A stretch of DNA of 64,000 bases from a virus. A program made the position numbers and the translations under genes. Positions within the stretch are counted from its first letter, which is position 1. Every line of letters starts with the position of its first letter. Where the stretch lies: IMG/VR virus record IMGVR_UViG_3300028888_000124, positions 2,407-66,406 of that record. One strand, 5' to 3'. Of this stretch, positions 1 to 64,000 are shown piece by piece. The notes under the pieces were generated by a model that worked only from the letters and a program-made list of their open reading frames with translations, did no database searches and was not told the origin of the DNA.

Positions 1-22
1 GCTTTGCGCACTGGCCCTGATC

Positions 23-241
23 ATGCTGGGCTTGTCACTGACGGCACTGATCGCCGTGCACTTCTTCCGACTGGGTATGGAGAGCGCGGAAAGGCGGGAG
101 CAAGTGCAAGTGCAGTATGTTCCCGTTTCTGTTCCTCAGCCTGTCTCCCCCGGCTTTACTCAGCGTCTTCCGGGACAGGAACCCGGTTATGTGGAAGAGC
201 TTCCCGATAATGTGATCTATGTGAAAGGATGGATTGAATGA
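23..241 (+). CDS. hypothetical protein, hydrophobic N-terminus; the reading frame is open back to base 2, so the 5-prime end may be truncated by the window edge
   Basis: ORF track. The in-frame upstream codons are open to the window start. Confidence 0.3.
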   Translation: MLGLSLTALIAVHFFRLGMESAERREQVQVQYVPVSVPQPVSPGFTQRLPGQEPGYVEELPDNVIYVKGWIE

Positions 242-735
242 AAAAGAATGATTTGAAAACCGGCATGATGGTGGAATGCCGCAATGGAAATGTGTATACC
301 GTGATGCTCGGTGTAGAAGTTTCTTCGAGTGATGTGCTTGTTCGCCCGGAGGGCTGGATGGGCCTCAACGGTTACGATGATAACATGAAATGTCGTGGAG
401 CCAGGGAATGGGACATTATGAAAGTTTATCAGCCAAAGCTTGAAGCGCACATCGGACACAAGGATTCTTGTAACCTCATTTGGGAGCGGGATGAAGAGTT
501 CACAAAGGAAGATTTGCAGGTCGGAATGAGTGTAATCACCAGGGGAGGCAAACGGTATGATGTCTGCTCGAAAGTCGATGAACAAAAAATTACACATATT
601 CTATTCTGCAATGATGGAACCTGGAGACCTCTGTCTTGTTACGAGGATAATTTGATGTGGTGCGATTTCGCTACCGACGCCGACATCATGAAAGTATACA
701 GCGACCTCCAGCTTGTGTACGAACGTGAAAAATAA
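238..735 (+). CDS. hypothetical protein (165 aa)
   Basis: ORF track. The ATG is preceded by AAAGGATGG. Part of a tightly packed run of co-oriented early genes. Confidence 0.5.
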   Translation: MKKNDLKTGMMVECRNGNVYTVMLGVEVSSSDVLVRPEGWMGLNGYDDNMKCRGAREWDIMKVYQPKLEAHIGHKDSCNLIWERDEEFTKEDLQVGMSVITRGGKRYDVCSKVDEQKITHILFCNDGTWRPLSCYEDNLMWCDFATDADIMKVYSDLQLVYEREK

Positions 736-747
736 GGAGGTGAGAGC

Positions 748-918
748 ATGAGCGAACAATGGAAAACGGACGGCAAGTGCCTGGAGTGCCGCCGTCATGG
801 TTACTGCAAAACCCAGTGCAGCAAAAACAAGCAGGCTGTGCGGGCGTTTATTCTGCAATCGCTGAGAAACAAACTGCAGGGAACCGGCAAAGAAAAGGAG
901 GCCGAACCTGCCCAGTAA
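748..918 (+). CDS. small Cys-rich protein (56 aa, CxxC...C)
   Basis: RBS AAGGAGGTG 5 nt before the ATG; TAA stop. Not in the track because it is under 60 aa. Confidence 0.4.
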   Translation: MSEQWKTDGKCLECRRHGYCKTQCSKNKQAVRAFILQSLRNKLQGTGKEKEAEPAQ

Positions 919-926
919 TAACAAAA

Positions 927-956
927 GTCCCGGAAAAGCAGCAACTCTTCCGGGAC
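927..956 (+). terminator. hairpin gtcccggaa..ttccgggac after the small Cys-rich gene; the U-tract is weak
   Basis: Inverted repeat read directly from the sequence. Confidence 0.3.
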
Positions 957-1060
957 TGCCTTTGAAATCCCCTCTACTACAAGCGGATTCCACGGTAATT
1001 ATACCACATAGCCGTGTGATTCCGCAAGCATCTTGAAAACAGAATACGGAGGAATCACGC

Positions 1061-1711
1061 ATGGCTAAGACGTTCATGTCTATTCACGTCACAAATCACT
1101 CCGAAAACACGAAGATGGCGGGCATCCAGTCCATCGGCACAACATCACTTTGCAATCCCATCTGCCAGAAAAGAAAGGAACAATGCGACGGCGTCTGCGC
1201 TCATTGCTATGCGGATTCCCTGTGCAAGATGCGGAAGAACCTGAATGAGCATTTGATTCAGAATTATGAAAAGCTGACTTCCCGCCTGCTCTCCCCCACG
1301 GAAGCCGCCGCTGTTCCGGTCACCAGCCTGATCGCCCGCATCGAATCCTTCGGCGACGTGGCCAACGTGACGCAGGCGCGGAATTACCTGAGAATCATCC
1401 GCGCACACAAATGGATTCAGTTCGGCATCTGGAGCAAAAACTGGGGCATCTGGCTGGCGGCGTTCAAAAAGGAGGGAAAGCCCAGGAATTGTACTTATGT
1501 GCACAGCAGTATGCACCTGAACTTTGCGGACGGTGTGTATCCCGGCATGCAGAAATATGTGGACCATGTGTTCACCGTGTGGACGAAGGACGTTTATGAG
1601 GAAGTGATCAAGAAGAATCCTTCGTCTGAATGCGCGGGGCTGTGCTGTGCGAAGTGCCAGAAGTGCTACCACAAGGGCGGTAGCTTTTATATTAACGAAC
1701 GGCTCAGGTGA
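1061..1711 (+). CDS. hypothetical Cys-rich protein (216 aa)
   Basis: ORF track. RBS ACGGAGGAA upstream of the ATG. Confidence 0.5.
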   Translation: MAKTFMSIHVTNHSENTKMAGIQSIGTTSLCNPICQKRKEQCDGVCAHCYADSLCKMRKNLNEHLIQNYEKLTSRLLSPTEAAAVPVTSLIARIESFGDVANVTQARNYLRIIRAHKWIQFGIWSKNWGIWLAAFKKEGKPRNCTYVHSSMHLNFADGVYPGMQKYVDHVFTVWTKDVYEEVIKKNPSSECAGLCCAKCQKCYHKGGSFYINERLR

Positions 1712-1754
1712 GCAGGAGTTCCCACATTCACAAGAACACAAAAGGGAGGAACAG

Positions 1755-2342
1755 ATGATGAACGCACCCCGCTACATAGTCACCAATGGCTTTCAGTACA
1801 TGACCAAGTGTTCCGGTAACAGTTTGGGGCCGAAAGAACAGGCGTATTGCTGGAAAACACAGCGAGCAGCGGAGACCCAGGTGACGGTGAAGAACCGGTG
1901 TCATCCCGAATTTTCCTGGATGGTAGAAGAGGTGAAATCAGAGGACGCAACGCTTCAAGTGTTTGATACGGAGGATCGTGCCTTCAAAAATTCTCCTGAG
2001 TTTGTGAAAATGACCGAAGTTTTGTACGATTGTGTCCATAGTATAGGGCGCATCAAAGAAATGATCGAGCAATGCTCCCGTGGATTGTCCGAACAGGATA
2101 AAATTCAGGAAGATTTGCTCCACAAGATTGAGTTTGAATCAACTGGCCGTGGACAAGCCGGTCATTTGTGCGTTCTGCTTCGTGAATGCAGAAAAAAGAG
2201 ACGAGGCTACAAAGATATGCTGACCATGCTGCAGGGTGTCAGCACTGTGGCAATCAACAATGTGTCCACTGAATCACTGAACAATATCCAGGAGAGGATG
2301 AACGGACGGATGTACTCAACCCGTTCAAAGGAGGTGTTCTGA
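1755..2342 (+). CDS. hypothetical protein
   Basis: Internal ATG of track ORF 1647..2342, preceded by AAAGGGAGGAACAG. Confidence 0.5.
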   Translation: MMNAPRYIVTNGFQYMTKCSGNSLGPKEQAYCWKTQRAAETQVTVKNRCHPEFSWMVEEVKSEDATLQVFDTEDRAFKNSPEFVKMTEVLYDCVHSIGRIKEMIEQCSRGLSEQDKIQEDLLHKIEFESTGRGQAGHLCVLLRECRKKRRGYKDMLTMLQGVSTVAINNVSTESLNNIQERMNGRMYSTRSKEVF

Positions 2343-2719
2343 TGACTTATGACGATATCGTAAACAAAGTTGTGGAGCGTTATCGCAACGGAGAATTTCC
2401 CGGCTGGACGATGACGGACCCAGACAGTGCCCAGATGAGGAAGAATTGCGAGGATAGGCGCTATGAATTTGTTGAGCTGACCGAAAACTGGGATGGCGGT
2501 GTTGTAATTCACCATGACACCGTTAGCCTGGATGATTTTTCAGAAGGCGAATTGTGGTTTTTCGGGTCTGTATATTACGAAACCAAGGAGCAGTTTGAAT
2601 CTCAGGGCGCAGACGTTATGGCTGAGTGTATCTTCGAGCAAAATTTTTGGAACGTGGAGAGCTATGGCAACCCTCAAAAAATGCTGAACAAATACTTGAA
2701 GATTGTCAAGGAGGGCTAA
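2342..2719 (+). CDS. hypothetical protein (125 aa)
   Basis: ORF track; start overlaps the upstream stop. Confidence 0.5.
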   Translation: MTYDDIVNKVVERYRNGEFPGWTMTDPDSAQMRKNCEDRRYEFVELTENWDGGVVIHHDTVSLDDFSEGELWFFGSVYYETKEQFESQGADVMAECIFEQNFWNVESYGNPQKMLNKYLKIVKEG

Positions 2720-2722
2720 GAA

Positions 2723-3103
2723 ATGAACCAGCACGAAGTCAAGGTTTCCGAAAGTTTCTTTTTCACGGATCAGGACATGGAAGATATCATGGTCACCGCT
2801 TTGGAGGGCGGCATTGGCTACTGGGCCTGCCTGGATAACACCCTGCCTGAATGGGACGGCCAGCCCAGCGACACACCCACAGCGGTATGGGCCTGGAAGA
2901 TCCTAAGCGAAGGCGGCATCCTCCATTTTCAGGATGCTGAGGATGACGAAGAAAAGTGGGAGTTGACCCTGCAAAAGCTGTACTGCGGCATTGCCAAAAC
3001 CATTCAGGAAACCTACTGGGACGGTGATATGGACTGCATCGACGCGGAGGTGGCAGATATGATCATTCAGTACGCTCTGTTCGGAGAGCTGGTGTATGGC
3101 TGA
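2723..3103 (+). CDS. hypothetical protein (126 aa)
   Basis: ORF track; RBS AAGGAGGGC. Confidence 0.5.
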   Translation: MNQHEVKVSESFFFTDQDMEDIMVTALEGGIGYWACLDNTLPEWDGQPSDTPTAVWAWKILSEGGILHFQDAEDDEEKWELTLQKLYCGIAKTIQETYWDGDMDCIDAEVADMIIQYALFGELVYG

Positions 3104-3273
3104 TGGAAAGCATTTATCAGAAGAACGGCTACAAAAACCGGCGGGATTATCTGATGAACCTATCCGAAGAATACGGCGTGCCTTATGACGCTGTGGTTGC
3201 CGCCGCTCAAGCCCTGGGACCTGATGAAGATTTCGACGGGCTGCCCGCAATGCTGGAAGATTGGGAGGATTGA
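3103..3273 (+). CDS. small hypothetical protein (56 aa)
   Basis: ATG overlaps the upstream stop; the ORF fills the gap before 3277. Confidence 0.35.
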   Translation: MESIYQKNGYKNRRDYLMNLSEEYGVPYDAVVAAAQALGPDEDFDGLPAMLEDWED

Positions 3274-3276
3274 AGC

Positions 3277-3678
3277 ATGAAAACACGTTATCGAGTGCTG
3301 GTGGAAGAAAAGTATTCCAAGTGGGTGGAAGTAACTGTGGAGGACCCGGACTTAATTGATGAAGAGATCGCCGCCATGCAGGAATGCGGCGAAATCGAAT
3401 GGGATCGCGGTGAAGATTTCGATGAATGGAACGTCATCGAGTATGAGCAGAACAGCTACTCTCCCTGTGAGATTGAAATGGTTCGTACCTGGTGCCGGGA
3501 TATGGTTTCCGCTGCGGAAATCTTTGATCCCCAGTGGGTGATGGACAGCATGGATGAATACCAGTGCCAGGACTGGCTGGAGCAGATGCGGGACCGTGGC
3601 ATTACGATTCCAGACCCCGTTACTTCCTCTGATTTGTGGGACGCGGTGGAAAGCCGCAGAAAGGAGAAGAAACAGTGA
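3277..3678 (+). CDS. hypothetical acidic protein (133 aa)
   Basis: ORF track; RBS GGGAGGATTGAAGC before the ATG. Confidence 0.5.
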   Translation: MKTRYRVLVEEKYSKWVEVTVEDPDLIDEEIAAMQECGEIEWDRGEDFDEWNVIEYEQNSYSPCEIEMVRTWCRDMVSAAEIFDPQWVMDSMDEYQCQDWLEQMRDRGITIPDPVTSSDLWDAVESRRKEKKQ

Positions 3679-3806
3679 CAAAATATCGCATTACCCTGGA
3701 AACCGTGCTGGATATCGAAGCGGAAAGCGAGGAAGAAGCGCTGGATAAGCTGCCTGAAACCGTTTCTTTGAATGAAATGTATATCCTGGATGTTGTGGAG
3801 GGTTGA
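3675..3806 (+). CDS. small hypothetical protein (43 aa, GTG start)
   Basis: RBS AAGGAGAAGAAACA then GTG; the ORF fills the gap to 3810. Confidence 0.3.
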   Translation: MTKYRITLETVLDIEAESEEEALDKLPETVSLNEMYILDVVEG

Positions 3807-3809
3807 ACC

Positions 3810-4088
3810 ATGGAAATTGCCACCAGTTTGGGCACTATCACCGCCACCGTCAACAATGATCCCTATTATCCCGGCATTTATCTCTCACTCAAACGGGACG
3901 GTCGCACCTTTCCCATCGTATGGCTGGAAGCAGATCAGGTAGATGAGAAAAATCCAGAGCTGAAAGCCCATGTGTATGCCCCGGAAGAAATTTGGGACGA
4001 ACCGGTATTTTCCATGACCTCTCAGAAAGAAACAGTGGACGCGATGTTTGAGGAGGCGGCGGATGAGTATGCAAAAGATCACCCATGA
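3810..4088 (+). CDS. hypothetical protein (92 aa)
   Basis: ORF track; RBS GGAGGGTTGAACC. Confidence 0.5.
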   Translation: MEIATSLGTITATVNNDPYYPGIYLSLKRDGRTFPIVWLEADQVDEKNPELKAHVYAPEEIWDEPVFSMTSQKETVDAMFEEAADEYAKDHP

Positions 4089-4395
4089 AATGATCCTGCA
4101 TGGCATTCAAAATGGCGTGATTAAAATCACTGACGAAGGAACACACTTTGGCAATCCAGAACACGGCGGTTGTGTGATTTGCGTCATTGGAGACAGTTGG
4201 TTCTACGCTTTCGGATTAACCGGAGAAACCACACCTTTGAACGAATTCCTAAGGGCTGTTCCGATGGAAGATATTGTCCAGGAAATCTTTGATGTGCTGG
4301 ATGGCGACGGTGGGTTTGAAACCGAACTGCCGGACGAATACCTTTACTACTATTTTCTTCTCAAGGAGGCCGAGGATGGAAGAAAAAGCTTATAA
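4063..4395 (+). CDS. hypothetical protein (start ambiguous, 4048 or 4063)
   Basis: ORF track 4048..4395. Confidence 0.4.
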   Translation: MSMQKITHEMILHGIQNGVIKITDEGTHFGNPEHGGCVICVIGDSWFYAFGLTGETTPLNEFLRAVPMEDIVQEIFDVLDGDGGFETELPDEYLYYYFLLKEAEDGRKSL

Positions 4396-4582
4396 AGCCC
4401 GTGTTGAAATAAGTTTTATTGTGGAATTTGATATACAAGCCGCTTATGATGACGATGCGGAGAATGCCGCAGTGGAATGCGCATTGAAGAATGCTGAAAA
4501 AATAGCTGATGACATTCGTTCTTACGGGCGTGTGCGAGTTCCGAATTATGATGCACGAGTTATTGAAATGGAGGAGATATGA
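4376..4582 (+). CDS. hypothetical protein (68 aa)
   Basis: Internal ATG of track ORF 4274..4582, preceded by AAGGAGGCCGAGG. Confidence 0.4.
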   Translation: MEEKAYKARVEISFIVEFDIQAAYDDDAENAAVECALKNAEKIADDIRSYGRVRVPNYDARVIEMEEI

Positions 4583-4854
4583 AAAAAGAAATCGTTACCT
4601 ACCCCGACAAAATTCTCCCCACTGTCCGCTCAGATATGATGAGCTACCACAAGCACGGCTACACATTCGAGGAATACTGCGACCGCAATACCCATGGCAG
4701 AAATTATGGAAAGGAGCTTTACCCCATCTGGCTGGAAACCAAAGCGAAATTTGATAAGGAGCATGATCAGGATGATCGCGTATCAGAAAATCACCGTGAT
4801 GAAGGACGAGAAGAAAGACAAGATCGTCGTAGAACACGAAAGCAACACCTTTGA
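4579..4854 (+). CDS. hypothetical protein; the C-terminal third overlaps the next gene in another frame
   Basis: ORF track. Confidence 0.35.
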   Translation: MKKEIVTYPDKILPTVRSDMMSYHKHGYTFEEYCDRNTHGRNYGKELYPIWLETKAKFDKEHDQDDRVSENHRDEGREERQDRRRTRKQHL

Positions 4855-4921
4855 ATTCTTCGACTGCACCATGGAGGAAGCCGCCGCCTTCTTCAAAAAG
4901 ATGATCGATGAGGAATATTGA
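4763..4921 (+). CDS. small hypothetical protein (52 aa)
   Basis: ATG after TAAGGAGC, in the frame of track ORF 4694..4921. Confidence 0.3.
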   Translation: MIRMIAYQKITVMKDEKKDKIVVEHESNTFEFFDCTMEEAAAFFKKMIDEEY

Positions 4922-4922
4922 C

Positions 4923-5177
4923 ATGAATAAATTCTATTTCACCTTCGGTTCCGACCCCGCTTATCCCTATGGTATCAACGACTATGTGATTGTGGAGGCA
5001 AACGGAGTGAACGAAGCCTGCATCCTGTTCAATCTGGTGCATCCGCCGAGAAAGGGAAGCGATCTTGTCAACTGTGCCTTCTTTTACAGCGAAGAACAAT
5101 TCAATAAGAACTGCGCCCAATATTATCCCGGTGTCCAGCCCAGGGAAATCATCCGCTTGCAGGTTTATCAAAACTAA
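4923..5177 (+). CDS. hypothetical protein
   Basis: Internal ATG of track ORF 4908..5177, after GAGGAA. Confidence 0.45.
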   Translation: MNKFYFTFGSDPAYPYGINDYVIVEANGVNEACILFNLVHPPRKGSDLVNCAFFYSEEQFNKNCAQYYPGVQPREIIRLQVYQN

Positions 5178-5190
5178 AGGAGCGTGCTGC

Positions 5191-5580
5191 ATGGACGAAC
5201 TCTACTTCTTTATGATGAAAACTTGTCCTGAAACTGTGCCGCCTGAACTGAAACGGATGTACCGTTCCAAGTATCGGAAAAAGGAGGATCGTCTCGCCCG
5301 TTCTATCCGGGACTGCCGCTGGAGCGATCTGTTCGACGCGAACAAATATCCCTGGCGTGCTGTCGCAAAGAAAGGCGACTGGGAATCTTATTATGAATAC
5401 CTGATTGTTCCTGACGCGGATGGCTGGGATGATCAGGACATCAGCGAAACGGTGAAGGAGCTGGAAATCCATATCAACAGCGCTTACGATTGTACGGGAA
5501 AGTTTTTTACGCCCTGGGTCATCTGGTCCCGCACAAAAGCAGGCATCGTGATCATCCGCTGTATGAGCATAGATGTGTGA
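5191..5580 (+). CDS. hypothetical protein
   Basis: Internal ATG of track ORF 5065..5580, preceded by AAAGGAGCG. Confidence 0.5.
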   Translation: MDELYFFMMKTCPETVPPELKRMYRSKYRKKEDRLARSIRDCRWSDLFDANKYPWRAVAKKGDWESYYEYLIVPDADGWDDQDISETVKELEIHINSAYDCTGKFFTPWVIWSRTKAGIVIIRCMSIDV

Positions 5581-5594
5581 AAGGAGGAAAAAAC

Positions 5595-5795
5595 TTGGTC
5601 GTTGATAGTCAACTTAGGAGATATGCCCGGCGCGGCATCCTGGCGGAAATGGAGGAATGGACGGCGAAACGCCAGGCGGTCGCTGCTCTGACCGGCGTTC
5701 TTTCGGAGGCTGAATTGGAAAGAATGCTGGCTGGAATCGACCTGGAAATCGAAGCGCTGAAAATTGATCTTGACGAATTGGATGGGAGGATGTAA
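5595..5795 (+). CDS. small coiled-coil protein (TTG start)
   Basis: AAAGGAGGAAAAAAC then TTG, in the frame of track ORF 5490..5795. Confidence 0.4.
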   Translation: MVVDSQLRRYARRGILAEMEEWTAKRQAVAALTGVLSEAELERMLAGIDLEIEALKIDLDELDGRM

Positions 5796-5824
5796 AATAA
5801 GAACATACATTCGCATTTTTCCTC

Positions 5825-5853
5825 TTGACAAACGCCCGGAAATGTGATAAGTT
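5825..5853 (+). promoter_or_regulatory. candidate sigma70-like promoter (TTGACA, 17 nt spacer, TAAGTT) with an adjacent CAAAC..GTTTG palindrome
   Basis: Hexamers read from the sequence, in the intergenic gap before the 5903 gene and the integrase-like gene. Confidence 0.3.
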
Positions 5854-5902
5854 TAATAAGCAAACAATAAAGTTTGTAATTTAAATTGAAAGGAACAAAG
5901 CC

Positions 5903-6136
5903 ATGATGAATAAGATCACCGCCACTTCTTCCCACAATTTTGAAACGAACTCCCGCAAGCTGGAACAGTTCCTTTTCATGCACGATATCCAGCATAAGCG
6001 CTTCTATAAGAACGAGGACAACATGACCGTGTGGGTCTACCCCGATAATGCGGAAGTGCGTGAAGTGGTGAGTGAGTACCGGCGCATTGTCGCCCGCCGT
6101 CAGGCCCGGATGAACAGCAGCACCTACACCGCGTAA
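5903..6136 (+). CDS. hypothetical protein (77 aa)
   Basis: ORF track; RBS GAAAGGAACAAAGCC. Confidence 0.5.
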   Translation: MMNKITATSSHNFETNSRKLEQFLFMHDIQHKRFYKNEDNMTVWVYPDNAEVREVVSEYRRIVARRQARMNSSTYTA

Positions 6137-6150
6137 AGGAGGAACAAAAG

Positions 6151-7074
6151 ATGCGCCCCATGATTCAGTTCTATGTGCAGTCCATGCGTGTGAAGGGCAG
6201 AAAACCCATGCCCTCCACCGCAGCCCATGTGTCCGAAATGCTGGACCGTGTGTTCAATACCCTGGAAAGCAGCTACGGCGTCGTGATGCGGGATAATAAA
6301 ATCACGGGGCTGAACACCGAAGTTCTCCAGCGCTGGATCAATGACGCTTCGGAAAGCTGGAAGCCCGCCACGTTCAACAACTACATCAGCATTCTCAATC
6401 CCTTTCTCCGCTGGGCGCACAAAATGAAGGGAAGCGATGGCGAATATATCGAGGATGATCTTTCCATCCTCCTGCGCACCCAATCTTTGCCGAACCCGGA
6501 GGATCTGCCGGAAGAAGATCGCCCCAAGAGCAAGTATTATTCCGTGGATCAAGTGGAAAATCTTCTGCATGGCGGCTATGGGCGCAACAATATCCGGGAC
6601 ACAGCCATTGTCGCCATGATTCTTTGGTCCTCCCTTCGTGTGTCGGAGCTGTGCCAGATCACGGTGGGCAATTTCCGCCAAGGCAAAGCGGCGCACACCG
6701 TTCGGGTGCAGCGGAAGGGCAGCGTGGCCATGAAGGATGTTGAAATCGCAGACCCCGCGTATTCCTATGTGGAAGCGTACCTGAAAACCAGAAAGGAGCT
6801 GCGGGACGATCAGCCCTTGTTCATGACCACACATGGGCAGCCCTGCAACAGGACACAGATTTACAAATGCCTGTCATTCAAGCAGAAGCAATTGGGCCTT
6901 GCCACTGGCCCCCACGCTCTGCGCCACACCTCCCTCTCCGCCCAGGAAAAGGAAGCGCCGCTCAGTGTGGTGCGCGATATCGCCAACCACAAGGACTTCC
7001 GTGTCACCAACCGCTACACTCACTCCACCCACGAAGAACGGCTTGCCGCCCTGAACGCGCTGCCGTGGAAGTAA
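6151..7074 (+). CDS. tyrosine site-specific recombinase (XerC/D-like integrase)
   Basis: Catalytic motifs R..., HALRHT (HxxR) and NRYTH with the catalytic Tyr; RBS AAGGAGG. Confidence 0.85.
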   Translation: MRPMIQFYVQSMRVKGRKPMPSTAAHVSEMLDRVFNTLESSYGVVMRDNKITGLNTEVLQRWINDASESWKPATFNNYISILNPFLRWAHKMKGSDGEYIEDDLSILLRTQSLPNPEDLPEEDRPKSKYYSVDQVENLLHGGYGRNNIRDTAIVAMILWSSLRVSELCQITVGNFRQGKAAHTVRVQRKGSVAMKDVEIADPAYSYVEAYLKTRKELRDDQPLFMTTHGQPCNRTQIYKCLSFKQKQLGLATGPHALRHTSLSAQEKEAPLSVVRDIANHKDFRVTNRYTHSTHEERLAALNALPWK

Positions 7075-7092
7075 GACGAAGGAGATGATTTT

Positions 7093-7674
7093 ATGCCCCT
7101 GTTTCTCGCCAAGTACACAGACCGGAAGAAAAAAGAGAAAAAGTATCTGATCCTGGAAGAAAACGAACGGGCGGCGTTCGATCAAGCCTGTCCCATGCGA
7201 AGCTTCCTTGGGGATGATTGGGAATTGAGCGATCTTTTTCCCGTGGAAGACAACACAGAGGCGGAGGCGCTGCCCAAAATCCCCAAAGAATACGGGAAGC
7301 TGTATTATCCCACCAAATATTATTACAAAGTCATGATCGTGGAAGGTACAAGGCTGCTGAATATCCGGGACGATGGCAAATCCTCCAGTTATGGCGCGCT
7401 TCTTCGGAACCAGGACACCGGAGAAATGACTTATGCCTGCGCAAACGGGGAATTCTTCACGCACGAAGATATTCTGAAGCATAAACGCCTGTACTTTGAC
7501 CATACGGCGTTCCCATGGAAGCCCGTTTTGTTTCCTTTTGCGGAAAAAGACACGGTGGATCTTTGTTACTATGTTACGAGCCGCTTCCTGCTCACTTATC
7601 CCATCCAGTTCTGGGGCCACAAGGCTTACGACCGGCAAATCGAATGGCTGGCCAGGCAGGAAGGGCTGCTATGA
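7093..7674 (+). CDS. hypothetical protein (193 aa)
   Basis: ORF track; RBS GAAGGAGATG. Confidence 0.5.
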   Translation: MPLFLAKYTDRKKKEKKYLILEENERAAFDQACPMRSFLGDDWELSDLFPVEDNTEAEALPKIPKEYGKLYYPTKYYYKVMIVEGTRLLNIRDDGKSSSYGALLRNQDTGEMTYACANGEFFTHEDILKHKRLYFDHTAFPWKPVLFPFAEKDTVDLCYYVTSRFLLTYPIQFWGHKAYDRQIEWLARQEGLL

Positions 7675-7757
7675 TCACACACACATTTCCCCATCACAAA
7701 ATCAGGAGGAAAAAATCTTCCTGATTTTTTTATTTTGCCTGAAAAATCCTTTGGATT

Positions 7758-7798
7758 CTGTTTCCATTATGGATGAGTAAGGAAAATTACTCATCCAT
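7758..7798 (+). promoter_or_regulatory. conserved intergenic motif CTGTTTCCATTAT followed by a perfect 12-bp palindrome ATGGATGAGTAA-ggaaaa-TTACTCATCCAT
   Basis: The motif recurs at least 8 times in intergenic regions (see findings); palindrome read directly. Confidence 0.5.
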
Positions 7799-7834
7799 GT
7801 TTCGATGATTAAGGAAGAAAAGGAGAAAAGGTAC

Positions 7835-8830
7835 ATGATTCAGTTACAGAAAGCAAAACGCAGTTAGGCGCGTATCAAATAGGCTTTGGGCGGTCCTTCC
7901 GGCAGCGGAAAAACGCTCAGTTCTCTTTTGATGGCGTATGGCCTGGTAAAAGGAGAGCATCCCGAGTGGCCGGATGATAAAATCTGGGAAAACATCTGCA
8001 TCATTGATACGGAAAACGGTTCTGCCAGCCTGTATGCCAACAGTTCTGTAGGTCAGTATAAAACAGGCTCGTATTTCACCATTCCGATGGAACCGCCTTA
8101 TACATTCGAGAGCTATGAAGCTGCGATTCATGCTGCGGAGGACGCCAATATCAAGGTAATCATCATCGACAGCCTGACGCACCTGTGGCAAGGCGAAGGC
8201 GGCGCTTTGGATATGCAGAGCAAGGTTGCTTCCGCCCGGTATCAGGGCAATAGCTACATGGCTTGGCGTGATATTACCCCCAAGCTGAATCATCTGATGG
8301 ATGTGATCCTGCAAAGCCCCTGCCACATCATTGGCAATATCCGCGCCAAGACAGACTATGTGCAGGAGAAAAACGCGGCAGGAAAAACCGTTGTAAAAAA
8401 TGTTGGTATGGGCCTGCAGATGAGAGACGGCGTGGAATTTGAATTCTCCACCGTGTTCATGTTGGATCAGGATCATATCGCAAACGCCACCAAGGATCGT
8501 ACCGGCTTGTTTGACGGAAAGTATTTCACCATCACGCCCGAAACCGGCAAGGAAATCTATCGTTGGCTGGCTTCCAGCGACAGTGCCAGCGTTCCCGAAA
8601 AGAAAACTGCGCCCGCTCCTGTGAAAACGGAGCCTGAACCTGCGGAAACCACCGACGCCGTTACCGTGGAACAGGTGGACGCATTGATCAAGAGCCGCGT
8701 GGCTGGCGTCACCCCAGAAGAGAAGAAGCAAATCATTGCGGAGCTCAAGGAAATCGCTGGAACGGCAAACTATATGAAGATTACCGACCCCGGCGTCCTG
8801 AAAGCGATCTATGATCACTTCAACGGATAA
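7835..8830 (+). CDS. RecA-like / Sak4-like ATPase (Walker A GGPSGSGKT); contains 2 in-frame TAG codons (7865, 7880) read as sense
   Basis: Strong RBS AAGGAGAAAAGG then ATG at 7835, in frame with track ORF 7886..8830; P-loop immediately after the TAGs; TAA stop. Confidence 0.75.
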
Positions 8831-8847
8831 AAGAAAGGAAAACAAGC

Positions 8848-9258
8848 ATGAATAAAGTTATGATTATTGGCAGGTAGACCGGTGATCCAACCCAGGGTCA
8901 GGGCGCTACACCCTGCGCCAACTTTTCCGTCGCGTCCGACACGCGAGTCAAAGGAAAAGACGGCGAATTCATCACCAATTTTTACCGCTGCACCGCATGG
9001 CGCGGCCAGGGCGAAAACTGCATGAAATATCTCCATAAAGGAGATCGGGTTTCCATCATTGGTGATCTGGTGCTGCAGTCCTATGTGGACATCAAGGGCC
9101 AGGAGCGCTACAGCATGCAGGTAAGCATTACCGATATCGAATTTCTGAGCGCCAAACGCTCAAAAGACGAACCGCAGCAATCACAAGCATCACGAGCAAG
9201 TTCACAGCCAACGGCAGCGGCAGTCACCGATGATAACGAGGATGACCTGCCGTTCTAA
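8848..9258 (+). CDS. ssb: single-stranded DNA-binding protein (SSB); in-frame TAG at 8875
   Basis: N-terminus MNKVMIIGR(TAG)TGDP matches the canonical SSB start MNKVILIGRLTKDP; acidic C-terminal tail DDLPF; RBS AAAGGAAAACAAGC. Confidence 0.85.
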
Positions 9259-9326
9259 ATCATGAATTCACGGCCAGGTTGCACGCGCTTCGATTCGCAA
9301 ACACGAATTGAAGGGAGACGCGCAAC

Positions 9327-9875
9327 ATGAAACTCACCTCTTATCAGGAAGAACAATTGATTCAGCAGTATGACAGGCTCCTGTGGAGCGTTGTGCATCG
9401 TTTCAAGCGCAGGAACCACGGAGGATATGACAACAAGGAAGATCTTCACAGCGAATGTACGCTTGTGTTTCTTCGCCATATCCGTTCCTGCGAAACGATG
9501 GATGAAGTGCGGAAAGTCCCCATCCGTGACATGATCAATGCCATGTGCCGTTTCGTACTGGAAGAACAGGCGCTTACCTATCCTCAGCGCACCACCAACT
9601 TTTCCCATGTAATAAAAAATGCGGCGCATAAAACAGACTATACCGCCGTTGACCGCGATGAGGATCGGCGCTCCGACCCCATGAACGACACGCTGGACGA
9701 GATCGCTTTCAGCAATTTTTACCATGGCTTATCGGCGGAAGATCGTATAATCGTGAAAATGAAGCTGGATGGAAGGCGAAATTGTGATGTCGCCCACGAT
9801 CTTGGTGTCACGGATGTTATCATTACGCGGGCCTTGAAAAGACTGCGTAAAATTTACACGGCTCAGGCGGCGTAA
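9327..9875 (+). CDS. sigma-70 family / ECF-like sigma factor (region 2 and region 4 HTH)
   Basis: C-terminal HTH DVAHDLGVTDVIITRALKRLRKIY with region-2-like N-terminus; RBS GAAGGGAG. Confidence 0.65.
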   Translation: MKLTSYQEEQLIQQYDRLLWSVVHRFKRRNHGGYDNKEDLHSECTLVFLRHIRSCETMDEVRKVPIRDMINAMCRFVLEEQALTYPQRTTNFSHVIKNAAHKTDYTAVDRDEDRRSDPMNDTLDEIAFSNFYHGLSAEDRIIVKMKLDGRRNCDVAHDLGVTDVIITRALKRLRKIYTAQAA

Positions 9876-9917
9876 TGCAAAATAATATTTACATAAAAGA
9901 AGTTAAAGGAAGTAAAT

Positions 9918-10091
9918 ATGGATATCAGCGTAACGATGACAAAAGAAATGTACAGGATTTTGCTGAACGGACGAAAAGCCACGGAAGATCATCCTGGCGT
10001 GAACGGATGCGGAACACCTGAAAAGGTGGCGGAATACGTGGATGAGACGTTTGGCCTGTTGGGCCATGTTGTGGAGGTCGTAACACAGTGA
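9918..10091 (+). CDS. small hypothetical protein (57 aa)
   Basis: RBS AAAGGAAGTAAAT then ATG. Confidence 0.35.
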   Translation: MDISVTMTKEMYRILLNGRKATEDHPGVNGCGTPEKVAEYVDETFGLLGHVVEVVTQ

Positions 10092-10366
10092 CTACGCAAG
10101 AATTTGAAATCGCGGCAAAGAACGCGGTCATCGGAATCATGAAACAGAACCATGGCGTCACGGTTGAGTTCAAGAACCTGCAGTTTGTGTGGTTCGCTCA
10201 TGAATTGGGGTATAAAAAGTGTACGCTGTATGCCCGTGAGCTTGGGCACTATTACCCTGAAGTGACTTATAACCTGGAGAAAAACGAAATGTATGTGGAT
10301 ATCTATTTGAAGCAAAGCAACACATGCATTCCGGGAGATCGGATGGATTTTCATACCCGCAATTAA
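10088..10366 (+). CDS. hypothetical protein (92 aa)
   Basis: ORF track. Confidence 0.45.
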   Translation: MTTQEFEIAAKNAVIGIMKQNHGVTVEFKNLQFVWFAHELGYKKCTLYARELGHYYPEVTYNLEKNEMYVDIYLKQSNTCIPGDRMDFHTRN

Positions 10367-10437
10367 AGGAAAACGTTGACAGCAATATCTTTTGCAGCCA
10401 TTTATGCAAAAACACGTTTTGAAAAGGAGAAATCAAT

Positions 10438-11991
10438 ATGAACTTTTATGATCAGCTTCAAAAGACCATCACCAACAGTGATTCCAATCGTTCTGTAACG
10501 GAAAACGGCGCTGTCGGATTCAAAACCACCGGCAGAAAGCTGCTGGATCTGAACTTTGCCGTGTCCTCTCTTCGCTCCAAGACCGACAGCGAAGTGGAGC
10601 GCATGTTTGCCGACGCTTTGGCGGACGATTTCAACACCGCCATCGTGTGGTTGTTCTTTGCCCGTGATGTGCGCGGCGGACTGGGCGAACGCCGTCTGTT
10701 CCGGGTGGCCATGAAGTATCTCGCCCGGGAATTTCCCGATACGGTGCGGAAGCTGCTGCCTCTGATCGCCGAATACGGGCGGTGGGACGATCTGCTGTGT
10801 CTGATGGGCTCCGACAAGGTAAAGAACGATGTGATTTCCATCGTGAAGGCGCAGCTCACCAGCGATATGGCGAGCATGAAAGCTGGAAAGAGCGTTTCCC
10901 TGCTCGCCAAGTGGATGTATTCGCTCAACACCTCCAGCGAAAACACCCGCAAGAAAGCGGAAATTTTTAGACGTGCCTTGGGCGTCACTCCCCGCCAGTA
11001 CCGCCTGATGCTGTCCAACCTGCGCCGCTACATTGATGTGACAGAACGGAAGATGAGCGCCAACCAGTGGGAGCAGATCAAGTATGAGGCTGTTCCCTCC
11101 CGCGCCAATTTGAATTATAACTCCGCGTTCCTCCGGCACGACGAGGCTCGCCGCCGTGCGTTCCTGGGCAAAGTGGAAAATGGAGAAGCCAAGATCAACG
11201 CTTCCGTGCTCTTCCCCCACGACATCGTGCATAAGTACAAGCAAGGGTCCTATGGTCTTACATTTGCAAACACCTCCGATCAGGCGCTGGAAGCCATGTG
11301 GAAAGCGCTGCCCAATACGGTCAAGGATGGGGAGGGCACCATCGTGGTGGCCGACGGTTCCGGCAGCATGTCTTCTCATGTGGGAAATACGGATGTTTCC
11401 GCCTGGGAAGTTGCGCATGCCCTGGCCATCTACTTTGCGGAACGGTTGCCCGGAGCGTACAAGGATCAGTACATCACCTTCTCCGAGCATCCCCAGTTGG
11501 TAAGGCTGGGCGGCAGCGGCACCTTGCTTGGCAAGATCAAGACCGCCCGTTCTCACAGCGAAGTGGCGAACACCAATATCGAAGCGGTGTTCGAGCTGAT
11601 TCTGGCAACCGCCGTTCAAAACGGCCTGCGTCAGAGCGAATTGCCCAAGAATATCCTGATCATCAGCGACATGGAGTTCGACGCCTGCGCAACTACGAAT
11701 AATGGCTGCAGCCGCTGGGACACTGTTCGCCCCACCAAGACGCTGTTCAATGCTATCGCCCGCCGCTATCACGCTCACGGGTATCAGCTTCCCCGACTGG
11801 TGTTCTGGAATGTGAACAGCCGCACCGGTACTATTCCCGTCAAGGAAAATGACCTGGGGGTGGCGTTGGTGTCCGGTTTCAGCCCCAACGTGGCGAAGAT
11901 GGTGATGTCCGGCAAGCTGGATCCCATGGACGCGCTGCTGGAAACGCTGAACGCGCCTCGGTATAACCCCGTGCGGGAAGCCCTGCGGTAA
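10438..11991 (+). CDS. DUF2828-like protein with a vWA-like MIDAS motif (DGSGSM)
   Basis: 517 aa; N-terminal GAVGFKTTGRKLLDLNF and a central vWA-like motif; RBS GAAAAGGAGAAATCAAT. Confidence 0.55.
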   Translation: MNFYDQLQKTITNSDSNRSVTENGAVGFKTTGRKLLDLNFAVSSLRSKTDSEVERMFADALADDFNTAIVWLFFARDVRGGLGERRLFRVAMKYLAREFPDTVRKLLPLIAEYGRWDDLLCLMGSDKVKNDVISIVKAQLTSDMASMKAGKSVSLLAKWMYSLNTSSENTRKKAEIFRRALGVTPRQYRLMLSNLRRYIDVTERKMSANQWEQIKYEAVPSRANLNYNSAFLRHDEARRRAFLGKVENGEAKINASVLFPHDIVHKYKQGSYGLTFANTSDQALEAMWKALPNTVKDGEGTIVVADGSGSMSSHVGNTDVSAWEVAHALAIYFAERLPGAYKDQYITFSEHPQLVRLGGSGTLLGKIKTARSHSEVANTNIEAVFELILATAVQNGLRQSELPKNILIISDMEFDACATTNNGCSRWDTVRPTKTLFNAIARRYHAHGYQLPRLVFWNVNSRTGTIPVKENDLGVALVSGFSPNVAKMVMSGKLDPMDALLETLNAPRYNPVREALR

Positions 11992-12002
11992 AAGATGTTT
12001 TT

Positions 12003-12048
12003 ACGGCGGAGAAGCGGAAATGCAGCCGCTCTCCGCTCTTTTTATAGA
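12003..12048 (+). terminator. Rho-independent terminator (GC hairpin plus TTTTTAT)
   Basis: ggcggagaagcgg..ccgctctccgctc followed by ttttta. Confidence 0.5.
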
Positions 12049-12070
12049 AGAAAAAAGAGAAGGAGAAAAC

Positions 12071-12598
12071 ATGAGCAGACAATTAAAAGCCCGTCCGCTT
12101 TCCAAGGCGAAAATTCATAGTATCTTATCACAAAATCTCAGCGAGAAAATTTCCCCTTCCAATCCCTCGCCTGTGATCATGAAGCCCGCCGCTCCTAAGT
12201 TCATTACCTTGAAAAGACAGGAAGAATTTGATTCTCTGCAGCCGGAAGAGAATCTGAAAACGTTTTTGACCTTCGCCCGGAATGTGATTGCCCGCTATGA
12301 GGACGATCAACGGCTGCAAACGGATCTGGAAACGGAAACGCAGGATCTTCTGCATCTGATTGAGCTCTCCCCTAACATGAACGCCTGTGAGTACACCAAG
12401 AAGTGCATTCAGCTGCGGGATGTGCGCCGTCAGCGCCGCGCCTGCAAGAATGAAATTGATTTACTCAAGCCTCTCTATGATTATCTGTCAGATAAGACGC
12501 TGATCAATCAGCTTTCGCAGCTTCAGGGCAAATGCAAGACCTCTAAAGAAGTGATCAGCCAGCGGCAGTATACTTTACGAACGGACGTGATGGAATGA
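12071..12598 (+). CDS. hypothetical coiled-coil protein
   Basis: ATG after GAAGGAGAAAAC, in the frame of track ORF 12020..12598. Confidence 0.5.
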   Translation: MSRQLKARPLSKAKIHSILSQNLSEKISPSNPSPVIMKPAAPKFITLKRQEEFDSLQPEENLKTFLTFARNVIARYEDDQRLQTDLETETQDLLHLIELSPNMNACEYTKKCIQLRDVRRQRRACKNEIDLLKPLYDYLSDKTLINQLSQLQGKCKTSKEVISQRQYTLRTDVME

Positions 12599-14430
12599 GC
12601 GAGGAAATCCGCTCCGCCGTCATCAAATTGGCGGATGAACACCTTTCCCCTTACGAAATCAAGCGCAAGCCCCACGGCGACGAGCTGATCCCGGAATTTT
12701 GCCCCTTCTGCATGGGCGGAAGCCACGGACAGGACAAAAAAACCTTCGCGGTCTCGCTGGATCGCGGCGTTTATGTGTGTAAACGCGGTTCCTGCGGAAA
12801 ACGCGGCACTTTGCAGATGCTGGCGGAGTTTTTTCATGAAACTGTGCAAGTGAGCGGCCAAAAAGCTGACCGTTCCAGCGCCGGAAGCCGGAATTTTGTG
12901 CTTCCCAGCGTAAAAATGCTGCCACCCACGGAAAAAATCTATCAATACTTTGAAACGAGGAAAATTTCCCGGAAAACGGTGGACTTTTTTAAGCTTGGCT
13001 CTGATGAAAAGGGAAATATCGTGTTCCCTTTTTATGTAAACGGCGAAAATGTGTTCGTTAAGTTCCGCAAGCCGGAAAAACACCGCCCGGAAGATAAATC
13101 TCCCAAGGAATGGCGCGAACCAGGCACAAAACCCGTGCTCTTTGGCATGGATATGTGCGTTTTCAGCCGCCCGTTGGTCATTACAGAAGGTCAATGCGAC
13201 GCTATGGCGCTCTACGAAGCGGGAATTGACAATGTGGTGTCGGTTCCTTCGGGGTGCGAAGACTTTTCCTGGATCGAAAACTGCTACGACTGGCTGGAGA
13301 AGTTCAAAACCATCATCCTCTTTGGCGATAACGACGAGCCGGGACAGAAAATGGTGAAAACCCTGTGCAAAAGGCTGGATGAAAGCCGCTGCCGAATCGT
13401 GGAGGATTATCCAGAGTACAGTCCGGGGAAGTTTTGCAAGGATGCCAACGAAATTCTTGCCCGCTGCGGTGAATTTACGCTCATTGACATGGTGGAAAAC
13501 GCCAAAGAGATTCCCGTTCGCGGGCTGTTGGACCTCGCTTCCGTCGCGCCCGAGGATCCCACGCTGGTGCCACGCATTAAAACCAATATTCCCAAGCTGG
13601 ACGCGCTGACGGGCGGCCTTCACGAGGGCGGCGTTACGGTGATCATGGGTCAGGCGGGGTCTGGCAAGAGCTGCCTGAGCAATATGATCATGCTCAATGC
13701 CGTGGAACAAGGGCATACCGTGGCTTTGTATACCGGCGAGTTCAACGCGCCCCGCGCTCAATATTGGATCAATCTTCAGGCGGCTGGCAGCGATTATCTC
13801 ACCACCAAATTTGATCCCATCAAAGGAAAAATGGTTCCTGTGCTCCCTTATGCGGTTCAGGAAAGGATTATGAACTGGTACAGAGGAAAACTGCTGGTGT
13901 TTGATAACGAAGAGATGTTCGATATCGACCAGGCAGACGCCGTGCTCAATGTGTTTACTGGCGCTGTGCGGCGCTATGGGGTGAGCCTGATCGTGATCGA
14001 CAACCTGATGACCCTGACATCCGATAAGGAAGATGAAACTACAGCCCAGCGCATCTTTGCCAATAAGGCCAAGCGTTTTGCCAACCGTTATGGCGTGGCG
14101 ATTCTGCTGGTAGCCCACGCCCGCAAAACAAAGGCGGGTGAAAAGCTTCGGGCGGATGATCTTTCCGGCGCTTCCGCCACGAATAATCTGGCAGAGACTA
14201 CCATGTCTGTGGAGCCTGGGCATATCACGATCCTCAAGAATCGGGACGAAGGAGTGAAGCAGGTAATTGATTTCTGCTACTGCCCGGATTCCAAACGGAT
14301 TTATCAGGCGGATGCCGGGGATCAAATGCAACTTTCCTGGGATAAGTCCGGCATTGCCCCGCCCGCTCACCTGGCCTGTTCCCTGCCGGAATATCAGGTG
14401 GTTCCACCGCCACCGTCTCAGCCTTTTTAA
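12595..14430 (+). CDS. primase-helicase (zinc finger, TOPRIM and DnaB-like helicase with Walker A GQAGSGKS)
   Basis: CPFC..C..C zinc motif, TOPRIM motifs EGQCD and DNDEPG, then a helicase domain; 611 aa. Confidence 0.85.
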   Translation: MSEEIRSAVIKLADEHLSPYEIKRKPHGDELIPEFCPFCMGGSHGQDKKTFAVSLDRGVYVCKRGSCGKRGTLQMLAEFFHETVQVSGQKADRSSAGSRNFVLPSVKMLPPTEKIYQYFETRKISRKTVDFFKLGSDEKGNIVFPFYVNGENVFVKFRKPEKHRPEDKSPKEWREPGTKPVLFGMDMCVFSRPLVITEGQCDAMALYEAGIDNVVSVPSGCEDFSWIENCYDWLEKFKTIILFGDNDEPGQKMVKTLCKRLDESRCRIVEDYPEYSPGKFCKDANEILARCGEFTLIDMVENAKEIPVRGLLDLASVAPEDPTLVPRIKTNIPKLDALTGGLHEGGVTVIMGQAGSGKSCLSNMIMLNAVEQGHTVALYTGEFNAPRAQYWINLQAAGSDYLTTKFDPIKGKMVPVLPYAVQERIMNWYRGKLLVFDNEEMFDIDQADAVLNVFTGAVRRYGVSLIVIDNLMTLTSDKEDETTAQRIFANKAKRFANRYGVAILLVAHARKTKAGEKLRADDLSGASATNNLAETTMSVEPGHITILKNRDEGVKQVIDFCYCPDSKRIYQADAGDQMQLSWDKSGIAPPAHLACSLPEYQVVPPPPSQPF

Positions 14431-14439
14431 TATTTGCTT

Positions 14440-14465
14440 CGCTTTGAAAAAGCGCTCGTCTTTTG
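14440..14465 (+). terminator. hairpin cgctttgaaaaagcg plus CTTTTG, immediately followed by the TTTGTTTCCATTAT motif and the GTTTCCA..TGGAAAC palindrome (14462..14485)
   Basis: Read directly from the sequence. Confidence 0.45.
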
Positions 14466-14513
14466 TTTCCATTATCTGTGGAAACCCAATAAACGATAAG
14501 GAGTTTTAAAACA

Positions 14514-15113
14514 ATGGAATTTATGTATGACTGGGAAGATCGTTCCAATAATTCTTGGAGCAAAATCTTTGGTTTCAACGCAAGTCCTGTCTATCAGAAA
14601 ATCATCCAGAAGCCGGATGAAATTGAAATCAAGGTAAGTATGCCCTACGTTCTCCCCCGTGTTGAACAGGTGATTTTCAATGAAGAATCCGCCACCACCG
14701 TGATCATCTGGGCGGACGGCAAAAAGACCATCGTCCATTGTGGCGAGGGTGAAACCTTTGACCGCTACACTGGTTTCATGGCCGCTGTGTGCAAGCGTCT
14801 GTTTGGCGGCACCACGACAGCAAAGAAGCTGATGAACTCTCTGGACAAACAGTATCAGGCCAAGCTCAAAGCCGAAGCAGAAGCGAAGGAGAAAGCCAAG
14901 CGGATGGCCGAGCAGGAAGAAGCCCGGAAGAAGGCCGAAGCCCGCCATGCCAAGGAAAATGATATGCTGCTGGAAGCAATGGTGGAGCATTACCTGCTGG
15001 AAGCGGAAGCCAAGCAGCGTGCCGCTGAGATCCTGGCTGCCCGCGATACCTCCGCGCTGACCGTTCCTTTTGAGGCTGCCGCCGAAGCAGAAGGAGAAAA
15101 AAATGAAAACTAA
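14514..15113 (+). CDS. hypothetical protein with an Ala/Glu/Lys-rich C-terminus
   Basis: ORF track. Confidence 0.5.
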   Translation: MEFMYDWEDRSNNSWSKIFGFNASPVYQKIIQKPDEIEIKVSMPYVLPRVEQVIFNEESATTVIIWADGKKTIVHCGEGETFDRYTGFMAAVCKRLFGGTTTAKKLMNSLDKQYQAKLKAEAEAKEKAKRMAEQEEARKKAEARHAKENDMLLEAMVEHYLLEAEAKQRAAEILAARDTSALTVPFEAAAEAEGEKNEN

Positions 15114-15666
15114 GTTTCTGATTGTCGTAGACATGCAGAATGATTTTGTCACCGGTTCCCTGGGCTCTCAAGAAGCCCAGGGGATCGTTTCCAATGTGGT
15201 AAAGCGGATTGAAAATGCCAGAGAAAACGGCTGGTCTATCTACGCCACGCAGGATACCCATTACGACGATTACCTTGAAACGCAGGAAGGAAAGAAGCTT
15301 CCCGTCCCGCATTGCGTGATCGGAACGGAGGGCTGGGAGCTGGCTCCCGCTGTAGCGGATTGCCTGGAAAAGGAGCCCTTCATGTGCTATGAAAAGAATA
15401 CGTTTGGCAGCGTGAATCTGGCCGAGGATCTTGCCGAGATCATTCACACCGGAGATTTTGACGAGCCTGAATGCGAGATCGAATTGATCGGCCTGTGCAC
15501 GGATATCTGCGTGGTGTCCAACGCTTTGCTTTTGAAAGCCTATCTGCCTGAAGCAAACATTTCCGTCAATGCTTCCTGCTGTGCTGGGGTCACACTGGAA
15601 AAGCACAAGGCCGCACTGGAAGTAATGAGGTCCTGCCACATTAAAGTAATTGAAGGAGAAGAATAA
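15103..15666 (+). CDS. pncA: nicotinamidase / isochorismatase-family cysteine hydrolase (PncA-like)
   Basis: VVDMQNDF, conserved Lys and LCTDICV catalytic Cys motifs. Sits in an operon with nadE, nadD and pncB. Confidence 0.7.
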   Translation: MKTKFLIVVDMQNDFVTGSLGSQEAQGIVSNVVKRIENARENGWSIYATQDTHYDDYLETQEGKKLPVPHCVIGTEGWELAPAVADCLEKEPFMCYEKNTFGSVNLAEDLAEIIHTGDFDEPECEIELIGLCTDICVVSNALLLKAYLPEANISVNASCCAGVTLEKHKAALEVMRSCHIKVIEGEE

Positions 15667-16454
15667 TGTACGATTTTGACCCCGTGGAAACTCGTGATAT
15701 GTTGGTGGCGGGCATCCACCGTATTGCCCGTCAAGGCGGATTTAACAAAGTAGTTATCGGTATTTCTGGCGGAAAGGATTCTACTGTGGCTGCTGCTCTG
15801 TGCGTTCGCGCTCTTGGCAAACAAAATGTGTATGGGGTGCTGTTGCCGGATGGTGTACAAGATGACATTGATGACAGCTATAAAGTTTGTGAAACTCTTG
15901 GCATTCCTTACACAATCATCAATATTGATGAAATGCATGACTCCTTAAAAAATGGAATCATTCTTTCTCTTGACCACAATCACAATATGTCGATTCCATT
16001 TTCCGAAGAAGCTGACATCAACGTGGCTCCCCGCCTTCGTATGACGGTGCTTCGATATATCACGCAAGCATTGGGCGCTCGATTAGCCGGCACTGGAAAT
16101 CTTTCCGAAATGACCGTCGGGTATTGCACAAAAGACGGCGATACCTCCTGCGATTTCTCTGTATTGGGCGGATTAACCAGCATTGAAGTTGTTCAGGTTG
16201 GCTTGACCATGCCTGAGATTCCCCGTGAATTGGTGCTCAAAACGCCCTCCGACGGTTTGTCTGGTATGAGTGATGAAGAAAAGCTGGGTGTTTCCTACGA
16301 GGATATTCATAAGTATATTCGCGGCCTCAAAGGCGTTCCTGAAGATGTGAAGGAAAAGATTTGCAAGCTTCAGGATAGAAGTTCGCACAAGCGCCGTTGG
16401 CCTCCTATTGCTTCTTATACGGTTCACGGGAATAATCTTTGGGAGCCATTTTAA
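15666..16454 (+). CDS. nadE: NH3-dependent NAD+ synthetase
   Basis: PP-loop GISGGKDST; 262 aa. Confidence 0.85.
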   Translation: MYDFDPVETRDMLVAGIHRIARQGGFNKVVIGISGGKDSTVAAALCVRALGKQNVYGVLLPDGVQDDIDDSYKVCETLGIPYTIINIDEMHDSLKNGIILSLDHNHNMSIPFSEEADINVAPRLRMTVLRYITQALGARLAGTGNLSEMTVGYCTKDGDTSCDFSVLGGLTSIEVVQVGLTMPEIPRELVLKTPSDGLSGMSDEEKLGVSYEDIHKYIRGLKGVPEDVKEKICKLQDRSSHKRRWPPIASYTVHGNNLWEPF

Positions 16455-16463
16455 GGAGGCCGT

Positions 16464-17111
16464 ATGAAAAAAGTTTTGGCGTATTGCGGCGCGTTTAATC
16501 CGCCAACAAATGCCCATGTCAATCTTGCGGAATTGGCTTTGAAAGAAACGGGACGGGAACAGGTGGTTTTCGTCCCATCTAAAGCTGAATATATTGTGGA
16601 TGAACAAAAAAAAGAGTATGCGTATGAAGATGCTTTGCGGCTGAATATGCTGGAAGACTTGGCGCTTACTCGCCCATGGATGCATATATGCCGTCATGAT
16701 ATGGAAGGCGAAACACAGCCTCGCACTTACGAAACTTTGTGTTGGCTGAAAGAGCAGGGATATGATCCCGCTTTGCTGATTGGTTCGGATGTGCTTGAAA
16801 GCATGGAAAGAGAATGGAAGAACGCTGATAAGATCGCGCAGGAGTTTGGCATTGTTTGCCTGACAAGAAGTACCCTTCAGTTACCAGATGCCTATCAAGA
16901 TGACGCTTTTCTTGCTCCGCTGCTTCCGCGCATCACTTTTGTCCATTCGCCGGAAGAATATTTGTTGAAGTCATCCACTGGTGCACGCTACCAATATGAT
17001 CAATCCATTCGCTATTGGGAAGGGCTTTGCGATATTGTTCCGCCAGAAGTGGCTGCTTATTTGCTAAAAGATTTTGTGGATATTTTATTAGGAGGTTCTC
17101 ATGAAGCTTGA
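16464..17111 (+). CDS. nadD: nicotinate-nucleotide adenylyltransferase (NadD / NMNAT family)
   Basis: CGAFNPPTNAH nucleotidyltransferase motif; 215 aa. Confidence 0.75.
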   Translation: MKKVLAYCGAFNPPTNAHVNLAELALKETGREQVVFVPSKAEYIVDEQKKEYAYEDALRLNMLEDLALTRPWMHICRHDMEGETQPRTYETLCWLKEQGYDPALLIGSDVLESMEREWKNADKIAQEFGIVCLTRSTLQLPDAYQDDAFLAPLLPRITFVHSPEEYLLKSSTGARYQYDQSIRYWEGLCDIVPPEVAAYLLKDFVDILLGGSHEA

Positions 17112-18318
17112 GCCTATTATTATTTCTTTGCTGGATACTGACCTATATAAATTTAACATGAATCAGGTCATGTTTCATCACCACACGGATTTGTGCGGTA
17201 CTTATGTATTTAAATGCCGAAACAAGGGCGTTCGATTTACACCTGAAATGCTGGATGAGATCAATACACAGATCGATCATTTGTGCACGCTGACATTCCA
17301 GGAAGATGAATTGAATTATCTACGTTCCATCCGTTTTATCAAGCCTGATTATGTTGAGTTTTTGCGCCTGTGGCGTCCCATCCGTGATTATGTGTTTACC
17401 GCTTTGAAGGAGGATACGGGCGAACTGATTGTTCAAGTGAAAGGTCCGCTGTTCTCCGCCATGCAGTTTGAAATCTATCTATTGGAAATCATTAACGAGG
17501 TTTATTTTGCTTTCCAATACAAGGATTATTATGTTGGCATGACAATGGAAGCTGTCAATCGGTTGGATAAAAAGATCGGCGGTTTCATTACCGGACAATA
17601 CACTTTTAAATTTGCCGAATTTGGATGCCGCCGCCGTTGGAACCGAAACTGGGAAGACCGTGTGGTGGAACGCTTTGCCACAGAAACAAATAACATGGTT
17701 GGCACCAGCAACGTGTACCTTGCCAAGAAATATGGACTTACGCCTATTGGCACTTACGCCCATGAATATGTTCAAATGTATCAGGGTATTGACAAAATTC
17801 CTTTGGCATATACCAATTACTATGCGCTAAAGGATTGGTACAATGAATACAAGGGCGATAACGGCACCGCGCTGACCGATACTATCACCACCGATTTGTT
17901 CCTATTGGATTTTGACCGTTCTATGTGCAACAACTTTACCGGCGTTCGTCATGACAGCGGCGATCCCTATGTATGGGGAGAAAAGATCATTGCCCATTAT
18001 CAGAAGTACGGCATCGACCCCAAGACCAAGACGCTGTTATTCTCCGACTCTCTGAATTTCGATAAAGCCCAGGCTTTGTACGATCATTTCAAAGACAGGG
18101 CGCGGGTATCCTTTGGTATCGGCACGTTTGTTTCCAATGATACCGGTGTTGAGCCGCTGAATATTGTGATCAAGCTGCAGGAGGTCAATGGAAAACCTGT
18201 TGCTAAGCTGAGTGATTCCTTGGGCAAAACCATGTGTCAAGACGAAGAATATGTAAAGTATCTTCGCAGCGCGGTGCAATTCAGATTAGATAGAGAAGGA
18301 GCTGGCTATGGAACCTAA
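17101..18318 (+). CDS. pncB: nicotinate phosphoribosyltransferase
   Basis: N-terminal signature LLDTDLYKFNM typical of NAPRTase; 405 aa. Confidence 0.8.
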   Translation: MKLEPIIISLLDTDLYKFNMNQVMFHHHTDLCGTYVFKCRNKGVRFTPEMLDEINTQIDHLCTLTFQEDELNYLRSIRFIKPDYVEFLRLWRPIRDYVFTALKEDTGELIVQVKGPLFSAMQFEIYLLEIINEVYFAFQYKDYYVGMTMEAVNRLDKKIGGFITGQYTFKFAEFGCRRRWNRNWEDRVVERFATETNNMVGTSNVYLAKKYGLTPIGTYAHEYVQMYQGIDKIPLAYTNYYALKDWYNEYKGDNGTALTDTITTDLFLLDFDRSMCNNFTGVRHDSGDPYVWGEKIIAHYQKYGIDPKTKTLLFSDSLNFDKAQALYDHFKDRARVSFGIGTFVSNDTGVEPLNIVIKLQEVNGKPVAKLSDSLGKTMCQDEEYVKYLRSAVQFRLDREGAGYGT

Positions 18319-18676
18319 ATGGCTGTATCGTTTAGAGAGCACCGATCCGTCCATGGGGCTTTGGTATAACGCTAACGGCGAATATGTGTGGACGATTGGT
18401 ACACTGCCGGATTGCCAAACCAGAGATCTTCCCATGGGCTATGATGAACGGTATCGGAAGGACGGGCGTTCCTGGAATTCTTCCTGCTCCAACCCGGAGG
18501 ACTTGGCGCATTGGTTCTCCTTGGATGATGCGCTGACGTTGATGAAAAAGGGTTTCCGGTTTATGAGGTATTTGGCAACGGAATATACGGAATATCCTTT
18601 GGAAACTGTGTTTATTAAAGATACCTGCCTTGCCAGTGAACCTGTAGACCCGCGTACATTATACAAGGAGATATAA
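18308..18676 (+). CDS. hypothetical protein (122 aa)
   Basis: ORF track. Confidence 0.45.
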   Translation: MEPKWLYRLESTDPSMGLWYNANGEYVWTIGTLPDCQTRDLPMGYDERYRKDGRSWNSSCSNPEDLAHWFSLDDALTLMKKGFRFMRYLATEYTEYPLETVFIKDTCLASEPVDPRTLYKEI

Positions 18677-18677
18677 A

Positions 18678-19472
18678 ATGTGCACGATTCCTGCCAATTT
18701 TAAATGGAGCTTTTCAAAATAGGAAAGCTATTCTCACTGTCCCATGATGTTCAAGCTGCATTATTTGGACGGGATCAAGGGAGATAACAATGCTTTTGCG
18801 CTGTACGGTTCGCTGTGCCATTCCCTCCTGGAGGATTATGAGAAAGGCAATATCCCCTCCTTTGCTTTGGCTGAGGAATATGAATCCCGCTATGATGGCA
18901 GCATTACTGCTCCGTGGCCGCCATTTCCCAAAGGCATGGCGCAAAAGTATTACGAGCAAGGGCTTCAGTATTTTGAATCCTTTGATGGGTTCGGCGATCA
19001 ATATGAAATCATTTCCGTAGAAGAAAAGTTTGAGCTGAACATTGAAGGATATCCTTTGGTTGGGCTGGCCGACCTGGTGCTCAGGGACAAAGAAACGGGT
19101 GAGATCACCGTCATCGATCATAAGTCCAAGTCCTCCTCCACCATGCAGAAGGATCTTCCCACTTACCGAAGGCAGCTTTATATCTATGCCGCTTACGTGA
19201 AAGAAAAGTTCGGCGTGTACCCCAAGTATTTGAAATTCAATTTGTTCCGGGAGAACGAATGGGTCACAGAAGAATTTGACCTGAACATGCTCAACGAAAC
19301 GATGAAGTGGGTGGTGGAAACGATTGAAAACATTTTGTTTGAAACGGATTGGAAGGTGTCGTGCTCGTCCTACTTCTGCCGCTTTGTCTGTTCAGTTTTC
19401 GATCATTGTCCCGCCAAGGAAGCGGTGCTGAATCCTCCGCCGAAAGAAAAGAAAGAGAAAAAGAATGAATAA
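18678..19472 (+). CDS. PD-(D/E)xK Cas4/RecB-like exonuclease with a Cys cluster; in-frame TAG at 18720
   Basis: RBS AAGGAG then ATG at 18678, in frame with track ORF 18744. N-terminus SFSK(TAG)ESYSHCP fits the S.S.L..Y..CP motif; QhxxY (YRRQLY) and C-terminal CxxxCxxxxxC. Confidence 0.7.
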
Positions 19473-20763
19473 AATAAAACAAGAACTCGAAGAAATCAGA
19501 GATTATTTTCTTCCTATCATGCAGTCCTCCGGTAAGGCAAAAGAACCGTTCATCATCGATTGCGTAAGCCATCGTCTCCCCCATCTTGCGCTGTATTTTC
19601 TTCTGAATCCTTCTTATGTCACGCATGTCGGGCCCAAGTCCTTTGAGAAAAAAAAAGACATCGAGCCGAATAAGTTTTATGAGTCGATCTTTGATATCAT
19701 CGATGACTTAAAATCTGTTCCCGCTGTGAATGACCAAATGATCGCCAATATTCACAATGCGTTCTGGGATCTCGGAGATATTAAACTATTTGCTTATCAG
19801 TTTATCTGCAAAGATATTTCCCTCGGCATCACGGCAAAGACAGTCAATAAAGTGATGGATGTGGAAGTGATTCCTGAATTCCGGTGCATGCTTGCCAATA
19901 AATACTTCGAGCATCCAGAGAAGGTGGAAGGAAAGCATTTCTATTTGACGGAAAAACTGGACGGTATTCGATGCATTGCCAAAGTGACACCCGAAGAAGT
20001 GAAATTATTTTCCCGACAAGGCCAGCCGATTGAAGGTTTATTGGATATCGAAGCCGAGCTGTTGGAAACAGCTTACCGTCTGGATAAATCCTTTGCTGTG
20101 GACGGCGAACTGCTGATAATTGACCGTGACAAGATCCCGTCCAAGGAACAGTATAAACGCACCACCATGATCGTGCGGAAGGATGGCGTGAAGCAGGGCG
20201 TTGCTTATAACGTTTTTGACATCCTGGATCTGGACGCTTTCGAGAACCGCCATTGCGAGATGCCGTATTATCAGCGCCGCCAAAGATTGGAAACCTATTT
20301 CCTTGACAAGACTTATGTAAAGGTTCTTCCTGTTTTGTACCACGGCAAAGATACTTCCAAGATCATGGAGCATTTGAATATCCAGCGCAAACTGGAGCAC
20401 GAAGGTGTTATGATCAATCTGGCGGATGAGTATTATCAGTTCAGCCGCACCAACGCCTTGCTCAAAGTAAAGGTGATGCAGGACTGCGACCTTGAAATCA
20501 CGGGCGTACAGGAAGGACAAGGCAAATTTGCCGGGACGCTTGGCGCATTGATCGTTGATTACAAGGGTACTCCCGTAGGCGTAGGCTCCGGCATCAGCGA
20601 TGAGATTCGCCGTATGATTTGGGCCGACCCTGACCAATACATTGGCCGCGTTGCTACCATTCAATACTTTGAAGAAACTAACGACGCGGATGGAAAACCA
20701 TCCATTCGTTTCCCCGTGTTCAAAGAACTGCGGGAAGAAGGAAAGGAAGTAAGCTATGAGTGA
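19465..20763 (+). CDS. ATP-dependent DNA ligase
   Basis: Motif I EKLDGIR (KxDGxR), motif III DGELL, motif IV EGVMI, motif V LLKVK. Confidence 0.8.
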   Translation: MNKIKQELEEIRDYFLPIMQSSGKAKEPFIIDCVSHRLPHLALYFLLNPSYVTHVGPKSFEKKKDIEPNKFYESIFDIIDDLKSVPAVNDQMIANIHNAFWDLGDIKLFAYQFICKDISLGITAKTVNKVMDVEVIPEFRCMLANKYFEHPEKVEGKHFYLTEKLDGIRCIAKVTPEEVKLFSRQGQPIEGLLDIEAELLETAYRLDKSFAVDGELLIIDRDKIPSKEQYKRTTMIVRKDGVKQGVAYNVFDILDLDAFENRHCEMPYYQRRQRLETYFLDKTYVKVLPVLYHGKDTSKIMEHLNIQRKLEHEGVMINLADEYYQFSRTNALLKVKVMQDCDLEITGVQEGQGKFAGTLGALIVDYKGTPVGVGSGISDEIRRMIWADPDQYIGRVATIQYFEETNDADGKPSIRFPVFKELREEGKEVSYE

Positions 20764-21295
20764 TTCGGAAAAGAAATACTACATTGATGGGCCGGTAACC
20801 ATCGAGCTCATAAAGTCTACACCCCAGAAAGCGTTTTCCAATCCATATTACACCGTCGAGCCTATCATGAAACGTGTTACGAGGGCTGAGTTTGAAGCGT
20901 GGATTAAAGCGTATCCTCGTGACCTTGATGTTGATGTATATGGCGCGTGTGATCCACCCGCAGTTTCATATAACGACTTTTCTCTGGCGGATCGTTGGCC
21001 TCACAGCATTGTTGCAAGAACGTATGCCTACGATGAAAAGCCGGGAAGCTATTATTATTTCCCCGAAGAACAGCGCCATTATTACGTGATGGTGAACTAC
21101 GAAGAAGTATTCGCCAGCAAGACAGGATATATGGCTGATCATTCGGGAGGCGATCCATTTATTGTTGGAACGTTGACAATCAGTGTTCCGAGCAATGAGA
21201 AAGGCGAGATTGTTGCAGAGTTTCATGATGTGAAGACTTGTACATTTGACGTGTTTGCGAATTCGCAGGCTGATGGAGGTGAACGAGATGCCTGA
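20756..21295 (+). CDS. hypothetical protein (179 aa)
   Basis: ORF track. Confidence 0.45.
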   Translation: MSDSEKKYYIDGPVTIELIKSTPQKAFSNPYYTVEPIMKRVTRAEFEAWIKAYPRDLDVDVYGACDPPAVSYNDFSLADRWPHSIVARTYAYDEKPGSYYYFPEEQRHYYVMVNYEEVFASKTGYMADHSGGDPFIVGTLTISVPSNEKGEIVAEFHDVKTCTFDVFANSQADGGERDA

Positions 21296-22067
21296 TTCTC
21301 TCGGCGACCGTATGAAGGGCTACGAAAATGTATCCCGTATTTATTTGCCGCGCCGCCTGCCCGTTATCATCCGGGTGGACGGCAGGGCATTTCATACTTT
21401 TACAAAGGGCTTTCAAAGGCCGTTTGATGAGGTGCTTGCCCAAGCAATGCGTGAAACCGCAATCGCGCTGTGCAAGGAAATCAGCGGCGCGAAGCTGGCG
21501 TACACGCAAAGCGATGAGATTTCTATTCTGGTAACCAATAACGACACGTTAGAAACTCAGCCTTGGTTTAATAATAACTTACAAAAATTAGTTTCTTTAT
21601 CTGCGTCTACTGCGACATTGGCTTTTGACAAGGCGTTTTATTGGGCCACAGTAACGTATAAGGGTGACGGACAAATGTTTCAAGTTTATGCAAAGGCATC
21701 CAAAACCGCCACATTTGATTCCCGTGCATTTGTTTTGCCTCCAGACGAAGTTACCAATTATTTTATCTGGCGGCAGCAGGACGCTGTCCGTAATTCTATC
21801 CAGATGGTTGCACAAAGCCTATATTCTCACAAGGAACTGCAAAACAAAAACTGCGATGACCTTCAGGAAATGATATTCCAAAAAGGCATCAACTGGAATC
21901 ATTATGAGCCCTGGAAAAAGCGTGGCATTTGTGTAAGAAAAAACGATATGGCGCTCATTGCGGGTGGTAAAGAAATATTACGTGGCACTTGGGAGCCGGA
22001 TTTCAACACACCTGTTTTTACCCAGGATCGTAACTATATCAACAACTTACTTCCAAAAGGAGATTAA
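21288..22067 (+). CDS. Thg1-like protein (tRNA-His guanylyltransferase family, 3-prime to 5-prime polymerase)
   Basis: IIRVDGRAFHTF and SDEIS motifs; ATG after GGAGGTGAACGAG, in the frame of track ORF 21246..22067. Confidence 0.7.
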   Translation: MPDSLGDRMKGYENVSRIYLPRRLPVIIRVDGRAFHTFTKGFQRPFDEVLAQAMRETAIALCKEISGAKLAYTQSDEISILVTNNDTLETQPWFNNNLQKLVSLSASTATLAFDKAFYWATVTYKGDGQMFQVYAKASKTATFDSRAFVLPPDEVTNYFIWRQQDAVRNSIQMVAQSLYSHKELQNKNCDDLQEMIFQKGINWNHYEPWKKRGICVRKNDMALIAGGKEILRGTWEPDFNTPVFTQDRNYINNLLPKGD

Positions 22068-22070
22068 CGA

Positions 22071-23090
22071 ATGACGCTTGATGAAATCAAAACTTAGGTC
22101 GCTTCACCGACCTACGACTTCCTGCGTACCGATCCCCATTTGCAGGGCCGCATGGCGATGCTGTGTCTTGGCGGTTCTCATGCCTATGGCACGAATACCG
22201 AAACGAGTGATCTGGATCTTCGGGGCTGCGCCTTGAACCGTCCTGAAGAACTGCTTGGCCTTTCCCATTTTGAACAAGTTCGCAACGACGAGCTGGACGT
22301 ATGTATCTATTCCTTCAATAAAATGGTGCCGCTCCTGTATGGCTGCAACCCTAACATCATTGAGATCCTGGGCTGTAAACCGGAGCACTATTTGTTCCTG
22401 TCGGATGTTGGGAAAGAGTTGATCAGCAACCGTCATATGTTCCTGTCTCAGCGGGCATCGTATACGTTTGGGGGCTATGCCTTTTCCCAGCTTCGCCGCC
22501 TGGAGAACGCTATTGCGCGGGACAAACTGCCGCAAGCGCAAAAGGAAGGCCACATCTGCAACAGTATCGAAAAGGTGATCCGTAACTTCAACACGGAAAG
22601 CCGCGCCAAACCCGTTTCCTATATGCTTTTCCTGGCCGATGCCGTACACGATGATCTTGAAAAGGAAACGTTCATCACCACCACATTGGATATGTATCCT
22701 GTTCGTGATCTCAAGGCTTTTGTGAATGACATCAACAATGTGATTAGGGATTATGAAAACGATTTGCACGGGCGCAACAAAAAGAAGGATGACCTCCATC
22801 TGAACAAGCACGCCATGCACCTTGTCCGATTGTATCTGATGGCGATTGATATCCTGGAAAAGGAAGAGATCATCACGTACCGCGAAGCTGACCACGATCT
22901 GCTGATGGATATCCGGCATGGGAAATATCAGCTTGAAGACGGCACGTTCGATTCTGCTTTCTTCGATATGGTCAACGACTTATCCAAGAAAATGGATTAC
23001 GCAAAGGCCAATACCTCCCTTCCCCGTTCGCCCGATATGAGACGCATTGAGGAATTTATGATTGAGGTCAATAAAAAATCAATTGTTTAA
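22071..23090 (+). CDS. nucleotidyltransferase (Pol-beta-like NTase fold, GS..DLDL); in-frame TAG at 22095
   Basis: RBS AAAAGGAG then ATG at 22071, in frame with track ORF 22140; GGSHAYGTNTETSDLDL motif. Confidence 0.65.
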
Positions 23091-23101
23091 GGAGAGCTTG
23101 A

Positions 23102-23941
23102 ATGAACTATACAGGCTATAAAACTGTTCGGTAGGACGATTCTTTGATTCCGACCCTCTACACAGAGAAGGATAAAAACTGGTTTGACTTATTGGAAAAT
23201 CAATATCTTTTGATTGTGGATGAAAATGGTGCGCCGGTTGACCGCTATAAGTGGCAGGATGGAAAGCATAAGGCGGTATATAAAAAGCCCGTTGAATCCA
23301 TGGCGATGGACAAGGTGAAGCCAAAAAACCCGGAGCAGGCATTTGCCCTGGATATGTTGCTTGATCCAACGATCACCGTGAAGGTTATGACTGGATCATT
23401 TGGTTCTGGCAAAACTATGCTGGCCTGCTGCGCCGCTTTCCAAATGATGCAGGCAACGCTGTATGATAAAATCGTTTGGATCAGAAACAACATCGAGGTA
23501 AAGGACACCAACTCCATCGGCGCTTTGCCCGGAACATATGCCGATAAAATGTCGGTTTGGGCCATGCCCCTGGCGGATCACCTGGGCGGCGTAGAGGAAC
23601 TGAACAAACAAATCATGTTCGGCAAGGTCGAGGTGGAGCACCTGGGTTTTCTTCGCGGACGCGATATCAAGAACAGCATTATCATTTGTTCGGAAGCCGA
23701 GCATTTGACCCGCGAGCATGTGCAGCTTCTGCTTGGCCGTGTGGCGGAAGGGTCTGTGCTGATTCTTGAGGGAGACTGGAAGCAGATCGATAAAAAGGCA
23801 TTTGAAAAGGACAACGGCCTGCACGCCGCCATTGACTGCCTGACGGGAAACCGCCTTTTTGGTTATGTTCATTTGAATGAATCCGTTCGCAGCGAGACCG
23901 CGAAGCTGGCTGACTTGCTGGATAAAAAAGAAGGAGATTAA
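23102..23941 (+). CDS. phoH: PhoH-like ATPase; in-frame TAG at 23132
   Basis: Walker A GSFGSGKT and ICSEAEHLT; RBS AAGGAG then ATG at 23102, in frame with track ORF 23144. Confidence 0.8.
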
Positions 23942-23945
23942 ACGA

Positions 23946-24560
23946 ATGTATATTGAAACGCCAAATCTGATTATTGATACACCGGAAAACAAACTCGCCC
24001 AGCCTGATGAAATCAGTTATTACGAATAGGAAAAGAAGCGAAAGCTGTTTCTGGATTATGATGTGAACGCGGATGTGATGGCCATTGTGCGGATGATTCT
24101 GCGCTGGAATATGGAAGACGCCGGAACCCCCCCCGAATCCCGCAAACCCATCTGGCTCTACATTGAATCCATTGGCGGCAACGCGATTTATATGTGGACT
24201 TTGATCGACGCGATCTTCGCCTCCGTTACGCCTGTGTATACTGTGAATATGGGGTTGGCTGCGTCCGCTGCTGGGCTCATCTTTATGGCGGGTTCCAAAC
24301 GATTCATGATGCCGCGTGCCAAGGTGATGATTCATGAAGGCTCCGCTTCCTTTGAAGGCGACGCGGGCAAGGTGCTGGATTTTTCCGATGCCTACAAAAA
24401 AGATTTGAAAGCAACCCGCGATTTTATCCTGGATCATACTTCCATTCCCAAGGCACAGCTCACCAAAAAACGAAGCAACGATTGGGAATTGGATTCTGCG
24501 CTTTGTTTGCAGTATCATGTGTGCGATCAGATCGTGCAAAGCCTGGAAGATATTCTATAA
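23946..24560 (+). CDS. ClpP-like serine protease subunit; in-frame TAG at 24027
   Basis: IESIGGNAIY..MGLAASAAG..MIHEGS is ClpP-like; RBS AAGGAG then ATG at 23946, in frame with track ORF 24063. Confidence 0.7.
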
Positions 24561-24570
24561 AAATTCTTGG

Positions 24571-24597
24571 CCCGGTGAAATCCGGGTCTTTTTTTGT
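24571..24597 (+). terminator. Rho-independent terminator (cccgg-tgaaat-ccggg plus T-run), merging into the TTTGTTTCCATTAT motif at 24593..24606
   Basis: Read directly from the sequence. Confidence 0.55.
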
Positions 24598-24650
24598 TTC
24601 CATTATAAGCGGATATCAATTTTTCAAATAACGATAAAGGAGCTTGAACG

Positions 24651-25091
24651 ATGATTTACCGTGAAGAAAAGATGAATCTGTTTTCTGTTCCCCAGGGTTA
24701 TATGCTGGCTCACTGCATCAGCGGTGACTTTGCTTTGGGCGCTGGCGTTGCCAAAGAAATGGACAGGGTATTCAATATGAAGGAGATGCTGAATCTTCTG
24801 TGGGGACCCATCAGCCCGATGAAGGATAAGTGGTCCGCCCCCTGCTGTCTCCCCTGTGCCAACGTGTTTAACCTGGTAACCAAAGAAAAATACTGGCATA
24901 AGCCTACGCTGGCCTCCCTTCGCACTGCGCTGGAAGAAATGTGTTCCCTCGCTGTGGAAATGGGCGTCACCAAAATTGCCATGCCCAAGATCGGCTGCGG
25001 CCTGGATCGCCTGGACTGGGAAAAAGTAAGCCCTATGATCCAGGAGATTTTCGCTGATACGGATATCGAAATTCTGGTGTGCGTATTATGA
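24651..25091 (+). CDS. macrodomain protein (ADP-ribose binding / processing)
   Basis: 146 aa with a macro-domain-like pattern (NLFSVPQGYMLAHCISGDFALGAGVA ... GVTKIAMPKIGCGLDRLDW). Confidence 0.6.
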   Translation: MIYREEKMNLFSVPQGYMLAHCISGDFALGAGVAKEMDRVFNMKEMLNLLWGPISPMKDKWSAPCCLPCANVFNLVTKEKYWHKPTLASLRTALEEMCSLAVEMGVTKIAMPKIGCGLDRLDWEKVSPMIQEIFADTDIEILVCVL

Positions 25092-25321
25092 GTGAAGACA
25101 AGTATGAAGGTTTGACCGTTGATTTCATTGACCGCCCGCTGCCTGAATCGCATCCCGATTTCGTGATGAGGATTAGCTGGTCCTGTCCGGGGCTTGGGTT
25201 TGGCACAGTGGATTTTATCTGGAGAGGCAACGATCTTCACGCTGATACGGAACATATGAGTAAAGCTTTCTTGGAGCGTCTGATGGCATTGGTGCTGCAG
25301 CGTGTGGTCATTGATGGTTGA
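25088..25321 (+). CDS. small hypothetical protein
   Basis: ORF track frame 25079..25321. Confidence 0.35.
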   Translation: MSEDKYEGLTVDFIDRPLPESHPDFVMRISWSCPGLGFGTVDFIWRGNDLHADTEHMSKAFLERLMALVLQRVVIDG

Positions 25322-25333
25322 GAGGAATACAAC

Positions 25334-26548
25334 ATGAAAGAACAAAGCGTTGTTTATCTGGTGAAGGTCGAGCCAGGAGCCAATAATAACAAATACTGGA
25401 AAGCAATGGCTCAAGGCGATCATTTCAACGTTGAGTATGGAAGGGTCGGCGGAACACCGCAGAAGTATTCCTATCCTATTTCCCAATGGAATAAAAAGTA
25501 CAACGAGAAGATAAAAAAAGGTTACGTTGACCGAACGGAATTGGTAGAGGATCTGATTGAAAAAGAAAAGCCCGCTACGCCGGATGGCTATCGTGCTATT
25601 GAAAACAAGGTGATCGCGGATATCGTGTCACGCTTGCAGGCCATGGCAAAGAAAGCGGTCAGCGAAAACTACACCATATCCTCCAGCAAGGTCACCATGG
25701 CAATGGTGTCTGCCGCTCAGGATCAATTAGCAAAGATGGCGGGCATGGCCGCCGCTTCCGTGGAAGAATTCAACCGCGCCTTGATTGAGCTGTTCGGTAT
25801 CATTCCCCGCAAGATGGGCCATGTATCATCCTATATTGCCACCAGCCAAAAGGAGTTTGGCCGTATTCTTGAACGCGAACAGGATCTGCTGGATGTGATG
25901 CGCGGTCAGGTGTATGTGCCGTCCAAGGAAAGCGAAATTGCCCCTCCTCCAAACGGTGAAGCCCACACGATCCTGGAAGAAAAGGGCCTTGTGTTTGAAG
26001 AAGTAACGGACGATGATATCGCCGTGATCAAATCCGCGCTTGGATCCTGTGCCGATAAATTCTGCCGCGCATGGCGAGTTACCAACCTGGCCACACAAAA
26101 ACGCTTTGATGAATATGTGCAGGGCGGCGTGAAGACAAAGCTTCTCTGGCACGGCTCCCGGAATGAAAACTGGTGGAGCATTGTGGGCAGCGGGCTGGTG
26201 TTGCGTCCCACCAATGCGGTCATCACCGGCAAGATGTTTGGCTATGGTATTTACTTTGCCACGAAAGCGCGAAAGTCTCTTGGGTACACCTCTCTTTCCG
26301 GCTCCTATTGGGCGCATGGTTCTTCCCCATCCGCGTTCATGGGGCTGTATGAAGTTGCCTACGGCAAGCCTTACGATGTGCATTCCTTTGATTCCAAATA
26401 TTATTCCCTGAATTATGAAGGGCTGCAGAAGATGTGTCCTGGGGCGAACTGCCTGCACGCGCACGAGGGCCAGATGCTTCGCAATGATGAAATCATTGTG
26501 TATCAGGAATGCCAAACGACAATCAAATATCTGGTGGAGCTCAAATAA
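25334..26548 (+). CDS. WGR-domain plus PARP catalytic-domain protein (H-Y-E triad present)
   Basis: N-terminal WGR-like YLVKVEPGANNNKYWKAMAQG..YGRVG; catalytic LLWHGSRNENWWSIVGSGL, GYGIYFATKA and NDEIIVYQ. Confidence 0.75.
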   Translation: MKEQSVVYLVKVEPGANNNKYWKAMAQGDHFNVEYGRVGGTPQKYSYPISQWNKKYNEKIKKGYVDRTELVEDLIEKEKPATPDGYRAIENKVIADIVSRLQAMAKKAVSENYTISSSKVTMAMVSAAQDQLAKMAGMAAASVEEFNRALIELFGIIPRKMGHVSSYIATSQKEFGRILEREQDLLDVMRGQVYVPSKESEIAPPPNGEAHTILEEKGLVFEEVTDDDIAVIKSALGSCADKFCRAWRVTNLATQKRFDEYVQGGVKTKLLWHGSRNENWWSIVGSGLVLRPTNAVITGKMFGYGIYFATKARKSLGYTSLSGSYWAHGSSPSAFMGLYEVAYGKPYDVHSFDSKYYSLNYEGLQKMCPGANCLHAHEGQMLRNDEIIVYQECQTTIKYLVELK

Positions 26549-26554
26549 TAAAAA

Positions 26555-26575
26555 GCCCGCGTTTTGCGGGCTTCA
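26555..26575. terminator. bidirectional hairpin agcccgc-gttt-tgcgggct
   Basis: Inverted repeat between convergent genes. Confidence 0.5.
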
Positions 26576-26577
26576 TT

Positions 26578-26952
26578 TTATGGATTCTGGCAAATATTTT
26601 TTATTTCCTCAACATCGCGTTTGATGTCGTAAGAAAGCTCGTTGGCTCTCATGAGGAGGCTGGCTTTGCCGTATGAAAAAGCCGAAAGAAACAGCAGCAG
26701 CATTCCTCCTGCAAAAACGATTGCTTTCATAGCAAGAACACCTGCGAGATATCCTGCTTTCAAACTTGCCTCTACCTGATAATTATATGCATCCCCTCCT
26801 ACATATGCTGCGCCCCTGTTTTTCATCCAATCATAGTCGTAGGCGTCGATACCGCTGTCTACACGCACGTATTTTTCCGGTACAGGATAAAGGATTCCAA
26901 ACCCAATCATTACCAACGCAACAATGATTCCCAGGACGGCCATGCCTTTCAT
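26578..26952 (-). CDS. small membrane protein (two TM segments)
   Basis: ATG after GAGGTGATACGA on the minus strand; same frame as track ORF 26578..27198. Confidence 0.5.
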   Translation of the reverse strand: MKGMAVLGIIVALVMIGFGILYPVPEKYVRVDSGIDAYDYDWMKNRGAAYVGGDAYNYQVEASLKAGYLAGVLAMKAIVFAGGMLLLFLSAFSYGKASLLMRANELSYDIKRDVEEIKNICQNP

Positions 26953-27066
26953 TCGTATCACCTCGTCATTTTTTATATCTTTTCTTTCGTCACTTTTTTC
27001 AATAATCCTGCCTTTGAAAACAATTATTGTTTTTGTTCCCATTTCTTTTAGAAAGGAAGTGGTTTT

Positions 27067-30000
27067 ATCTCTTATGTAAATTATCACCGCCATTCCCACT
27101 ATTCCAACATCATGCTGACTGATTCTGTTGCTACCAACGAGGACTATTGCAAGCGTGCAGTAGAGTTGGGCCACACCATTGTTTCCTCCTGCGAGCATGG
27201 AACACCCGGCGCGTACAGAGAAGTGTACGACCTTGCCAAGAAATACGGTTTACGCTGGCGGTATGTTGCCGAGGCTTATTTTGTGAAAGACCGCCTGACT
27301 GAGGATGAGAATGGCCGTCGTGACCGCAAGAATTGCCATTTGATTCTGGCAGCGAAAACCGCAAAGGGTATCGGTGATTTGAACGAAGTCCTCAGCGAGG
27401 CCAATATCTCCGGCTATTATTTCCGTCCCCGTGTGGATATGGAATTGCTGCTGCGCCTGGACCCCAGGGACGTATTTGTTACTACGGCCTGCATCGGCGG
27501 TATCTGGGTATATGGCTATAACAGCGACAAAGAAACGGGCGAATGGTCCTATGACTTTACCGAGCCCGACGCGCTTGTCCGTCAGCTTCACGCCCACTTT
27601 GGCGATAGCTTCATGCTCGAAGTCCAGTCTCACAATGTTGAAAAACAGAAAGCGGTCAACGCCCATATCCTTGATCTTTACCGCAAAGAAGGCATCAAGA
27701 TCATCGCGGGCATGGACAGCCATTTCATTTACCCGGAGGACAAAGCGCTGCGGGATATGCGGCTTGAAGCCAATGGTCTGCATTACGAGGATGAAGAAGG
27801 ATGGGCATTGGATTATCCTTCCGATGAAGAAGCTTACCTCCGCTTTGAGGAACAGGGCGTCTTGTCTCCCGCGCAGATTCAGGAAGCGATGGAGAACACA
27901 AACATCTTCCTTGACTTTGAGGACGTTGAATTTGACAAAGGCAAAAAGCTGCCGACCATTTATCCCGATCTGACCCAAGAAGAACGGAATGAAAAATACC
28001 GTCAGCTCGTGCTGTCCAAGTGGGATGAATACAAGAAGACAGTTCCGCAGGAAAGGTGGCCGGAGTACGAAGCTGGAATCAAATATGAAATGGACACCAT
28101 CACCTCCACGAACACCAGCGACTATTTCCTCCTGGATTACGAGTGGATTCGCAAAGCCAAAGAAATGGGCGGGCAATTGACAAAAACCGGAAGAGGTTCG
28201 GCTCCGTCCTATTTCACCAACACACTGCTTGGCTTCTCTTCCATTGACCGCTTTGCCTTGCCCATCACCATGTATCCTGACCGTTTCATTTCCGCTGACC
28301 GCCTAAAGGCAGGGTCGTTGCCAGATATAGATATGAACGTTTCCGATCAGGCTTTGTTTGGCGAAGCGATGACCGAAGTCATGGGGGAATGGCATTGCGC
28401 TCCCATGGTTGCTTATGGCACCTTGAAGAGACTGGCTGCGTGGAAGATGTATTGCCGCGCTGCCAACGTGCCATTTGATGTAGCCAATGAACTTTCGGAT
28501 AAGCTGAAAGCTTATGAACTGGATTATAAACATGCCGATGAAGATGAAAAGGATGAGATCAACGTCGAGGATTATGTGCCGGAAAAGTACCGCGAGTATT
28601 TGAAGGCTTCTGAAAAATACCTTGGGATGGTTGATTCCATTTCTCCTCACCCTTGTGCTTATCTGATTTGCAATCAGGATATTCGGCGCGAGGTTGGTAT
28701 CTTTCGCATCAACTCCAAGACGAGCAAAAAGAAGGTTGTCTATGCCGCGTTTATTGACGGCGCTACTGCCGATGCGTATGGCTATCTAAAGAACGACGAT
28801 CTCCAGGTCACGGTTGTGAAGCTGAACGATGAAATCTATAAGCGCATTGGGATTCCCCAACCTTCCGTGCCTGAGCTTTTGAAGATGACGGATGGGGATC
28901 AGCAGACGTGGGATATGTACGCGCAAGGATGGACGCTGGGCTTGAACCAGGCCGAGAAAGAAAAGTCCACCGAAAAAGTGATGCGCTATAAGCCCAAGAA
29001 TATTTCTGAACTTTCTGCTTTTGTGGCTGGTATCCGTCCCGCTTTTCAAAGCATGCTTCCCAAGCTGCTGAATCGTGGAAGCTTTTCCTATGATATTCCG
29101 GCTTTGGATAAACTGCTTCAAACCAAAGAACTCCCTCAATCATTTATTCTATACCAGGAGCAGATGATGAAGGTTCTCCAGTGGGGTGGATTCTCAGCTC
29201 CTGAGTCCTATGCGGCCATTAAAGCCATTGCAAAAAAACATCCTGAAAAAGTTCTTCCGCTGAAAGAAAGATTCATGGAGGGTTTTGCAAAGCGTCTGAT
29301 CGAAGAAGAAAATACGGAAGCAAGCGTTGCCAAAGAAACGACGGATAAAGTTTGGACGATCATTGCAGATGCTTGCGGCTATGGGTTCAATAGCAGCCAC
29401 TCCACCGCAGTTGCTCTGGACTCCCTCTATACTGCCTGGGCAAAGGCACACCACCCTTATGAGACTTACGTGTCGCTCCTTTCCCTTTACGCAGAGAAAA
29501 AAGATAAGGACCGCATCGCCAAAGCCAAGGTGGAAATGAAGAAAGCCTTTGGCATCAGTATCGCCCCCTGCCGCTTCCGTCAGGATAACCGCAGCTACTT
29601 TGTGGATAAAGACGCGCACACCATATCTGACGCGCTCACATCCGTCAAAGGCATTTCATTTGCCGTGGCCGGGAAGCTGTACCAGATGCGGAACAACCAA
29701 TACGATTCCGCCGTGGATCTGTTCTATGATCTTGAGGTGAACACCTCCATCAATTCCGCTGTGGTAAAAACTCTGATCCAGATGGGTTACTTTGAAGAGT
29801 TCGGCAAGGCCGGAAAGCTGCTCAAGCTCTATCAGGAATTCCGTGAAGGCGAAAGTAAGTTTTCCAAGACTCATGTGAAAACTACACAGGAAAAGCGGCT
29901 GGATACACTTCGGCAAATTGAAAAGAAATTGCCGGATGAAGATATTCCCATGCAGGATCAAATGGCGTTTGAGGTAGAGTTTTACGGTACACCACTGTCC

Positions 30001-30291
30001 GTCTATCCAGAGCATCTTGGCTGCTTTGCCATTCTGGAAGTGGACGACAAGTACAGTCCCAAGGTAAAGATGTACAATGTTGCCAAGGGTACGGTGGGCG
30101 TGATGAAGATGCGCAAGTCGCTGTATAAGTTGCATCCCCTTGCGGAAGGAAATGTGATCCGTCTGATTGATTGGAAACGGAAACCGGCTTACCAATACAT
30201 TGACGGGAAGCAAACGGTAAAAGCGGGGGTTTTTGATTTGTGGATCGAGGATTACGAAATTCTTTCCGGCAGTCCTGAAAAAGCGGCGTGA
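27067..30291 (+). CDS. dnaE: DNA polymerase III alpha-like replicative polymerase (PHP domain plus polymerase core); probable non-canonical ATC start
   Basis: Track ORF 27112..30291 (PDIDMN catalytic motif). In-frame upstream codons ISYVNYHRHSHYS match the DnaE N-terminus MSFVHLHVHSEYS. The only start 7 nt after SD AAGGAAG is ATC at 27067. Confidence 0.75.
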   Translation: MSYVNYHRHSHYSNIMLTDSVATNEDYCKRAVELGHTIVSSCEHGTPGAYREVYDLAKKYGLRWRYVAEAYFVKDRLTEDENGRRDRKNCHLILAAKTAKGIGDLNEVLSEANISGYYFRPRVDMELLLRLDPRDVFVTTACIGGIWVYGYNSDKETGEWSYDFTEPDALVRQLHAHFGDSFMLEVQSHNVEKQKAVNAHILDLYRKEGIKIIAGMDSHFIYPEDKALRDMRLEANGLHYEDEEGWALDYPSDEEAYLRFEEQGVLSPAQIQEAMENTNIFLDFEDVEFDKGKKLPTIYPDLTQEERNEKYRQLVLSKWDEYKKTVPQERWPEYEAGIKYEMDTITSTNTSDYFLLDYEWIRKAKEMGGQLTKTGRGSAPSYFTNTLLGFSSIDRFALPITMYPDRFISADRLKAGSLPDIDMNVSDQALFGEAMTEVMGEWHCAPMVAYGTLKRLAAWKMYCRAANVPFDVANELSDKLKAYELDYKHADEDEKDEINVEDYVPEKYREYLKASEKYLGMVDSISPHPCAYLICNQDIRREVGIFRINSKTSKKKVVYAAFIDGATADAYGYLKNDDLQVTVVKLNDEIYKRIGIPQPSVPELLKMTDGDQQTWDMYAQGWTLGLNQAEKEKSTEKVMRYKPKNISELSAFVAGIRPAFQSMLPKLLNRGSFSYDIPALDKLLQTKELPQSFILYQEQMMKVLQWGGFSAPESYAAIKAIAKKHPEKVLPLKERFMEGFAKRLIEEENTEASVAKETTDKVWTIIADACGYGFNSSHSTAVALDSLYTAWAKAHHPYETYVSLLSLYAEKKDKDRIAKAKVEMKKAFGISIAPCRFRQDNRSYFVDKDAHTISDALTSVKGISFAVAGKLYQMRNNQYDSAVDLFYDLEVNTSINSAVVKTLIQMGYFEEFGKAGKLLKLYQEFREGESKFSKTHVKTTQEKRLDTLRQIEKKLPDEDIPMQDQMAFEVEFYGTPLSVYPEHLGCFAILEVDDKYSPKVKMYNVAKGTVGVMKMRKSLYKLHPLAEGNVIRLIDWKRKPAYQYIDGKQTVKAGVFDLWIEDYEILSGSPEKAA

Positions 30292-30293
30292 CT

Positions 30294-30345
30294 TTGTTTC
30301 CATTATGTGTGAAGAGGAGCGATTCTTCTTCACACAATTTTTTAT
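30294..30345 (+). promoter_or_regulatory. TTTGTTTCCATTAT motif followed by the palindrome TGTGTGAAGA..TCTTCACACA
   Basis: Read directly from the sequence. Confidence 0.45.
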
Positions 30346-30359
30346 GAAAGGATAAACAT

Positions 30360-31451
30360 ATGAGAAAATAGGCGAGCATTAAAACCATTACCAGCATTGC
30401 CCCGATTGAAGGAAAAGATTTGATCGGGCTGGCTGCCGTGGATGGCTGGGGTGTGATCGTGCAGAAGAGTCAGTTCAAGCCAGGCGATAAATGCGTGTAC
30501 GTTGAAATTGATTCCGTCATGCCTGAGAAGCCGGAGTTTGAATTTCTGCGCAAGAGAGATTTTCGCATTCGCACCATGAAGATGGCTGGCGTGATCAGTC
30601 AGGGCATCTGCTTCACGTTGGACATTCTTCCGCCCAAGAAAAACGGAAAAGAATATGCTCTGGACGAAGATGTGACGGAGGTCATCGGTGTTACCCAGTA
30701 CGAGCCTACAATGGATAAGGAACAGAACACCGAGAAAAAAGAACAGACAAAGAAATACCCCAAATGGCTGATGCGGTTTGCCTGGTTCCGGCGATTGGTA
30801 CTGGGGCCTCAAAAGAAAAAGGGCGGCTTCCCATCTTTCATTTCAAAAACAGACGAAGTGCGTATTCAGAATATCCCTCATATTCTGCAGGATAAGCGGG
30901 AATGGATCGCCACTGAAAAGGTGGATGGACAGAGCGGTACGTTTGCGCTGGTTCGCCATAAGCGCCGCATTCCCTTTATGAAGGACAAGTTTGAATACAT
31001 CGTCTGCTCCCGGAACTTGCGTTTGGCAAAGCCGGACAGTTCTTCTTACTGGCGTGTGTCCGAACGGTACAAGATCGAAAACGTTCTTGAGAATATGATT
31101 GGAGATCGTGAGTGGATCGCTATTCAGGGCGAGTGCGTTGCCCCCAACGTGCAGGGCAACAAATACAAAGTTACCGAGCCCGACCTGTATGTGTTCAATT
31201 TGATCTATCCCACCGGAAGGCTGGGAAGCAAGGTCGCCAAGTCAATCATCGAAAACCACGGCATGAAGTTTGTTCCCATCGTGGCTGAGGATTATGTGCT
31301 GCCGGATACCGTACAGGAAGTATTGGATTATGCTCATGGCCAGAGTGTATTGGGTGACACGCTGCGAGAAGGCATTGTTTTTCGCAGTAAAGACGGCGTG
31401 CATTCATTCAAAGCTGTCGATCCATTATTCCTGATCAAATACAACGAATAA
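30360..31451 (+). CDS. ATP-dependent RNA ligase (KxDG nucleotidyltransferase; N-terminal domain of the MRKLASI-type); in-frame TAG at 30369
   Basis: ATG at 30360 after GAAAGGA, in frame with track ORF 30420. N-terminus MRK(TAG)ASIKTI..PIEGKD; EKVDGQSGT motif. Confidence 0.7.
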
Positions 31452-31466
31452 AGAAAGGATATCATT

Positions 31467-32552
31467 ATGTCCAGAAGCTACGAGGAAGATCGTATCAAAC
31501 TGCAAAAGCTGATCAAGAGGATCATCATTGCTGTTGTTTCTCTGATTGCTGCTTTGGTTCTGGTCACCCAGACCATTGGTATTGTGCCTGTCAACCATAC
31601 GGGCGTATGGAAACGAGCTGGGGTTGTGCAGGATGCGGCAGTCAAAGAAGGTTGGCATTTGAAGATTCCTTTTGTGGATTCTATCGAAACCATTTCCAAC
31701 TTGGTGCAGACCACTACTGTTTCCTTTGCTCAGACAAAAGAAACGGCAGAAACCAAGGATCAGCAACTGATTATGGATTACGCTTTTGAAATTCAGCATC
31801 AGTTAGTGCCCGAGCAAAGCTTTGTCGTCTATAAGAATTATGGCAAAAACTATGAGCAAATGCTCATCACCTCTAATGTTCTTCCTGTGATCAAGCAAGC
31901 CTTCGCCAATTATGAAAGCGAGGAAATCACCACGCACAAAGAAGATATTGCGCTGTATATTCAAGGCAAATTGCAGTCATTCACTAAGGAATTCGGTATC
32001 AAAATCCTTCGTGTCAATTTCCAAAGCTATGATTTCACGAAGGAGTACGACGCGATTCTGGAAGAACGCGCCACCCTGAAAGCAAGAGTCACCAATGAAG
32101 AACTGCGCCAGAATCAGGAGCGGGTAGCGGCACAGACCGCCTATGATGTGGCGGTAAAACGCGCCGAGCAAGAAGCCGAAACAGCGAGGATTGCGGCAGA
32201 CAACGCCAAAGAAGTAGCGCTCGTAAAGGCCGAACAGGATAAGCAGACTGCATTGATCCAGGCGAACGCAAAAGCGGAGGCGGCGAAGATCGAGGCTGAC
32301 AACAAAGCATATGTAACTGTTACTTTGGCGGACGCGGATCGTGACGCCCGGCTTGCGGCAGCGGAAGCAACCAAAGCAGAATTGGAAGCGCAGGCCGCAG
32401 GGCTGACCGACCTTGTGATTCAGCGTGAATGGATCAACCGCTGGAATGGTAAGCTGATTCCCAGTTTTGGAACAGGCAGCGGATTGAGTTTTACTAATAT
32501 GACCGATATCATGAAATACTTTTTTGAGGAGACGGTAAAGGATGCAGAATAA
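31467..32552 (+). CDS. SPFH / band-7 domain membrane protein
   Basis: N-terminal TM then GVWKRAGVVQDAAVKEGWHLKIPFVDSI and an Ala/Glu coiled coil. Confidence 0.65.
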   Translation: MSRSYEEDRIKLQKLIKRIIIAVVSLIAALVLVTQTIGIVPVNHTGVWKRAGVVQDAAVKEGWHLKIPFVDSIETISNLVQTTTVSFAQTKETAETKDQQLIMDYAFEIQHQLVPEQSFVVYKNYGKNYEQMLITSNVLPVIKQAFANYESEEITTHKEDIALYIQGKLQSFTKEFGIKILRVNFQSYDFTKEYDAILEERATLKARVTNEELRQNQERVAAQTAYDVAVKRAEQEAETARIAADNAKEVALVKAEQDKQTALIQANAKAEAAKIEADNKAYVTVTLADADRDARLAAAEATKAELEAQAAGLTDLVIQREWINRWNGKLIPSFGTGSGLSFTNMTDIMKYFFEETVKDAE

Positions 32553-32844
32553 ATTCGCCCATATCGGAATGGGCACAGTGGTTCAGGTCAGCCGCATTGT
32601 ATTTATTACTTCCCTTGGCACCACCACAGCTAACCGCTATGTGGAGAACGCGAAGGCAGCCGGGAAGCTACACAATGCCACATTGGGGCATAAATACAGA
32701 AGCCTGATTGTTATGGACGATGGCACTGTACTGATTTCCTGCATTAAACCCATGACGCTGATGAAAAGAATGAACGGTATCATGGGGCTTGAAAACGAAA
32801 CCGAAGAAGACGAGGGCGAGGAAAGCGAGGAACCTGAAGCATGA
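32542..32844 (+). CDS. DUF370 / RemA-like protein
   Basis: HIGMGTVVQVSRIVFITS..GKLHNATLGHKYRSLIVMDDGTVLIS pattern. Confidence 0.45.
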   Translation: MQNKFAHIGMGTVVQVSRIVFITSLGTTTANRYVENAKAAGKLHNATLGHKYRSLIVMDDGTVLISCIKPMTLMKRMNGIMGLENETEEDEGEESEEPEA

Positions 32845-33503
32845 GGATCATCAACCAATCCGCTGTCGCCCTGGACCCGCTCTGCATGGATGAAGGCATT
32901 CGCGCACTGAAGCTGTGTGAGCGGGCGGGGCGTACCTGCTATAATTCCATTGACAAAATTACTGATGACAGCTACGAACGTTTCCTGCGCAGTATCATCA
33001 AGCGCGGCCATACCTCCGTGCTGGAGCATGGCAAGGTTACGCTGGAAGTGGTAACGGGGCGTGACGTGCTGGCTGAGATCACGCGGCATCGTCTCTGCTC
33101 TTTCAGTGTACAGAGCCAGCGCTATGTGCAGGCGGATAAGGAAGGCGGTATCGCGTTCATCAAGCCGCACTTCTATGTTCCCAAAGATGGCAGTCTGTTG
33201 GACGCTAAAGCCTACGTTGCCTCCCGTGCCTGGGAAACGGATATGCAATACACCGAAGCGGCCTATGCCCGCAACATCAACGAATACGGTCTGCCTCCAG
33301 AGGATGCCAGGAAGGTACTGCCTAATTCAGCGGCCACCCAGTTTGTGATCACAACGAATTTCCGTGAGCTTCTGCACATCATTGAGCTTCGCACTTCCGT
33401 CCGTGCGTATCCTGAAATGCGCCAAATGATGGATTGCGTGATTGACGCCTTAGAGCGTGTTATCCCGCCTATCTGGACCTGGGGAAAGGATGAAACCGTA
33501 TGA
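32841..33503 (+). CDS. thyX: flavin-dependent thymidylate synthase
   Basis: ThyX signature RHRLCSFSVQSQRY (RHRx7S..R). Confidence 0.85.
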   Translation: MRIINQSAVALDPLCMDEGIRALKLCERAGRTCYNSIDKITDDSYERFLRSIIKRGHTSVLEHGKVTLEVVTGRDVLAEITRHRLCSFSVQSQRYVQADKEGGIAFIKPHFYVPKDGSLLDAKAYVASRAWETDMQYTEAAYARNINEYGLPPEDARKVLPNSAATQFVITTNFRELLHIIELRTSVRAYPEMRQMMDCVIDALERVIPPIWTWGKDETV

Positions 33504-33703
33504 TCAAGCTGTATTCCCTGAAAGGCTGCCCCATGTGCAGTCACGCCAAAGAAGTGCTGTCGAAAAAGAATATTCCGTTCGAGCAAATAATGGACGCGGA
33601 TATCATGTCCGCGAAAGGGATCACCCATGTGCCCGTCCTTGAAACAGAAAATGGGAACCTCCTCACTGGGAAAGCTCTTGTCCAATATTTGAATACATTA
33701 TAA
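33500..33703 (+). CDS. nrdH: glutaredoxin-like NrdH redoxin
   Basis: CPMC active site; 67 aa; lies upstream of nrdD. Confidence 0.65.
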   Translation: MIKLYSLKGCPMCSHAKEVLSKKNIPFEQIMDADIMSAKGITHVPVLETENGNLLTGKALVQYLNTL

Positions 33704-33718
33704 AGGAGCTTTAGCTTT

Positions 33719-35611
33719 ATGTCGATGTAGATTGACAAATATGAACCTTTCCGAAAAGACTTGAACTTTATCAAGCGATATGCCAAATCAGTCAATGCCG
33801 CGTCCGCCTCTGAGGTGGACGCTAATTCCAACGTATCCAATAAGAACATCGCAACCATGGCCCCGGAGATTCACAAGAAGGATAATATTTATTGCAATCG
33901 ACTGGCTATGCACGATAAAATCACAGAGCTGTACGGACGGGAGTTGGCTGACGAATATATTCGCCAGCTGGAAGCGCACGAGATTTACCGCCACGATGAA
34001 TCTGGTATGCCGGTGGGGACTCCTTACTGTGCCAGCATTACCCTGTATCCCTTCCTGTTTGACGGGATGAAAAAGATTGGCGGTACAACGTCGGCCCCCA
34101 AGCATCTGAAGTCGTTTATCGGCGGCTTTATCAATCTGGTGTTCGCCGTATCCGCTCAGTTATGCGGGGCCGTTGCCACCCCGGAGTTCCTGGCTTACAT
34201 GGATTACTTTGTAAGAAAAGAATATGGCGATGATTACTATCTGAAATCTGAAACGGTGGTGGATGTTCAGGGCAATACCATCAAGGATATCATCGAAGGG
34301 TACTTCAATCAGGTTGTGTATTCTTTGAATCAGCCAGCGGCAGCAAGAGGAAGCCAATCAGTATTTTGGAACCTGGCCTATTTTGACCATCCTTATTTTG
34401 AACAACTCTTTGAGGGATTTGTATTCCCGGATGGAACGGGTATGCAGTGGGAAAGCGTAAGCTGGCTGCAGAAGGTATTTATGAAGTGGTTCAATGCCGA
34501 ACGGCTGAAGAACGTTTTGACATTCCCTGTTGAAACCATGTCACTTCTCAACGACGGAGAAGATTTTGTGGACAAGGAATGGGCAGACTTCGCTGCAGAA
34601 ATGTACGCTGAGGGACACAGCTTCTTTACTTATACCTCGGACAGCGTAGACAGCTTGGCGTCCTGCTGCCGCCTCCGCAATGGCATTCAGGACAATCAGT
34701 TCTCTTATACTCTGGGTGCTGGCGGTGTAAGCACAGGAAGCAAATGTGTGATGACCATCAACATCAACCGTTTGGTCCAGAATACAACTAAGAAATATGG
34801 ATGGGATCTCTTCGGCGTCAATCTTTCTGAACTGTCTGACGAAGTAACTGAGCAAGTTGAAAAGATTCATAAGTATCTCACAGCCTTCAATGCCATTATC
34901 AAAGACATGGAAGCCGCCCATATGATTCCAATTTATGACGCTGGATTTATCTCGCCGGAAAAACAATATCTGACAGTGGGTATAAATGGATTGGTTGAAG
35001 GCGCTGAGTATCTTGCTATCAGCATCTCCAACAATGAAACATATCAGGCTTATGTGAACGCCATTATGCGTCCCATCTATGATCTGAATAAGCGTGATAA
35101 AACACAGGCAATTATGTTCAATTGTGAAATGGTCCCGGCAGAAAATCTTGGTGTTAAGTTTTGTGGTTGGGATAAGAAGGATGGCTACGCTGTTCCCCGC
35201 GACTGCTACAACAGCTACTTCTATGTCGTGGAGGATGAGGGAACCAATATCCTTGATAAGTTCCAGCTCCATGGCAAACGGTTTACCCAGTATCTCGACG
35301 GAGGTTCCGCTCTGCACATGAATTTGGAAGAGCACCTGACGAAGGATCAGTATGCCCGCCTGCTCCGTTATGCGGTCAAGACCGGATGCAATTATTTCAC
35401 CTTCAACATTCCCAACACCGTTTGCAATGATTGCGGGCACATCAGCAAACACAAGCTGGCGAAGTGTCCCAAGTGCGGCGGCGAGAATTTGGATTATGCC
35501 ACAAGGATCATCGGTTATCTCACCTTGATCTCCAAGTGGTCGGAAGAGCGAAAGAAAGAATCCGCACGGAGATACTATGATAACCGAGGTCTGAACAAAC
35601 ATGAAGTATAA
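33719..35611 (+). CDS. nrdD: anaerobic ribonucleoside-triphosphate reductase; in-frame TAG at 33728
   Basis: C-terminal zinc ribbon CNDCGH..CPKCGG and glycyl-radical motif RIIGY. ATG at 33719, in frame with track ORF 33761. Confidence 0.85.
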
Positions 35612-35801
35612 AACAATCAAAAATCCCGATAAAGAATTTCTGAAGCAATTCAAAAAAGAACTGAAGGATAACTCCGGCTACTGCCCTTGCCGCCCCATCA
35701 AAACGCCGGACACAAAATGTCCATGCAAACCTTTCCGGGATACAGGAGAATGCATTTGCGGCCTGTATATCCAGGTTCCCACTTATGATGATGAGGAATA
35801 A
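35601..35801 (+). CDS. small CPC/CxC Cys-rich protein (ferredoxin-thioredoxin-reductase-like motif)
   Basis: CPCRP..CPCKP..CIC pattern. Confidence 0.35.
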   Translation: MKYKTIKNPDKEFLKQFKKELKDNSGYCPCRPIKTPDTKCPCKPFRDTGECICGLYIQVPTYDDEE

Positions 35802-35804
35802 GCG

Positions 35805-36047
35805 ATGTATTACTGCGATTCCTGCGGTGCTGAATTTGAAACGCCGCATTTGTAGAAAGAAAACTATGGCATGGCGGGACCTTATTATGATGAGGTTCCC
35901 GTCTGCCCTCGCTGCAGAGAGCCGATGATCATTCAAATGGTTCAATGTTCCTGCTGTAACGAATGGACACCGCTGCGTTATATCAGAACAGATGACGGGC
36001 GCGTCTACTGCGAAAATTGTTTTCACTGGGAGGATCCTTCATGGTAA
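35805..36047 (+). CDS. zinc-ribbon protein; in-frame TAG at 35853
   Basis: RBS GAGGAATAAGCG then ATG; CxxC..CxxC..CxxC..CxxC. Confidence 0.4.
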
Positions 36048-36532
36048 AGTATTGCGGCCATTATATCACCGTGCAAGAAGTGCCAAACGAGATTAGTCTT
36101 GTCCTAAGCATTACCAACTGTCCCCATCGTTGCGAAGGCTGCCATTCCCCTTGGCTGCAAAAAGACTTTGGCGACGAGCTGACACCGGATGTATTGAGCG
36201 ATCTCATAAAGAAATATCAGGATGGGATTACCTGTGTGTGTTTCATGGGAGAGGGTGAGGATCAGGAGGCATTGGATCTCCTGATTGGTTTTGCCCATGA
36301 ATTCGGTTTAAAAACATGTCTATATTCCGGCCAGGACATTGGGCATGATTTGGGAAACTTCCGTGCCCGTCCCCTGGTTGACTACATCAAAACCGGAAGC
36401 TACAAAAAAGAACTGGGCGGTTTGGATCACCCCACCACCAACCAAAGGATGTGGAAGCTGAGTGGGTTTACCGATGATGGCGTTGCGGTGTACGAAGATA
36501 TTACTTCATGGTTCTGGAGGAAGAAAGAATGA
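36041..36532 (+). CDS. nrdG: anaerobic RNR activating enzyme (radical SAM)
   Basis: CPHRCEGC cluster motif. ATG after GGGAGGATCCTTC, in the frame of track ORF 36017..36532. Confidence 0.75.
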   Translation: MVKYCGHYITVQEVPNEISLVLSITNCPHRCEGCHSPWLQKDFGDELTPDVLSDLIKKYQDGITCVCFMGEGEDQEALDLLIGFAHEFGLKTCLYSGQDIGHDLGNFRARPLVDYIKTGSYKKELGGLDHPTTNQRMWKLSGFTDDGVAVYEDITSWFWRKKE

Positions 36533-36714
36533 AACAGCATGAGTATATGGTGCGGTGTGATAAGGATGTTTTTGAGGACACTCGTTCGCACTATTTGTTA
36601 GAAGTATCGACCAATAACTTTGAGTGCTATCGTGAAATAAAGAATGCCGTTTTTCAAATTATCACAAGATACGAAGCTCAAGAGAATCGAGAGAACAAAG
36701 AGGAGAAAGAGTAA
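36529..36714 (+). CDS. small hypothetical protein
   Basis: ATG after GGAGGAAGAAAGA. Confidence 0.35.
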   Translation: MKQHEYMVRCDKDVFEDTRSHYLLEVSTNNFECYREIKNAVFQIITRYEAQENRENKEEKE

Positions 36715-36716
36715 AC

Positions 36717-37217
36717 ATGGAAAAAATTGCTACATTTGAAAAGGTATCCTTTGAACAATATCTGGAAGACCGGCGGAAATGCGACGGGGAAGATATTGAA
36801 GCCAGCGCTATCCATAAAGAATGGGAAGATATTCGTTTGCCCGAACGGGCGACGGTCGGTTCTGCCGGTTACGATTTCTTTTTGCCGATGGCCTGCTGCT
36901 TTGATAAGAAGCCTTTGCTTTTCCCAACAGGTGTTCGGTGCAAGATGGAGCCCGGATGGGTGCTGATGCTGTTTCCCAAGTCCGGGCTTGGATTCAAGAA
37001 CCGCATGGCTCTGGCAAATACGGTCGGGATTGTTGATGCCGATTATTATTCCAGTACAAATGAAGGCCACATCATGGCAAAGTTCAACTCCAAAAAGCCT
37101 TTCCACCTGGAAGCCGGAGATAAATATATGCAGGGCATTTTTGTTCCGTTCGGTGTAACAACGGATGACGTAGCCGTGGGTGTCCGTGATGGAGGCTTTG
37201 GCTCAACTGGAGCATAA
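36717..37217 (+). CDS. dut: dUTP diphosphatase
   Basis: GSAGYDF motif and C-terminal RDGGFGSTG. Confidence 0.8.
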   Translation: MEKIATFEKVSFEQYLEDRRKCDGEDIEASAIHKEWEDIRLPERATVGSAGYDFFLPMACCFDKKPLLFPTGVRCKMEPGWVLMLFPKSGLGFKNRMALANTVGIVDADYYSSTNEGHIMAKFNSKKPFHLEAGDKYMQGIFVPFGVTTDDVAVGVRDGGFGSTGA

Positions 37218-37220
37218 TGT

Positions 37221-37481
37221 ATGAAAAAGAAAAGAGATCCATGGGATGATCCTGAGTTTGAGGAATTTTATCAGAGCGTAGAAGAAAACAACGCATGGTA
37301 TATTCCACTTTTTATGATCGTATTTATTCTCCTTCTGTCGCTTGGCATTACGGAATTGATTGTCTGGTTTCTTTGCACAATCACAAGTGTTCCTTTCTCA
37401 TTACTCTTAGGGTTTGCCGGTTGGCTGTTGTTTCTGGTTGTCCGATACAACATCGTTATTCGCATGAAAAACGAAGAATAA
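37221..37481 (+). CDS. small membrane protein
   Basis: ORF track; two hydrophobic segments. Confidence 0.4.
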   Translation: MKKKRDPWDDPEFEEFYQSVEENNAWYIPLFMIVFILLLSLGITELIVWFLCTITSVPFSLLLGFAGWLLFLVVRYNIVIRMKNEE

Positions 37482-37509
37482 TTTTGGCCAACTGTAAAAA
37501 ACGCTGATA

Positions 37510-37545
37510 TTTGTTTCCATTACAGTCGGAGGGAAACCTCCGGCT
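37510..37545 (+). promoter_or_regulatory. TTTGTTTCCATTAC motif followed by the hairpin cggagg-gaaa-cctccg
   Basis: Read directly from the sequence. Confidence 0.45.
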
Positions 37546-37572
37546 TATTTGATTTGAATAGAGGTGTTGTAA

Positions 37573-37779
37573 ATGATTAGTCATCGATGTTATTGTGACC
37601 GATGCGGCAGTCTTGCTCCGCTCTCAATTTTTCATGTTGATGGTAATACAACGGCACAGTATACTCTCCTCCTTGAAGATACTGGTGACGAAAACTGGGC
37701 CTTAAATCGGATAAAATGTCATCTTTGCGAAAACTGTTATGCACAGATTCGTCGATTTATTAAAGGAGACAGCGAATAA
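37573..37779 (+). CDS. small zinc-finger protein
   Basis: ORF track; CxxC pairs. Confidence 0.4.
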   Translation: MISHRCYCDRCGSLAPLSIFHVDGNTTAQYTLLLEDTGDENWALNRIKCHLCENCYAQIRRFIKGDSE

Positions 37780-37789
37780 TATGCCTCAT

Positions 37790-38515
37790 GTTTTTGTTAC
37801 CGGGGATAAACATGGTGATTACAAGGATGTAGAACGCTGGTGCCTCAAATGGAATACTTCAAAGGATGATCTATTGGTCGTTCTTGGCGATAACGGTGTG
37901 AACTACTGGGGCCCACATCGGGATAAGAAGCTCAAGAACTATCTCTCCGCTCTGCCAATCACCTTCTTTATGATCAAAGGCAATCATGACCAGCGTCCGT
38001 CCACAAAACTGTATCACATTTCCGACGAAGTTCACCCGCTTGTAAAAGGGCCCTGCTATGTGGAACCGGATTATCCGTCGCTCCTGTTCTCCGCTATGTA
38101 TGGCGGCTATGAATTCCTGTGCAGCGATCTATGGAAGAAAGCTTTTGTTCTTGGCGGCGCATACAGCGCGGATAAGTGGTATCGCCTGGAAATGCAAGCG
38201 CTGGGTCACAGCGGGTATCGCTGGTTTGCGGACGAACAGATGAACAATTGGGAAATGAAGGAAGCCTCCTCCATGATCCATGCTTTCGAGCCGGACTTTG
38301 TTTTGTCCCACACCTGCCCGTTCCGCTACATACCGAGAGATATGTTTTTGCCTATGGTAGATCAGTCCACCGTAGACGATACCATGGAGCATTGGATGGA
38401 CATCGTTGAAGATGAGGTGCCTTATCAGAAATGGTACTGCGGCCACTGGCACACAGACAGAACGGTGGATCAAATGCGGTATATGTATCATGATATTATT
38501 TTGTTAGGAGAATAA
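37790..38515 (+). CDS. calcineurin-like metallophosphoesterase
   Basis: GDKHGD, GDNGVNYWG and GNHD motifs. Confidence 0.65.
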   Translation, partial: VFVTGDKHGDYKDVERWCLKWNTSKDDLLVVLGDNGVNYWGPHRDKKLKNYLSALPITFFMIKGNHDQRPSTKLYHISDEVHPLVKGPCYVEPDYPSLLFSAMYGGYEFLCSDLWKKAFVLGGAYSADKWYRLEMQALGHSGYRWFADEQMNNWEMKEASSMIHAFEPDFVLSHTCPFRYIPRDMFLPMVDQSTVDDTMEHWMDIVEDEVPYQKWYCGHWHTDRTVDQMRYMYHDIILLGE

Positions 38516-38519
38516 ATCT

Positions 38520-38762
38520 ATGCTGCGTAATCTCATTGACAAGATGCACGAAAAAAAATTCCGTGAATGGAAGTTTGAGTATTTTCTTGTTTTTGTTGTA
38601 ATTAACGTGATGGCTTGGGGTGGATGTATTGCTACCATGGCTACGCTTATACTTTTCTTTGCTCAAAAGTGTACCTTTCAGTATGTCGTTTATGCTGTTG
38701 GTTCCGCCATTCTTGGCATATCAGCTTTTGCTTATATTACCTCAGGGAAAGATGAATGGTGA
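38520..38762 (+). CDS. small membrane protein
   Basis: ORF track. Confidence 0.4.
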   Translation: MLRNLIDKMHEKKFREWKFEYFLVFVVINVMAWGGCIATMATLILFFAQKCTFQYVVYAVGSAILGISAFAYITSGKDEW

Positions 38763-38958
38763 TTCAGCTATGTTGTCCACGGAAGAACAAAAGAGAATCT
38801 GTGCTCAATACAGTAAGAAAGTAAACGGAAAGGTTCGATGTCCAGACTGCCCGCTCGTTATATCAATCAACGATTTGATGTGCCACGCCAATTCGCATTA
38901 TGACCCAGCCTTATGTGACTTTGTTGCGGATGAATATGCGGAACCAGAGGATGGATAA
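38752..38958 (+). CDS. small Cys-rich protein
   Basis: Internal ATG of track ORF 38620..38958. Confidence 0.3.
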   Translation: MNGDSAMLSTEEQKRICAQYSKKVNGKVRCPDCPLVISINDLMCHANSHYDPALCDFVADEYAEPEDG

Positions 38959-38960
38959 CA

Positions 38961-39275
38961 ATGGCTACGCTATATTGTAATGATGAAAAAAGACGGCAAT
39001 GGAACTTTGGCCCAAGCTTTCACTGTGACGGAGACTCTGCAAAGTGCAGATACCTTGTGAAGTTTGGCAAGCAAGAGTATTGCGGCTACTGTCCTCCCCG
39101 CTGCACGCTGCATCAAGTGATACGCAGTCAGGCTGGATGTCTGTTTTGTTTGTTCGCCACAAAAGATTTAAGCTGCGCAAAGTGCTTGCCATGTCTTAGT
39201 GCGGAAACAAGAATCAACTTCGCAGATCAAAGAGAACTGGAGAAACGAATAGAGATAAAACACAGGAAGGGATAA
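38961..39275 (+). CDS. Cys-rich hypothetical protein
   Basis: ORF track. Confidence 0.4.
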   Translation: MATLYCNDEKRRQWNFGPSFHCDGDSAKCRYLVKFGKQEYCGYCPPRCTLHQVIRSQAGCLFCLFATKDLSCAKCLPCLSAETRINFADQRELEKRIEIKHRKG

Positions 39276-39281
39276 CTTATT

Positions 39282-39899
39282 ATGTTGGTTAGTATGAGCG
39301 AATTACGGGAAAAGGTGATACGCGGCTTGGAATGCGTTATATGCCCGAATAAGTTCTGCGGAGATTGTTCGTACTTTATCCGCAACGAAAACGATCCCGA
39401 TACTGGATGGTGCAATCGTGACGCTATTTATAAAGACGCCATCACCCTGCTGAAAGTGCAGGAGCTGCCAGACGTAAAGCCAGAAAAGCTGGAAGAAAGA
39501 ACGACCAAGTGGCTCGACCAAATGACAGCCGAAGAACGTCTCGAGGAAATCGCAGCTATACTTGATGACTGGGACGGGTACAGGACGGCGAAGGGGCTTG
39601 GCGGGCTTATCAATGAAGTATGGGCGTATGCGCTATATCCTGTGAAAGCGCAGGAACCCAGGGTGATGACGTGGGAAGAATTATCCGCATTACCATTTGA
39701 TACTCCTGTTTTCATTGAAGAAAACAATGGCGAATGCGGATGGAATGTTTTTTGCGGTATTGAGGAAGAAAATGATGTTTGCTTCTGTGGATTTAAAGCG
39801 TCGGCAGACTATTACGATTTAGAAGAATACGGCGAATCATGGCGCTGCTGGACTTCCCGGCCCACGGACGAACAGAGGGAGAACACACCATGGATATAA
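39282..39899 (+). CDS. hypothetical protein (205 aa)
   Basis: ORF track. Confidence 0.45.
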   Translation: MLVSMSELREKVIRGLECVICPNKFCGDCSYFIRNENDPDTGWCNRDAIYKDAITLLKVQELPDVKPEKLEERTTKWLDQMTAEERLEEIAAILDDWDGYRTAKGLGGLINEVWAYALYPVKAQEPRVMTWEELSALPFDTPVFIEENNGECGWNVFCGIEEENDVCFCGFKASADYYDLEEYGESWRCWTSRPTDEQRENTPWI

Positions 39900-39996
39900 T
39901 TAAAATATTATTGGTTCTAATGTTGATTTATTGGTTTGGTTTTATCGTTTATACAATAATTAAGTATGGATGAACAGAGGGAGAAGGTGAAGTGGA

Positions 39997-40218
39997 ATGG
40001 CTGAATACCACGTCGGATGCGGTGCATTTGGCATTTACGCTGGAACACTGAACAGCAAAAATAAGTCACTTTGGCAAAACAAATCAGATGTAACAAACGA
40101 GGCTATTTCGGCTGTCGCACAATACCTACTTCAAGAGGATAAAAGTTTGCTGTTTAACTATCATGGTTGCCGTTACAGGTTAAGCGTAACGCCTGAACCG
40201 CCGAAGGAGGAAACATGA
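39997..40218 (+). CDS. hypothetical protein
   Basis: ORF track. Confidence 0.35.
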   Translation: MAEYHVGCGAFGIYAGTLNSKNKSLWQNKSDVTNEAISAVAQYLLQEDKSLLFNYHGCRYRLSVTPEPPKEET

Positions 40219-40397
40219 AGTGCAAGCACTGTAAATTCTGGAAGTTGGAAGATGAACTGCCGTACATATCCGAATTTATGGAATGTACACGGGTTGACAA
40301 AAACGACCCTGATTGGTGGAAGAAATATCACTTTAGAGGGCCGGAAGATTCGTGTGAATATGGGGTGTTGAAAATAACCGATAGAGAAGAGGTTTAG
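40215..40397 (+). CDS. small Cys-containing protein
   Basis: ORF track. Confidence 0.35.
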   Translation: MKCKHCKFWKLEDELPYISEFMECTRVDKNDPDWWKKYHFRGPEDSCEYGVLKITDREEV

Positions 40398-40486
40398 TAT
40401 ATGTCGCCTGAATTGTTGTTTGGTTTAAAGATTGCTGGTGTTGTTCTTCTTGTCATTTTTTGGATCACAATGGAGGTGTTTAAGAA

Positions 40487-40807
40487 ATGAAAAAAGGTAT
40501 TGCGTTAGTGATTCTTCTTGTGATGCTGGTGCTCTGTCTGTGCGGCTGCGAAGTAAAAAGCGGCAACCGTATTATCGAAGGAAAGGACGTGCAAACATTT
40601 ACTTATGCCTATGTCCGCTTGGGCGACAGGGACATTGCTGAAGGATACGTCACCCAATGGCGGGACTACAACAACAGCGATGAGGTTCAAGTGTTGGTAA
40701 ACGGTAAATATTATCTGACCCATTATAGCTGTGTTGTCCTTGTGGCAGATCCTGCTCAAGGCGCATTGCAGTATTCCAACCCAACCACATTTGGAGGGGA
40801 GAATTAA
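40487..40807 (+). CDS. putative lipoprotein (signal peptide plus LCGC lipobox)
   Basis: ORF track. Confidence 0.45.
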   Translation: MKKGIALVILLVMLVLCLCGCEVKSGNRIIEGKDVQTFTYAYVRLGDRDIAEGYVTQWRDYNNSDEVQVLVNGKYYLTHYSCVVLVADPAQGALQYSNPTTFGGEN

Positions 40808-41101
40808 ATGCTGGGACATATAAGAATGATAACACCGGATAAAATAGAATTTCCGAATCTCCCCACATATGATATTCCTTTGCGAGATCATGCGGTTCCC
40901 ATGGTGCGTGTCATAGATTTAAAGAGATTCGCGTCAGCAGCGTTAGATAACTTATGTGAGTATCTGTCACAAAATGCCACCTTGGTGTGTCATGTATGTG
41001 CGAAATACAGAGACACTTGTGACAATGGATGCGGGTTGACTTCCGATGAATGGAAGACATTGATATTAGAATGGGCGGAGAAACAGAATGAGACCAATTG
41101 A
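40808..41101 (+). CDS. hypothetical protein
   Basis: ORF track. Confidence 0.35.
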   Translation: MLGHIRMITPDKIEFPNLPTYDIPLRDHAVPMVRVIDLKRFASAALDNLCEYLSQNATLVCHVCAKYRDTCDNGCGLTSDEWKTLILEWAEKQNETN

Positions 41102-41402
41102 CGCTGATAAATTGTCCGAACAATATGAGACGTCGATGTGTGAACTTTTGAAAAGCACAAATTGTGAGAACATCAGCATAGAAGCTTTAAGTCTACTTTG
41201 CGGGGCGAAGCTCATTGCGGATGCGCCCACCGTTTGCGCTGTGCCCGTGAAGCATGGGCGGTGGCTGAACATGAGAAACGGAAACGCCGATTGTTCCGTT
41301 TGCGGACGGCATGTAATAGGCGTTTACGATGACGATAACGCCGATAGATTTTGCCGATGCTGCGGCGCAAAAATGGATTTGGAGGCACAAGGTAATGGAT
41401 GA
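41088..41402 (+). CDS. hypothetical Cys-rich protein
   Basis: ORF track. Confidence 0.35.
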   Translation: MRPIDADKLSEQYETSMCELLKSTNCENISIEALSLLCGAKLIADAPTVCAVPVKHGRWLNMRNGNADCSVCGRHVIGVYDDDNADRFCRCCGAKMDLEAQGNG

Positions 41403-41685
41403 TCTGATAAGCCGGGAAAGGGCAATTGAAGCCGTAAAAATTCCTGATGATGGATGCAACAATCCATCAGAACGGCATGGAATCATTTTTGCGCGAGTTG
41501 AAGCCAGAAGAGCAATCCAATCTATTCCATCCGTCCCCGCCGTGCCGCTGGATAAGCTGTGCGAATGGCTGGCGAAGAATGCTTCATGGTATGCAGCTGA
41601 AATTGATGGTGATTCAGAAGAATGGAAATCAATATTAACAGAGTGGATGGAGGAACAAGATAATGGCAATTATAATGGACGGTAA
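41395..41685 (+). CDS. hypothetical protein
   Basis: Internal ATG of track ORF 41329..41685. Confidence 0.35.
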   Translation: MDDLISRERAIEAVKIPDDGCNNPSERHGIIFARVEARRAIQSIPSVPAVPLDKLCEWLAKNASWYAAEIDGDSEEWKSILTEWMEEQDNGNYNGR

Positions 41686-42490
41686 AGCTCTTGCCGAAAA
41701 AATAAAAAACGCATGTAAATACACAAACGAAAAAGTTCGTCGTCCTGTTCTGACAGTGTGTCAGGTTGGAAATGATCCAGCCAGCGATATCTATGTGCGG
41801 AACAAAGAAAAGGCGTGTCGGGAAGCGGGCATCATTTTTTTACATGAGAGAGTCCCGGAATACGTGGAACAGCCGATGCTTGAAGCGCAGCTCCGCAGAG
41901 GTTCAAAAGAAGCCTGCATGCTGCAATTGCCCATCCCGAAGCATTTGGACGCTAACAAAGCCATTGACGCTATTGAGCCATTTTCAGATGTGGATGGCCT
42001 ACACCCCAGAAACATGGGCCTCCTGATGCAGGGAAGACCATTCATGATTCCTTGTACAGCCAAAGGAATCCTGCGTCTGCTCAAAGAGTATCAAGTTCCT
42101 CTTGACGGAAAGCACGCCGTTATCGTTGGCAGAAGCAATATCGTTGGAAAGCCTACGGCTATGCTTCTTCTGAATGAAAATTGCACAGTCACGATCTGCC
42201 ATTCCCACACAGAGAACCTGGCAAGCATAACCAAGCAAGCCGATATTCTTGTTGTCGCCGTCGGCAAAGCCAAACTCATTACAGCAGACATGGTAAAGCC
42301 CGGAGCAGCCGTCATCGACGTAGGGATCAACCGAGTGGACGGGAGAGTCGTTGGGGATGTGGACTTTGAAAACGTAGAGAAGGTCGCCGGATGGATCACG
42401 CCTGTCCCTGGCGGTGTGGGACCGATGACTGTTGCCATGCTGTTGGAGAATACAGTTCAGGCCGCAGAACAGGATCATTGGCCCTGGTAA
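41663..42490 (+). CDS. folD: bifunctional methylenetetrahydrofolate dehydrogenase / cyclohydrolase
   Basis: GRSNIVGKP and PVPGGVGPMT motifs; 275 aa. Confidence 0.85.
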   Translation: MAIIMDGKALAEKIKNACKYTNEKVRRPVLTVCQVGNDPASDIYVRNKEKACREAGIIFLHERVPEYVEQPMLEAQLRRGSKEACMLQLPIPKHLDANKAIDAIEPFSDVDGLHPRNMGLLMQGRPFMIPCTAKGILRLLKEYQVPLDGKHAVIVGRSNIVGKPTAMLLLNENCTVTICHSHTENLASITKQADILVVAVGKAKLITADMVKPGAAVIDVGINRVDGRVVGDVDFENVEKVAGWITPVPGGVGPMTVAMLLENTVQAAEQDHWPW

Positions 42491-42503
42491 AGGAGAGAAA
42501 ATT

Positions 42504-42707
42504 TTGAATTCGTTAGTGGTTGTTGTTATTACTCTGTTTTCTTATTGGGGATTGGGCTGGATCATCTATTTTCTCACGGATCAGAATGAACAGTTCATGC
42601 TTTATTGGGGAGCAGGGCTTTGGTATTGGATATTTTATATCATCTTTTGGCCTGTACGGCAAGTGCGTACAGGGCGATGGAAATTGAAATGGAGGAAAAG
42701 AAAATGA
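42504..42707 (+). CDS. small membrane protein (TTG start after AAAGGAG)
   Basis: In the frame of track ORF 42432..42707. Confidence 0.35.
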   Translation: MNSLVVVVITLFSYWGLGWIIYFLTDQNEQFMLYWGAGLWYWIFYIIFWPVRQVRTGRWKLKWRKRK

Positions 42708-42991
42708 CAAAGACTGAACGGCACATGGAAATCTGTGAGGAATAGAACCATCTTTATGATCAAAAGAATCACGATTACGGCGACAGCTTCCACACCACTT
42801 ATCTGGAAGAAGGCATGGCGATGCCAAGAATCCGCTTGGGGGATAAGCTGAACCGTTTTAAAACACTGACCAAAGGAATGGAAATCGCTTTGGTGAATGA
42901 TGAATCTGTTCGTGACACACTTGTTGATCTGGCGAACTATGCCATTATGACGATCATGGAGATCGACGAGGAAAGAGGAAGAAATGTGTGA
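42704..42991 (+). CDS. DUF1599-like protein (KNHDYGDSF); in-frame TAG at 42743
   Basis: ATG overlaps the upstream TGA; coding-like continuation after the TAG through to a TGA at 42989. Confidence 0.4.
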
Positions 42992-43400
42992 GTTTGAAGA
43001 AAAAACAAATGTATGGTTCCGTGGGAAACGATGCGATAATGGCGAATGGGTCGTTGGCCGTCTCCTCGCTGACGATGTAATCGTCCCGCTAAATCAACCG
43101 TTTGAAATAATCAACGGAAAAATCAACGGACATTTAATCGCTTATGAAGTTCGTCCTACTACCGTGGGACAGTTTACGGGATTGCGCGATAAGCATGACG
43201 TTCCCATTTATGAGGGGGACATTGTGATGAAGCGCACATATCACGGGAAGAAACCAATGAAAGTTGTGTTCAGCTCCGGCTGTTTCCATTGCGGCTGGGG
43301 CGGCGGCAGTTCAACCGCAACGCATCCTTACACGCTGGAAGATAAGCAAATCGAAGTAATTGGAAACGCTTACGATCATCCCGAATTATTGGAGGAATAA
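42984..43400 (+). CDS. YopX-like phage protein
   Basis: C-terminal IGNAYDHPELL is a YopX hallmark. Confidence 0.6.
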   Translation: MCEFEEKTNVWFRGKRCDNGEWVVGRLLADDVIVPLNQPFEIINGKINGHLIAYEVRPTTVGQFTGLRDKHDVPIYEGDIVMKRTYHGKKPMKVVFSSGCFHCGWGGGSSTATHPYTLEDKQIEVIGNAYDHPELLEE

Positions 43401-43401
43401 T

Positions 43402-43734
43402 ATGGAAATTCTTTATGAACATGTTGCTGGTTCCGCGCCATGTATGCCGCTTGCAATTGTGGCGTGGAGTATCGCTGGGCTGATTTCTCTCTGGACTATC
43501 TATGAAGCAATTAAAGATGAAGATTCTTCATACTTGCTTATTCTTTTCCTCACGGGCATTATAGCGCTTCTTGGGTTCAAATCTACAGCTGATACCCGCT
43601 ACAACGAAGTAGTCGCTACAATCAATGAAAACGTTTCCTGGACTGAAGTGAACGATAGGTATGAACTGCTAAAACAAGAGGGTCAGCTTTATACCTTCAA
43701 AGTCAAAGAGGCACCCGATGAAGCAGAAGAATGA
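43402..43734 (+). CDS. small membrane protein
   Basis: ATG after GGAGGAATAAT, in the frame of track ORF 43360..43734. Confidence 0.4.
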   Translation: MEILYEHVAGSAPCMPLAIVAWSIAGLISLWTIYEAIKDEDSSYLLILFLTGIIALLGFKSTADTRYNEVVATINENVSWTEVNDRYELLKQEGQLYTFKVKEAPDEAEE

Positions 43735-44230
43735 TCTTGATTTAATCTGCGCCGATTAGTCGATGCGCTGTCCCGGCTTCGCGTAGATTCATTACAGCGC
43801 CAAAGAGCGTAAAGCGGCAGTAGTTCGCATGAGCTACGTGGATAACCACTATTCCAAAAAGCCACACGGCCAAATGCTTTCCGAGATCGCCCATGAATTC
43901 CGCACCTATCTCAAGGAAAAGCCAGACGCTATCCTCGTTCGGGAGCGTGGCTTCTTTCGGTTCGCAGCGGAAACAGAAGTGTAGTGCCGGGTCATTGGGG
44001 TGTCCGACCTGTATGCTTGGGCAACGGGGGAAAAGGTGTTTCAGGAAATCTCCCCAAAGGAAATCAAAAAATAGGTTGCAGGTTCCGGCAAAGCCGACAA
44101 ACAAGCGGTAGCGGATGCTTTGGAAAAATATGTGGGCAAATTGGAATATGAGCGTGACGACTGCAGTGATGCTGTGGCTGTAGGAATCGCCTGGCTGATT
44201 CAAAATAAATAGATCGATACCAAAGATTAA
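43718..44230 (+). CDS. RuvC-family Holliday-junction resolvase with 5 in-frame TAG codons (43757, 43784, 43982, 44072, 44210)
   Basis: RBS AAAGAGG then ATG. Translation LICAD(TAG)SMRCPGFA(TAG)IHY ... DCSDAVAVGIAWLIQNK resembles RuvC N- and C-terminal motifs; TAA stop. Not in the track because TAG splits it. Confidence 0.65.
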
Positions 44231-44254
44231 ATTGTCAAGAAACATGTGCAGCAA

Positions 44255-44290
44255 AACAAACAAAGAGGCTTGCGCCTCTCCGCTCACGGT
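44255..44290 (-). terminator. minus-strand hairpin agaggc-gcaa-gcctct plus TTGTTTGTTTTG
   Basis: Read directly from the sequence. Confidence 0.4.
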
Positions 44291-44321
44291 GTGCACGTAT
44301 TCCAGGTATGCGATGAGGAGA

Positions 44322-44528
44322 GCGACCTACCCCGTCGCCGGATTCACCAGGGATACGAACGCCACGATTACATCAAACATAGATTCGAGTGTTGGATCGC
44401 TCAGGCATATGCTCAAGGAAAATAGGACGCCCAACAATCCGAATTGAAGTCCCGCCATTCCAAGAACCGCCTAAGCAAGAGCCACCGCCGTCTTCCAGAT
44501 TTGGATATTTTTGTTCTTAATCACACCA
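44322..44528 (-). CDS. putative small two-TM membrane protein (GTG start after AAGGAG); contains a TAG, and a second TAG just before the terminator may act as its stop
   Basis: Sigma70-like promoter TTGCGA, 17 nt spacer, TATAGT upstream on the minus strand; hydrophobic translation. The end point is uncertain. Confidence 0.3.
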
Positions 44529-44623
44529 ACCACTCCTTATGAGGTGAACACAAAAATTGAAGGAGTAATCGGCATGGAGAACAGTATAACTATATCACGA
44601 GTAGGCATGTTTCGCAAATAGTT

Positions 44624-44658
44624 TTTTAAGGGCGGGTGAAAATCCGCCCCGTTTTTGT
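44624..44658 (+). terminator. Rho-independent terminator (gggcggg-tgaaaat-ccgcccc plus GTTTTTG), followed by the TTTGTTTCCATTAT motif at 44654..44667
   Basis: Read directly from the sequence. Confidence 0.5.
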
Positions 44659-44686
44659 TTCCATTATGGGTGTAGGAGGGCAACGA

Positions 44687-45628
44687 ATGAATTCAGTACA
44701 TGAGCTCATTGAGCAATTAAGGAAGTCTGATTATGTGCGCGAAAAGAGATTTGGAGACATATCGTCTTTCAACTTCACGCGCTCCGCTTTCTATGAGGGA
44801 CATTGGAACGCAGTAACGACGAAAGCACGAGGTCTGTTCATCAACACCCGCACAGAAAAAATCGTAGCCAGAGGATACGATAAGTTTTTCAATGTTGACG
44901 AAAATTCCCAAACCACCATGGACGCAATCCGGCAAAAGATTCTCTTTCCAATAAAAGTGTACAAGAAAGAAAACGGCTTCCTGGGACTCATCTCCTGGGA
45001 CCATGAGAAAGATGATTTCTTTTTTGCCACCAAGTCTATGATGGAGGGACCCTACGTTGACACCTTGAAGCATCTCTTCTTCACCACGGGTATCAACACA
45101 GAAGAAGTAAAAGCGTTTCTGCGCGAAGACAATTCTACTATGATTGTTGAGGTCATCGATCCTGTGTTTGACCCGCACATCATCGAATACGAAACAGCGC
45201 ATCTGGTTCTTCTGGATATAGTAGCCAATGCTCTGAGCACTGCCTATATGCCCTACTGGCGTCTTACTATACAAGCTTCCAATTTTCATATGGAAATAAA
45301 GAAGCTTCAAAGCACCCTCATGAAATTTCCATCTTTGGAAATTATTAAGCTGCTTTGCGATAAGCCCTATTTCGTTGACGAGAGCGGCAAGCCTTTTGAA
45401 GGCTATGTGTTCCGGGACGCCCGCAACTTTATGTTCAAAATGAAAACCGCCTACTATCTCAAGTGGAAACGGTATCGGAGATATGCCGATATGCTTCTTA
45501 ACGGCAAACAGCCTCAGGTTAAAGGGGATCTATTTCTTGCCTGGGTTGAAAAGAACAAGGACAAGCTGGGCTGTAAAAGCATTATTGAAATGAGGAATCT
45601 GTATGAGGCTGACAGCACGGAATTGTAA
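44687..45628 (+). CDS. T4 Rnl1-like RNA ligase
   Basis: KARGLFINTRTEKIVARGYDKFFNVDE parallels T4 Rnl1 ECRGIMFE..KPVRIASRPMEKFFNLNE, and a KKENG lysine motif follows. ATG after GTAGGAGGGCAACGA, in the frame of track ORF 44636..45628. Confidence 0.65.
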   Translation: MNSVHELIEQLRKSDYVREKRFGDISSFNFTRSAFYEGHWNAVTTKARGLFINTRTEKIVARGYDKFFNVDENSQTTMDAIRQKILFPIKVYKKENGFLGLISWDHEKDDFFFATKSMMEGPYVDTLKHLFFTTGINTEEVKAFLREDNSTMIVEVIDPVFDPHIIEYETAHLVLLDIVANALSTAYMPYWRLTIQASNFHMEIKKLQSTLMKFPSLEIIKLLCDKPYFVDESGKPFEGYVFRDARNFMFKMKTAYYLKWKRYRRYADMLLNGKQPQVKGDLFLAWVEKNKDKLGCKSIIEMRNLYEADSTEL

Positions 45629-45809
45629 CGGCATGGTGTATATCCCCGGATATGCTCCCAAATGTGATGACCCCGCTACGTGCGAAATGATCGTAAAGGC
45701 AGTCACCTGGCTGGCGGCGTTGGAGGATCTGCTGGAATATCCCGGCATTTTTGACTCTATGCCGCAGGAAGCAATTGATAATCTTAAAAAGGAAGGAATA
45801 CTCGAATGA
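45603..45809 (+). CDS. hypothetical protein
   Basis: ORF track. Confidence 0.35.
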   Translation: MRLTARNCNGMVYIPGYAPKCDDPATCEMIVKAVTWLAALEDLLEYPGIFDSMPQEAIDNLKKEGILE

Positions 45810-46468
45810 AAGATAACCTCACTGAAATTGTTTTTATTCTGGATCAAAGCGGTTCTATGGAAAGCCTGCGTGACGACACCATTGGCGGCTACAACAGCTA
45901 CATAGAAGATCAAAAAAAGGAAGAGGGAGAAGCGTATCTCACCACCGTCCTATTTGATCATCGGTACGAATTGCTTCACGACCATGTGAACATTCAGAAT
46001 GTTGCTCCGATCACGACAAAGGAATATCGTCCTGGTGGAACCACCGCTCTGATGGATGCCGTTGGCCGCACGATCAACAGCGTCGGACAGCGGTTGGCTG
46101 ACACGCCGGAAGAGGAACGTCCCGCCCATGTCATCTTCGTGATCACCACGGATGGCTATGAGAACGACAGCCAGGAGTTTACGCGGGAACAGGTCAAACG
46201 GATGATCGAACATCAGCAGGACAAGTATTCATGGCAATTCATTTTTATCGGCGCAGGGATTGACGCTTACGCCGAGGCCGAATCCATCGGGCTGGGCGGC
46301 TATCACACCATGTCTGTTTCCAAGAGCAGTGCCGGTGCGCAGTCCATGTTTAATTCCGTCACCTTCGCATCCAAAGCTATTCGATCCGCCAACACCTCCT
46401 ATGCTACGCTGGATAGCCTGGGTGATAGCTGGAAGACAGGAGATTTGGGAAATGACCTGCAGCAGTGA
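45806..46468 (+). CDS. von Willebrand factor A domain protein (MIDAS DQSGSM)
   Basis: ILDQSGSMESL motif. Confidence 0.6.
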   Translation: MKDNLTEIVFILDQSGSMESLRDDTIGGYNSYIEDQKKEEGEAYLTTVLFDHRYELLHDHVNIQNVAPITTKEYRPGGTTALMDAVGRTINSVGQRLADTPEEERPAHVIFVITTDGYENDSQEFTREQVKRMIEHQQDKYSWQFIFIGAGIDAYAEAESIGLGGYHTMSVSKSSAGAQSMFNSVTFASKAIRSANTSYATLDSLGDSWKTGDLGNDLQQ

Positions 46469-46604
46469 TTGTCAAAGGTGTGTTTACGGCGTACCGCAGC
46501 TAAAAGTAAAGTGCGGGAATAAGAATGCCACATGCAATGGCGAATGCACCAAATGTATATATAGACAGGAAATAGCCGTAAGATACATTTGCACATCTCA
46601 TTAA
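46452..46604 (+). CDS. small Cys-rich protein
   Basis: Internal ATG of track ORF 46260..46604. Confidence 0.3.
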   Translation: MTCSSDCQRCVYGVPQLKVKCGNKNATCNGECTKCIYRQEIAVRYICTSH

Positions 46605-46613
46605 GTAAGAGGA

Positions 46614-46838
46614 GTGTATATAATGAAGGAAGTCACTCAATATCAGTGTGAACATTGCGGCACCTTTTATAAAGAAGCCGCTAAAGCCAGAGAGTGTGAA
46701 GAGTTTCACATCCTGTCTGACACCGATTCTCCCATAGTATATAAATACAGGGCAAAGAACGAAGGTCATGAATCCAAATATCCTTACGCTGTAGTCATTA
46801 CTATGGCTAACGGCGAAAAGCTTACATTCAAGAGGTGA
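46614..46838 (+). CDS. small zinc-ribbon protein
   Basis: ORF track. Confidence 0.4.
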   Translation: MYIMKEVTQYQCEHCGTFYKEAAKARECEEFHILSDTDSPIVYKYRAKNEGHESKYPYAVVITMANGEKLTFKR

Positions 46839-46847
46839 GCCGCACCG

Positions 46848-47420
46848 ATGAACGATTTGATGATCAACCTGTTTATCCCCCGTACTTAGGATGGTTCCGC
46901 AGCCGCGATTGCCGCCCACATCTTTGCCAAAGAAAACAGCGGCGCTGTATCGATTGTGCGGTACGAAGACGAAGATGAGCTAAACAAAACCGTGGGAGAA
47001 TTGATGCGTCATATTACCGTTGCCGATGGATATGACGCGCCGCAGCCAAGCCGCCGTCTTGTATGGATCGTAGGCGAAGGCGTCAATGAAGATATCCACG
47101 ATGAACTGATATGGTTCGCCACCAACAAACCTGGGAGATCATATGCTCAAGCCTTTGACGGAAGTTTTCTCTATATAACGGAAGTGTGGAAACCAGACCA
47201 TCTTTTCAGCCTGCACCGATTCTTTTATCATCTGCGCTTATAGGATGACATAGGGAAAAACATTGAAGACCTCTACAATATGCTGGACGCTGACGAGTTT
47301 GAACACCTGATGGCTTATCTTCTGCAGGAACATCCGATGGCAGAAGACGTGACCAAAGAAGATTATGTGCTTAACCTGTTCGTTGAGCACGAGAAGAAAC
47401 GGAGAGAATCTTACATTTAA
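46848..47420 (+). CDS. hypothetical protein with 2 in-frame TAG codons (46887, 47241)
   Basis: RBS AGAGGTGA then ATG at 46848, in frame with track ORF 46956..47243. A coding-like continuation after the TAG at 47241 runs to a TAA at 47418. Confidence 0.45.
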
Positions 47421-47553
47421 ACCACCGTGAGGAAACGCTGCGCCGCGCAGTCGATTGGAAGCAGGGTCTACGTGGGCAAAGTAAGTGTGTTCATCCCCCT
47501 CGTCGTGGAGGAAAATTGTGTTGCCTCGTGACGGCTTTATGGTGTGTCCGTCC

Positions 47554-47658
47554 TTATTCGAAGATAAGTTTGAACAGGATGCTGATCTACTGCTTCACAG
47601 CTTCGATCAGCAGAGCCCATCCAAGATCAGACAGAAACTTGCGAATCTTATCTTTCAC
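47554..47658 (-). CDS. small hydrophobic peptide (34 aa, GTG start; TAG at 47587 read as sense)
   Basis: RBS GGGGCGGAGGTGATTCAA then GTG; consensus promoter immediately upstream. Confidence 0.35.
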
Positions 47659-47753
47659 TTGAATCACCTCCGCCCCAGGGCTTGCGTTTCAATTGCAGCC
47701 AATATGTAAACAATCGAATTCACCCCTGGCTGGTTTCCTCACGGCTTATCTGT

Positions 47754-47782
47754 ATTTTATCATATATCACCAATATTTTCAA
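47754..47782 (-). promoter_or_regulatory. near-consensus sigma70 promoter TTGAAA, 17 nt spacer, TAAAAT (leftward)
   Basis: Hexamers and spacing read on the minus strand. Confidence 0.5.
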
Positions 47783-47891
47783 CCACCGCAGAGAAGCAAG
47801 CAGATTCTCGTTCAGCCAGAAGATCTCTGCACTTTATCCTCAAGACACGTAAATGCCAGGTTATTGCTGCGAAGTGTCTTTTGTCTTGGGC

Positions 47892-47999
47892 TTATCCGAA
47901 GATTAGCTTACCAACAAACTATACGATCAAGCCGGTTATTACGCCGATCACAATCGCACGGGTGTCTCTTTGAAGTTTTTTCTTGGTTTTTTTCTTCAT
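47892..47999 (-). CDS. small hydrophobic peptide (35 aa; TAG at 47919 read as sense)
   Basis: RBS GAAGCGGAGGTGGTATCT then ATG; Lys-rich N-terminus and a single TM. Confidence 0.35.
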
Positions 48000-48072
48000 A
48001 GATACCACCTCCGCTTCAACATTATCAATCTATTTATAAATGGCTGATCGGGCTTCTCTGCGGCTTATCCAT

Positions 48073-48101
48073 ATAATATCATACTTTATCCAATGTTTCA
48101 A
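48073..48101 (-). promoter_or_regulatory. near-consensus sigma70 promoter TTGAAA, 17 nt spacer, TATTAT (leftward)
   Basis: Read on the minus strand. Confidence 0.5.
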
Positions 48102-48209
48102 TTACCGCCGGGTGTGTGTCTGTGCCGAACAGCCGACTGGCTTGTACTGCCCGACATGAGTTGTGCTTTGTGTTTCGTGGATTTGTGCTGTGTTAAGTGA
48201 AGTGTGTTA

Positions 48210-48296
48210 TCACTTTAGGATAGCAACAATCTACCTGGCAACCGATACCAGGAGTGTGGCTACTTTGATGATCCGGTCAAAGACTTTCTCGCTCAT
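48210..48296 (-). CDS. small hydrophobic peptide (28 aa; TAG at 48231 read as sense)
   Basis: RBS AAGAGGAGGCGGGCAAA then ATG. Confidence 0.35.
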
Positions 48297-48413
48297 TTTG
48301 CCCGCCTCCTCTTACGCAAAACACTGCCGCTGCGTTCACAGCGGGTTCTATGTCAACAGCCGTCCACCCGGCGGCTTACAAATATTATAGAAAATAAAAA
48401 GGAATATTGCAAG

Positions 48414-48935
48414 ATGAAAGAAACTTTTGTTTGCGCCGATCTTCACTTCTGCCACGAAAATATCATCAAGTATGAGAACCGCCCCTGGCTCAACGCAGAC
48501 GCCATGAACTGGGGCTTGATCCATAGCTGGAACCAGGTTGTTTCCAAGGATGATAAGGTATTCGTTCTGGGCGATGTTGGCTTCTGCGGCAAAGAAAAGA
48601 TGAGCGAGCTGGTTCATAAGCTGAACGGCTACAAGATTCTCATAATGGGCAATCATGATAGAGGACGGCCCACCCACTGGTGGAGAGAGGTCGGCTTCGA
48701 GGATGTTTCCAAGTATCCCGTGATCTATCACGAGCATATTGTTCTCATGCATGAGCCGCCCACGTATTTCAATGACGCCACGCCGTACTTCTATGTGTAC
48801 GGCCATGTTCATGGATGCCCTGATTATCAGGATCACACCGAGCATTCCGCCTGCGTCAGTATTGAGCGGCTGAATTATGCGCCCGCCAAACTGGATGACG
48901 TGATCAGTGGTTCGGCTTATACACATCAAAAATAA
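48414..48935 (+). CDS. calcineurin-like metallophosphoesterase
   Basis: CADLHF, GDVGFCG and GNHD motifs. Confidence 0.7.
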   Translation: MKETFVCADLHFCHENIIKYENRPWLNADAMNWGLIHSWNQVVSKDDKVFVLGDVGFCGKEKMSELVHKLNGYKILIMGNHDRGRPTHWWREVGFEDVSKYPVIYHEHIVLMHEPPTYFNDATPYFYVYGHVHGCPDYQDHTEHSACVSIERLNYAPAKLDDVISGSAYTHQK

Positions 48936-49039
48936 AACCGCCACGGAGCGACAAGCAGATGTTCGTTCGGCTGGAAAATCTCTGCAAGCTTATACCCAGT
49001 GTTCGTGAGATTGTGAATTGTGGAACGTGTAGTAAGGAA

Positions 49040-49147
49040 TTACTTCCTCATAAAACGGTCATACAACCAAGCAGCTATCTATCCGCCAAGGATACCCACC
49101 GCGAGGTCGTAGCCCAGCTTCAGAATTGCGTTTACAATAATCAGCAT
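49040..49147 (-). CDS. small hydrophobic peptide (35 aa; TAG at 49079 read as sense)
   Basis: RBS GAAAGGAAGGGAGG then ATG; single TM and a basic C-terminus. Confidence 0.35.
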
Positions 49148-49229
49148 GAGTAGCGACCTCCCTTCCTTTCACTTCCGGTTGCCCGGTTTCTATATCAACA
49201 GTCGAGCGGCCTCCCCGTGGCTTATCCAT

Positions 49230-49258
49230 ATTATATAATAAACTCCTTGGTTTTTCAA
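49230..49258 (-). promoter_or_regulatory. consensus sigma70 promoter TTGAAA, 17 nt spacer, TATAAT (leftward)
   Basis: Read on the minus strand. Confidence 0.55.
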
Positions 49259-49354
49259 CGCCCTGTCTCTGGATAACCTGTTTGTCGTCCAAGACAGGGT
49301 ACTTCATTTTTTTCTTGATAATTATCTAAGAAAAAATGAAAAAGTTGCCCTTCT

Positions 49355-49368
49355 GTGTCCCCATTATC
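49355..49368 (+). promoter_or_regulatory. variant of the recurring motif (TGTGTCCCCATTAT) upstream of the 49387 gene
   Basis: Read directly from the sequence. Confidence 0.3.
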
Positions 49369-49386
49369 AGTGTAAGGAGGAACGAA

Positions 49387-49701
49387 ATGAAAAAGATTGA
49401 GAAACAAAGCATCCAGTAGATCGAACAAGAAACGGATATCGTTCTTGATCCTTTGACAAAGCGGGCTACGGTATACTCCTGTATCCCGTCTATGGTGAAG
49501 AGGCTGTATGCCATGGCTGAGGAGCATGGGGATGAAGTAAAAGTCGAACTGGACAATTCTTATGGGTTCATGATCTCTGTTCCGCAAAGCTGGATCAAGG
49601 TTCGTCCGTCTGTGAAACGTCAATTGACTGATGAGCAAAAGGCGGCGCTGGCAGAAAGAATGAATAAGGTCCGAAAGGAAAAGAGAAAGGAAACAAAATG
49701 A
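49387..49701 (+). CDS. hypothetical protein (104 aa); in-frame TAG at 49417
   Basis: RBS AAGGAGGAACGAA then ATG at 49387, in frame with track ORF 49453..49701. Confidence 0.45.
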
Positions 49702-49865
49702 ACATCACAATTTTAGGAATACTTGACATCCTGATTGGCATAAGCGATTTAGCAATGGCCGTTGTCGATATCATGACAGGCGAATATGTCATGGCGGTCA
49801 TGTTATTCTTGTTCGGAATTTCTGTGCTTTGCTTCGGCATTTATTTTTTGGTGCACGAAAAATGA
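49698..49865 (+). CDS. small two-TM membrane protein (55 aa)
   Basis: ATG overlaps the upstream TGA. Confidence 0.4.
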   Translation: MNITILGILDILIGISDLAMAVVDIMTGEYVMAVMLFLFGISVLCFGIYFLVHEK

Positions 49866-50452
49866 AAATCAAAAATGTGCTTGCCCATCTGAAAAAGATC
49901 ATGACACATCGGCGCTGGGTTCGTTACTACTGCTTCAAAGCTGGGTTATACTGGCAGGGGCTGACGCATGATCTATCCAAATATTCCCCTACTGAGTTCT
50001 GGGAGTCGGTCAAGTATTATCAGGGCACATCATCTCCAATCATCGCATGCAAAAAAGATAAAGGCTATTCCATGGCCTGGTTCCATCACCGTGGCAGAAA
50101 CAAGCACCACTGGGAATACTGGGTAGATGACTTTGATCATGGCATGATCCCAAAGCTGATGCCTGAGCGGTATGCCATCGAAATGTTCTGCGATTTCCTG
50201 GCTGCTGGCCGCGCCTACATGGGCGAAGATTATTCCCGTCAAAAGGAGTACGCCTGGTGGACAGAAAAACGAAAGATCTATGTGATGCACCCTGCTGTCA
50301 GGGATTTCATCGACAGCTGCTTTGCCGGGTACTTAGCCTTCGGCGAACGCTATGCCTTAGATCGTGCACGGCTTCACAGGATCTATCAAACATGCGTAGC
50401 AGGTTATCAAACATGTGCAGAGGAAAACGGGAATGGCAAAAGCAAAACGTAA
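49862..50452 (+). CDS. hypothetical His/Trp-rich protein
   Basis: ATG in the frame of track ORF 49829..50452. Confidence 0.45.
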   Translation: MKIKNVLAHLKKIMTHRRWVRYYCFKAGLYWQGLTHDLSKYSPTEFWESVKYYQGTSSPIIACKKDKGYSMAWFHHRGRNKHHWEYWVDDFDHGMIPKLMPERYAIEMFCDFLAAGRAYMGEDYSRQKEYAWWTEKRKIYVMHPAVRDFIDSCFAGYLAFGERYALDRARLHRIYQTCVAGYQTCAEENGNGKSKT

Positions 50453-50612
50453 ACCTCGCCCCTCTATGCCGCGCTGGTGGTGGTTGGACTCAGATGGTTG
50501 CTGGTGGTGCCATAACCGCCAAAACTGTAATTCCTGTAAAATACTAAAACGGGCAGACTTGCCAAGGAAAAGTGATTTACAGGAACGTGAAAGAAGCAAA
50601 GAAGAAAAATGA
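50433..50612 (+). CDS. small basic Cys/His protein (CWWCHNRQNCNSC, HNH-like)
   Basis: ATG after GAGGAAAACGGGA. Confidence 0.35.
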   Translation: MAKAKRKPRPSMPRWWWLDSDGCWWCHNRQNCNSCKILKRADLPRKSDLQERERSKEEK

Positions 50613-50833
50613 AAGTTGAACTCGGATCGGGAATTACACCATATACCAAACCGCCTGATACACCAGTACCATTGAAACCGCGAAAGATCCCTTTAATCCA
50701 AAAATGCCCATTGTTTTCTATCTGTAACTGCAAGAGTGCTGTATGCGCCGTTCTTCCGCCAGACAATTCATGCTACTGGTACAGGTACTTCAAAACGCGG
50801 ATCAAAGAAGTAGAAGAAAACAAGCAGGAGTGA
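50609..50833 (+). CDS. small Cys-rich protein
   Basis: ORF track. Confidence 0.35.
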   Translation: MKVELGSGITPYTKPPDTPVPLKPRKIPLIQKCPLFSICNCKSAVCAVLPPDNSCYWYRYFKTRIKEVEENKQE

Positions 50834-50871
50834 GGTTCAGAGGGACGGCCTCTGGTTGTTGTCCTACTTGT

Positions 50872-50982
50872 TTAACGCTTCATATATTCTACCTTTTCCG
50901 TGCTGGCCGTTTGGCTGCGAACCTCACAAACAACCGCAGGGTATCCCATCAGAACCATCATAAGTGCATAACCAATGCTCAT
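50872..50982 (-). CDS. small hydrophobic peptide (36 aa)
   Basis: RBS GGAGGTAAAGTAATA then ATG; transcript driven by the promoter at 51147..51175. Confidence 0.35.
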   Translation of the reverse strand: MSIGYALMMVLMGYPAVVCEVRSQTASTEKVEYMKR

Positions 50983-51146
50983 TATTACTTTACCTCCATC
51001 AATTGTGATTTTCCAAAGAGTCTGACTTTTGTTATCGGCCTTTCGGCCAAGAGGTATTTCGCAACTTATATTGACGCAGCACAGCAAAATGTACATGAAG
51101 CAAACAAATAGCTTGCGTCAGCAGTTCATGGGATTCTGCCTGTTTG

Positions 51147-51175
51147 CAGTATAGCAGATACGGCCAGCTTTGTAA
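51147..51175 (-). promoter_or_regulatory. near-consensus sigma70 promoter TTTACA, 17 nt spacer, TATACT (leftward)
   Basis: Read on the minus strand. Confidence 0.5.
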
Positions 51176-51354
51176 ATAGCTACACCGCAGAGTGGATGAT
51201 GCGGGATAAAAATATCGACCATCCCTCATGGGTGGGGACACTGAAAGACTGTCAGCCACATGAGGTGAGTCCAATAGCCCATGGTTCTAATGGACGATGC
51301 GTGAACGGCGAAGCGTTAGCGAAGCCTAAAAAGAACCTGAAACGCTTGGCAAAA

Positions 51355-51392
51355 ACAAAACGAGCCCTTTCGGGCCCGCCCGGAAGCTCGGC
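51355..51392 (-). terminator. Rho-independent terminator downstream of hicA (gggccc-GAAA-gggctc plus GTTTTGTTTTTG)
   Basis: Read on the minus strand. Confidence 0.45.
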
Positions 51393-51399
51393 TGACATG

Positions 51400-51600
51400 T
51401 TACCGAAGTCGCACGTCAGTCGTACTCTCTATGCTTTTCTGCGTCCCTATGGGCTACTCTTTCGAGAACGGGATCGTAACGGTTTTCCCATCTAAGGACT
51501 TCATAACCGTGTGGCTGCCCTTGCCACGTTTCGGGATGGCGGTCCATCCCTACTTAACCAGCATAGAGATGACTTCCTTTGAAGAATAGGTTTTCTTCAT
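51400..51600 (-). CDS. hicA: HicA-family mRNA interferase toxin (66 aa) with 2 in-frame TAG codons (51550, 51454)
   Basis: RBS GGAGGTGAGGCCG then ATG. Translation VK(TAG)GWTAIPKRGKGSHTVMKSLDGKTVTIPFSKE(TAG)PIGT matches HicA motifs L.K.GW...KGSH...vT.P.H...lp.Gt. Promoter TTGACT, 17 nt spacer, TATGCT lies upstream. Confidence 0.6.
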
Positions 51601-51664
51601 CGGCCTCACCTCCAAATGAAGCATACACGATGAAGAATTCAAAGTCAAGTCCCGGGCGGGATTT

Positions 51665-51695
51665 ATATAAAAAGCTCCGCTGTGTGGAGCGGAGC
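51665..51695 (-). terminator. hairpin ctccgct-ccacaca-agcggag plus CTTTTTA on the minus strand
   Basis: Read directly from the sequence. Confidence 0.4.
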
Positions 51696-51699
51696 CGTT

Positions 51700-51830
51700 G
51701 GATGATCAGTCTTCTTTTTCTACGATGGTCACGCAGAAATCAATAAAGCCGATGATTCCAGCCGGTGCTACTAACCAGATCGGGAGGATTCCGCAGATAC
51801 CTGCGAAAGAGATCCAGTTAGAGACATACA
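51700..51830 (-). CDS. possible small membrane peptide; start uncertain, tandem TAG TAG near the 5-prime end
   Basis: Hydrophobic minus-strand ORF ..WISFAGICGILPIWLVAPAGIIGFIDFCVTIVEKED. Confidence 0.2.
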
Positions 51831-52025
51831 CCAGCCACCTTAGATATTTCTACTACCTCAATAGACATCACCCGACCTTTCTTTTTAGAGGGCGAGTAAT
51901 GTCATTATAACAGAATCGTTTGGTTAAAACAAGCTTACCAACGCAAGCCAAAACAAAAAAATAGGGGCCCCTTCATTTTAGAAGAGGCCCCAAATAATTA
52001 TATCGGAAGAAAGAGAGGAATCAAT

Positions 52026-53210
52026 TTGACGGTTGACACTTGTAATGAATCTTTATATACTAAAGATGAGTTGGAAGAAGTAGCCAAGATGACTGCCAGC
52101 GCGGTTGTCCAAGAACTGCTTCATTCCAACGTGAACCTTGACAACTCCATATCTGAGATTATAAATGTGCCAGAAAGGACAAATGATATGGCACGTATCA
52201 AACAAAGAGTTGTCCTCCCGAACGGACAGACCGTATGGTGCACAGGAGATACAATTGGAGACGCTATTACAAACCTCATGTCGCATATCGCTATAAACAA
52301 TAACGCGCCAAAACGAACAACCCCAACCTTACAGGAATACGGAGACAAATGGTATCACCTATACCACATCAAAAAAGTAAAGTGGAATACCGCGCAAAAC
52401 ACTCGTATCTATTTGGACAAACATATCTATCCGATAATTGGAGAAAAGCATCTTGATGAAATCACATTTGACGATATTCAATCTGTTTTCAACTCCATGG
52501 ATAGCTTGGCACGATCAACTGTTGAGAAGGTACAAATTGTCCTCAATCAAATTATGAAGAATGCAATAGAAGATGGCTACATCGAGAAAAACGTTATGTC
52601 ATCTTCTCGGTATGTGTTAAGCAAGAAAGTTAAGCAGAGAGAAGCTCTATCTACATCATCCGCACAAGATGTTATCAGACAGCTGGACACCCTGGAACCA
52701 AACGATAAAATTCTTATGGCACTCATTATCTTCACAGGACTTCGGCGTGGAGAAATTCTTGCGCTGACTTGGGACGATATTGATTTTGAAAACAAAGTAA
52801 TCCACGTAAAGCACAGCGTCACATTTAAAAATAACCAACCAATCATCTGCGGGACAAAAAGCAAGTCCGGCGTAAGAGACGTTCCAATAATAAAGGAGCT
52901 AAGGGAAATACTGAGCGCGGAAGAAGATAAGCATGGCTACATCATAAAGAATCATAAGTTCCCGGACATGCCGATTACAGAAAAAACATATCAGCGGGCA
53001 TGGGAGCGAATCAAAAAAACAATTGATCTTCACAATGCTACAGCCCATGTATTCAGACACACTTTTGCCACAATGATGGAGCCACACACAGACATAAAAA
53101 CTCTGCAGACAATAATGGGGCATGCGGATATTCAAACAACAATGAACCGATATACGCATAAAATTGATAAAAATATACAGGCACTTGCAGAAATCGATTC
53201 TTTTGTGTGA
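52026..53210 (+). CDS. int: tyrosine integrase (phage integrase family)
   Basis: AHVFRHTFAT (HxxR) and NRYTH catalytic Tyr motifs. AT-rich and TAG-free, compositionally distinct from its neighbours. Confidence 0.85.
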   Translation: MTVDTCNESLYTKDELEEVAKMTASAVVQELLHSNVNLDNSISEIINVPERTNDMARIKQRVVLPNGQTVWCTGDTIGDAITNLMSHIAINNNAPKRTTPTLQEYGDKWYHLYHIKKVKWNTAQNTRIYLDKHIYPIIGEKHLDEITFDDIQSVFNSMDSLARSTVEKVQIVLNQIMKNAIEDGYIEKNVMSSSRYVLSKKVKQREALSTSSAQDVIRQLDTLEPNDKILMALIIFTGLRRGEILALTWDDIDFENKVIHVKHSVTFKNNQPIICGTKSKSGVRDVPIIKELREILSAEEDKHGYIIKNHKFPDMPITEKTYQRAWERIKKTIDLHNATAHVFRHTFATMMEPHTDIKTLQTIMGHADIQTTMNRYTHKIDKNIQALAEIDSFV

Positions 53211-53300
53211 CATGAGTTGTGACATGAAACTACCCTGAAACCCTTATGCCACAACGGTTTCGAGACTTGTGTTGTGACACGAGATGTGACAAAGTCGGTA
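53209..53300 (+). repeat. four TGTGACA repeats and duplicated AAACCCTTATG near the integrase 3-prime end; candidate arm-type or Xis binding sites
   Basis: Direct repeats read from the sequence. Confidence 0.35.
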
Positions 53301-53384
53301 AAAATGAATATACACCCCATAATTTCCCTGCTCAAAACCACAATAAAAAATCCGCAAACCCTTATGTGGTAAGGATCTGCGGTT

Positions 53385-53425
53385 TGGTACGCCCGGTGCG
53401 ATTCGAACGCATGGCCTTCAGAGTC
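53385..53425 (-). other. attP-like core carrying a tRNA 3-prime fragment (T-arm GCGTTCGAATCGC, acceptor CGGGCGT, discriminator A, CCA)
   Basis: tRNA T-loop and acceptor signature on the minus strand. No matching 5-prime acceptor strand lies within 100 nt, so it is a fragment and not a gene; it is adjacent to int. Confidence 0.45.
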
Positions 53426-53544
53426 GGAGTCTACTATCTTTATGTAAAAGTGCATATTTATAATCTCGGTATGGAGATGTTAAGTTTCTATCAAAGTACC
53501 AATTTTGCTTGATATTTTGATAAGAACTTGAGCCAAAAAACAAA

Positions 53545-53572
53545 AAGAGGGAGGTCTTTCGACCTCCCTTAT
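53545..53572. terminator. bidirectional hairpin gagggaggtc-tttc-gacctccctt
   Basis: Downstream of the minus-strand holin gene. Confidence 0.5.
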
Positions 53573-53575
53573 TTA

Positions 53576-54037
53576 TTACATTTTGTCCCCACGAATCTCG
53601 GGAACGTTTTCATTTTCTTCTTCTGGTGCCTTCTTCTCGTGCGGTAGCACAATGCAAACCGCCTCAATGATCCCGTCGATAATCATAGCGATCTGCGGTG
53701 TAATCTCAATACCAGCATTACCCAATGTCTCCTTCACGAGAGATTTGGCGTAAGGATTCCGTTCTTCTTTTGTTAAGTTTCCAAGCTTCCACGCCTTCTC
53801 TGCAATCTCCGCCCCTTCGATAGCCGCCTTCATTACGGTTGAAACGGTCTTGAGCTCCTTCCGCTCAGGCCAGATATTGTATACAGCATCACAAGCAGCC
53901 TGCAGTCCGGCGATCACAGGGCGTGACAACACAATTCTCTTCAGGATGTCGATTCCCGTAAACCGTTTGACGAAGTACAAGATCGCTACAATCGCCGCAA
54001 AAACAATCTAAGCGATTTGATAAATGTTCAGTTCCAT
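53576..54037 (-). CDS. holin, LL-H family-like (N-terminal TM plus soluble domain); in-frame TAG at 54008 inside the TM segment
   Basis: RBS GAAGGAGGG then ATG at 54037, in frame with track ORF 53576..53980. The soluble domain resembles Holin_LLH proteins. Confidence 0.6.
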
Positions 54038-54039
54038 TA

Positions 54040-54330
54040 TCCATTCCCTCCTTCAGTTTCTTCGAATTCATTCTTTACGAATCCCAGCAGCTTCTTGTGT
54101 TTATCATAGTTTTCAAAACCAGCTTTGCCAAAGTAGCCAATCAGGACAGAGCCGGTCAGCGTGGCTGTGGTTTGAAAAATTTGCTATGAGGTTTCCCCCA
54201 CCCACTCAAACAGGATAGGGAGTGTATAGGAAACAACCATGGCAACACAAAATATACCAAGCACAAAGTAGACAATTCCTTTGGATGTTTCTCTTTTCTT
54301 TTCATTATTTTTTGCTGTTGCCACAGGCAT
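54040..54330 (-). CDS. small membrane protein (96 aa, holin-like accessory); in-frame TAG at 54184
   Basis: The ORF is exactly 97 codons from ATG to TAA, and its stop overlaps the start of the holin. Confidence 0.45.
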
Positions 54331-54334
54331 CACC

Positions 54335-54766
54335 TCAAATCAAAAAATCGTTTTCTATAGTAGACTTATGGTAAAGATTTACAATGTATTTATATTCTTC
54401 CTCGAACACGCCGTTTTTATCGCCCGTTACTTTCAGAAGATTTTCATATTTATCGTTCAGGGAAATGATGTGCTGAAATTCTTCCCGCGTGTGACGAACA
54501 CCATTTCTGCAGGATGTGGAAAAAGACAGCACCTCATATCGAATCCGGTCCTTCTCGTCAGCTAATTGCTGCTCCTTGATTTCCTTCATCTCAGTAGACA
54601 TCTTGTCCAGCTTATCTTCAACTGGCTTCACGATAATCCTGCCGATCCATGAAAACTACGCGCTGATCGGATTCCATTTGATTGCCGGTGTAAACTGAAT
54701 AACGATTCCAAGGAGAAAAGCGCACAGTCCCCAGTGATCCTATATCCACTTCAATACATCGTCCAT
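54335..54766 (-). CDS. membrane-anchored coiled-coil protein of the lysis cassette; 2 in-frame TAG codons (54740, 54656)
   Basis: ATG after GGGGGTG. The C-terminal part equals track ORF 54335..54631. Confidence 0.45.
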
Positions 54767-54769
54767 TGA

Positions 54770-55558
54770 TCACACCCCCAGAGAAGTGCCCAATGCTGCG
54801 AACAATTCTCTGGCAGCCTGCGTGGAAAGAATCACAACCACCGTGTCATCTGTGGCCGGAGTGGTTTGTCCTCCATCTACCTTTTGAAGGAACTTGCTCA
54901 TCATATAGCCATCCTTGTTTTTCGTATGAATTTTTGACCAACCGCTGTCCTATTCACCGAGTACCTGTACGATTGTGCCAATGCGGATGGGCTCCAGGAT
55001 TGTCGCGTTTGTGTTGGGATTCGCCCGCATGTTCACAGTAGCGCCGCTTTGCGCCACCACCTTTGCCGAATAATTGAGCTCGCTCATTTCACGATCATCT
55101 CCCCCATTTTGTTTAATCAAATCCAATGTTCCAGTATAGTGCCACGCACCAAGTTTACTGTCTCGCTGAATACCGCCCACCACGCTGGTGCAGTGTGTAA
55201 TACACAGCGGAGAAACAGATGTGACAACGCCGACATGGTAATAGTCTCTTTGGTCTGGATGATTTCTGTAAGCATCCGGCTACGACCATTTTGCGTCGCC
55301 TGGTTCCCGCGCCTTGAAGACAAGATCACCCAAAGACAATTCAGAGGCGGAGGATACATAATGGAAATTCACCACCCTGTTTCTGGCCGTGTAATTGCTT
55401 CCGTGTGTTCCAGTCCATTTAGCGCCGCAAAGACGGACAGCCCCGATGATCTATCCGATACAATCGCATTTGCCGCCGGTTCCGTCACAAGCGTTTTGAT
55501 ATTGATTCACACGGGAAACATTTTTTTGAACTCCGTCTAAAAATTCATTCAGGGTCAT
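54770..55558 (-). CDS. endolysin: CHAP-like amidase/peptidase domain plus a C-terminal SH3b cell-wall-binding domain; 3 in-frame TAG codons (55451, 55280, 54950)
   Basis: RBS AGGTGATAGTG then ATG. Catalytic Cys/His-region motifs KCDC.., PGDLVF, DYYHVGVVTSV; SH3b-like ATVNMRANPN..GWSKI..GYMMSKFL. Contains track ORF 54950..55183, whose stop is a TAG. Confidence 0.7.
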
Positions 55559-55781
55559 CACTATCACCTGATTCCGCGTCTTCGTTTTCTGTCTCTTCCT
55601 CTGGAAGGTCTGCCAACGGGATCATTTCGTTTGTTTCCTCATATTCCCGATCCTCATCGGCTGGATCAATTGCGTCCTCATATTTGACGCCGTCCCGCGT
55701 AATATATACCCCAATGTCTGAATACGTGCGGTACAGCGTCACACCGTCACTGCGAACCACATAAAGCTCTTTCACGATCAT
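55545..55781 (-). CDS. small acidic protein
   Basis: ORF track. Confidence 0.3.
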   Translation of the reverse strand: MIVKELYVVRSDGVTLYRTYSDIGVYITRDGVKYEDAIDPADEDREYEETNEMIPLADLPEEETENEDAESGDSDDPE

Positions 55782-56952
55782 GCTGATTCCTCCTTCTTAT
55801 TTCTCTCTTCGAAAACCATGGAAAATCTCTTTGCTCCTTCGGAAACAATTCCCTCACTAACTGTTCCATTTTACAAATCGTTCTGAACGCCATAAAATTT
55901 CTTGCGTATGCCCGCCAGGAAATGAAGGATTGAAAAACTTCAAGCGGTGTCATCTTTCCATTTTCCACCCGTGTCTTTAACCGTTTCAACTTCCGCCTTT
56001 CTACCACAACGCTGTGCTTATATATTTTTTTGATTACCTTGCCGCTGTTCGTCAGGTAGAATCGCGCTTTAAGAAAAGTGAATCCATGGGTCAGCTTCAC
56101 AATCTGCGTTTTCTTTGTATTCATCACAATGCCAAGCTCGTCGCAAATCCTGCGAATCTCTTTGAGGCAATGCCGCAAGTATTCCTTGGATGGGTGAATC
56201 AGGTATCCGTCATCCATATATCTTCCGTACCATTTGATCCTGAGCACTTCCTTCACGTAATGATCCAAACGGTTGGCGGAGGCAAGCGCCTATATCTGAC
56301 TTACCTGGCTGCCCAGTCCCAAACCTTTATCGCCAAACATGTGAACCATTTGCATAGCGACACTCTTTATTTCATTGTCCGAAACTGCCCGGTCGATCAC
56401 CTGTTCTATGACGGCGTGTGACACATTATCAAAGAATTTGCTGAAATCAAAAAGCAGCACATATCCATCATTTCCGTATTTCCGGTAATACTGGCGCAGG
56501 TGCGTTTCCATTCGCCTGATCGCAAATGCGTATCCCTTGTTCTCCATTGACGCGCCGTTATCATATATAAAAGAGCGTTTGACGGCGGGAACCAGGGCGT
56601 AATCGCAAAGACAGCGCTGTACACCACGCTCTCGAACTGTCACGCTTTTGATGTGGCGGTCATGGCCGCGTTCCCTGATATCAAACTCATAGAATTTATC
56701 TGGCTTGAATTTGCGTTTCTTCATTCTCCGGTAGCATTTTTCCACTTCCGTCGGAGCAAAGACGATTTGCTTTTGAATGCTGGCCTTCCATCTTACGCCA
56801 CGAGTGCATAGCTGAAAAGCCCGATAAAGGTGAGGATAGCTGAAAACCTGATCGTATGTGCCGATCTGGTTTTTGTTATATTCTTTCTATTTCTGTTTTC
56901 TCTTTTGAATACGGCGCTGGTATCTCGCCTCATGCCTTTCTTTGCTGTTCAT
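55747..56952 (-). CDS. DGR reverse transcriptase (motif 4 LGSQVSQ of the SQ type, YMDD); 2 in-frame TAG codons (56887, 56290)
   Basis: Fuses track ORFs 56290..56745 and 55747..56268 across the TAG at 56290, which sits in the S(P/Q)LLAN motif, and extends to the ATG at 56952 after GGAGGAAGA. RT motifs 1 to 7 are recognisable. Confidence 0.85.
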
Positions 56953-57180
56953 TCTTCCTCCAAAAATGGGCAGTCGCCCACGTCTGATAGATGGCTTTCC
57001 GCGATAGACGCATAGAACCACTGGGCATGAAACAAAGGGTTCGCCATCGACCTTTGCCATGCAAGAAGCGTCCGCCCAGGTTCGTCACGACTGATATTTA
57101 CGCTGAATGCGAAGGTTATTTCCTCCTTCTCTCCACCCGCGCTGATTTCGCAAAGCCTACTTTGTCTGACGGAGAGGATC

Positions 57181-57301
57181 CGAAGACCACGCCATTCGTG
57201 TTGGTCGGACCGTTATTGTTGTTGTTGCCGTTGTTGTTCACATTCACGAAGTTCGAAGTCGAATTCGCAGAACGGGTCCACCAGTTGTTCGTAGAGCCGG
57301 T
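57181..57301 (-). repeat. DGR template repeat (TR); AAC/AAT-rich, about 120 bp
   Basis: Aligns to VR1 and VR2 with all mismatches at TR adenines. Confidence 0.8.
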
Positions 57302-57336
57302 CTCATACAGGAAATAACCTCAATTAAAATGATAAA

Positions 57337-57750
57337 TTAAAATGGTTCGTTCAAAAACGACCAACGCTTTTTATCTGTTTCCATTACGCCTTGAATCAGG
57401 CGCATCTCTTCATTGATTTTTTCACTCCATTGCTGTATAATATTTTTGTCAATACCGAATCTGCCGTCTGCGAGGCCGATGAAACAGTCCAGCTTTTTCA
57501 GTTCACCAATGGCTTTCATGAAATAATCTTTTCTGGTCTGCAGCTCTCCTGCGTTCGTCGGCCAGATGTTATTGGCTTCGATCACATGACCGCAGGTATC
57601 AAGCGCTGCGTCGATGATTCTTTGCCCCAGGCCGAAGCGCTGTCCCTTTGGAAAATGCCCATACTGCACAAGCGTGAAGGCTGCCTATTCGCGGGCTTGA
57701 TAAATAAATTGCGTTGATGGTTCTGATCGTAGACTTTTAGGGACTGACAT
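57337..57750 (-). CDS. avd: Avd-like DGR accessory protein (four-helix-bundle protein family); in-frame TAG at 57685
   Basis: QRFGLGQRIIDAALDT..IEANN pattern of the four-helix-bundle family. ATG at 57750 after AGGAGG, in frame with track ORF 57337..57669. Sits between the target gene and TR-RT. Confidence 0.7.
57373..57405 (+). promoter_or_regulatory. plus-strand copy of the TCTGTTTCCATTAC motif followed by the hairpin cgcct-tgaatc-aggcg, inside the minus-strand avd gene
   Basis: Read directly from the sequence. Confidence 0.3.
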
Positions 57751-57769
57751 TTCCTTTTATCCTCCTGCG

Positions 57770-57800
57770 AAGAGTGGGGAGGGACGGAGCCCTCCCCGAT
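57770..57800 (-). other. GC-rich stem-loop ggggaggg-acggag-ccctcccc immediately 3-prime of VR1 (DGR homing-associated hairpin)
   Basis: Inverted repeat. An analogous hairpin, ggggcggcg..cgccgcccc, follows VR2 at about 58960..58990. Confidence 0.5.
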
Positions 57801-57817
57801 TTTAAGATTTTAGATTA

Positions 57818-58936
57818 TCAAATGCAGAAGCCGAAGACCACGCCATACGTGCCGGTCGGACCGTAATTGCCGCTGCCGCCGCCGCCGTACACACTCACGA
57901 AGTACGAAGTCGAAAACGCAGAACGGGTCCACCAGGAGTTCGTAGAGCCGGTTGATGTAAACCTGACCCTGCTTGAGCTATCATCAAAAATGCCGGTATA
58001 CTGCACGCCGCTTGTTTCTTTCAAATAGTTGCCCGTAAAACATACTTCGCGGGATGACGGGATCCACAGCTTGTCGCTGCTTGTTTTCTATTCCCCAGCG
58101 TTGCTGTTGGCGGTTGCGTCCCAATAGGTTTTGTTGACCGCCTTGATAACGCCTTCCGCCTGCAGTTCGGAAGGAAGCTGACTGAACACTGTATCGTTCA
58201 GCCAATACCGCATAGTGTTGGTTCCGCTTGCGCCCCAGCCATCGGTCATGCTGCTTCCCATTGCGTGGGTGCCATATTGCTGGGCAAGGAGCCACGTCAT
58301 TTTTGCGTTTCCGCCGCTGGTCAGTTCGTCCGCGTTTTTGGCTGCCAGCGTAATAATATAATTCGTTCCATTCAGGTTGATGTACGCCGTGTCCCCCACG
58401 TTGTATTTGGAATCAAACGTCCCATCCTCTCCGGCGGCAATGATTTGTGCCCAGGTATCGGTAATTGTTACGAAGCTTGTTTTCGGATAGGAGCTGATGG
58501 GAAAAATCACATTGCGGTATGCTTTCCAGTTGCTGGCAGCTTTATAGGTATCGACAAGATTGTCGGTCACATAAATACCCGCCTGGCCTTTTGCAATAGG
58601 AGTGCTGGCAAATGCGTCATAATTGTTCAACGTGCAAGCTTGGGCATTTTCCAGAATCACGCCCTTTAAAGCGGAGCACCCTGAAAAGGCAGACTGGATT
58701 GCACACTTGCCGCCAATTCTTACCGTTTCCTATGCGGTGCAGTCACTAAAAGCAGAAGAACCCAAAGAGGTCAGAGTGGGAAAATTCACGTCCTTCTACG
58801 TGGTCTGCTTATACATTGCGTATTGACCGAGCGTAGATATGCCGTCGTCCACAAACTCTGTCAGCGTATGGGCGATCAAAGCATCCAATGTTCCTTGGTC
58901 TCCCAGCGTTGCTTTGGTGTTGGTATATGTTGCCAC
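57818..58936 (-). CDS. DGR target protein 1: LRR (BspA-type) plus a C-terminal variable domain ending GVVFGFCI; 3 in-frame TAG codons (58796, 58730, 58088)
   Basis: Fuses track ORFs 57818..58024 and 58088..58660 and extends to the GTG at 58936. It is a paralogue of the C-terminus of the giant gene. VR1 lies at 57832..57952. Confidence 0.7.
57832..57952 (-). repeat. DGR variable repeat 1 (VR1)
   Basis: Matches TR except at TR adenine positions. Confidence 0.8.
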
Positions 58937-59003
58937 AAAAACACCTTCTTTCAAAGAGTGAGGGGCGGCAGGGACGCCGCCCCGATTTTAAGATTTCAGA
59001 TTA

Positions 59004-62000
59004 TCAAATGCAGAAGCCGAAGACCACGCCAAGCGTGCCGGTCGGACCGTTACTGCCGATGCTGCCGTAGTAGAGCACACTCACGAAGCCCGAAGTCGAA
59101 TACGCAGAACGGGTCCACCAGTTGCTCGTAGAGCCGGTAGTCAAATCGTATTTCTTCCTATTATTATTGCTTGTGAATTTGCTGGAATAAATAACGCCGC
59201 TCGTCTCCTGCGCGTATTGCCCAGTGAAGCCAACCTCCCGTCCAGATGCCAGCCAAACCTTCATTGCCGCAGTTTGAGTTGTGTTTGCTGAAGCGTCCCA
59301 GTATGTCTTATCAACAGACTTGATACCAGTTGACGCTTTCAACGCAGCGGGCAGACTGTTGTATACATCATTTTCCAGGTATGTGCACATTTCTGTCTGG
59401 ACATAAGGGACCATTGAACCGTGCATGCGTTTCGTTTCCGCAAAGTCCTTGACCATCCATGCAGTCTTCGCCGTTCCTTCTTCACCGATATTGACCAGCT
59501 CCATCATAACCAGCTTGCCGTCTCCGTAAGTAACGGACTTGGTTGCGCCCACCGTGTATGAGAATGTACCGGAGTTAATATTACTTACGATGGTAGCCCA
59601 GTCATCGGTAATAGAACCAAAGTCTGTTACAGGGTAATCTCCGATTGGATGGATTCTGCTGGCATATGCGCTCCAATTGGTTGCGGACTTGTACTGTGCC
59701 ACCAATGAGGCGGGCACATAAATTACTCCGAAACCGGAAGTGAACGGGTTAGAAGGCAAAGCGTTAGATGAAGCCAACGTAGCCACGCCAGATGTGGAAC
59801 GAATAAACAGAGCAGTCAGCGCATTACAGCTTGAGAATGCGTTTGCCGCAATACTCACTTGCCCGCTTGTCGCGGTCAAGTCAACGGTGTTCAGTTTGGA
59901 ACAGCCAGAGAAGGCATATTGCTCAATCGTGGTAGCGGATGTTGTTGCTGTTTCCAGCGTGCTCATATTATAGAACGCATATTGTCCAACCGTTGTAGCC
60001 GTGTCGCTCTCGTACTCCGTCATGGTTCTCGCCAGATACTTCACAATCGGAGAACTCATATCCCGGAACACAGCATAGCATGTGGTGTTGCCCTGAATAT
60101 TCGTAGGAGCAGGAGACCATCCGTCAAACACAAACGCGCTGCCGCGAGATGAGGTAGGCGTTGATCCGGTATAGCTTGCGCTTCCGCCATAAGGCACATT
60201 GTTCACTGTCTGCAATGTTCCGCCGCCGTCAGTAGAATTCTTGGCGAAAGTTACGGTGTAAACCTGTCCGGTCAGGCGGTAAGCCGCATAGACGTTTCTA
60301 TCCGCCGTCACGTTTTGCGTGGCCGTGCTGTCCACTGTGGTGGAATTTGTGTTCCTGCTCCATCCAATGAATGTAAAGGTATTCGCTGCCGTAGCCGCGT
60401 GTGTTGGTTGGCCGCTCCAAGTTCCATTACCACCGTCAACAATCGTATCGGTGTGGAGAAGCGTATCACCCTCGTAGTTATAGTAATGCAGATAACTGGT
60501 GATATGATCAAACAATACAGTAATATCGGGATATCGTTCCTGCAGGCTGGCCATTTGTGCGCCTGTCAAAGAAGGAATATGGATCACGCCGCGCACCTGC
60601 GCTCTGTCCACATTGCCGCCGTTTTCGTCCAGGCCCCGCATGGTATCCTACTTGTTATACAGCGCGTTTGCCGCCGCGTAGTCCACCATATTCCAGGTAA
60701 ATCCAATCAGCCGCAGACGGGAATTGGCCGCCAGGGAATTGACGATAGAAGCAGAATCAATTGTATTGCTCACGTTTTCCAGTCTCAAGGTGGTAATGTT
60801 CGCCCCAGAAGGAAGCGTGAATTCCGTAATGCCTGTCTGGTTCAGGATCGTCAGGTTGGTGATCGTAGAAGGAAGATGCAGTTTTTTCAGCACACCGCCG
60901 TTAGGCAGGGCCACGCCTGTAATCTGCGTTCCGTCAAAGTAGACTTCTTCAATGGCTATGCAGCCGGAAAGGTCAACCGATTTCTGGTCGCCCGTTCCAA
61001 GCGCTGTGCAGTTCCGAGCGTCCAATGTCTTGAGCAGCTTGTTGCTTCCCAGCGTCAGGTTGTTCAGGTTGGGGTTTTCATAGTTTGCGTCCGAATCGCC
61101 CACCTTGATGTGCTGCAGGTTGACGCCCATGGAGAAGTCGGCAAAGCCCACCTTCAACCCGGACAAGTCGCCGCAGGATGCAATCTGGGGCGCGGAATAG
61201 ATATAGATTTCTGTATCGTTCACGTTGTCCAGCGGGCAGGCCAGGGTTGTCGCCTGTCCATGCGTGCCGCGCTGCTGCACCAGGTAAGAGGCGTATTTCA
61301 CGGTTGGGTAAATGTCAGTGTAAGGAGTAAGGGTGATGTCCGCTTTTGCGTAACCGCGCAGCTGGATCACCTGGCTCAATGCCTCACCCGCATTCCATTT
61401 GGAATCCAGATACTTGAAGCGGTTATACAGCCACCATTTTCTTTGTTCCGTCTTTGATCCCTGCAGCATTGGCAGATATACGGCTGTTGGCTGCTTGCCG
61501 GGGTCGGGAGAAATCAGCGGCATAATGTATTTGAACCATGCGTCTTCGTTCCACACGGCTTCCGGCCATTTCTCCTGGTGCGTTTCAAAGCGCCGCTCCA
61601 CTTCCGCGTAAGACAGCGTTCCGTTTGAGCGCAGGGTTTGGTACATTTGCCGGATCTCGTTGGAGAATGCGTCGCGCACATTGCACCACAGCACGGAATC
61701 CTGTCCGTTGAACACGTTCGCGCCTCCGGCAAGATGGTCGGTGTCTTCCAAAGAATATCCAAACACCAGCGAGCCTTCGTTGTTCGTGCCAAGGCCGGTA
61801 TCCATGTCGTAAGGTTCCGCCACCGCTTTACGGTCAATATGCTGAATCTTTGTGGGGTCGGTGTCTGAGCCGGAGAAACCAATAAACAGGTTCTTGGCTC
61901 GGCTGTCCACCATCAGGAAGAATTCCGTAAAGATATAATAGAAGATAAAGGACTGCACTTCGGCGTAATTGCCAAACTCCGCCTTGAACTTCGCCAATCT

Positions 62001-64000
62001 GTAATTTGCGGAGTCGGTCGTATAGGTCACGCCGTCATAGGTCACGGAATCCGCCTAAGCGTCGCCCGTTGCCTCTGTTCTGTCGGTAGACACAATGAAG
62101 GATTGCAGTTCCTGAAGCTTCGTGTAATCCACCCATTCGTCAGATGGGAAGCGGGCTTCAAAGTCATAGCGCCACAGTTCTTTTGTTTCGCCGGTGTCAG
62201 GGTCGGTATACATGGTTTCGTCGAAATAGTCAGATTTGTAAACCATCAGGTCAGAAGTGTTGTTCTGGAATTCCCAGCTTTCCATGTTACCCGAATAGCC
62301 ATAAGGTTCCGGTGCTCTCTTGGGCAGGTTGAAGTTATATTTTCCAAGGAAAGAAGTGGTTCCGCTGTCCGTATTGTTCCAGAACACCACCATCGGGAAT
62401 CCGAAAATACCCTGGCGCACTTTGGGGTTGGCGATCATTTCCCGCGTCTTGAAAGGAGAAATGTCACAGTACAGCTTCACCAACTCCACGTTGTTCGCGC
62501 CTTCGCTGGAAGCCACGTCCGCCTTATACACAAAACGGTTGAAAGGAATAACGGAAGAATCCAGAGCATAATTGTCAATGTGTCCATAATTGGTTTCAAA
62601 TCCGCTCTTGTATTGCGTGTCGTAGTTTTTCCGGGCATAAGGAGCAGATGAAGTACCCTGCACGTTGATTTGCACGCCGGTCGCCACAAAGCTCTTTTCC
62701 GCATGAACAGGGTCAATGTAGCGGATAGTACATGTTTTTTTATCCCCTTTGTACTGGGGCAGCTCAGGCACCTCAATGATGACGTATGGCAGGTCGCCCG
62801 GCAAGCTGGAAATCACGATGTTTCCATACTCGTCATACACCTTGTTGCGGTTATACCGCGCCACCATATCTTCGATCACCTGGGTATCCGCAATCCAGTT
62901 GTCCAGAATCTGATTTCTGTTCAGGTCGTTGTCATACACGCGGATGCAATAGATGTCCACCGCGCAATCGTTTGAGCCGATGGAAATGTTCGCGGGTGTC
63001 GCTTGCGCAAAGTCGTCGTCGCTCGGATATTGCACCACGCCGCTCATGATGCCGTTCACGTAGCAGAAAACCAGCCGGTTTTCCGATCTCTTTTCCACCA
63101 CGAATGACAGCCGCACATGCTCGTTTTCTTTGTACTGCATGGAGATTTCGCTCTGCTCGGATTTCAGCGTCGCTTTCTGGGATGTCATCGAAAATCCCCG
63201 TCCGCCGTTCATGCTGGAAATAATTGTCGCGTCGTAGTCCAGCACGGAACGGGTGGCAAACTCAACCTCAATCGTCTTGCCTGTGCCGCGGAAGTCCGTC
63301 TCAAAAATCTTGTAAGGAATGGTCACTCTCGCGTCGCCAGCCACGCGCAGAACGGGCGTACCCTCCTCGTCGTGCTGCCATCCGTCAGAGGTCCAGTTAA
63401 AGTCGCTCATGGTCGCGGAGATATTGCCGGAAGTCCATGTCGCCCTTGCCACGGCGGATTCGTCGTTGCTTCGTCCGGCGCTGGTCAGGTACAGCGCAAG
63501 GTCTTCCGTTTCGGCAGCCACGTCGATCTCGCTTTCAGTCACGGTGATCGTGAACGCACGCACCTCTTCCCCGCTTGCAATGGTGACGGTCATCGTTCCG
63601 GTATTCACAGGCCGATAGTCAAACACATGGCTTGTGCGGTCCACGTTGGTCAGCGTGGAGACCACTTCATTGTTGATCGCAATGGTCACGTCGGACACCA
63701 TGCTCAAAGGATTATAAACAGTGTAATCAATATGAATAGGCGTATACTGCGTAACAGATGTTGTGGTGAAGTTTGATGTGATAATTGGTTCTGAGCTCAG
63801 AGGATCAATGCAGATGATTTCGTAATACAGCTCGTTGCTGCGAACGGTTTGGCCGTTGATCTCTGCTTCAAAATAACACCGCAGCGTATGCGCCCCGTGA
63901 GATTGCTGCAAAATTGTGTAAGATTGCTGGCGGTTGGAAACGGATGTAGTCGCTGTTCCAATAAATTCATTGGCGGTTCCTTCGTCCAGAATAAAATAAA
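59004..64000 (-). CDS. giant DGR target protein 2 (over 1650 aa, N-terminus beyond the window): lectin-like domain, LRR arrays and a C-terminal variable domain; at least 2 in-frame TAG codons (62055, 60648)
   Basis: Track ORFs 62055..63911, 60648..62045 and 59004..60641 share one frame and are separated only by TAG. The frame stays open upstream to the window end. VR2 lies at 59018..59138. Confidence 0.7.
59018..59138 (-). repeat. DGR variable repeat 2 (VR2)
   Basis: Matches TR except at TR adenine positions. Confidence 0.8.

What the first reader, a model, noticed from the sequence alone, without database searches (positions are those of the whole stretch)
1..26548. TAG placement looks like a translational gate: absent from the first 7.6 kb, then clustered at codons 4 to 17 of many genes
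Genes from 23 to 7674 are contiguous, each with its own RBS, and none needs TAG read-through. Starting at 7835, many genes carry their first TAG very early:
- RNA ligase, codon 4;
- NrdD, codon 4;
- NTase, codon 9;
- SSB, codon 10;
- holin, codon 10;
- RecA-like, codons 11 and 16;
- PhoH, codon 11;
- Cas4-like, codon 15;
- Zn-ribbon, codon 17.

An early TAG aborts translation cheaply until a suppressor tRNA is available, after which full-length product appears. That would couple expression of replication, lysis and DGR genes to suppressor expression. The integrase module is TAG-free and compositionally distinct.
Basis: inference. Interest (0 to 1): 0.7.

Follow-up and report, generated by a model that had tools for sequence, protein, structure and literature searches.

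The report
Amber codons clustered at gene starts
This phage reads the stop codon TAG as leucine and puts most of these codons in the first 30 codons or so of its replication and repair genes. That placement fits a cheap "licence check" that lets the genes be translated only when a suppressor tRNA is present, although no such tRNA lies on this contig.

Summary
Each gene starts at an ATG with a 4-8 nt Shine-Dalgarno. Homologues align across the TAGs, so these are not start-calling artefacts. On the + strand, 13 of 21 in-frame TAGs lie in codons 2-20 (about 2.2 expected, p~1e-8). In the minus-strand lysis/DGR/fibre block, TAG is three times denser and more spread out, though 8 of 15 still lie within 50 codons.

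TAG encodes Leu, not Gln. Homologues carry Leu at these sites, and relatives encode a class-II tRNA-Leu(CUA) immediately after the DNA polymerase gene.

The 5' bias recurs across related phages. In the Leu-type clade, TAG makes up 24% of Leu codons at positions 6-15 and 3.6% beyond codon 100. Orthologues often carry their early TAG at different columns.

The TAG-free leading operon ends at a terminator, and the matching region is TAG-free in relatives.

Not supported:
- The ~70 kb source contig has no suppressor tRNA, and it is incomplete.
- TAG-free and TAG-bearing genes are interspersed within operons.
- The integrase block is not compositionally distinct.

Whether this is an adaptive gate or passive cost-minimisation is unresolved. 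It is a new variant of known phage stop-codon recoding.

The parts
1..7674 (+). Leading operon with no in-frame TAG. It holds about 20 small ORFan genes plus a tyrosine recombinase at 6151-7074.
   Evidence: Gene calls. Pfam Phage_integrase hits. The leading TAG-free run has P=0.019. The equivalent upstream regions are TAG-free in relatives L128, L144, L117 and L047.
7698..7728 (+). Intrinsic-terminator-like hairpin (13-bp stem plus T-run). It separates the TAG-free block from the first TAG-bearing gene.
7835..8830 (+). AAA_24 (Sak4-like) ATPase gene. TAGs at codon 11 (7865-7867) and codon 16 (7880-7882), just before the Walker A motif.
   Evidence: Pfam match starts at residue 14. Relatives read MIQLQKAKRALAKVKLAIGG and MIQLQKAKRSQVKVKLALAG, so TAG16 = Leu and TAG11 = L/Q. 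The same TAG column is present in 3 of 5 Leu-clade relatives.
8848..9258 (+). SSB gene. TAG at codon 10 (8875-8877), within the motif GR[TAG]T.
   Evidence: Pfam SSB match covers residues 1-100. PDB SSBs have L or V at this position. Homologues have Leu in 6 of 6. The next in-frame start is at codon 59.
18678..19472 (+). PD-(D/E)XK Cas4-like nuclease gene. TAG at codon 15 (18720-18722).
   Evidence: Pfam PDDEXK_1 match covers residues 9-244. Homologues have Leu in 13 of 13. Relatives carry TAG at this column or at nearby columns, codons 17, 19 and 27.
22071..24560 (+). Three consecutive TAG-bearing genes: RlaP-type NTase (TAG codon 9, 22095-22097), PhoH (codon 11, 23132-23134) and ClpP (codon 28, 24027-24029). 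A terminator follows at 24569-24588.
   Evidence: Pfam hits. The PhoH N-terminal motif Y-[TS]-G-[YF]-[KR] is conserved upstream of the TAG. Relatives carry their PhoH TAG at other columns: L025 one column earlier, L034/L035 at codon 7. The ClpP site is Leu in 12 of 13 homologues. Terminator.
27067..30291 (+). DNA polymerase III alpha-like gene, TAG-free if it starts at ATC 27067.
   Evidence: No canonical start codon lies upstream of the PHP HxH motif. The ATC aligns with the ATG of the L151/L118 orthologues.
30292..30359 (+). Empty suppressor slot. Relatives carry tRNA-Leu(CUA) right after the polymerase gene. Here there is only a 14-bp-stem terminator hairpin (30306-30336).
   Evidence: Synteny. 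Hairpin. No tRNA found.
30360..36047 (+). Unit holding three early-TAG genes interspersed with TAG-free genes. TAG-bearing: RNA ligase (TAG codon 4, 30369-30371), NrdD (codon 4, 33728-33730) and a Zn-ribbon gene (codon 17, 35853-35855). TAG-free: Band_7, RemA-like, ThyX and a glutaredoxin-like gene.
   Evidence: Pfam hits. RNA ligase reads MRK*ASI against MRHLASV in L030, and homologues have Leu in 11 of 12. NrdD reads MSM*IDKY against CEMLVNKY in L034. Leu-clade NrdD genes all carry TAG at codon 13, where the window has TTG.
42704..44230 (+). DUF1599 gene (TAG codon 14, 42743-42745) and RuvC resolvase gene 43718-44230 (TAGs at codons 14, 23, 89, 119 and 165).
   Evidence: Pfam hits. RuvC reads AD[TAG]S where 10 of 10 homologues read (C/L/A)DLS. 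Relatives carry early RuvC TAGs at 3-4 different columns. In L037/L038 this is nearly the only credible in-frame TAG.
46848..49701 (+). Two further early-TAG genes of unknown function: 46848-47420 (TAG codons 14 and 132) and 49387-49701 (codon 11).
   Evidence: The PHROG 1709 match covers residues 2-97 and so spans the TAG in 49387.
53576..64000 (-). Late block on the minus strand, with TAG denser and more spread out.
- holin-like 53576-54037, TAG codon 10
- 54037-54324, codon 47
- 54335-54766, codons 9 and 37
- SH3/amidase 54770-55561, codons 37, 94 and 204
- DGR reverse transcriptase 55747-56952, codons 22 and 221
- RT-2 RNA 56951-57174
- Avd 57337-57750, codon 22
- LRR_5/DUF6273 protein 57818-58936, codons 47, 69 and 283
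- 2041-aa fibre-like protein from 59004, starting outside the window at about 65129, codons about 1025 and 1494
   Evidence: TAG density is 4.1 per 1000 codons against 1.3 in + strand genes (p=0.0017). Eight of 15 TAGs lie within the first 50 codons (p=1.3e-4). The LRR motif CTA[TAG]ETV matches the canonical Leu.

Best explanation
**What it is.** The window comes from a phage, probably of a Firmicute host, sampled in gut or rumen-type metagenomes. In it TAG is a leucine codon. By analogy with relatives, TAG is decoded by a phage-type class-II tRNA-Leu with anticodon CUA, in competition with host release factor 1.

**Where the TAGs sit.** TAG makes up about 9% of Leu codons in the first 20 codons of + strand genes and under 1% afterwards. 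The genes affected are replication, recombination, nucleotide-metabolism and RNA-repair genes. TAG is more frequent and more spread out in the lysis/DGR/tail-fibre block.

**Proposed mechanism.** An early TAG acts as a low-cost licence check.
- Without enough suppressor, the ribosome terminates after 3-27 residues. The peptide is still inside the exit tunnel. It is therefore harmless and cheap, and it has no partial activity or dominant-negative effect.
- With suppressor, Leu is inserted and the full-length protein is made.
- The TAG-free leading operon with its recombinase, the second integrase, and core enzymes (primase-helicase, polymerase, ligase, NAD salvage) can be translated by a naive host. 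Nucleases (RuvC, Cas4-like), SSB/Sak4, NrdD, ClpP, PhoH, holin and the DGR need the suppressor.

**Shown.** TAG read-through, Leu identity, the positional bias, its recurrence and turnover in relatives, the suppressor gene and its position in relatives, and the TAG-free leading unit bounded by a terminator.

**Inferred.** RF1 competition, the source of the suppressor for this phage, any timing, and that the placement is selected for gating and is not merely tolerated.
For: **TAG is read through**
- Each gene has an ATG with a strong SD upstream of the TAG, and genes are tightly tiled.
- Pfam and PDB alignments span the TAGs.
- No curated gene ends in TAG: 56 end in TAA and 47 in TGA.
- The sequence is identical in six independent samples.

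**TAG = Leu**
- Homologues show Leu opposite the window's TAGs: SSB 6/6, Cas4 13/13, ClpP 12/13, RNA ligase 11/12, RuvC 10/10.
- TAG alternates with CTN/TTG codons at aligned Leu columns.
- Relatives encode CUA tRNAs with a Leu-type D-loop, a long variable arm and A73-CCA. These are 74-77% identical to phage tRNA-Leu(UAA).

**Positional bias**
- The Leu-type clade was analysed over 120 unique genes with homology-validated N-termini. TAG as a share of Leu codons is 0.10, 0.24, 0.09, 0.09 and 0.036 for codons 2-5, 6-15, 16-30, 31-100 and >100. Early enrichment has p=2e-9.
- The bias is also seen in the wider NrdD-linked set, which includes loci with Gln-type suppressors.

**More than tolerance**
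- At codons 6-15, TAG (24%) exceeds TTG (15%), its only synonymous one-step neighbour.
- NrdD codon 13 is TAG in 4/4 relatives and RemA-like codon 6 in 10/11. Ordinary Leu columns are rarely uniform.
- Independent early TAG columns occur in NrdD, RuvC, PhoH and Cas4 orthologues.
- The window's NrdD has TTG at the clade's TAG column and a TAG at codon 4 instead.

**Context and block structure**
- The +4 base after TAG is a purine in 29/36 cases (58% expected, p=0.004) and in 14/15 early TAGs.
- A terminator at 7698-7728 bounds the TAG-free unit. Regions upstream of AAA_24 are TAG-free in relatives.
- TAG is denser in the lysis/DGR/fibre block. This matches the published model for recoded phages (10.1101/2021.08.26.457843).
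Against: - No suppressor tRNA lies in the window or in the rest of the ~70 kb contig. The syntenic slot is empty.
- TAG-bearing and TAG-free genes share operons, so this is not a block-wise switch.
- In relatives the suppressor gene is co-oriented inside the module it would gate. Genes upstream of it, including the polymerase, carry TAGs. This leaves little room for a temporal delay.
- The gradient continues beyond codon 30 and appears in every gene class, as a pure cost model predicts.
- Counts are modest. Relatives are phylogenetically non-independent, and a few columns (RemA codon 6, NrdD codon 13) contribute many of the early TAGs.
- Gene and start calling was home-made, though it was checked by homology.
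- No expression or proteomic data exist.
Confidence: 0.5

Rival explanations
1. Passive cost-minimisation with no regulatory role. TAG is an ordinary but error-prone Leu codon, because RF1 competes with the suppressor. The cost of a failed read-through grows with the length already translated and with the harm done by long truncated proteins. Purifying selection therefore removes late TAGs and tolerates early ones. This is the 'nonsense-error' logic of position-dependent codon usage.
For: - TAG share declines smoothly and monotonically with codon index in the Leu-type clade, and there is a 5' skew even in the late block.
- TAG freely alternates with other Leu codons at aligned columns.
- TAG-bearing genes are interspersed with TAG-free genes and span many functions.
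- Heavily recoded relatives have many mid-gene TAGs.
- The theory of position-dependent selection against nonsense errors is established (PMC13271495, PMC4288200, PMC4069614).
Against: - At codons 6-15, TAG (24%) is commoner than TTG (15%), and far commoner than it is anywhere else in the gene.
- TAG is near-invariant at NrdD codon 13 and RemA-like codon 6 while ordinary Leu columns turn over.
- The same genes (NrdD, RuvC, PhoH, Cas4) acquire early TAGs at different columns repeatedly.
- In L037/L038 the early RuvC TAG is almost the only credible TAG in 13-22 kb.
- TAG share dips at codons 2-5 (0.10 against 0.24, p=0.04), where the cost of termination should be lowest.
Confidence: 0.35
2. Start-calling artefact. 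The TAGs are ordinary stops lying upstream of the true start codons, and the apparent upstream ATGs are fortuitous.
For: Two TAGs at 17089 and 18287 do lie upstream of the real ATGs, in or near the SD. PhoH and RNA ligase have a weak alternative TTG start with an SD after the TAG. Public gene callers truncated these genes.
Against: - Conserved N-terminal residues lie upstream of and around the TAGs in SSB, AAA_24, PDDEXK, PhoH, RNA ligase, NrdD and RuvC.
- The next in-frame start in SSB is at codon 59.
- Mid-gene TAGs occur in RuvC, the reverse transcriptase, the LRR protein and the 2041-aa fibre protein.
- No gene ends in TAG.
- The same pipeline finds 0-1 'early TAG' per ~30 genes in standard-code relatives.
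Confidence: 0.02
3. No phage-controlled gate, because the suppressor is supplied constitutively in trans. The source could be a host that carries tRNA-Leu(CUA), or a co-resident prophage or helper. TAG would then be just a rare sense codon throughout infection, and the 5' bias would be a rare-codon 'ramp'.
For: No tRNA gene lies on the ~70 kb contig, and the syntenic slot is empty. Published surveys also find many recoded phages without suppressor genes (PMC10607447; PMC13037316).
Against: - The contig is incomplete. Both terminal genes are truncated, the ends do not overlap, and the head and packaging genes are missing. The tRNA may simply be unassembled.
- Relatives encode their own suppressors, which implies that hosts lack one.
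- No bacterium with TAG=Leu is known (own knowledge).
- Other rare Leu codons (CTA, TTA) show little or no 5' enrichment.
Confidence: 0.1

Closest known systems
Stop-codon recoding in phages as a regulator of late and lysis genes (Borges et al., bioRxiv 10.1101/2021.08.26.457843; the MgCod 'block-wise code' concept; Peters et al., PMC9523058)
   Same: In-frame TAG is used as a sense codon in a phage. Integrase and early genes are compatible with the standard code. Recoded codons are denser in the lysis and structural genes. Relatives encode suppressor tRNA(CUA). The idea that translation of some genes waits for the suppressor is the same.
   Different: - TAG is Leu here, not Gln. That paper states that only TAG->Gln and TGA->Trp were seen in phages whose code differs from the host's.
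- The striking feature here is within-gene position: TAGs cluster in the first ~30 codons. That paper does not mention position.
- Recoding here is sparse and interspersed, not block-wise.
- No suppressor lies on this contig.
prfB (RF2) autoregulation by an early in-frame UGA (PMC12421855, seen)
   Same: An in-frame stop codon near the start of the ORF makes protein output depend on the balance between termination and an alternative decoding event. Failure costs only a short peptide.
   Different: prfB uses a +1 frameshift promoted by an internal SD, at a single gene, and it senses RF2. Here decoding stays in frame through a suppressor tRNA, at about 15 genes, and it would sense the suppressor-to-RF1 ratio.
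Amber suppressor tRNA-Leu (E. coli supP/leuX, Su6) and suppressor mutants of phage T4 tRNA genes (own knowledge)
   Same: This is a class-II tRNA-Leu whose anticodon can become CUA without loss of charging, because LeuRS does not read the anticodon. It inserts Leu at UAG in competition with RF1. A purine at +4 favours suppression.
   Different: Those are laboratory mutants that suppress occasional nonsense mutations. Here a natural phage lineage uses the pairing genome-wide.
Genetic codes 16 and 22 (chlorophycean and Scenedesmus mitochondria, TAG->Leu) (own knowledge)
   Same: The codon has the same meaning, TAG = Leu.
   Different: Those are organellar genomes in which the whole genome is reassigned, with no host/parasite code conflict and no positional bias reported.
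Position-dependent codon usage, 5' 'ramp' and nonsense-error theory (PMC4288200, PMC4069614, PMC13271495)
   Same: Codons with a high chance of aborting translation are predicted to be tolerated near the 5' end. The gradient seen here has the predicted direction.
   Different: The effect here is far larger: 13-fold in the window and about 7-fold in the clade. It concerns a reassigned stop codon, not slow sense codons. There are also signs that specific early TAGs are retained.

Membership tests
Amber-recoded phage (alternative-code phage in the sense of Borges et al.) | In-frame TAG inside conserved protein-coding genes, with homologues aligning across it | tested here: met
Amber-recoded phage (alternative-code phage in the sense of Borges et al.) | TAG not used as a terminator | tested here: met
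   Of 103 curated genes, 56 end in TAA and 47 in TGA. Only 3 genes have a TAG within 30 codons of the C-terminus that could act as a leaky stop.
Amber-recoded phage (alternative-code phage in the sense of Borges et al.) | Phage-encoded suppressor tRNA with anticodon CUA | tested here: not met
   None was found in the window or the flanks of the ~70 kb contig by ARAGORN or by Rfam in gathering and E-value modes. The contig is incomplete. Relatives have one. Published surveys say only 35-40% of recoded phages have one, so this feature is not strictly required.
Amber-recoded phage (alternative-code phage in the sense of Borges et al.) | Integrase and early genes compatible with the standard code, with recoded codons enriched in lysis and structural genes | tested here: met
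   Both tyrosine recombinases and the leading operon are TAG-free. TAG density is 4.1 per 1000 codons in the late block against 1.3 elsewhere, p=0.0017.
Genetic code 15 (TAG = Gln) | TAG aligns with Gln in homologues, and the suppressor is tRNA-Gln-like | tested here: not met
   Leu dominates at the TAG sites. The site-weighted Gln count is 0.44 of 18 sites. The suppressors in the relatives that share the synteny are Leu-type. A Gln-like 75-nt CUA tRNA exists only in other relatives (L068-72, L091).
Pyrrolysine decoding | tRNA-Pyl with pylS/pylBCD genes, and TAG in methylamine methyltransferase-type genes | tested here: not met
   ARAGORN's 'tRNA-Pyl' label only reflects the CUA anticodon. The tRNAs are class II and Leu-, Ser- or Gln-like. 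The TAG sites align with Leu. No Pyl genes appeared among the Pfam hits obtained, but not every ORF was scanned.
prfB-type programmed frameshift at an early stop | Reading continues in the +1 frame after the stop, promoted by an upstream SD-like element | tested here: not met
   Homology continues in frame 0 across every TAG.
Temporal (early/late) translational switch driven by a late-expressed suppressor | The suppressor gene lies in a transcription unit expressed before, and separately from, the TAG-bearing genes, and TAG-bearing genes form a distinct temporal class | tested here: inconclusive
   No suppressor is present here. In relatives it sits between the polymerase and RemA-like/ThyX/NrdD genes, co-oriented with TAG-bearing genes on both sides. 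No expression data exist.

The most novel reading that the evidence does not exclude
A clade of phages, probably infecting Firmicutes, has independently reassigned TAG to Leu, Ser or Gln. It uses amber codons placed within the first ~30 codons as a distributed, actively maintained 'amber lock'. The lock licenses translation of nucleases, recombination, nucleotide-metabolism, lysis and DGR genes only when a suppressor tRNA out-competes RF1. Lock positions turn over between columns like regulatory sites. The phage in this window has lost the suppressor gene from its conserved slot after the polymerase gene. It would therefore depend on a suppressor supplied from elsewhere. Possible sources are an unassembled genome segment, the host, a helper, or a host tRNA reprogrammed by its unusually rich tRNA-repair gene set (Thg1-like, RlaP NTase, two RNA ligases).
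Probability: 0.25. Interest if true: 0.85.

Novelty: new variant of a known kind. Interest (0 to 1): 0.65.

Why it matters
Stop-codon recoding in phages is proposed to regulate late and lysis genes, but the evidence so far is about which genes carry recoded codons. It says nothing about where in the gene those codons sit.

A strong and reproducible 5' concentration of the recoded codon is a new quantitative signature. It bears directly on mechanism. It implies that termination by RF1 still competes during infection. It also implies that the phage either exploits this as a cheap checkpoint or is shaped by its cost.

The regulatory hypothesis becomes testable in two ways. One is reporter assays comparing early and late TAG positions, with and without tRNA-Leu(CUA). 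The other is phylogenetic retention tests across the thousands of recoded phage genomes already public.

The work also adds TAG->Leu, and probably TAG->Ser in sister lineages, to the phage reassignments. I found no report of TAG->Leu in phages in the papers searched. This matters for gene calling, because public pipelines truncated or split these genes. It also matters for the design of code-based biocontainment.

Tried and rejected
- **Nucleotide search of phage GenBank records.** Megablast with 20 kb of the window found no match. The closest cultured relatives are Bacillus Tsamsa-like phages, at 39% polymerase identity.
- **Relatives found through the DUF2828 protein (L005-L015).** They are distant, non-syntenic and use TAG as a stop, so they were uninformative.
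- **Search for the suppressor tRNA.** I ran ARAGORN and Rfam (gathering and E-value thresholds) on the window and both contig flanks. I also ran blastn-short with six relatives' suppressor tRNAs against the rebuilt contig. Nothing was found.
- **Metagenome-wide pattern scan for Leu-type CUA tRNAs.** It found 43 loci, mostly relatives. None came from this phage. Viral-contig scans for Leu-type and Ser-type patterns did not hit the nearest relatives' contigs either.
- **Circular closure of the contig.** The ends do not overlap. The 5' end lies in a tandem repeat and both terminal genes are cut.
- **Host identification through prophage relatives in GTDB genomes.** There was one 38% hit, in a MAG binned as Bacteroidales, which is not informative.
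- **Generality test in an unrelated TAG->Gln phage (BK025033, phAss-1 group).** The record is not in the collection.
- **AT-richness or generic rare-codon ramp as the cause.** I rejected it as the sole cause. CTA shows no 5' enrichment and TTA only a slight one.
- **A shared sequence motif around the early TAGs.** There is only a purine at +4 (TAGG in 8 of 15), and no longer motif.
- **Literature.** I found no report of TAG->Leu in phages, or of within-gene positional bias of recoded stops, in the searchable library.

Full report
**What the window is**

The 64 kb window is bases 2427-66426 of a 69,949-bp metagenomic contig (ENA ERZ27257205 k141_3889370). The stretches retrieved from five other samples (JGI, Logan) are 100% identical to it, so the TAGs are not sequencing errors. 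I rebuilt the full contig from the flanks. Its 5' end lies in a tandem repeat, both terminal genes are truncated, and the ends do not overlap. The last gene at the 3' end is tail-protein-like, and I recognised no terminase, portal or capsid gene. The contig is therefore an incomplete phage genome. Related contigs are 60-130 kb.

Genes run on the + strand to about 53.2 kb. A minus-strand block follows from 53.6 kb onward. Shine-Dalgarno sites are strong, and the closest cultured relatives are Bacillus siphophages at 39% polymerase identity. This suggests a Firmicute host, which is an inference.

Yes. I called genes with TAA/TGA as the only stops and with SD-based starts, then curated them to 103 genes, 98 of them confident. 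I found six more:
- DUF1599, codon 14
- RuvC, codons 14 and 23
- 46848, codon 14
- 49387, codon 11
- 54335(-), codon 9
- ClpP, codon 28

The obvious artefact would be an ordinary TAG stop lying upstream of a mis-called start. Four results exclude it.
- Every such gene starts at an ATG with a 4-8 nt SD at 6-10 nt, usually 1-17 nt after the previous stop. Starts downstream of the TAG lack an SD, except weak TTGs in PhoH and RNA ligase.
- Pfam matches begin before or at the TAG in SSB (residues 1-100), AAA_24 (from residue 14) and PDDEXK_1 (from residue 9).
- Related phages conserve the residues upstream of and around the TAG. AAA_24 reads MIQLQKAKRS*ARIK*ALGG against MIQLQKAKRALAKVKLAIGG. RNA ligase reads MRK*ASI against MRHLASV. 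NrdD reads MSM*IDKY against CEMLVNKY. In PhoH the Y-[TS]-G-[YF]-[KR] motif is conserved. SSB reads GR*T against GRLT.
- No curated gene ends in TAG: 56 end in TAA and 47 in TGA.

Two TAGs at 17089 and 18287 do lie upstream of the real ATGs, and I excluded them.

**Statistics**

- Of 36 in-frame TAGs in confident genes, 15 lie in codons 2-20. About 3.4 are expected (binomial p=3e-7 against all codons or against Leu codons; KS p=6e-6).
- On the + strand, 13 of 21 are early (p~1.5e-8). Fifteen of 21 lie within 28 codons, and none lies between codons 29 and 60.
- TAG makes up 9.4% of Leu-type codons early and 0.7% later.
- Permuting TAGs within the TAG-bearing genes never reached the observed count in 200,000 trials.
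- The control rare Leu codon CTA is unbiased (4 of 41 early), and TTA is barely enriched.
- The minus-strand block holds a holin-like gene, an SH3/amidase, the DGR reverse transcriptase, Avd, LRR/DUF6273 targets and a 2041-aa fibre-like protein. TAG there is three times denser (4.1 against 1.3 per 1000 codons, p=0.0017), and 8 of 9 genes carry it.
- In that block TAG is not enriched in the first 20 codons (2 of 15). It is still 5'-skewed, with 8 of 15 within 50 codons (p=1.3e-4).

**The TAG-free first 7.6 kb**

The statement is true. The block consists of ORFans plus a tyrosine recombinase. It ends at a strong terminator-like hairpin at 7698-7728, just before the first TAG-bearing gene. As a leading run of 19 TAG-free genes it has P=0.019. 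A run that long somewhere in the window has P=0.28, and a 12-gene TAG-free run follows at 9327-18676.

Independent support comes from relatives. In L128, L144, L117 and L047, the genes upstream of the AAA_24 gene are also TAG-free, and TAGs begin at AAA_24. Both integrases are TAG-free, a motif already described for recoded prophages. The claim of distinct composition does not hold for the first block, whose GC is 0.46-0.52. Only the region at 52-54 kb is lower, at 0.42.

**What TAG encodes**

TAG encodes leucine. Homologues from 140 related loci show Leu opposite the window's TAGs:

| Site | Homologues with Leu |
|---|---|
| SSB | 6 of 6 |
| Cas4-like | 13 of 13 |
| ClpP | 12 of 13 |
| RNA ligase | 11 of 12 |
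| RuvC codon 14 | 10 of 10 |

Ile, Met and Val are the next most common residues, and Gln is negligible. The BspA-type LRR motifs CTA*ETV and TT*KDV place TAG at the canonical Leu. At the codon level, TAG alternates with CTG, CTC, CTT and TTG in aligned Leu columns.

**Suppressor tRNAs**

None is present in the window or in either contig flank. I checked with ARAGORN, Rfam at gathering and permissive thresholds, and blastn-short using the relatives' suppressor tRNAs.

Relatives found through NrdD carry CUA tRNAs of three kinds:
- Class II with a tRNA-Leu-type D-loop, a long variable arm and A73-CCA (L047, L048, L057, L115). Three of the four are most similar to phage tRNA-Leu(UAA), at 74-77% identity. 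L048 scores about equally (69%) against tRNA-Leu and tRNA-Ser.
- Class II with G73, resembling the neighbouring tRNA-Ser(UGA) (L039, L040).
- A 75-nt tRNA-Gln-like type (L068-72, L091).

In the Ser-type loci, TAG aligns with T, S, A and N, on a small sample.

A metagenome-wide scan for the Leu-type pattern returned 43 loci, most from phages 50-63% identical to this one. They share a conserved gene order: AAA_24, SSB, sigma-like, primase-helicase, Cas4-like, Pol III alpha, [tRNA-Leu(CUA)], RemA-like, ThyX, NrdD, Zn-ribbon, RuvC. In the window, the slot after the polymerase gene (30292-30359) holds only a 14-bp-stem terminator hairpin. An RNA ligase gene and a Band_7 gene follow. So this phage has lost or relocated the gene. 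Whether it lies in the unassembled part of the genome is unknown.

**Does the 5' bias generalise?**

Yes. I analysed the Leu-type clade over 120 unique genes whose N-termini are validated by homologue alignments (187 TAGs):

| Codon positions | TAG share of Leu-type codons |
|---|---|
| 2-5 | 0.10 |
| 6-15 | 0.24 |
| 16-30 | 0.09 |
| 31-100 | 0.09 |
| >100 | 0.036 |

Early enrichment has p=2e-9. In the wider NrdD-linked set, which includes loci with Gln-type suppressors, heavily recoded loci have 36 of 212 TAGs in codons up to 20, against 6.2% expected (p=3e-8).

Gene by gene:
- RemA-like carries TAG at codon 6 in 10 of 11 relatives. This gene lies immediately downstream of the suppressor.
- NrdD carries TAG at codon 13 in all Leu-clade relatives. 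The window has TTG at that column and a TAG at codon 4 instead.
- AAA_24 shares the window's codon-11 column in 3 of 5 relatives.
- Cas4-like, PhoH and RuvC carry early TAGs at three or four different columns in different lineages.
- In L037/L038 the early RuvC TAG is almost the only credible in-frame TAG in 13-22 kb.

**Mechanism**

What is shown is a reassigned amber codon whose usage falls steeply with distance from the start codon. That is hard to explain unless termination still competes with decoding.

My preferred reading (confidence 0.5) is a low-cost licence check. Without enough tRNA-Leu(CUA), ribosomes terminate after 3-27 residues. The peptide is still inside the exit tunnel, so it costs little and cannot be partly active or dominant-negative. 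With suppressor, the full-length protein is made. Placing the TAG early is what makes such a lock tight for nucleases (RuvC, Cas4-like), holin, ClpP and multimeric proteins (SSB, NrdD).

Four results argue for more than passive tolerance:
- At codons 6-15, TAG (24%) exceeds TTG (15%), its only synonymous one-step neighbour.
- TAG is near-invariant at two early columns while ordinary Leu columns turn over.
- The same genes gain early TAGs in parallel at different columns.
- TAG share dips at codons 2-5 (p=0.04).

The +4 base after TAG is a purine in 29 of 36 cases (p=0.004) and in 14 of 15 early TAGs. In E. coli this context favours suppression (own knowledge).

The main rival (0.35) is pure cost-minimisation. 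It follows the nonsense-error logic of position-dependent codon usage (PMC13271495, PMC4288200), and it predicts the same gradient.

Several results argue against a temporal switch:
- TAG-bearing and TAG-free genes are interspersed in the same apparent operons. Terminators lie at 7698, 24569, 26553, 30306 and 37524.
- In relatives the suppressor gene is co-oriented within the module it would gate.
- In relatives even the polymerase gene upstream of the suppressor carries TAGs.

A threshold or licence therefore fits better than an early/late timer. Such a licence could act as a safety catch against leaky expression in lysogeny or in cells that lack the suppressor.

**Comparison with what is known**

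Stop-codon recoding in phages is established. So are TAG-free integrases, enrichment in lysis and structural genes, and the idea that recoded genes wait for a suppressor (10.1101/2021.08.26.457843; PMC9523058). That work reports only TAG->Gln and TGA->Trp for phages whose code differs from the host's, and it does not discuss within-gene position. I found no report of TAG->Leu in phages, or of a 5' positional bias, in the searchable library.

The closest mechanistic analogue is the early in-frame UGA of prfB (PMC12421855). This case is therefore a new variant of a known kind.

**Limits**

Gene and start calling was my own, although I checked it by homology. Counts are modest. Relatives are not phylogenetically independent. 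The host is unknown. There are no expression or proteomic data.

Noticed in passing
window 27039-27112: The DNA polymerase III alpha-like gene has no ATG, GTG or TTG upstream of its PHP HxH motif (YVNYHRHSHYS). An in-frame ATC at 27067 follows an SD-like AAAGGAAGTGG and aligns exactly with the ATG of the L151/L118 orthologues. The in-frame TAG at 27049 aligns with the codon-4 TAG of the L047 orthologue (MTL*EKGIPYVNYHRHS), but no start codon precedes it. A 10-bp hairpin at 27039-27062 would sequester the SD. This could be a non-canonical AUC start or some other regulated initiation.
   Followed up: partly
related loci L039:19512-19598, L040:12306-12392, L047:8930-9014, L048:7318-7401, L057:6278-6362, L115:8773-8859, L068:15484-15558: Phages sharing this NrdD/PhoH/RuvC gene pool carry three different kinds of amber suppressor tRNA. 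One is Leu-like (class II, A73). One is Ser-like (class II, G73, next to a tRNA-Ser(UGA)). One is Gln-like (75 nt). In the Ser-type loci TAG aligns with T, S, A and N. This suggests that TAG has been reassigned to different amino acids in sister lineages.
   Followed up: partly
window 14514-18318 and 24651-26548: An NAD-centred gene set is present. It holds a nicotinamidase/isochorismatase (15103-15666), NAD synthase (15666-16454), an NMNAT-like cytidylyltransferase (16464-17111) and NAPRTase (17101-18318). A separate TAG-free unit encodes a Macro-domain protein (24651-25091) and a WGR+PARP-catalytic-domain protein (25334-26548). It looks like NAD+ reconstitution and ADP-ribosylation counter-defence.
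   Followed up: no
window 19465-23090, 30360-31451, 44687-45628: The window has an unusually rich RNA/tRNA-repair repertoire: an ATP-dependent ligase (19465-20763), a Thg1-like 3'-5' nucleotidyltransferase (21288-22067), a RlaP NTase (22071-23090), an RNA ligase with a PHA02142 OB domain (30360-31451) and a T4 Rnl1-type RNA ligase (44687-45628). This may matter for how tRNAs are maintained or altered in a phage that lacks its own suppressor gene on this contig.
   Followed up: no
window 55747-58936 (-) and 59004-60641 (-): A diversity-generating retroelement is present. It holds a reverse transcriptase (55747-56952), an Rfam RT-2 RNA (56951-57174, 127 bits), Avd (57337-57750) and two LRR_5+DUF6273 candidate target proteins (57818-58936 and the C-terminus of the 2041-aa protein). 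All the protein genes carry in-frame TAGs.
   Followed up: partly
window 10402-12000 and 12523-14505 (- strand ORFs opposite + strand genes): The DUF2828 gene (10438-11991) and the primase-helicase gene (12595-14430) contain no TTA, CTA or TCA codon at all. About 6.8 and 8.1 are expected (P=0.001 and 0.0003). This leaves antisense ORFs of 532 and 660 codons that cover the whole genes. The cause is unknown. It could be strong codon bias or a real antisense constraint.
   Followed up: partly
window 26578-26953 (-), flanked by 26552-26574: A lone minus-strand gene of about 125 aa sits inside the + strand region. It appears to encode a membrane-like protein with a GAGGTGAT SD. It lies between a bidirectional terminator hairpin and the polymerase gene, and the public + strand ORF calls overlap it.
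   Followed up: no
L157:11393-12994 and L047:14461-16062: In Leu-type relatives, a large serine recombinase has no TAG in its body but carries three TAGs at codons 526, 529 and 532 of 533. It would therefore end at TAG under the standard code and gain a short extension when the suppressor is present. Borges et al. noted similar C-terminal extensions for integrases.
   Followed up: no
window 9327-9875: A sigma-factor-like gene (weak PHROG matches) lies just after SSB. It is TAG-free here, but relatives carry TAG at codon 2 or 3 (L118, L128, L144). It is a candidate regulator of later transcription.
   Followed up: no
L016:1-100 (5' contig flank, outside the window): The contig starts inside a tandem repeat (CACCGGGCACCGCAACACCGGGGACGGCAA...) within a truncated gene. 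Two other assemblies that extend this far upstream (L016, L017) end within about 200 bp of the same place. This repeat is probably why the genome does not close.
   Followed up: partly

What the first reader, a model, noticed from the sequence alone, without database searches (positions are those of the whole stretch)
7758..57405. Recurring intergenic motif TTTGTTTCCATTAT followed by a variable hairpin, plus a phage-encoded sigma factor
Near-identical copies occur at 7758, 14462, 24593, 30294, 37510, 44654 and 57373. Variants occur at 27031 (TTTGTTCCCATTTC, before dnaE) and 49355.

The copies are always intergenic and oriented with the downstream genes. Two directly abut a Rho-independent terminator U-tract. 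Each is followed within a few bases by a short palindrome of unrelated sequence:
- ATGGATGAGTAA..TTACTCATCCAT;
- GTTTCCA..TGGAAAC;
- TGTGTGAAGA..TCTTCACACA;
- cggagg..cctccg.

An RBS and start come 20 to 40 nt later. The window also encodes a sigma-70 family protein (9327..9875).

The motif may be the promoter element for phage-sigma-dependent middle or late transcription, with the hairpins as 5-prime stabilisers or processing sites. Alternatively it may be an anti-termination or RNase processing signal.
Basis: seen in the sequence. Interest (0 to 1): 0.6.

Follow-up and report, generated by a model that had tools for sequence, protein, structure and literature searches.

The report
Promoters for a phage sigma factor
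The repeated motif is the downstream half of a two-part promoter that occurs eight times in an uncultivated gut or rumen phage and is most likely read by the phage's own small sigma factor; this is a familiar kind of phage gene control found in a phage family that has not been described.

Summary
The motif is real but incompletely described. TTTGTTTCCATTAT is the downstream half of a fixed-geometry element: TGAAAA, 13 variable bases, TGT, then YCCATTAT, then a pyrimidine-G step 4-5 bases later. Eight sites score 30-36 bits and the next best scores 13.7. All eight are on the + strand, non-coding and in front of genes. The 57373 copy fails: no upstream box, antisense inside a retroelement.

In 11 related metagenomic phages the same gene junctions keep both boxes and the spacing while the spacer diverges. 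The downstream box changes by lineage.

ORF 9327-9875 is a real but divergent two-domain sigma factor, the only one in the window. It lies in the first motif-driven operon.

The "variable hairpin" is not part of the motif. Only 3 of 8 sites have a significant downstream hairpin. Most hairpins are terminators of the preceding operon, placed before, inside or just after the promoter.

Best reading: middle-gene promoters for the phage sigma (confidence about 0.65). This is a new member of a known kind.

Seen in passing: in-frame TAG codons that align mainly with leucine, absent from early genes, and a diversity-generating retroelement.

The parts
7740..7775 (+). Promoter 1: TGAAAA (7740-7745), TGT (7759-7761), TCCATTAT (7763-7770), predicted start G at 7775. 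Drives AAA_24 ATPase (ATG 7835), SSB (8848) and the sigma gene.
   Evidence: 33.9 bits. The same junction is conserved in L006, L007, L008, L015, L029, L030, L031, L032, L011 and L012.
14445..14480 (+). Promoter 2, just after the primase-helicase gene. The TGAAAA box lies in the loop of a weak hairpin (14440-14454). Predicted start G at 14480.
   Evidence: 36.3 bits. Conserved in 8 other lineages. Hairpin.
24576..24611 (+). Promoter 3, before the Macro-domain gene. TGAAAT forms the loop of terminator 24569-24588, and that terminator's U-tract is the T-run of the motif.
   Evidence: 33.7 bits. Terminator. Homologous sites in L033 and L034 have compensated stems.
27015..27050 (+). Promoter 4, before dnaE (27112-30291). 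Variant TGAAAA..TGTTCCCATTTC; predicted start A at 27050.
   Evidence: 30.9 bits.
30276..30311 (+). Promoter 5. Its -35 box overlaps the last codons of dnaE. The -10 box is followed at once by terminator hairpin 30306-30336, and the predicted start G at 30311 lies inside the 5' arm.
   Evidence: 36.3 bits. Hairpin z -5.6. Terminator. L033 and L034 have the same layout with different stem sequences.
37493..37528 (+). Promoter 6 (TGTAAA variant of the -35 box, CCATTAC). Followed by hairpin 37524-37545 and a T-rich tail. Predicted start G at 37528 lies inside the 5' arm.
   Evidence: 32.3 bits. z -3.3. L034 21337 keeps TGTAAA and a compensated hairpin.
44637..44672 (+). Promoter 7, before the Rnl1-type RNA ligase (ATG 44687). 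TGAAAA is the loop of terminator 44630-44649. The predicted leader is 15 nt and begins GUAGGAGG.
   Evidence: 36.3 bits. Terminator. L034 23611 and L011 19905 have the same architecture with compensated stems.
49337..49372 (+). Promoter 8 (TGTGTCCCCATTAT). The predicted leader is 15 nt, running to ATG 49387 of a gene that contains an in-frame TAG.
   Evidence: 29.9 bits. Gene call with TAG read as sense.
9327..9875 (+). Phage sigma factor, 182 aa: a sigma-2 helical domain (about residues 5-82), a disordered linker of about 35 residues, and a sigma-4 domain (about residues 118-181).
   Evidence: PHROG sigma families 2.5e-7 and 1.3e-6. 22 of 24 homologues hit Sigma70_r4_2, 14 hit Sigma70_ECF and 12 hit Sigma70_r2. 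A family profile hits SigF 1l0o_C at 7.6e-9. AlphaFold mean pLDDT 80; all 50 best Foldseek hits are sigma factors, the best being M. tuberculosis ECF SigL 6dv9_F. It is the only sigma in the window.
7698..7728 (+). Strong intrinsic terminator (13-bp stem plus T-run) that ends the early operon just upstream of promoter 1. Its sequence is conserved across relatives.
7769..7798 (+). Hairpin just downstream of promoter 1. From the predicted start, a 6-bp stem (GAGUAA/UUACUC) would sit at the very 5' end of the RNA.
   Evidence: z -4.7. The truncated fold is -7.2 kcal/mol. Relatives carry CCGG..CCGG or CTGG..CCAG at the same place.
5770..5798 (+). Host-type (sigma-A-like) early promoter, TTGACG-17-TAAAAT. 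It is the probable source of the first transcripts that read towards the sigma gene.
   Evidence: The same position in relatives has TTGACA-17-TAAAAT (L008) and TTGACA-17-TAGAAT (L031).

Best explanation
The motif is the -10 half of a two-part promoter. The consensus is TGAAAA, N13, TGT, N, YCCATTAT, N3, Y-G. It is most likely recognised by host core RNA polymerase carrying the phage's own small sigma factor (ORF 9327-9875).

**Proposed recognition (inferred)**
- The sigma-4 domain reads TGAAAA.
- The sigma-2 domain reads the TGT..YCCATTAT block.
- Transcription starts at the conserved G, 5 bases after the motif.

**Proposed layout of transcription**
- Eight such promoters divide the roughly 42-kb replication and nucleotide-metabolism arm of the phage into operons.
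- Early genes to the left (1-7.7 kb) use ordinary host-type promoters.
- The sigma gene lies in the first motif-driven operon. Read-through from the early operon would prime it, and it would then amplify itself, as ECF sigma factors commonly do.

**The hairpins**
- Most are intrinsic terminators of the preceding operon, packed against the next promoter.
- One lies upstream (7698).
- Three lie inside the spacer, with the -35 hexamer as the loop (14440, 24569, 44630).
- Two lie just downstream, so that the new transcript starts inside the 5' arm (30306, 37524). That transcript would keep only a short stem at its 5' end with no adjacent U-tract.

**Shown:** the anatomy, the statistics, the conservation and the identity of the sigma.
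**Inferred:** that this sigma reads this motif, the start site, the autoregulation and the roles of the hairpins.
For: **Anatomy in the window**
- Eight sites score 29.9-36.3 bits against 13.7 for the next best on either strand. All are on the + strand and non-coding in a region that is 89.5% coding.
- The TGAAAA-N18-CCATTAT spacing is invariant.
- No other 8-mer is enriched in the intergenic regions.

**Conservation across relatives**
- A logo from 33 instances (8 gene junctions, 12 phage lineages including the window) has high information at positions 1-6, 20-22 and 24-31, and near zero in the spacer.
- Position 35 is a pyrimidine in 33 of 33 instances. Position 36 is G in 31 of 33. This is the usual signature of a start site.
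- The same junctions keep the element in phages whose sigma is only 33-70% identical.
- The -10 box varies by lineage: CCATTAT, CTATTAT or CTATGAT, TGTAAA with CCGTTAT, CCATAGT or CCATATT. This fits a phage-borne specificity factor.

**The sigma factor**
- Its identity as a sigma is supported, and it is the only one in the window.
- It sits downstream of promoter 1. ECF sigma genes typically have a cognate autoregulatory promoter (PMC5758882).

**Not a host housekeeping promoter**
- The element does not fit host sigma-A geometry: aligned on CATTAT the spacer is 19-20 bases, and -12 is C.
- Canonical TTGACA-17-TAxAAT promoters do exist in the early region.

**Resemblance and precedent**
- The -35 box matches 5 of 6 bases of the B. 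subtilis ECF -35 box tgaAAC (PMC5758882).
- Phage 7-11 has eight promoters, GTAAtg-16-aCTA, read by its own sigma, gp47 (PMC8948821).

**Terminator coupling**
- Stem sequences differ between relatives while the layout is kept.
- Pairing around the -35 box is 53% against 41% in shuffles, with 1 of 500 shuffles as high.
Against: - There is no transcript 5' end, binding or in vitro transcription data.
- All relatives were found through the sigma or dnaE genes. Co-occurrence of the sigma and the motif is therefore partly built in.
- Only about half of the phage genome is in the window. A second sigma, an RNA polymerase or an activator could be encoded elsewhere, and this sigma could instead serve late promoters that were not seen.
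- No motif copy was found on the minus strand in the 10 kb of tail and retroelement genes. The sigma therefore cannot be shown to serve late genes.
- The sigma gene lies behind its own putative promoter and a strong terminator, so its first expression needs read-through, which is only assumed.
- The spacing is 2-3 bases longer than the 14-17 bp reported for ECF promoters. The hallmark AAC and CGT bases are not kept.
Confidence: 0.65

Rival explanations
1. The element is a promoter, but it is read by a host alternative sigma factor. Candidates are a host ECF sigma or a sporulation-type sigma of the probable Clostridia host. The phage sigma would then serve other, unseen, late promoters.
For: - TGAAAA resembles the ECF -35 box tgaAAC (PMC5758882).
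- From my own knowledge, CATTAT resembles the CAT-type -10 boxes of sporulation sigmas.
- The best PDB sequence match of the phage sigma is SigF, so the phage and host factors may share specificity.
- The sigma gene lies in a middle operon, as do the late sigmas of SPO1 and phiEco32 (PMC8948821, PMC13401047).
- No late region was available to test.
Against: - The -10 box changes with phage lineage (CCATTAT, CTATTAT, CCGTTAT, CCATAGT) at homologous junctions. This is easier to explain by a co-evolving phage factor.
- The 18-19 base spacing fits no sigma class that I know of.
- Host ECF and sporulation sigmas are normally held inactive, which is a poor basis for replication-gene expression.
- The window contains only one repeated motif and only one sigma.
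Confidence: 0.15
2. The element is a promoter read by host sigma-A polymerase that has been reprogrammed by a phage early activator, as T4 MotA/AsiA does at middle promoters. TGAAAA would be the activator box and CATTAT a weak sigma-A -10 box.
For: - CATTAT keeps the A at -11 and T at -7 of TATAAT.
- About 20 early proteins upstream have no annotation, so an activator cannot be excluded.
Against: - C is invariant at the -12/-13 positions, and a conserved TGT lies 3-4 bases further upstream than an extended -10 TG would.
- No MotA- or AsiA-like protein was detected.
- A dedicated sigma factor is encoded and would be left without a target.
Confidence: 0.08
3. The element acts in RNA: an RNase processing site, an anti-termination signal or a structured leader carried on read-through transcripts.
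For: - Three sites have strong hairpins just downstream.
- Three sites have a hairpin around TGAAAA.
- At the post-primase site the motif arm GTTTCC pairs with a downstream GGAAAC, with a compensated GTCTCC/GGAGAC in L007.
Against: - RNAalifold finds no consensus structure in 30 aligned instances: 0 pairs.
- Hairpins are absent at 5 of 8 sites, and where present they vary in position.
- The conserved blocks are single-stranded-looking boxes at -35/-10 spacing with a Y-G start step.
- Rfam has no match at any site.
Confidence: 0.07
4. The element is a dispersed repeat with no regulatory role, such as a remnant of a mobile element or a recombination or packaging signal.
For: Four copies of the 14-mer are identical within one genome.
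Against: - Only 20 of 36 positions are conserved, and the flanks and spacer are unrelated.
- Every copy sits at a gene start, co-oriented with the gene.
- The element is kept at orthologous junctions over deep divergence.
- There are no target duplications or terminal repeats.
Confidence: 0.03

Closest known systems
Late promoters of Salmonella phage 7-11, read by the phage sigma SaPh711_gp47 (PMC8948821)
   Same: - A small phage-encoded sigma with a region-4 homologue.
- Eight promoters with a two-part consensus at fixed spacing (GTAAtg-16-aCTA), placed in front of operons.
- Host sigma-70 promoters used for early genes.
   Different: - Unrelated host (Gram-negative), unrelated phage family and a different consensus.
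- Those promoters are experimentally mapped late promoters. The ones here precede replication (middle-type) genes and are only predicted.
- No sequence relation between the two sigmas was tested here.
phiEco32 gp36 middle and late promoters (tAATGTAtA; PMC8948821)
   Same: - A phage sigma that redirects host core polymerase.
- Start sites a few bases downstream of a strongly conserved element.
   Different: phiEco32 promoters have a single element with no -35 box, because gp36 lacks region 4. The element here has a conserved -35 box, and its sigma has a clear sigma-4 domain.
Bacillus phage SPO1 sigma cascade, gp28 then gp33/gp34 (PMC13401047; consensus sequences from my own knowledge)
   Same: - A Firmicute phage.
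- Early genes read by host sigma-A, then a phage sigma for the next gene class.
- The window's TTTGTTT run recalls the gp28 -10 box TTTNTTT.
   Different: - The T-run is not conserved in relatives.
- The -35 box is TGAAAA, not AGGAGA.
- Only one sigma is seen here, and the phage appears temperate (integrase at 52026-53210).
Bacillus subtilis ECF sigma promoters (sigma-W, X, M, V): tgaAAC ... CGTA/CGTC (PMC5758882)
   Same: - A two-domain sigma of ECF size.
- The -35 box matches 5 of 6 bases (TGAAAA against TGAAAC; TGTAAA in one lineage against TGTAAC of sigma-X, the latter from my own knowledge).
- The L031 lineage has CGTTAT in the -10 box.
- The sigma gene is behind a cognate promoter.
   Different: - The hallmark C of AAC is A in 30 of 33 instances.
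- The -10 box is CCAT, not CGT, in most lineages.
- The spacing is 2-3 bases longer than the reported 14-17 bp.
- No anti-sigma gene is evident.
Overlapping terminator-promoter junctions in compact phage genomes (general knowledge)
   Same: An intrinsic terminator of one unit is packed against the promoter of the next.
   Different: Here the -35 hexamer itself forms the terminator loop at three sites, and the predicted start lies inside the terminator's 5' arm at two sites. I know of no systematic description of either layout, but I did not search the literature for one.

Membership tests
Sigma-70 family protein, two-domain (ECF-like) architecture, for ORF 9327-9875 | A sigma-2 domain (regions 2.1-2.4) | tested here: met
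   - PHROG sigma family over residues 9-93 at 1.3e-6.
- Sigma70_r2 hit in 12 of 24 homologues; the window protein alone reaches only E 0.04.
- Aligned to SigF region 2 in 1l0o_C.
- Helical bundle at residues 5-82 with pLDDT around 80-92.
Sigma-70 family protein, two-domain (ECF-like) architecture, for ORF 9327-9875 | A sigma-4 domain with a helix-turn-helix | tested here: met
   - Sigma70_r4_2 hit in 22 of 24 homologues, best 1.8e-7.
- PHROG sigma family over residues 106-177 at 2.5e-7.
- Residues 118-181 are helical with pLDDT above 90.
Sigma-70 family protein, two-domain (ECF-like) architecture, for ORF 9327-9875 | Overall fold matches solved sigma factors, with no region 1.1 or region 3 | tested here: met
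   - All 50 best Foldseek PDB hits are sigma factors; the top hit is ECF SigL 6dv9_F at E 8.6e-5.
- TM-scores are low (about 0.3) because the relative orientation of the two domains is not fixed.
- At 182 aa with a disordered 35-residue linker, there is no room for region 3.
Sigma-70 family protein, two-domain (ECF-like) architecture, for ORF 9327-9875 | Binds core RNA polymerase and confers promoter specificity | not testable with these tools
   Needs biochemistry.
Bacterial sigma-dependent two-part promoter, for the motif | Two conserved boxes at fixed spacing with a non-conserved spacer | tested here: met
   The spacing is invariant in 33 instances. Information content is 1.3-2.0 bits in the boxes and below 0.6 in the spacer.
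Bacterial sigma-dependent two-part promoter, for the motif | Located upstream of genes, co-oriented with them and non-coding | tested here: met
   True for 8 of 8 sites in a region that is 89.5% coding. Predicted leaders are 15-62 nt.
Bacterial sigma-dependent two-part promoter, for the motif | A start-site signature at the right distance from the -10 box | tested here: met
   At positions 35/36, 4-5 bases after the -10 box, there is a pyrimidine in 33 of 33 instances and G in 31 of 33. This is a signature, not a mapped start.
Bacterial sigma-dependent two-part promoter, for the motif | Transcription actually initiates there | not testable with these tools
   No transcript data are available.
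Canonical ECF-type promoter (AAC in the -35 box, CGT in the -10 box, spacer 14-17 bp; PMC5758882) | AAC in the -35 box and CGT in the -10 box at a 14-17 bp spacing | tested here: not met
   - The -35 box is GAAAA; position 6 is A in 30 of 33 instances.
- The -10 box is CCAT in most lineages, and CCGT only in L031.
- The spacing from TGAAAA to C(A/G)T is 19 bases.
- It works like an ECF promoter but is not a canonical one.
Host sigma-A (sigma-70 housekeeping) promoter | TTGACA, 16-18 bases, TATAAT | tested here: not met
   - None of the 8 sites is reported by the sigma-70 consensus scan.
- Aligned on CATTAT the spacer is 19-20 bases and -12 is C.
Intrinsic (Rho-independent) terminator, for the associated hairpins | A G+C-rich stem-loop followed directly by a T-run, downstream of a gene | tested here: met
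   - Met for 7698-7728, 24569-24588, 30306-30336, 37524-37545 and 44630-44649.
- Weak for 14440-14454.
- Absent at 27015 and 49337.
- The hairpin at 7769-7798 has no T-run and is not a terminator.
Structured RNA motif (Rfam-type family) | A conserved secondary structure with covariation across instances | tested here: not met
   - RNAalifold finds 0 pairs on 30 instances.
- No Rfam hit at any site.
- The stem around the -35 box is present in only about half of the instances.

The most novel reading that the evidence does not exclude
The sigma-and-promoter system may be the transcriptional half of a two-layer timing switch.

- In-frame TAG codons are absent from the host-promoter-driven early genes and from the integrase.
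- They begin in the very first gene after promoter 1.
- They become denser in the tail and retroelement genes.
- They align mainly with leucine, not with glutamine as in the phage recoding described so far.

Phage-sigma transcription and amber-to-leucine suppression, by a phage class-II tRNA with anticodon CUA, would then jointly gate middle and late expression in this temperate phage family.
Probability: 0.3. Interest if true: 0.7.

Novelty: new member of a known kind. Interest (0 to 1): 0.4.

Why it matters
- It gives a precise, testable promoter model (consensus, eight coordinates, predicted start sites) and a candidate sigma for a widespread, uncultivated family of roughly 100-130 kb phages. 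These are probably phages of Clostridia from rumen or gut samples; this is inferred from sample names and from tail-protein homologues in Blautia and Lachnospiraceae.
- It allows operon maps and temporal classes to be drawn for these genomes.
- It offers a compact orthogonal sigma-promoter pair for Firmicute engineering.
- It shows two tidy ways of fusing a terminator to the next promoter.
- Conceptually it is not new: phage-encoded sigmas with private promoters have been known since SPO1 and T4.

Tried and rejected
**Searches for relatives**
- Near-identity DNA search of the phage collection: no match.
- tblastn of the sigma against the phage collection: no match.
- The closest dnaE there is 39% identical (Tsamsa-like Bacillus phages, Geobacillus E3).
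- Exact bipartite pattern in IMG/VR: only 5 single, chance-level hits.
- Looser 15-base pattern in IMG/VR: swamped by chance hits, and it only re-found the contig of L011.
- Sigma profile against one genome per species: nothing.

**Reaching the late genes**
- I tried to reach the late-gene region of close relatives through tail-protein homologues. The tail module is mosaic and none of the hits lay on the contigs that carry the sigma. Whether late genes use the motif remains untested.

**L035**
- L035 is a prophage-like stretch at the end of a 300-kb MAG contig with a similar replication module. It has no motif copy. It has a 210-aa protein in the sigma position, but homology to the sigma family is unproven (hhalign probability 26%).

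**Other tests**
- Consensus RNA structure: none.
- tRNAs in the window: none.
- Rfam at the motif sites: none.
- PHROG search of ten early proteins for a regulator: only one hit, to a family of unknown function.
- My first gene map was wrong in places because TAG was treated as a stop; I redid it with TAG as sense.

**Readings rejected**
- The 57374 copy as a functional site.
- Downstream hairpins as a constant part of the motif.
- A sigma-A promoter.

Full report

The 14-mer TTTGTTTCCATTAT with up to two mismatches occurs 10 times against 0.97 expected, and none of 100 shuffles reached 10. Every good copy has TGAAAA exactly 11 bases upstream of the 14-mer, which gives TGAAAA-N18-CCATTAT.

A weight matrix built on the informative columns splits the window cleanly:
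- Eight sites score 29.9-36.3 bits. The first T of TGAAAA is at 7740, 14445, 24576, 27015, 30276, 37493, 44637 and 49337.
- The next best position on either strand scores 13.7 bits.
- Shuffled windows give at most one hit above 12 bits.

The copy at 57373/57374 is not:
- It has no upstream box and no downstream Y-G.
- It scores below 12 bits.
- It lies antisense inside a retroelement cassette.

About one chance hit at two mismatches is expected anyway.

**2. Where the sites sit**

All eight sites are on the + strand. I redid the gene map with TAG read as a sense codon (see section 9). On that map all eight -10 boxes fall in non-coding DNA, in an arm that is 89.5% coding. The chance probability is about 1.5e-8. 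Only the -35 box of the 30276 site overlaps the last codons of dnaE.

Each site precedes a gene or operon:

| Site | Downstream gene or operon |
|---|---|
| 7740 | AAA_24 ATPase, SSB, sigma |
| 14445 | Unannotated 199-aa gene, then NAD-salvage and ligase genes |
| 24576 | Macro-domain gene |
| 27015 | dnaE |
| 30276 | RNA ligase |
| 37493 | Small 68-aa gene, then a phosphoesterase gene |
| 44637 | Rnl1-type RNA ligase |
| 49337 | Gene starting at 49387 |

No other 8-mer is enriched in the intergenic regions.

**3. Related phages**

There is no close relative among deposited phages. The dnaE product is 39% identical to those of Tsamsa-like Bacillus siphoviruses and Geobacillus E3.

The sigma ORF has 37 metagenomic homologues at 41-98% identity. 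dnaE has hundreds, on contigs of up to 100-130 kb. I fetched syntenic loci from 11 distinct lineages.

At the same gene junctions these loci keep both boxes and the spacing, while the spacer is unrelated. A logo from 33 instances (30 of them aligned as A2) reads:

| Positions | Content | Conservation |
|---|---|---|
| 1-6 | T G A A A A | A4 and A5 invariant |
| 7-19 | Spacer | Near-zero information |
| 20-22 | T G T | G in 32 of 33 |
| 24-31 | Y C C A T T A T | C25 and T28 invariant |
| 32-34 | Variable | None |
| 35 | Pyrimidine | 33 of 33 |
| 36 | G | 31 of 33 |

The layout is a -35 box, an upstream extension of the -10 box, a -10 box and a pyrimidine-purine start step. That is the anatomy of a bacterial promoter. 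With that start, TGAAAA occupies -35 to -30.

The T-run of the window's 14-mer (TTTGTTT) is specific to the window's lineage. Only TGT is general.

**4. The -10 box varies by lineage**

| -10 box | Lineages |
|---|---|
| CCATTAT | window, L006, L007, L029, L030, L033, L034 (sigma 60-70% identical where known) |
| CTATTAT or CTATGAT | L008, L015, L032 (55-58%) |
| CCGTTAT or CCGTTGA, with TGTAAA as the -35 box | L031 (48%) |
| CCATAGT or CCATATT | L011 (37%) |
| CCCTTTA | L012 (33%) |

A promoter that drifts with the phage while remaining internally consistent within each genome is what a phage-borne specificity factor predicts. A caveat applies: the loci were found through the sigma or dnaE genes, so plain co-occurrence is not independent evidence.

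**5. The sigma factor**

The evidence is:
- Its two halves hit PHROG sigma families at 1.3e-6 and 2.5e-7.
- Among 24 aligned homologues, 22 hit Sigma70_r4_2, 14 hit Sigma70_ECF and 12 hit Sigma70_r2.
- A family profile hits Geobacillus SigF (1l0o_C) at 7.6e-9, over both region 2 and region 4.
- The AlphaFold model (mean pLDDT 80) has two helical domains joined by a disordered linker of about 35 residues.
- All 50 best Foldseek PDB matches are sigma factors, headed by M. tuberculosis ECF SigL.

It is the only such gene in the window. It lies third in the operon behind promoter 1. That fits the common positive autoregulation of ECF sigmas (PMC5758882).

**6. What the element is not**

*Not a host housekeeping promoter.* None of the eight sites is picked up by the sigma-70 scan. 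Aligned on CATTAT the spacer would be 19-20 bases with C at -12. Genuine TTGACA-17-TAxAAT promoters do exist in the early region, at 5770-5798 in the window and at the same place in L008 and L031.

*Not a canonical ECF promoter.* The AAC and CGT hallmarks are not kept, and the spacing exceeds the reported 14-17 bp (PMC5758882).

*Not a structured RNA.* RNAalifold finds no pair in 30 aligned instances, and Rfam has no hit at any site.

**7. The hairpins**

Only three of the eight window sites fold significantly downstream of the motif: 7769 (z -4.7), 30305 (z -5.6) and 37522 (z -3.3). The other five have z between +0.2 and +0.5. Taken together with the terminator scans, the hairpins sort into classes.

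- *Terminator upstream of the promoter.* 7698-7728 is strong and conserved in sequence across relatives.
- *Terminator inside the promoter.* At 14440, 24569 and 44630 the -35 hexamer forms the loop, and the U-tract is the T-run before TGT. Relatives keep this layout with different stem sequences. Pairing around the -35 box is 53% against 41% in shuffles, with 1 of 500 shuffles as high. The feature is real but optional.
- *Terminator just after the -10 box.* At 30306-30336 and 37524-37545 the predicted start falls inside the 5' arm. Read-through RNA from dnaE would form the full stem next to the U-tract and terminate. RNA started at the promoter would keep only a shorter stem at its exact 5' end, separated from the U-tract. 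This is inference, but L033 and L034 repeat the layout with other stem sequences.
- *True leader hairpin.* Behind promoter 1, most relatives carry CCGG..CCGG starting at +3, changed to CTGG..CCAG in L030 and L031. The window has GAGUAA..UUACUC starting at +1.

With the predicted start, 14 of 33 instances have such a terminal stem. Sites 2, 3, 4, 7 and 8 mostly do not.

**8. Mechanism and confidence**

I take it as likely, at about 0.85, that these are promoters. That they are read by this particular sigma I put at about 0.65.

The main rival keeps them as promoters but assigns them to a host alternative sigma, or to host sigma-A with a phage activator. This sigma would then serve late promoters that lie outside the window. 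I could not reach late regions of close relatives. The 10 kb of minus-strand tail and retroelement genes in the window hold no copy.

The closest documented parallel is Salmonella phage 7-11: eight mapped promoters, GTAAtg-16-aCTA, read by its own sigma gp47, with host promoters for early genes (PMC8948821). Others are phiEco32 gp36, which uses a single element (same paper), and the SPO1 cascade (PMC13401047). The finding is therefore a new member of a known kind.

**9. Seen in passing**

*In-frame TAG codons.*
- The AAA_24 gene really starts at 7835 and carries TAG at 7865 and 7880. SSB starts at 8848 with TAG at 8875.
- With TAG read as sense, 25 genes contain 38 TAGs.
- Several conserved genes gain a proper start and ribosome-binding site.
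- The reverse transcriptase becomes one 401-aa ORF, and three tail ORFs become one 1635-aa ORF.
- The same TAG positions recur in independent assemblies.
- Residues aligned with the window's TAGs in relatives are L 46, I 6, Q 5, E 3 and others 8, with 17 further TAGs. This points to leucine, not the glutamine of code 15.
- L035, a prophage-like stretch in a MAG contig, has an 86-nt tRNA with anticodon CUA right after dnaE. By my inspection of the sequence it has a long variable arm and A73. I did not fold it or check it further.
- TAG density is 0 per 2360 codons in early genes, 1.6 per 1000 in the middle arm, 3.7 per 1000 in the minus-strand genes and 0 in the integrase. Phage recoding has been described before, but as glutamine or tryptophan, and it is avoided in integrases (bioRxiv 10.1101/2021.08.26.457843, PMC10607447).
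- I found no report of TAG-to-leucine in phages in three searches of the library. That does not exclude one.

*Diversity-generating retroelement.* The evidence is Rfam RT-2 RNA at 56951-57174(-) with 127 bits, a reverse transcriptase at 55747-56952(-), and a template/variable repeat pair at 57771-57952 and 58957-59138 that is 85% identical.

Noticed in passing
window 7865, 7880, 8875, 24027, 42743, 43982, 44072, 49417, 60650(-), 62057(-) and others; L008, L015, L029, L032, L035: - With TAG read as sense, 25 genes contain 38 in-frame TAG codons, some at positions shared by independent assemblies.
- Residues aligned with them in relatives are mostly leucine (L 46, I 6, Q 5), not glutamine as in code 15.
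- TAG density is 0 in the early genes and the integrase, 1.6 per 1000 codons in the middle arm, and 3.7 per 1000 in the tail and retroelement genes.
- No report of TAG-to-leucine in phages turned up in three literature searches.
   Followed up: partly
L035 13188-13273: An 86-nt tRNA with anticodon CUA lies directly after dnaE in a prophage-like stretch at the end of a MAG contig (GCA_031550535.1). By inspection of the sequence it has a long variable arm (class II) and A73, which is compatible with a leucine-type amber suppressor. No tRNA was found in the window or in the other loci.
   Followed up: partly
window 55747-60641, minus strand: A diversity-generating retroelement:
- a reverse transcriptase that is one 401-aa ORF (55747-56952) if TAG is read through;
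- Rfam RT-2 RNA at 56951-57174 (127 bits);
- a template/variable repeat pair at 57771-57952 and 58957-59138 (85% identical), with a third weaker copy at 57120-57301;
- a target that is the C-terminus of a 1635-aa tail-like protein with LRR_5 and DUF6273 domains.
   Followed up: partly
L006, L007, L029, L030, L031 at about 9900-10000; L032 at about 4735-4800: The leader of the sigma gene carries a conserved inverted repeat, GAGAACG..(35-40 nt)..CGTTCTC. A third copy, GGAGAACG, overlaps the ribosome-binding site. This suggests alternative pairings that control sigma translation. The window, L008 and L015 have a different leader.
   Followed up: no
window 7698-7728 and the homologous place in all relatives: The terminator before promoter 1 (AAATCAGGAGGAAAAAATCTTCCTGATTTTTTT) is conserved in sequence, not only in structure, down to relatives with 37% sigma identity. 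All other terminators vary in sequence. It may be a regulated read-through point that primes sigma expression.
   Followed up: no
window 14480-14487; L006, L008, L029, L030, L032 site 2; L033 site 3: GGAACCCC (or GGAAACCC) is conserved at the predicted start of the post-primase promoter. It is complementary to the TTCC of the -10 box, with a compensated GTCTCC/GGAGAC pair in L007. The role of this palindrome is unexplained; it could be an operator, a DNA hairpin or just a preferred initial transcribed sequence.
   Followed up: partly
window 46500-53600: A cluster of strong host-type promoters and terminators, mostly on the minus strand (for example 49258-49230 TTGAAA-17-TATAAT and 52033-52061 TTGACA-17-TATACT). 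It surrounds small ORFs and a tyrosine integrase (52026-53210). This is probably the lysogeny and moron region of a temperate phage.
   Followed up: no
L035 3760-3960: Two copies of a 45-nt element (GTTCCAnACACCATnCAnAnGACGCCTATATAnAGTAGAGGGGTAAA) lie upstream of the AAA_24 gene in the distant MAG relative. That relative lacks the TGAAAA..CCATTAT motif and has a 210-aa protein of uncertain homology in the sigma position (hhalign probability 26%).
   Followed up: partly
window 6151-7074; window 26548-27015: - A second tyrosine recombinase sits inside the early operon and is conserved in all relatives.
- A stretch of about 470 nt with no convincing + strand gene precedes promoter 4, with a bidirectional terminator at 26552-26574.
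   Followed up: no
P0048, P0051, P0053 and many other dnaE homologues: Many relatives carry inteins, some with HNH domains, in dnaE (products of 1213-1681 aa against 1059 aa here). L033 has an HNH endonuclease gene splitting nrdD. The window's copies are uninterrupted.
   Followed up: no

Follow-up and report, generated by a model that had tools for sequence, protein, structure and literature searches.

In-frame TAG codons of a temperate rumen phage most likely stand for leucine

TAG is a sense codon, and never a terminator, in the phage represented by the 64,000-nucleotide stretch analyzed here (IMGVR_UViG_3300028888_000124:2407-66406; hereafter, the window). Judging from the residues aligned with it in related phages, TAG most likely stands for leucine. 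The window is part of a 70-kb contig of a temperate tailed phage of ~118 kb, recovered from rumen metagenomes. We consider it very probable that this phage makes sparing use of TAG to encode leucine and that TAG is read by a phage-encoded CUA tRNA derived from tRNA-Leu.

Megablast and tblastn searches against GenBank phages gave no close relative (best primase match, 31% identical), and IMG/VR yielded nothing when scanned with single proteins, namely the T4-type RNA ligase, the reverse transcriptase (RT) and a protein of L045. From a chimeric homology query, the sole result was a 70,172-bp twin contig; the L045 protein was not recovered. The TerL matches P0176, P0154 and P0196 were rejected as candidates for the window phage's own TerL because they belong to other phages. 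Related fibre genes were found in Lachnospiraceae and Ruminococcus genome bins. The fibre-gene relatives L018 to L040 are mostly 50- to 70-kb phages that share only the fibre with the window phage; they were used for the fibre TAG columns and not for synteny.

TAG is read as a sense codon

When TAG is read as sense in the curated gene set, 23 genes between positions 7835 and 63911 are interrupted by a total of 37 in-frame TAG codons, the first at 7865-7867 and the last at 62055-62057 (Table 1). Tiling gave 74 ORFs of 80 aa or longer, of which 42 end in TAA, 32 in TGA and none in TAG, in agreement with an earlier note on this DNA, made from the sequence alone, according to which TAG is a sense codon and every unambiguous stop checked is TAA or TGA. 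The gene sets of related phages give the same picture: L017 has 17 in-frame TAGs and L061 has 38, and TAG terminates none of 34 genes in L017, none of 23 in L061 and none of 10 in L050. Under the standard code, 7 of the 82 plus-strand ORFs stop at TAG, and each of these frames is open for a further 8 to 127 codons; in the small ORF with the C-terminal hydrophobic helix, 30 codons are open past the TAG. Gene re-calling with TAG as sense, which had been suggested as a check, extended these frames but raised coding density only slightly, from 0.931 to 0.944 in the window and from 0.939 to 0.948 in the region 7835-64000, because TAG is rare (~0.2% of codons). The 37 TAGs amount to ~3% of the leucine codons of the phage.

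Table 1. Genes of the window, with their in-frame TAG codons, and tRNA(CUA) genes of related phages
Feature	Coordinates	Strand	In-frame TAG	Pfam match or remark
Tyrosine integrase	6151..7074	+	0 of 307 codons (Leu, 28)	Phage_integrase
Sak4-like ATPase	7835..8830	+	7865-7867, 7880-7882	AAA_24, E=8e-17; TAGs just ahead of Walker A motif
SSB	8848..9258	+	8875-8877 (residue 10, IGR-TAG-T)	SSB, residues 1-100, across TAG
PD-(D/E)XK nuclease	18675..19472	+	18720-18722	PDDEXK_1, E=2e-18
RlaP-family nucleotidyltransferase	22071..23090	+	22095-22097 (residue 9)	RlaP; TAG N-terminal of match
PhoH-like ATPase	23102..23941	+	23132-23134 (residue 11)	PhoH, E=1.6e-37
ClpP-family protease	23877..24560	+	24027-24029	CLP_protease, E=5e-21
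RNA ligase	30360..31451	+	30369-30371 (residue 4)	PHA02142, RNA_ligase
Anaerobic ribonucleotide reductase NrdD	33719..35611	+	33728-33730 (residue 4)	NRDD, E=2e-94
Small zinc-ribbon-like ORF	35805..36047	+	35853-35855	
Small ORF, C-terminal hydrophobic helix	40215..40490	+	40395-40397	
DUF1599 protein	42677..42991	+	42743-42745	DUF1599
RuvC-like resolvase	43718..44230	+	43757-43759, 43784-43786, 43982-43984, 44072-44074, 44210-44212	RuvC; match takes in 3 of 5 TAGs
ORF of unknown function	46848..47420	+	46887-46889, 47241-47243	
ORF of unknown function	49336..49701	+	49417-49419	
HicA toxin	51400..51600	-	51550-51552, 51454-51456	HicA_toxin, E=1.4e-11, residues 7-57, spans both TAGs
Second tyrosine integrase	52026..53210	+	0 of 394 codons	Phage_integrase families
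Three small membrane proteins (putative holins)	53576..54766 (53576-54037, 54037-54333, 54335-54766)	-	54008-54010, 54184-54186, 54740-54742, 54656-54658	
Endolysin, C-terminal SH3b domain	54770..55567	-	55451-55453, 55280-55282, 54950-54952	SH3_3
Reverse transcriptase, diversity-generating retroelement	55747..57060	-	56887-56889, 56290-56292	RVT_1
Avd-like accessory gene	57337..57750	-	57685-57687	Assigned by position
LRR_5/DUF6273 target protein	57818..58954	-	58796-58798, 58730-58732, 58088-58090	LRR_5, DUF6273
Giant fibre gene	59004..64000	-	62055-62057, 60648-60650	Runs upstream past window end
tRNA(CUA) of L061	6906-6984			Between tRNA-Leu(UAA) and tRNA-Leu(AAG)
tRNA(CUA) of L050	12643-12734			
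tRNA(CUA) of L053	6641-6717			
tRNA(CUA) of L051	8353-8439			
tRNA(CUA) of L067	5713-5797			

Family models support this reading. Pfam matches with a TAG inside were obtained for SSB, AAA_24, PDDEXK_1, RuvC, HicA_toxin, RVT_1, SH3_3, LRR_5 and DUF6273, and 6 genes have their TAG immediately N-terminal of the domain that was matched. The earlier note had counted more than 20 interrupted genes of clear family membership; the 23 genes agree with the count, but a Pfam family was matched in only ~15 of them. The RuvC with five TAGs and the Sak4-like protein with two TAGs right before the Walker A motif were recovered as described. The endolysin, read before as a CHAP-SH3b protein with three TAGs, retains the TAGs, one in the context CDCIG-TAG-I, as well as its SH3 domain, but CHAP was not confirmed by Pfam; in a PDB search, the SH3 domain alone matched, and its TAG lies in a variable loop. 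The label "holin" for the three small membrane proteins, given because they adjoin the lysin, found no confirmation in Pfam, in which none of them had a convincing match; no relative was found for these proteins. Upstream of the RT, an Rfam RT-2 RNA overlaps the region. For the giant fibre gene, standard-code callers give three pieces (1024, 465 and 545 aa) that all lie in one frame, as had been proposed for the three ORFs of the giant LRR protein, and the gene is one continuous ORF in 23 relatives.

That the TAGs are instead true stops, marking pseudogenes, split genes with internal starts or assembly errors, or else sites of pyrrolysine insertion, has a negligible probability in our assessment. 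The standard-code annotation of the same contig does call the fragments as separate genes. However, the identical window sequence was obtained in independent assemblies of ENA, JGI and Logan data. Moreover, L017 has TAG at eight of the TAG positions of the window, in genes whose protein identity ranges from 31 to 92%, and essential motifs, such as the SSB N-terminus and the P-loop strand, straddle TAGs; TAG-terminated genes, as noted above, are absent from all four gene sets. The phage with a tRNA(CUA) between two tRNA-Leu genes has eight TAG positions in common with the window. L017 keeps the TAG of the zinc-ribbon-like ORF (78% identity), that of the ORF at 49336 (67% identity), the first TAG of the ORF at 46848 and the TAG at residue 4 of NrdD, and its DNA is 95% identical in the HicA region. 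Pyrrolysine, suggested by the label "tRNA-Pyl" that ARAGORN attaches to the CUA tRNAs of related phages, is contradicted by aligned residues that are leucine rather than lysine-like and by the match of four aligned CUA tRNAs to tRNA-Leu genes along their length (see below); ARAGORN gives this label to any CUA tRNA, and it reflects the anticodon only.

Residues opposite TAG

Tabulating the residues aligned with TAG had been proposed as a check on leucine, and leucine emerged as the best model. At the 17 informative TAG sites of the window, 55 of the 70 aligned residues in relatives are L, and the others include F (4), N (3), T (2) and Q (1). Using substitution frequencies drawn from the same alignments as the TAG columns, we obtained site-weighted log10 likelihoods of -18.15 for Leu, -22.6 for Met and -28.0 for Gln; that is, Leu is favored over Met by 10^4.5 and over Gln by ~10^10. 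In the reciprocal test, 35 TAG sites of the 116.8-kb relative L061 aligned with L (62), I (11) and V (4), and the log10 likelihoods were -20.4 for Leu, -38.8 for Met, -59.3 for Tyr and -61.9 for Gln, favoring Leu over Met by 10^18 and over Gln by ~10^41. At the TAG sites of L050, Gln is less likely than Leu by ~10^7. For TAG sites in relatives, curated gene lists replaced an automatic six-frame analysis, which was discarded because antisense ORFs contaminated it with false alignments to Y and K. TTG codons opposite TAG, whose enrichment would point to a one-step path between the two codons, gave no signal at such divergence (9% versus 11%).

Wherever a TAG column is conserved, the residue is leucine. 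This holds for SSB, in which five of five relatives have Leu (CTG), exactly as the placement on IGRLT had implied; for the Avd-like gene (five of five relatives), although the name Avd lacks a Pfam match; for the two fibre sites (21 of 22 and 19 of 20); and for RuvC residue 89, with L in 106 of 119 among the 120 homologues aligned. At the other RuvC sites, these homologues have L (24) and Q (6) at residue 23, L (68) at residue 119, L (11), Q (11) and F (5) at residue 14, and Y (36), M (28) and L (27) at residue 165; one homologue, P0002, has L at all five TAG columns. The DUF1599 position is Leu (CTC) in L017, and the TAG that L017 has at NrdD residue 62 aligns with Leu in the window. The Sak4-like ATPases of L013 and L012 have L and Q at the first TAG and L in both at the second.

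Eleven alignments had been listed in the earlier note as placing TAG on a conserved leucine or hydrophobic residue; the conserved columns are leucine as claimed, but others proved variable. The nuclease described as Cas4 has L in one relative and I in the other, and ClpP has L in two relatives and M in a third. In the LRR target protein, the two repeats with TAG on a supposed Leu have L in two relatives each, together with one S and one T, respectively, and the third column (residue 289) varies between N, V, I and D. The RVT_1 match takes in TAG; the column of the SQI-TAG-ALASAN motif is F (3) and L (2) rather than purely Leu, and the other RT column (residue 58) has K. Similarly, the HicA_toxin match spans both TAGs, but the first lies in a variable column, as do the SH3 TAG and the PhoH TAG (S and D in relatives). 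The second TAG of the ORF at 46848 is opposite A in a poorly aligned region, and among the window residues opposite the TAGs of L017 are one each of Q, R, K and I. None of the relatives aligned covers residue 9 of the RlaP-family protein or residue 4 of the RNA ligase, and a homologue search with the ORF at 40215 found none among the relatives.

In all phage cases that we found in the literature, recoded TAG is read as glutamine (genetic code 15), and database proteins of the clade indeed show Q at TAG positions; in one relative, the TAG at residue 11 of Sak4 is likewise opposite Q, and so is one TAG site of L017. Nevertheless, we regard glutamine as very improbable here, in line with the view in the earlier note that it does not fit. 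The Q in the database homologues represents TAG codons, because the gene caller translated TAG under code 15; it alternates with L in columns that are otherwise hydrophobic. Furthermore, TAG columns are L, I, V, M or F in the RuvC homologues and at the L061 sites, and the likelihoods disfavor Gln in all three phages.

A hydrophobic residue other than leucine (Met, Ile or Phe), or ambiguous decoding by more than one tRNA, would account for mixed columns such as RuvC residue 165, the RT motif and TerL residue 77 of L061 (I, 58; L, 49), and the two structural kinds of CUA tRNA in the clade (see below) would be compatible with ambiguity. Against this stand the preference for Leu over Met in both the window and L061, the nearly pure Leu of the strongly conserved columns, and aligned CUA tRNAs that resemble tRNA-Leu and not tRNAs for Met, Ile or Phe. 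We therefore judge this possibility to be improbable and favor leucine.

Candidate suppressor tRNAs in related phages

The earlier note had suggested searching for a tRNA(CUA) of the leucine type. Genes for tRNA(CUA) were found in five related phages, but the 80 kb read of the ~118-kb window phage (window, L004, L011 and L045) contained no tRNA gene. In the relatives, which are 58 to 86% identical to the window phage in shared proteins, the tRNA(CUA) belongs to a cluster of tRNA genes upstream of the terminase gene (Table 1). An 81-nt tRNA-like insert in L049 was rejected as a suppressor because it has no CTA triplet.

Based on sequence resemblance and the discriminator base, the tRNA(CUA) of the relatives appear to be of the leucine type. 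All five have A73. The four aligned tRNA(CUA) have a AATTGGCAGAC-type D-arm as in tRNA-Leu genes, unlike tRNAs for Tyr, Ser and Gln, and match ordinary tRNA-Leu genes along their whole length; the best pairwise match (81%) is to a tRNA-Leu(UAA). Co-resident tRNA-Gln genes start with A1, have G73 in two of three cases and have another D-arm, while the aligned tRNA(CUA) have G1 and A73; such differences, which concern the D-arm, the 1:72 pair and, in two of the three genes, the discriminator, are a further argument against glutamine. The phages bearing these tRNAs themselves give Leu at their own TAG sites. The long variable arm named with A73 as a leucine identity element in the earlier note is not general: the clade has two structural kinds of tRNA(CUA), one whose variable loop is short and the other with a long arm and C33, and this unusual C33 is present in two of the tRNAs.

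In E. coli, the suppressor supP (Su6) is a tRNA-Leu in which a single anticodon change to CUA leads to insertion of leucine at UAG. Such laboratory tRNA-Leu amber suppressors are mutant cellular tRNAs, and their suppression is partial. A CUA anticodon works in tRNA-Leu because the identity elements recognized by E. coli LeuRS are A73 and tertiary contacts and not anticodon bases, as the earlier note had assumed, and a LeuRS has been shown to charge a tRNA-Leu with a short variable loop (PMC6614811). Differently from supP, the tRNA in the related phages is a conserved phage gene, and the genome is adapted to it, with no TAG terminators and with TAG at conserved Leu positions.

Suppression by a tRNA from the host or a co-resident element, with TAG still read as leucine, is an unlikely but not far-fetched alternative. 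It would fit the lack of tRNA genes in the 80 kb read, as well as published surveys, in which only 35 to 52% of recoded phages have a suppressor tRNA, and the relative L062, which has a similar tRNA cluster without a CUA tRNA. However, L062 is also without in-frame TAGs, the CUA tRNA of five relatives is in the cluster adjoining the terminase gene, and the cluster of the closest syntenic relative lies ~10 to 12 kb beyond the end of L045, outside the 80 kb read. We therefore favor a phage-encoded tRNA and suggest that the window phage carries the same tRNA(CUA) in the remaining ~38 kb of its genome. This tRNA, derived from tRNA-Leu and with the anticodon CUA, would decode UAG; it would presumably be charged with leucine by the host LeuRS and would have release factor 1 as its competitor at UAG.

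Relation to known codes and significance

The window phage resembles the code-15 gut phages (crAss-like, Lak, Garnet, Topaz and phAss-1) in having in-frame TAGs and no TAG terminators, in the tRNA(CUA) in a phage tRNA cluster (here in relatives), and in fibre homologues in Lachnospiraceae and Ruminococcus MAGs, groups without a reported alternative code. It differs from them in the amino acid, in the sparse use of TAG, in the presence of TAG in SSB, Sak4 and RuvC rather than mainly in late genes, and in a suppressor that resembles tRNA-Leu. Integrase genes are without TAG in the temperate Garnet and Topaz phages (Borges et al.), and likewise, both integrases of the window phage are TAG-free.

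UAG is assigned to leucine in NCBI tables 16 and 22, and this assignment is described for chytrid mitochondria and phyllopharyngean ciliates. The assignment is the same here, but those codes are eukaryotic and genome-wide, whereas here a virus would bring the code into a host that presumably uses the standard code. Our literature search found no report of UAG read as leucine in bacteria or phages; if true, this would be the first natural UAG-to-Leu code outside eukaryotes. Borges et al. observed only TAG-to-Gln and TGA-to-Trp recoding in phages and attributed this limit to GlnRS and TrpRS being susceptible to suppressor tRNAs. A TAG-to-Leu lineage would break this limit and add LeuRS as a third route.

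The current pipelines prodigal-gv, geNomad and Pharokka-gv offer only code 15, and therefore public proteins of this lineage show Q where L belongs. If leucine is correct, code-15 annotation mistranslates an entire phage lineage, and Q in place of L at TAG sites impairs structure prediction as well as homology searches. Candidates for suppressor engineering are available in the natural tRNA-Leu(CUA) genes, among them the forms with a short variable loop or C33.

Tentatively, and with somewhat more doubt than confidence, we suggest that a clade of ~115- to 120-kb temperate rumen and gut Firmicutes phages may have its own UAG = Leu code, served by CUA tRNAs derived from tRNA-Leu, some with short loops and some with C33. 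TAG would be favored within the first quarter of a gene and ahead of a purine, so that recombination, toxin, lysis and fibre genes would be licensed for translation only on expression of the suppressor, while the host code would suffice for the integrases and the core replisome. Code-based gene regulation in a temperate phage is suggested by TAGs placed N-terminally and by integrases that are free of TAG.

Read-through of TAG in the window

We identified 37 in-frame TAG codons that are read through in 23 genes of the window, all located within 7835-63911. Among the 74 window ORFs of at least 80 aa, 42 terminate at TAA, 32 at TGA, and none at TAG. Read with the standard code, the 82 plus-strand ORFs include 7 that stop at TAG, and all 7 stay open in frame for a further 8 to 127 codons. 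Pfam models for SSB, AAA_24, PDDEXK_1, RuvC, HicA_toxin, RVT_1, SH3_3, LRR_5, and DUF6273 span TAG positions. The giant fibre gene, which standard-code callers split into 1024, 465, and 545 aa in a single frame, is one unbroken ORF in 23 relatives, and a Logan gene call on identical DNA reads through TAG in the RT (437 aa) and the lysin (262 aa). The number of read-through codons, the lack of TAG terminators, and the Pfam matches bear out the proposal in the earlier note that TAG is a sense codon, a reading that we regard as practically certain. That note also counted more than 20 interrupted genes of clear family; read-through held for all 23, but a family match was obtained for only ~15 of them, and the labels CHAP, Avd, and holin came without Pfam confirmation. 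TAG use is sparse (42 of ~18,000 codons), and because the codon is so rare, reading it as sense leaves coding density nearly unchanged, which is probably why the ENA and JGI gene calls kept the standard code.

Residues opposite TAG

Relatives with DNA comprised IMG/VR loci L012 and L013 (primase 70-73% identical to that of the window phage) and L014-L016 (primase 58%), the 116.7-kb ENA scaffold L017 (NrdD 86%, RuvC 66%), and 23 IMG/VR loci (L018-L040) with the fibre gene in common. Opposite TAG, these relatives have L in SSB (5/5), the Avd-like gene (5/5), DUF1599, and the fibre gene (21/22 and 19/20 at the first and second TAG, respectively); L, L, and M in ClpP; I and L in the PD-(D/E)XK nuclease; L/Q and L/L for the two Sak4 TAGs; and F (three) or L (two) in the RT motif. 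At a few variable TAG columns, relatives have S, D, K, N, T, or Y. Among 120 RuvC homologues, residue 89 is L in 106 of 119, while the other four TAG columns are hydrophobic and mostly L; in homologue P0002, all five residues are L. We estimated substitution frequencies from these alignments (42,142 residue pairs), weighted the 17 informative sites equally, and obtained log10 likelihoods of −18.15 for Leu, −22.6 for Met, −24.8 for Ile, and −28.0 for Gln.

The Q residues of the database homologue P0005 coincide exactly with TAG codons in its DNA (L017). Such Qs are artefacts because the gene caller used code 15, and their interchange with L in hydrophobic columns is evidence for leucine. Based on these alignments, TAG very probably specifies leucine in the window phage. 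P0001, P0003, P0005, and others have Q at TAG positions in the public protein collection as a result of code-15 calls, and each affected gene of this clade is probably represented by a public protein with at least one wrong residue.

In contrast, L031 (IMGVR_UViG_3300037400_003961; 132.7 kb, GC 31%), an unrelated phage with only the fibre in common with the window phage, is heavily TAG-recoded: 22 kb of its sequence contains 66 in-frame TAGs, its coding density rises from 0.53 to 0.95, and the residues opposite its TAGs are E, T, Q, and A, not L. Phages with one common fibre family may thus hold two different meanings of TAG side by side. Stop-codon recoding is well established in phages, and every phage case that we found was TAG to Gln, one with proteomic validation; Borges et al. 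observed only TAG to Gln and TGA to Trp. The window phage, with leucine as the probable meaning, differs from these published phages. UAG to Leu is established in green-algal and chytrid mitochondria and some ciliates; in the open-access literature searched, which leaves absence unproven, we found no report of it in phages or bacteria.

Genome extent and suppressor tRNAs

An exact-protein look-up placed the window in ENA contig ERZ27257205:k141_3889370 (69,949 bp), in which position 2427 is window position 1. The JGI 3300032030 assembly (69,952 bp) is 100% identical, as are pieces from two Logan runs. The contig is a partial genome; on the left, 2.4 kb before window position 1, it breaks off in a tandem repeat with at least 14 copies of the 15-nt unit CACCGGGCACCGCAA, and on the right it breaks off within a repetitive tail gene. 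Capsid, portal, and terminase genes were not found on its ~70 kb. The repeat lies within a protein-coding gene, codes for a TGHRN/TGDGN-type peptide repeat, and is the point at which all assemblies of this phage break. A repeat search of JGI metagenomes identified a second contig, Ga0310697_10000562 (48,501 bp), which was assembled from the same sample, ends in this repeat, and bears the N-terminal half of the broken gene; the genome is therefore ~118 kb, of which 80 kb was read.

ARAGORN and Rfam detected no tRNA genes, whether in the window, at the contig ends, or in the 10 kb of the second contig that was read. In the closest syntenic relative (L013's phage; loci L048 to L050 along its IMG/VR contig), a tRNA cluster directly upstream of the terminase gene includes a 92-nt tRNA with anticodon CUA. 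Regions located by terminase search contained 23 tRNAs in L061, part of the 116.8-kb phage that also bears L017, with a 79-nt tRNA(CUA) flanked by tRNA-Leu(UAA) and tRNA-Leu(AAG), and one tRNA(CUA) each in the loci L053, L051, and L067. All five CUA tRNAs have discriminator A73. The D-arm AATTGGCAGAC is common to the four that were aligned and to local tRNA-Leu genes, unlike local Tyr, Ser, and Gln tRNAs. In pairwise comparisons, the closest matches were mostly tRNA-Leu genes, at no more than 81% identity. A tRNA(CUA) is thus present in five relatives (A73 in all five, a Leu-type D-arm in the four aligned), and none was detected in the 80 kb read of the window phage. Synteny with L013's phage places the expected tRNA cluster ~10-12 kb past the end of L045, the fetched part of the second contig, and we consider it likely that the unread part of the genome encodes a tRNA-Leu(CUA).

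Judged by their alignments, the phages of L061 and L050 decode TAG like the window phage. The phage of L061 has eight TAG positions in common with the window. L061 has 38 in-frame TAGs in 23 genes, and its 35 informative sites (L 62, I 11, V 4) gave log10 likelihoods of −20.4 for Leu, −38.8 for Met, −59.3 for Tyr, and −61.9 for Gln. For L050 (10 TAGs in 10 genes; 9 informative sites), the values were −7.1 for Leu, −11.9 for Met, and −14.3 for Gln.

The tRNA-Leu genes of L061, L051, and L062 are only 75-80 nt long and type I-like, with variable loops of ~9 nt; in bacteria, tRNA-Leu nearly always belongs to type II (PMC6614811). In the CUA tRNAs of L050 and L067, C33 replaces the near-universal U33 (anticodon loops CCCTAAA and CCCTAAC). 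These two tRNAs have long variable arms and are built differently from the short suppressors of L061 and L053. A tRNA-Met(CAT)-like gene in L049 appears to hold an 81-nt tRNA-like insert in its anticodon loop, with an 8-bp acceptor stem, which ARAGORN calls 'tRNA-???' with a 4-base anticodon.

Coordinates of features in the window and in fetched loci
Feature	Locus	Positions	Remark
Short tRNA-Leu genes	L061	5980-6059, 6775-6852, 6991-7068	
Short tRNA-Leu gene	L051	6985-7059	
Short tRNA-Leu gene	L062	2189-2265	relative without CUA tRNA
C33 tRNA(CUA)	L050	12643-12734	
C33 tRNA(CUA)	L067	5713-5797	
tRNA-Met(CAT)-like gene	L049	130-275	− strand; L050 ~10620-10770
15-nt tandem repeat	L004	1-211	contig end
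15-nt tandem repeat	L045	1-45	
TAG-free integrases	Window	6151-7074, 52026-53210	
TAG-free large replication genes	Window	12595-14430, 19465-20763, 27112-30291	
NAD-salvage and RNA-repair-like genes	Window	15103-18318, 21288-23090, 30360-31451, 44636-45628	
Diversity-generating retroelement	Window	55747-59138	− strand; RT, RT-2 RNA, Avd-like gene, two repeats
Rfam RT-2 RNA	Window	56951-57174	
185-nt repeats	Window	57770-57952, 58954-59138	85% identical
Comparison with variant contig L009	Window	55539-57932	6 mismatches, 3 gaps
Islands of high identity to L017	Window	47418-47748, 50980-51312, 51352-51674, 41387-41552	HicA toxin gene in 51352-51674

Gene content and placement of TAG

Besides two tyrosine integrases and a block of genes for replication and nucleotide metabolism, the window phage has genes for NAD salvage (isochorismatase/nicotinamidase, NAD synthase, a nucleotidyltransferase, and NAPRTase), RNA repair (Thg1, RlaP, and two RNA ligases), the HicA toxin, and lysis, together with a diversity-generating retroelement and the giant fibre gene. 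Rumen MAGs of Lachnospiraceae, Ruminococcus, and Parasporobacterium contain homologues of the fibre gene. We take the NAD-salvage and RNA-repair-like genes to be an unusual auxiliary load for a phage. The retroelement's two repeats lie at the C-termini of the two LRR_5/DUF6273 proteins. Four islands are 90-97% nucleotide-identical to L017 against a coding background of ~70%; those other than the HicA island could reflect recent exchange or a non-coding function.

On comparative sequence grounds, TAG is translated, TAG columns are leucine columns, and relatives carry Leu-type CUA tRNAs. In the mechanism that we propose, the window phage would have its own Leu-type tRNA(CUA), the host LeuRS would charge it, and the charged tRNA would outcompete release factor 1 at UAG. 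The identity elements of E. coli tRNA-Leu are A73 and tertiary contacts, the anticodon excluded, and a bacterial LeuRS can charge a tRNA-Leu with a short variable loop (PMC6614811).

TAG codons cluster near gene starts. In the window, the first quarter of the ORF contains 22 of 37 (p=9e-6), and the first 10% alone contains 12 (p=1.7e-4); in the pooled relatives L061, L050, L017, and L067, 39 of 83 fall within the first quarter (p=1.2e-5). This clustering may act as a translational gate. A purine follows TAG in 30 of 37 cases in the window, compared with 56% after ordinary Leu codons (p=0.001), and in 60 of 83 compared with 61% in the relatives (p=0.017), a bias consistent with selection for efficient suppression. 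Both integrases, the primase-helicase, the DNA polymerase, and the ligase are TAG-free with 28-91 Leu codons each; the integrases of the temperate recoded phages of Borges et al. likewise have no TAG. Together, the purine bias, the clustering at gene starts, and the TAG-free genes suggest tuning of TAG use for suppression and, possibly, regulation.
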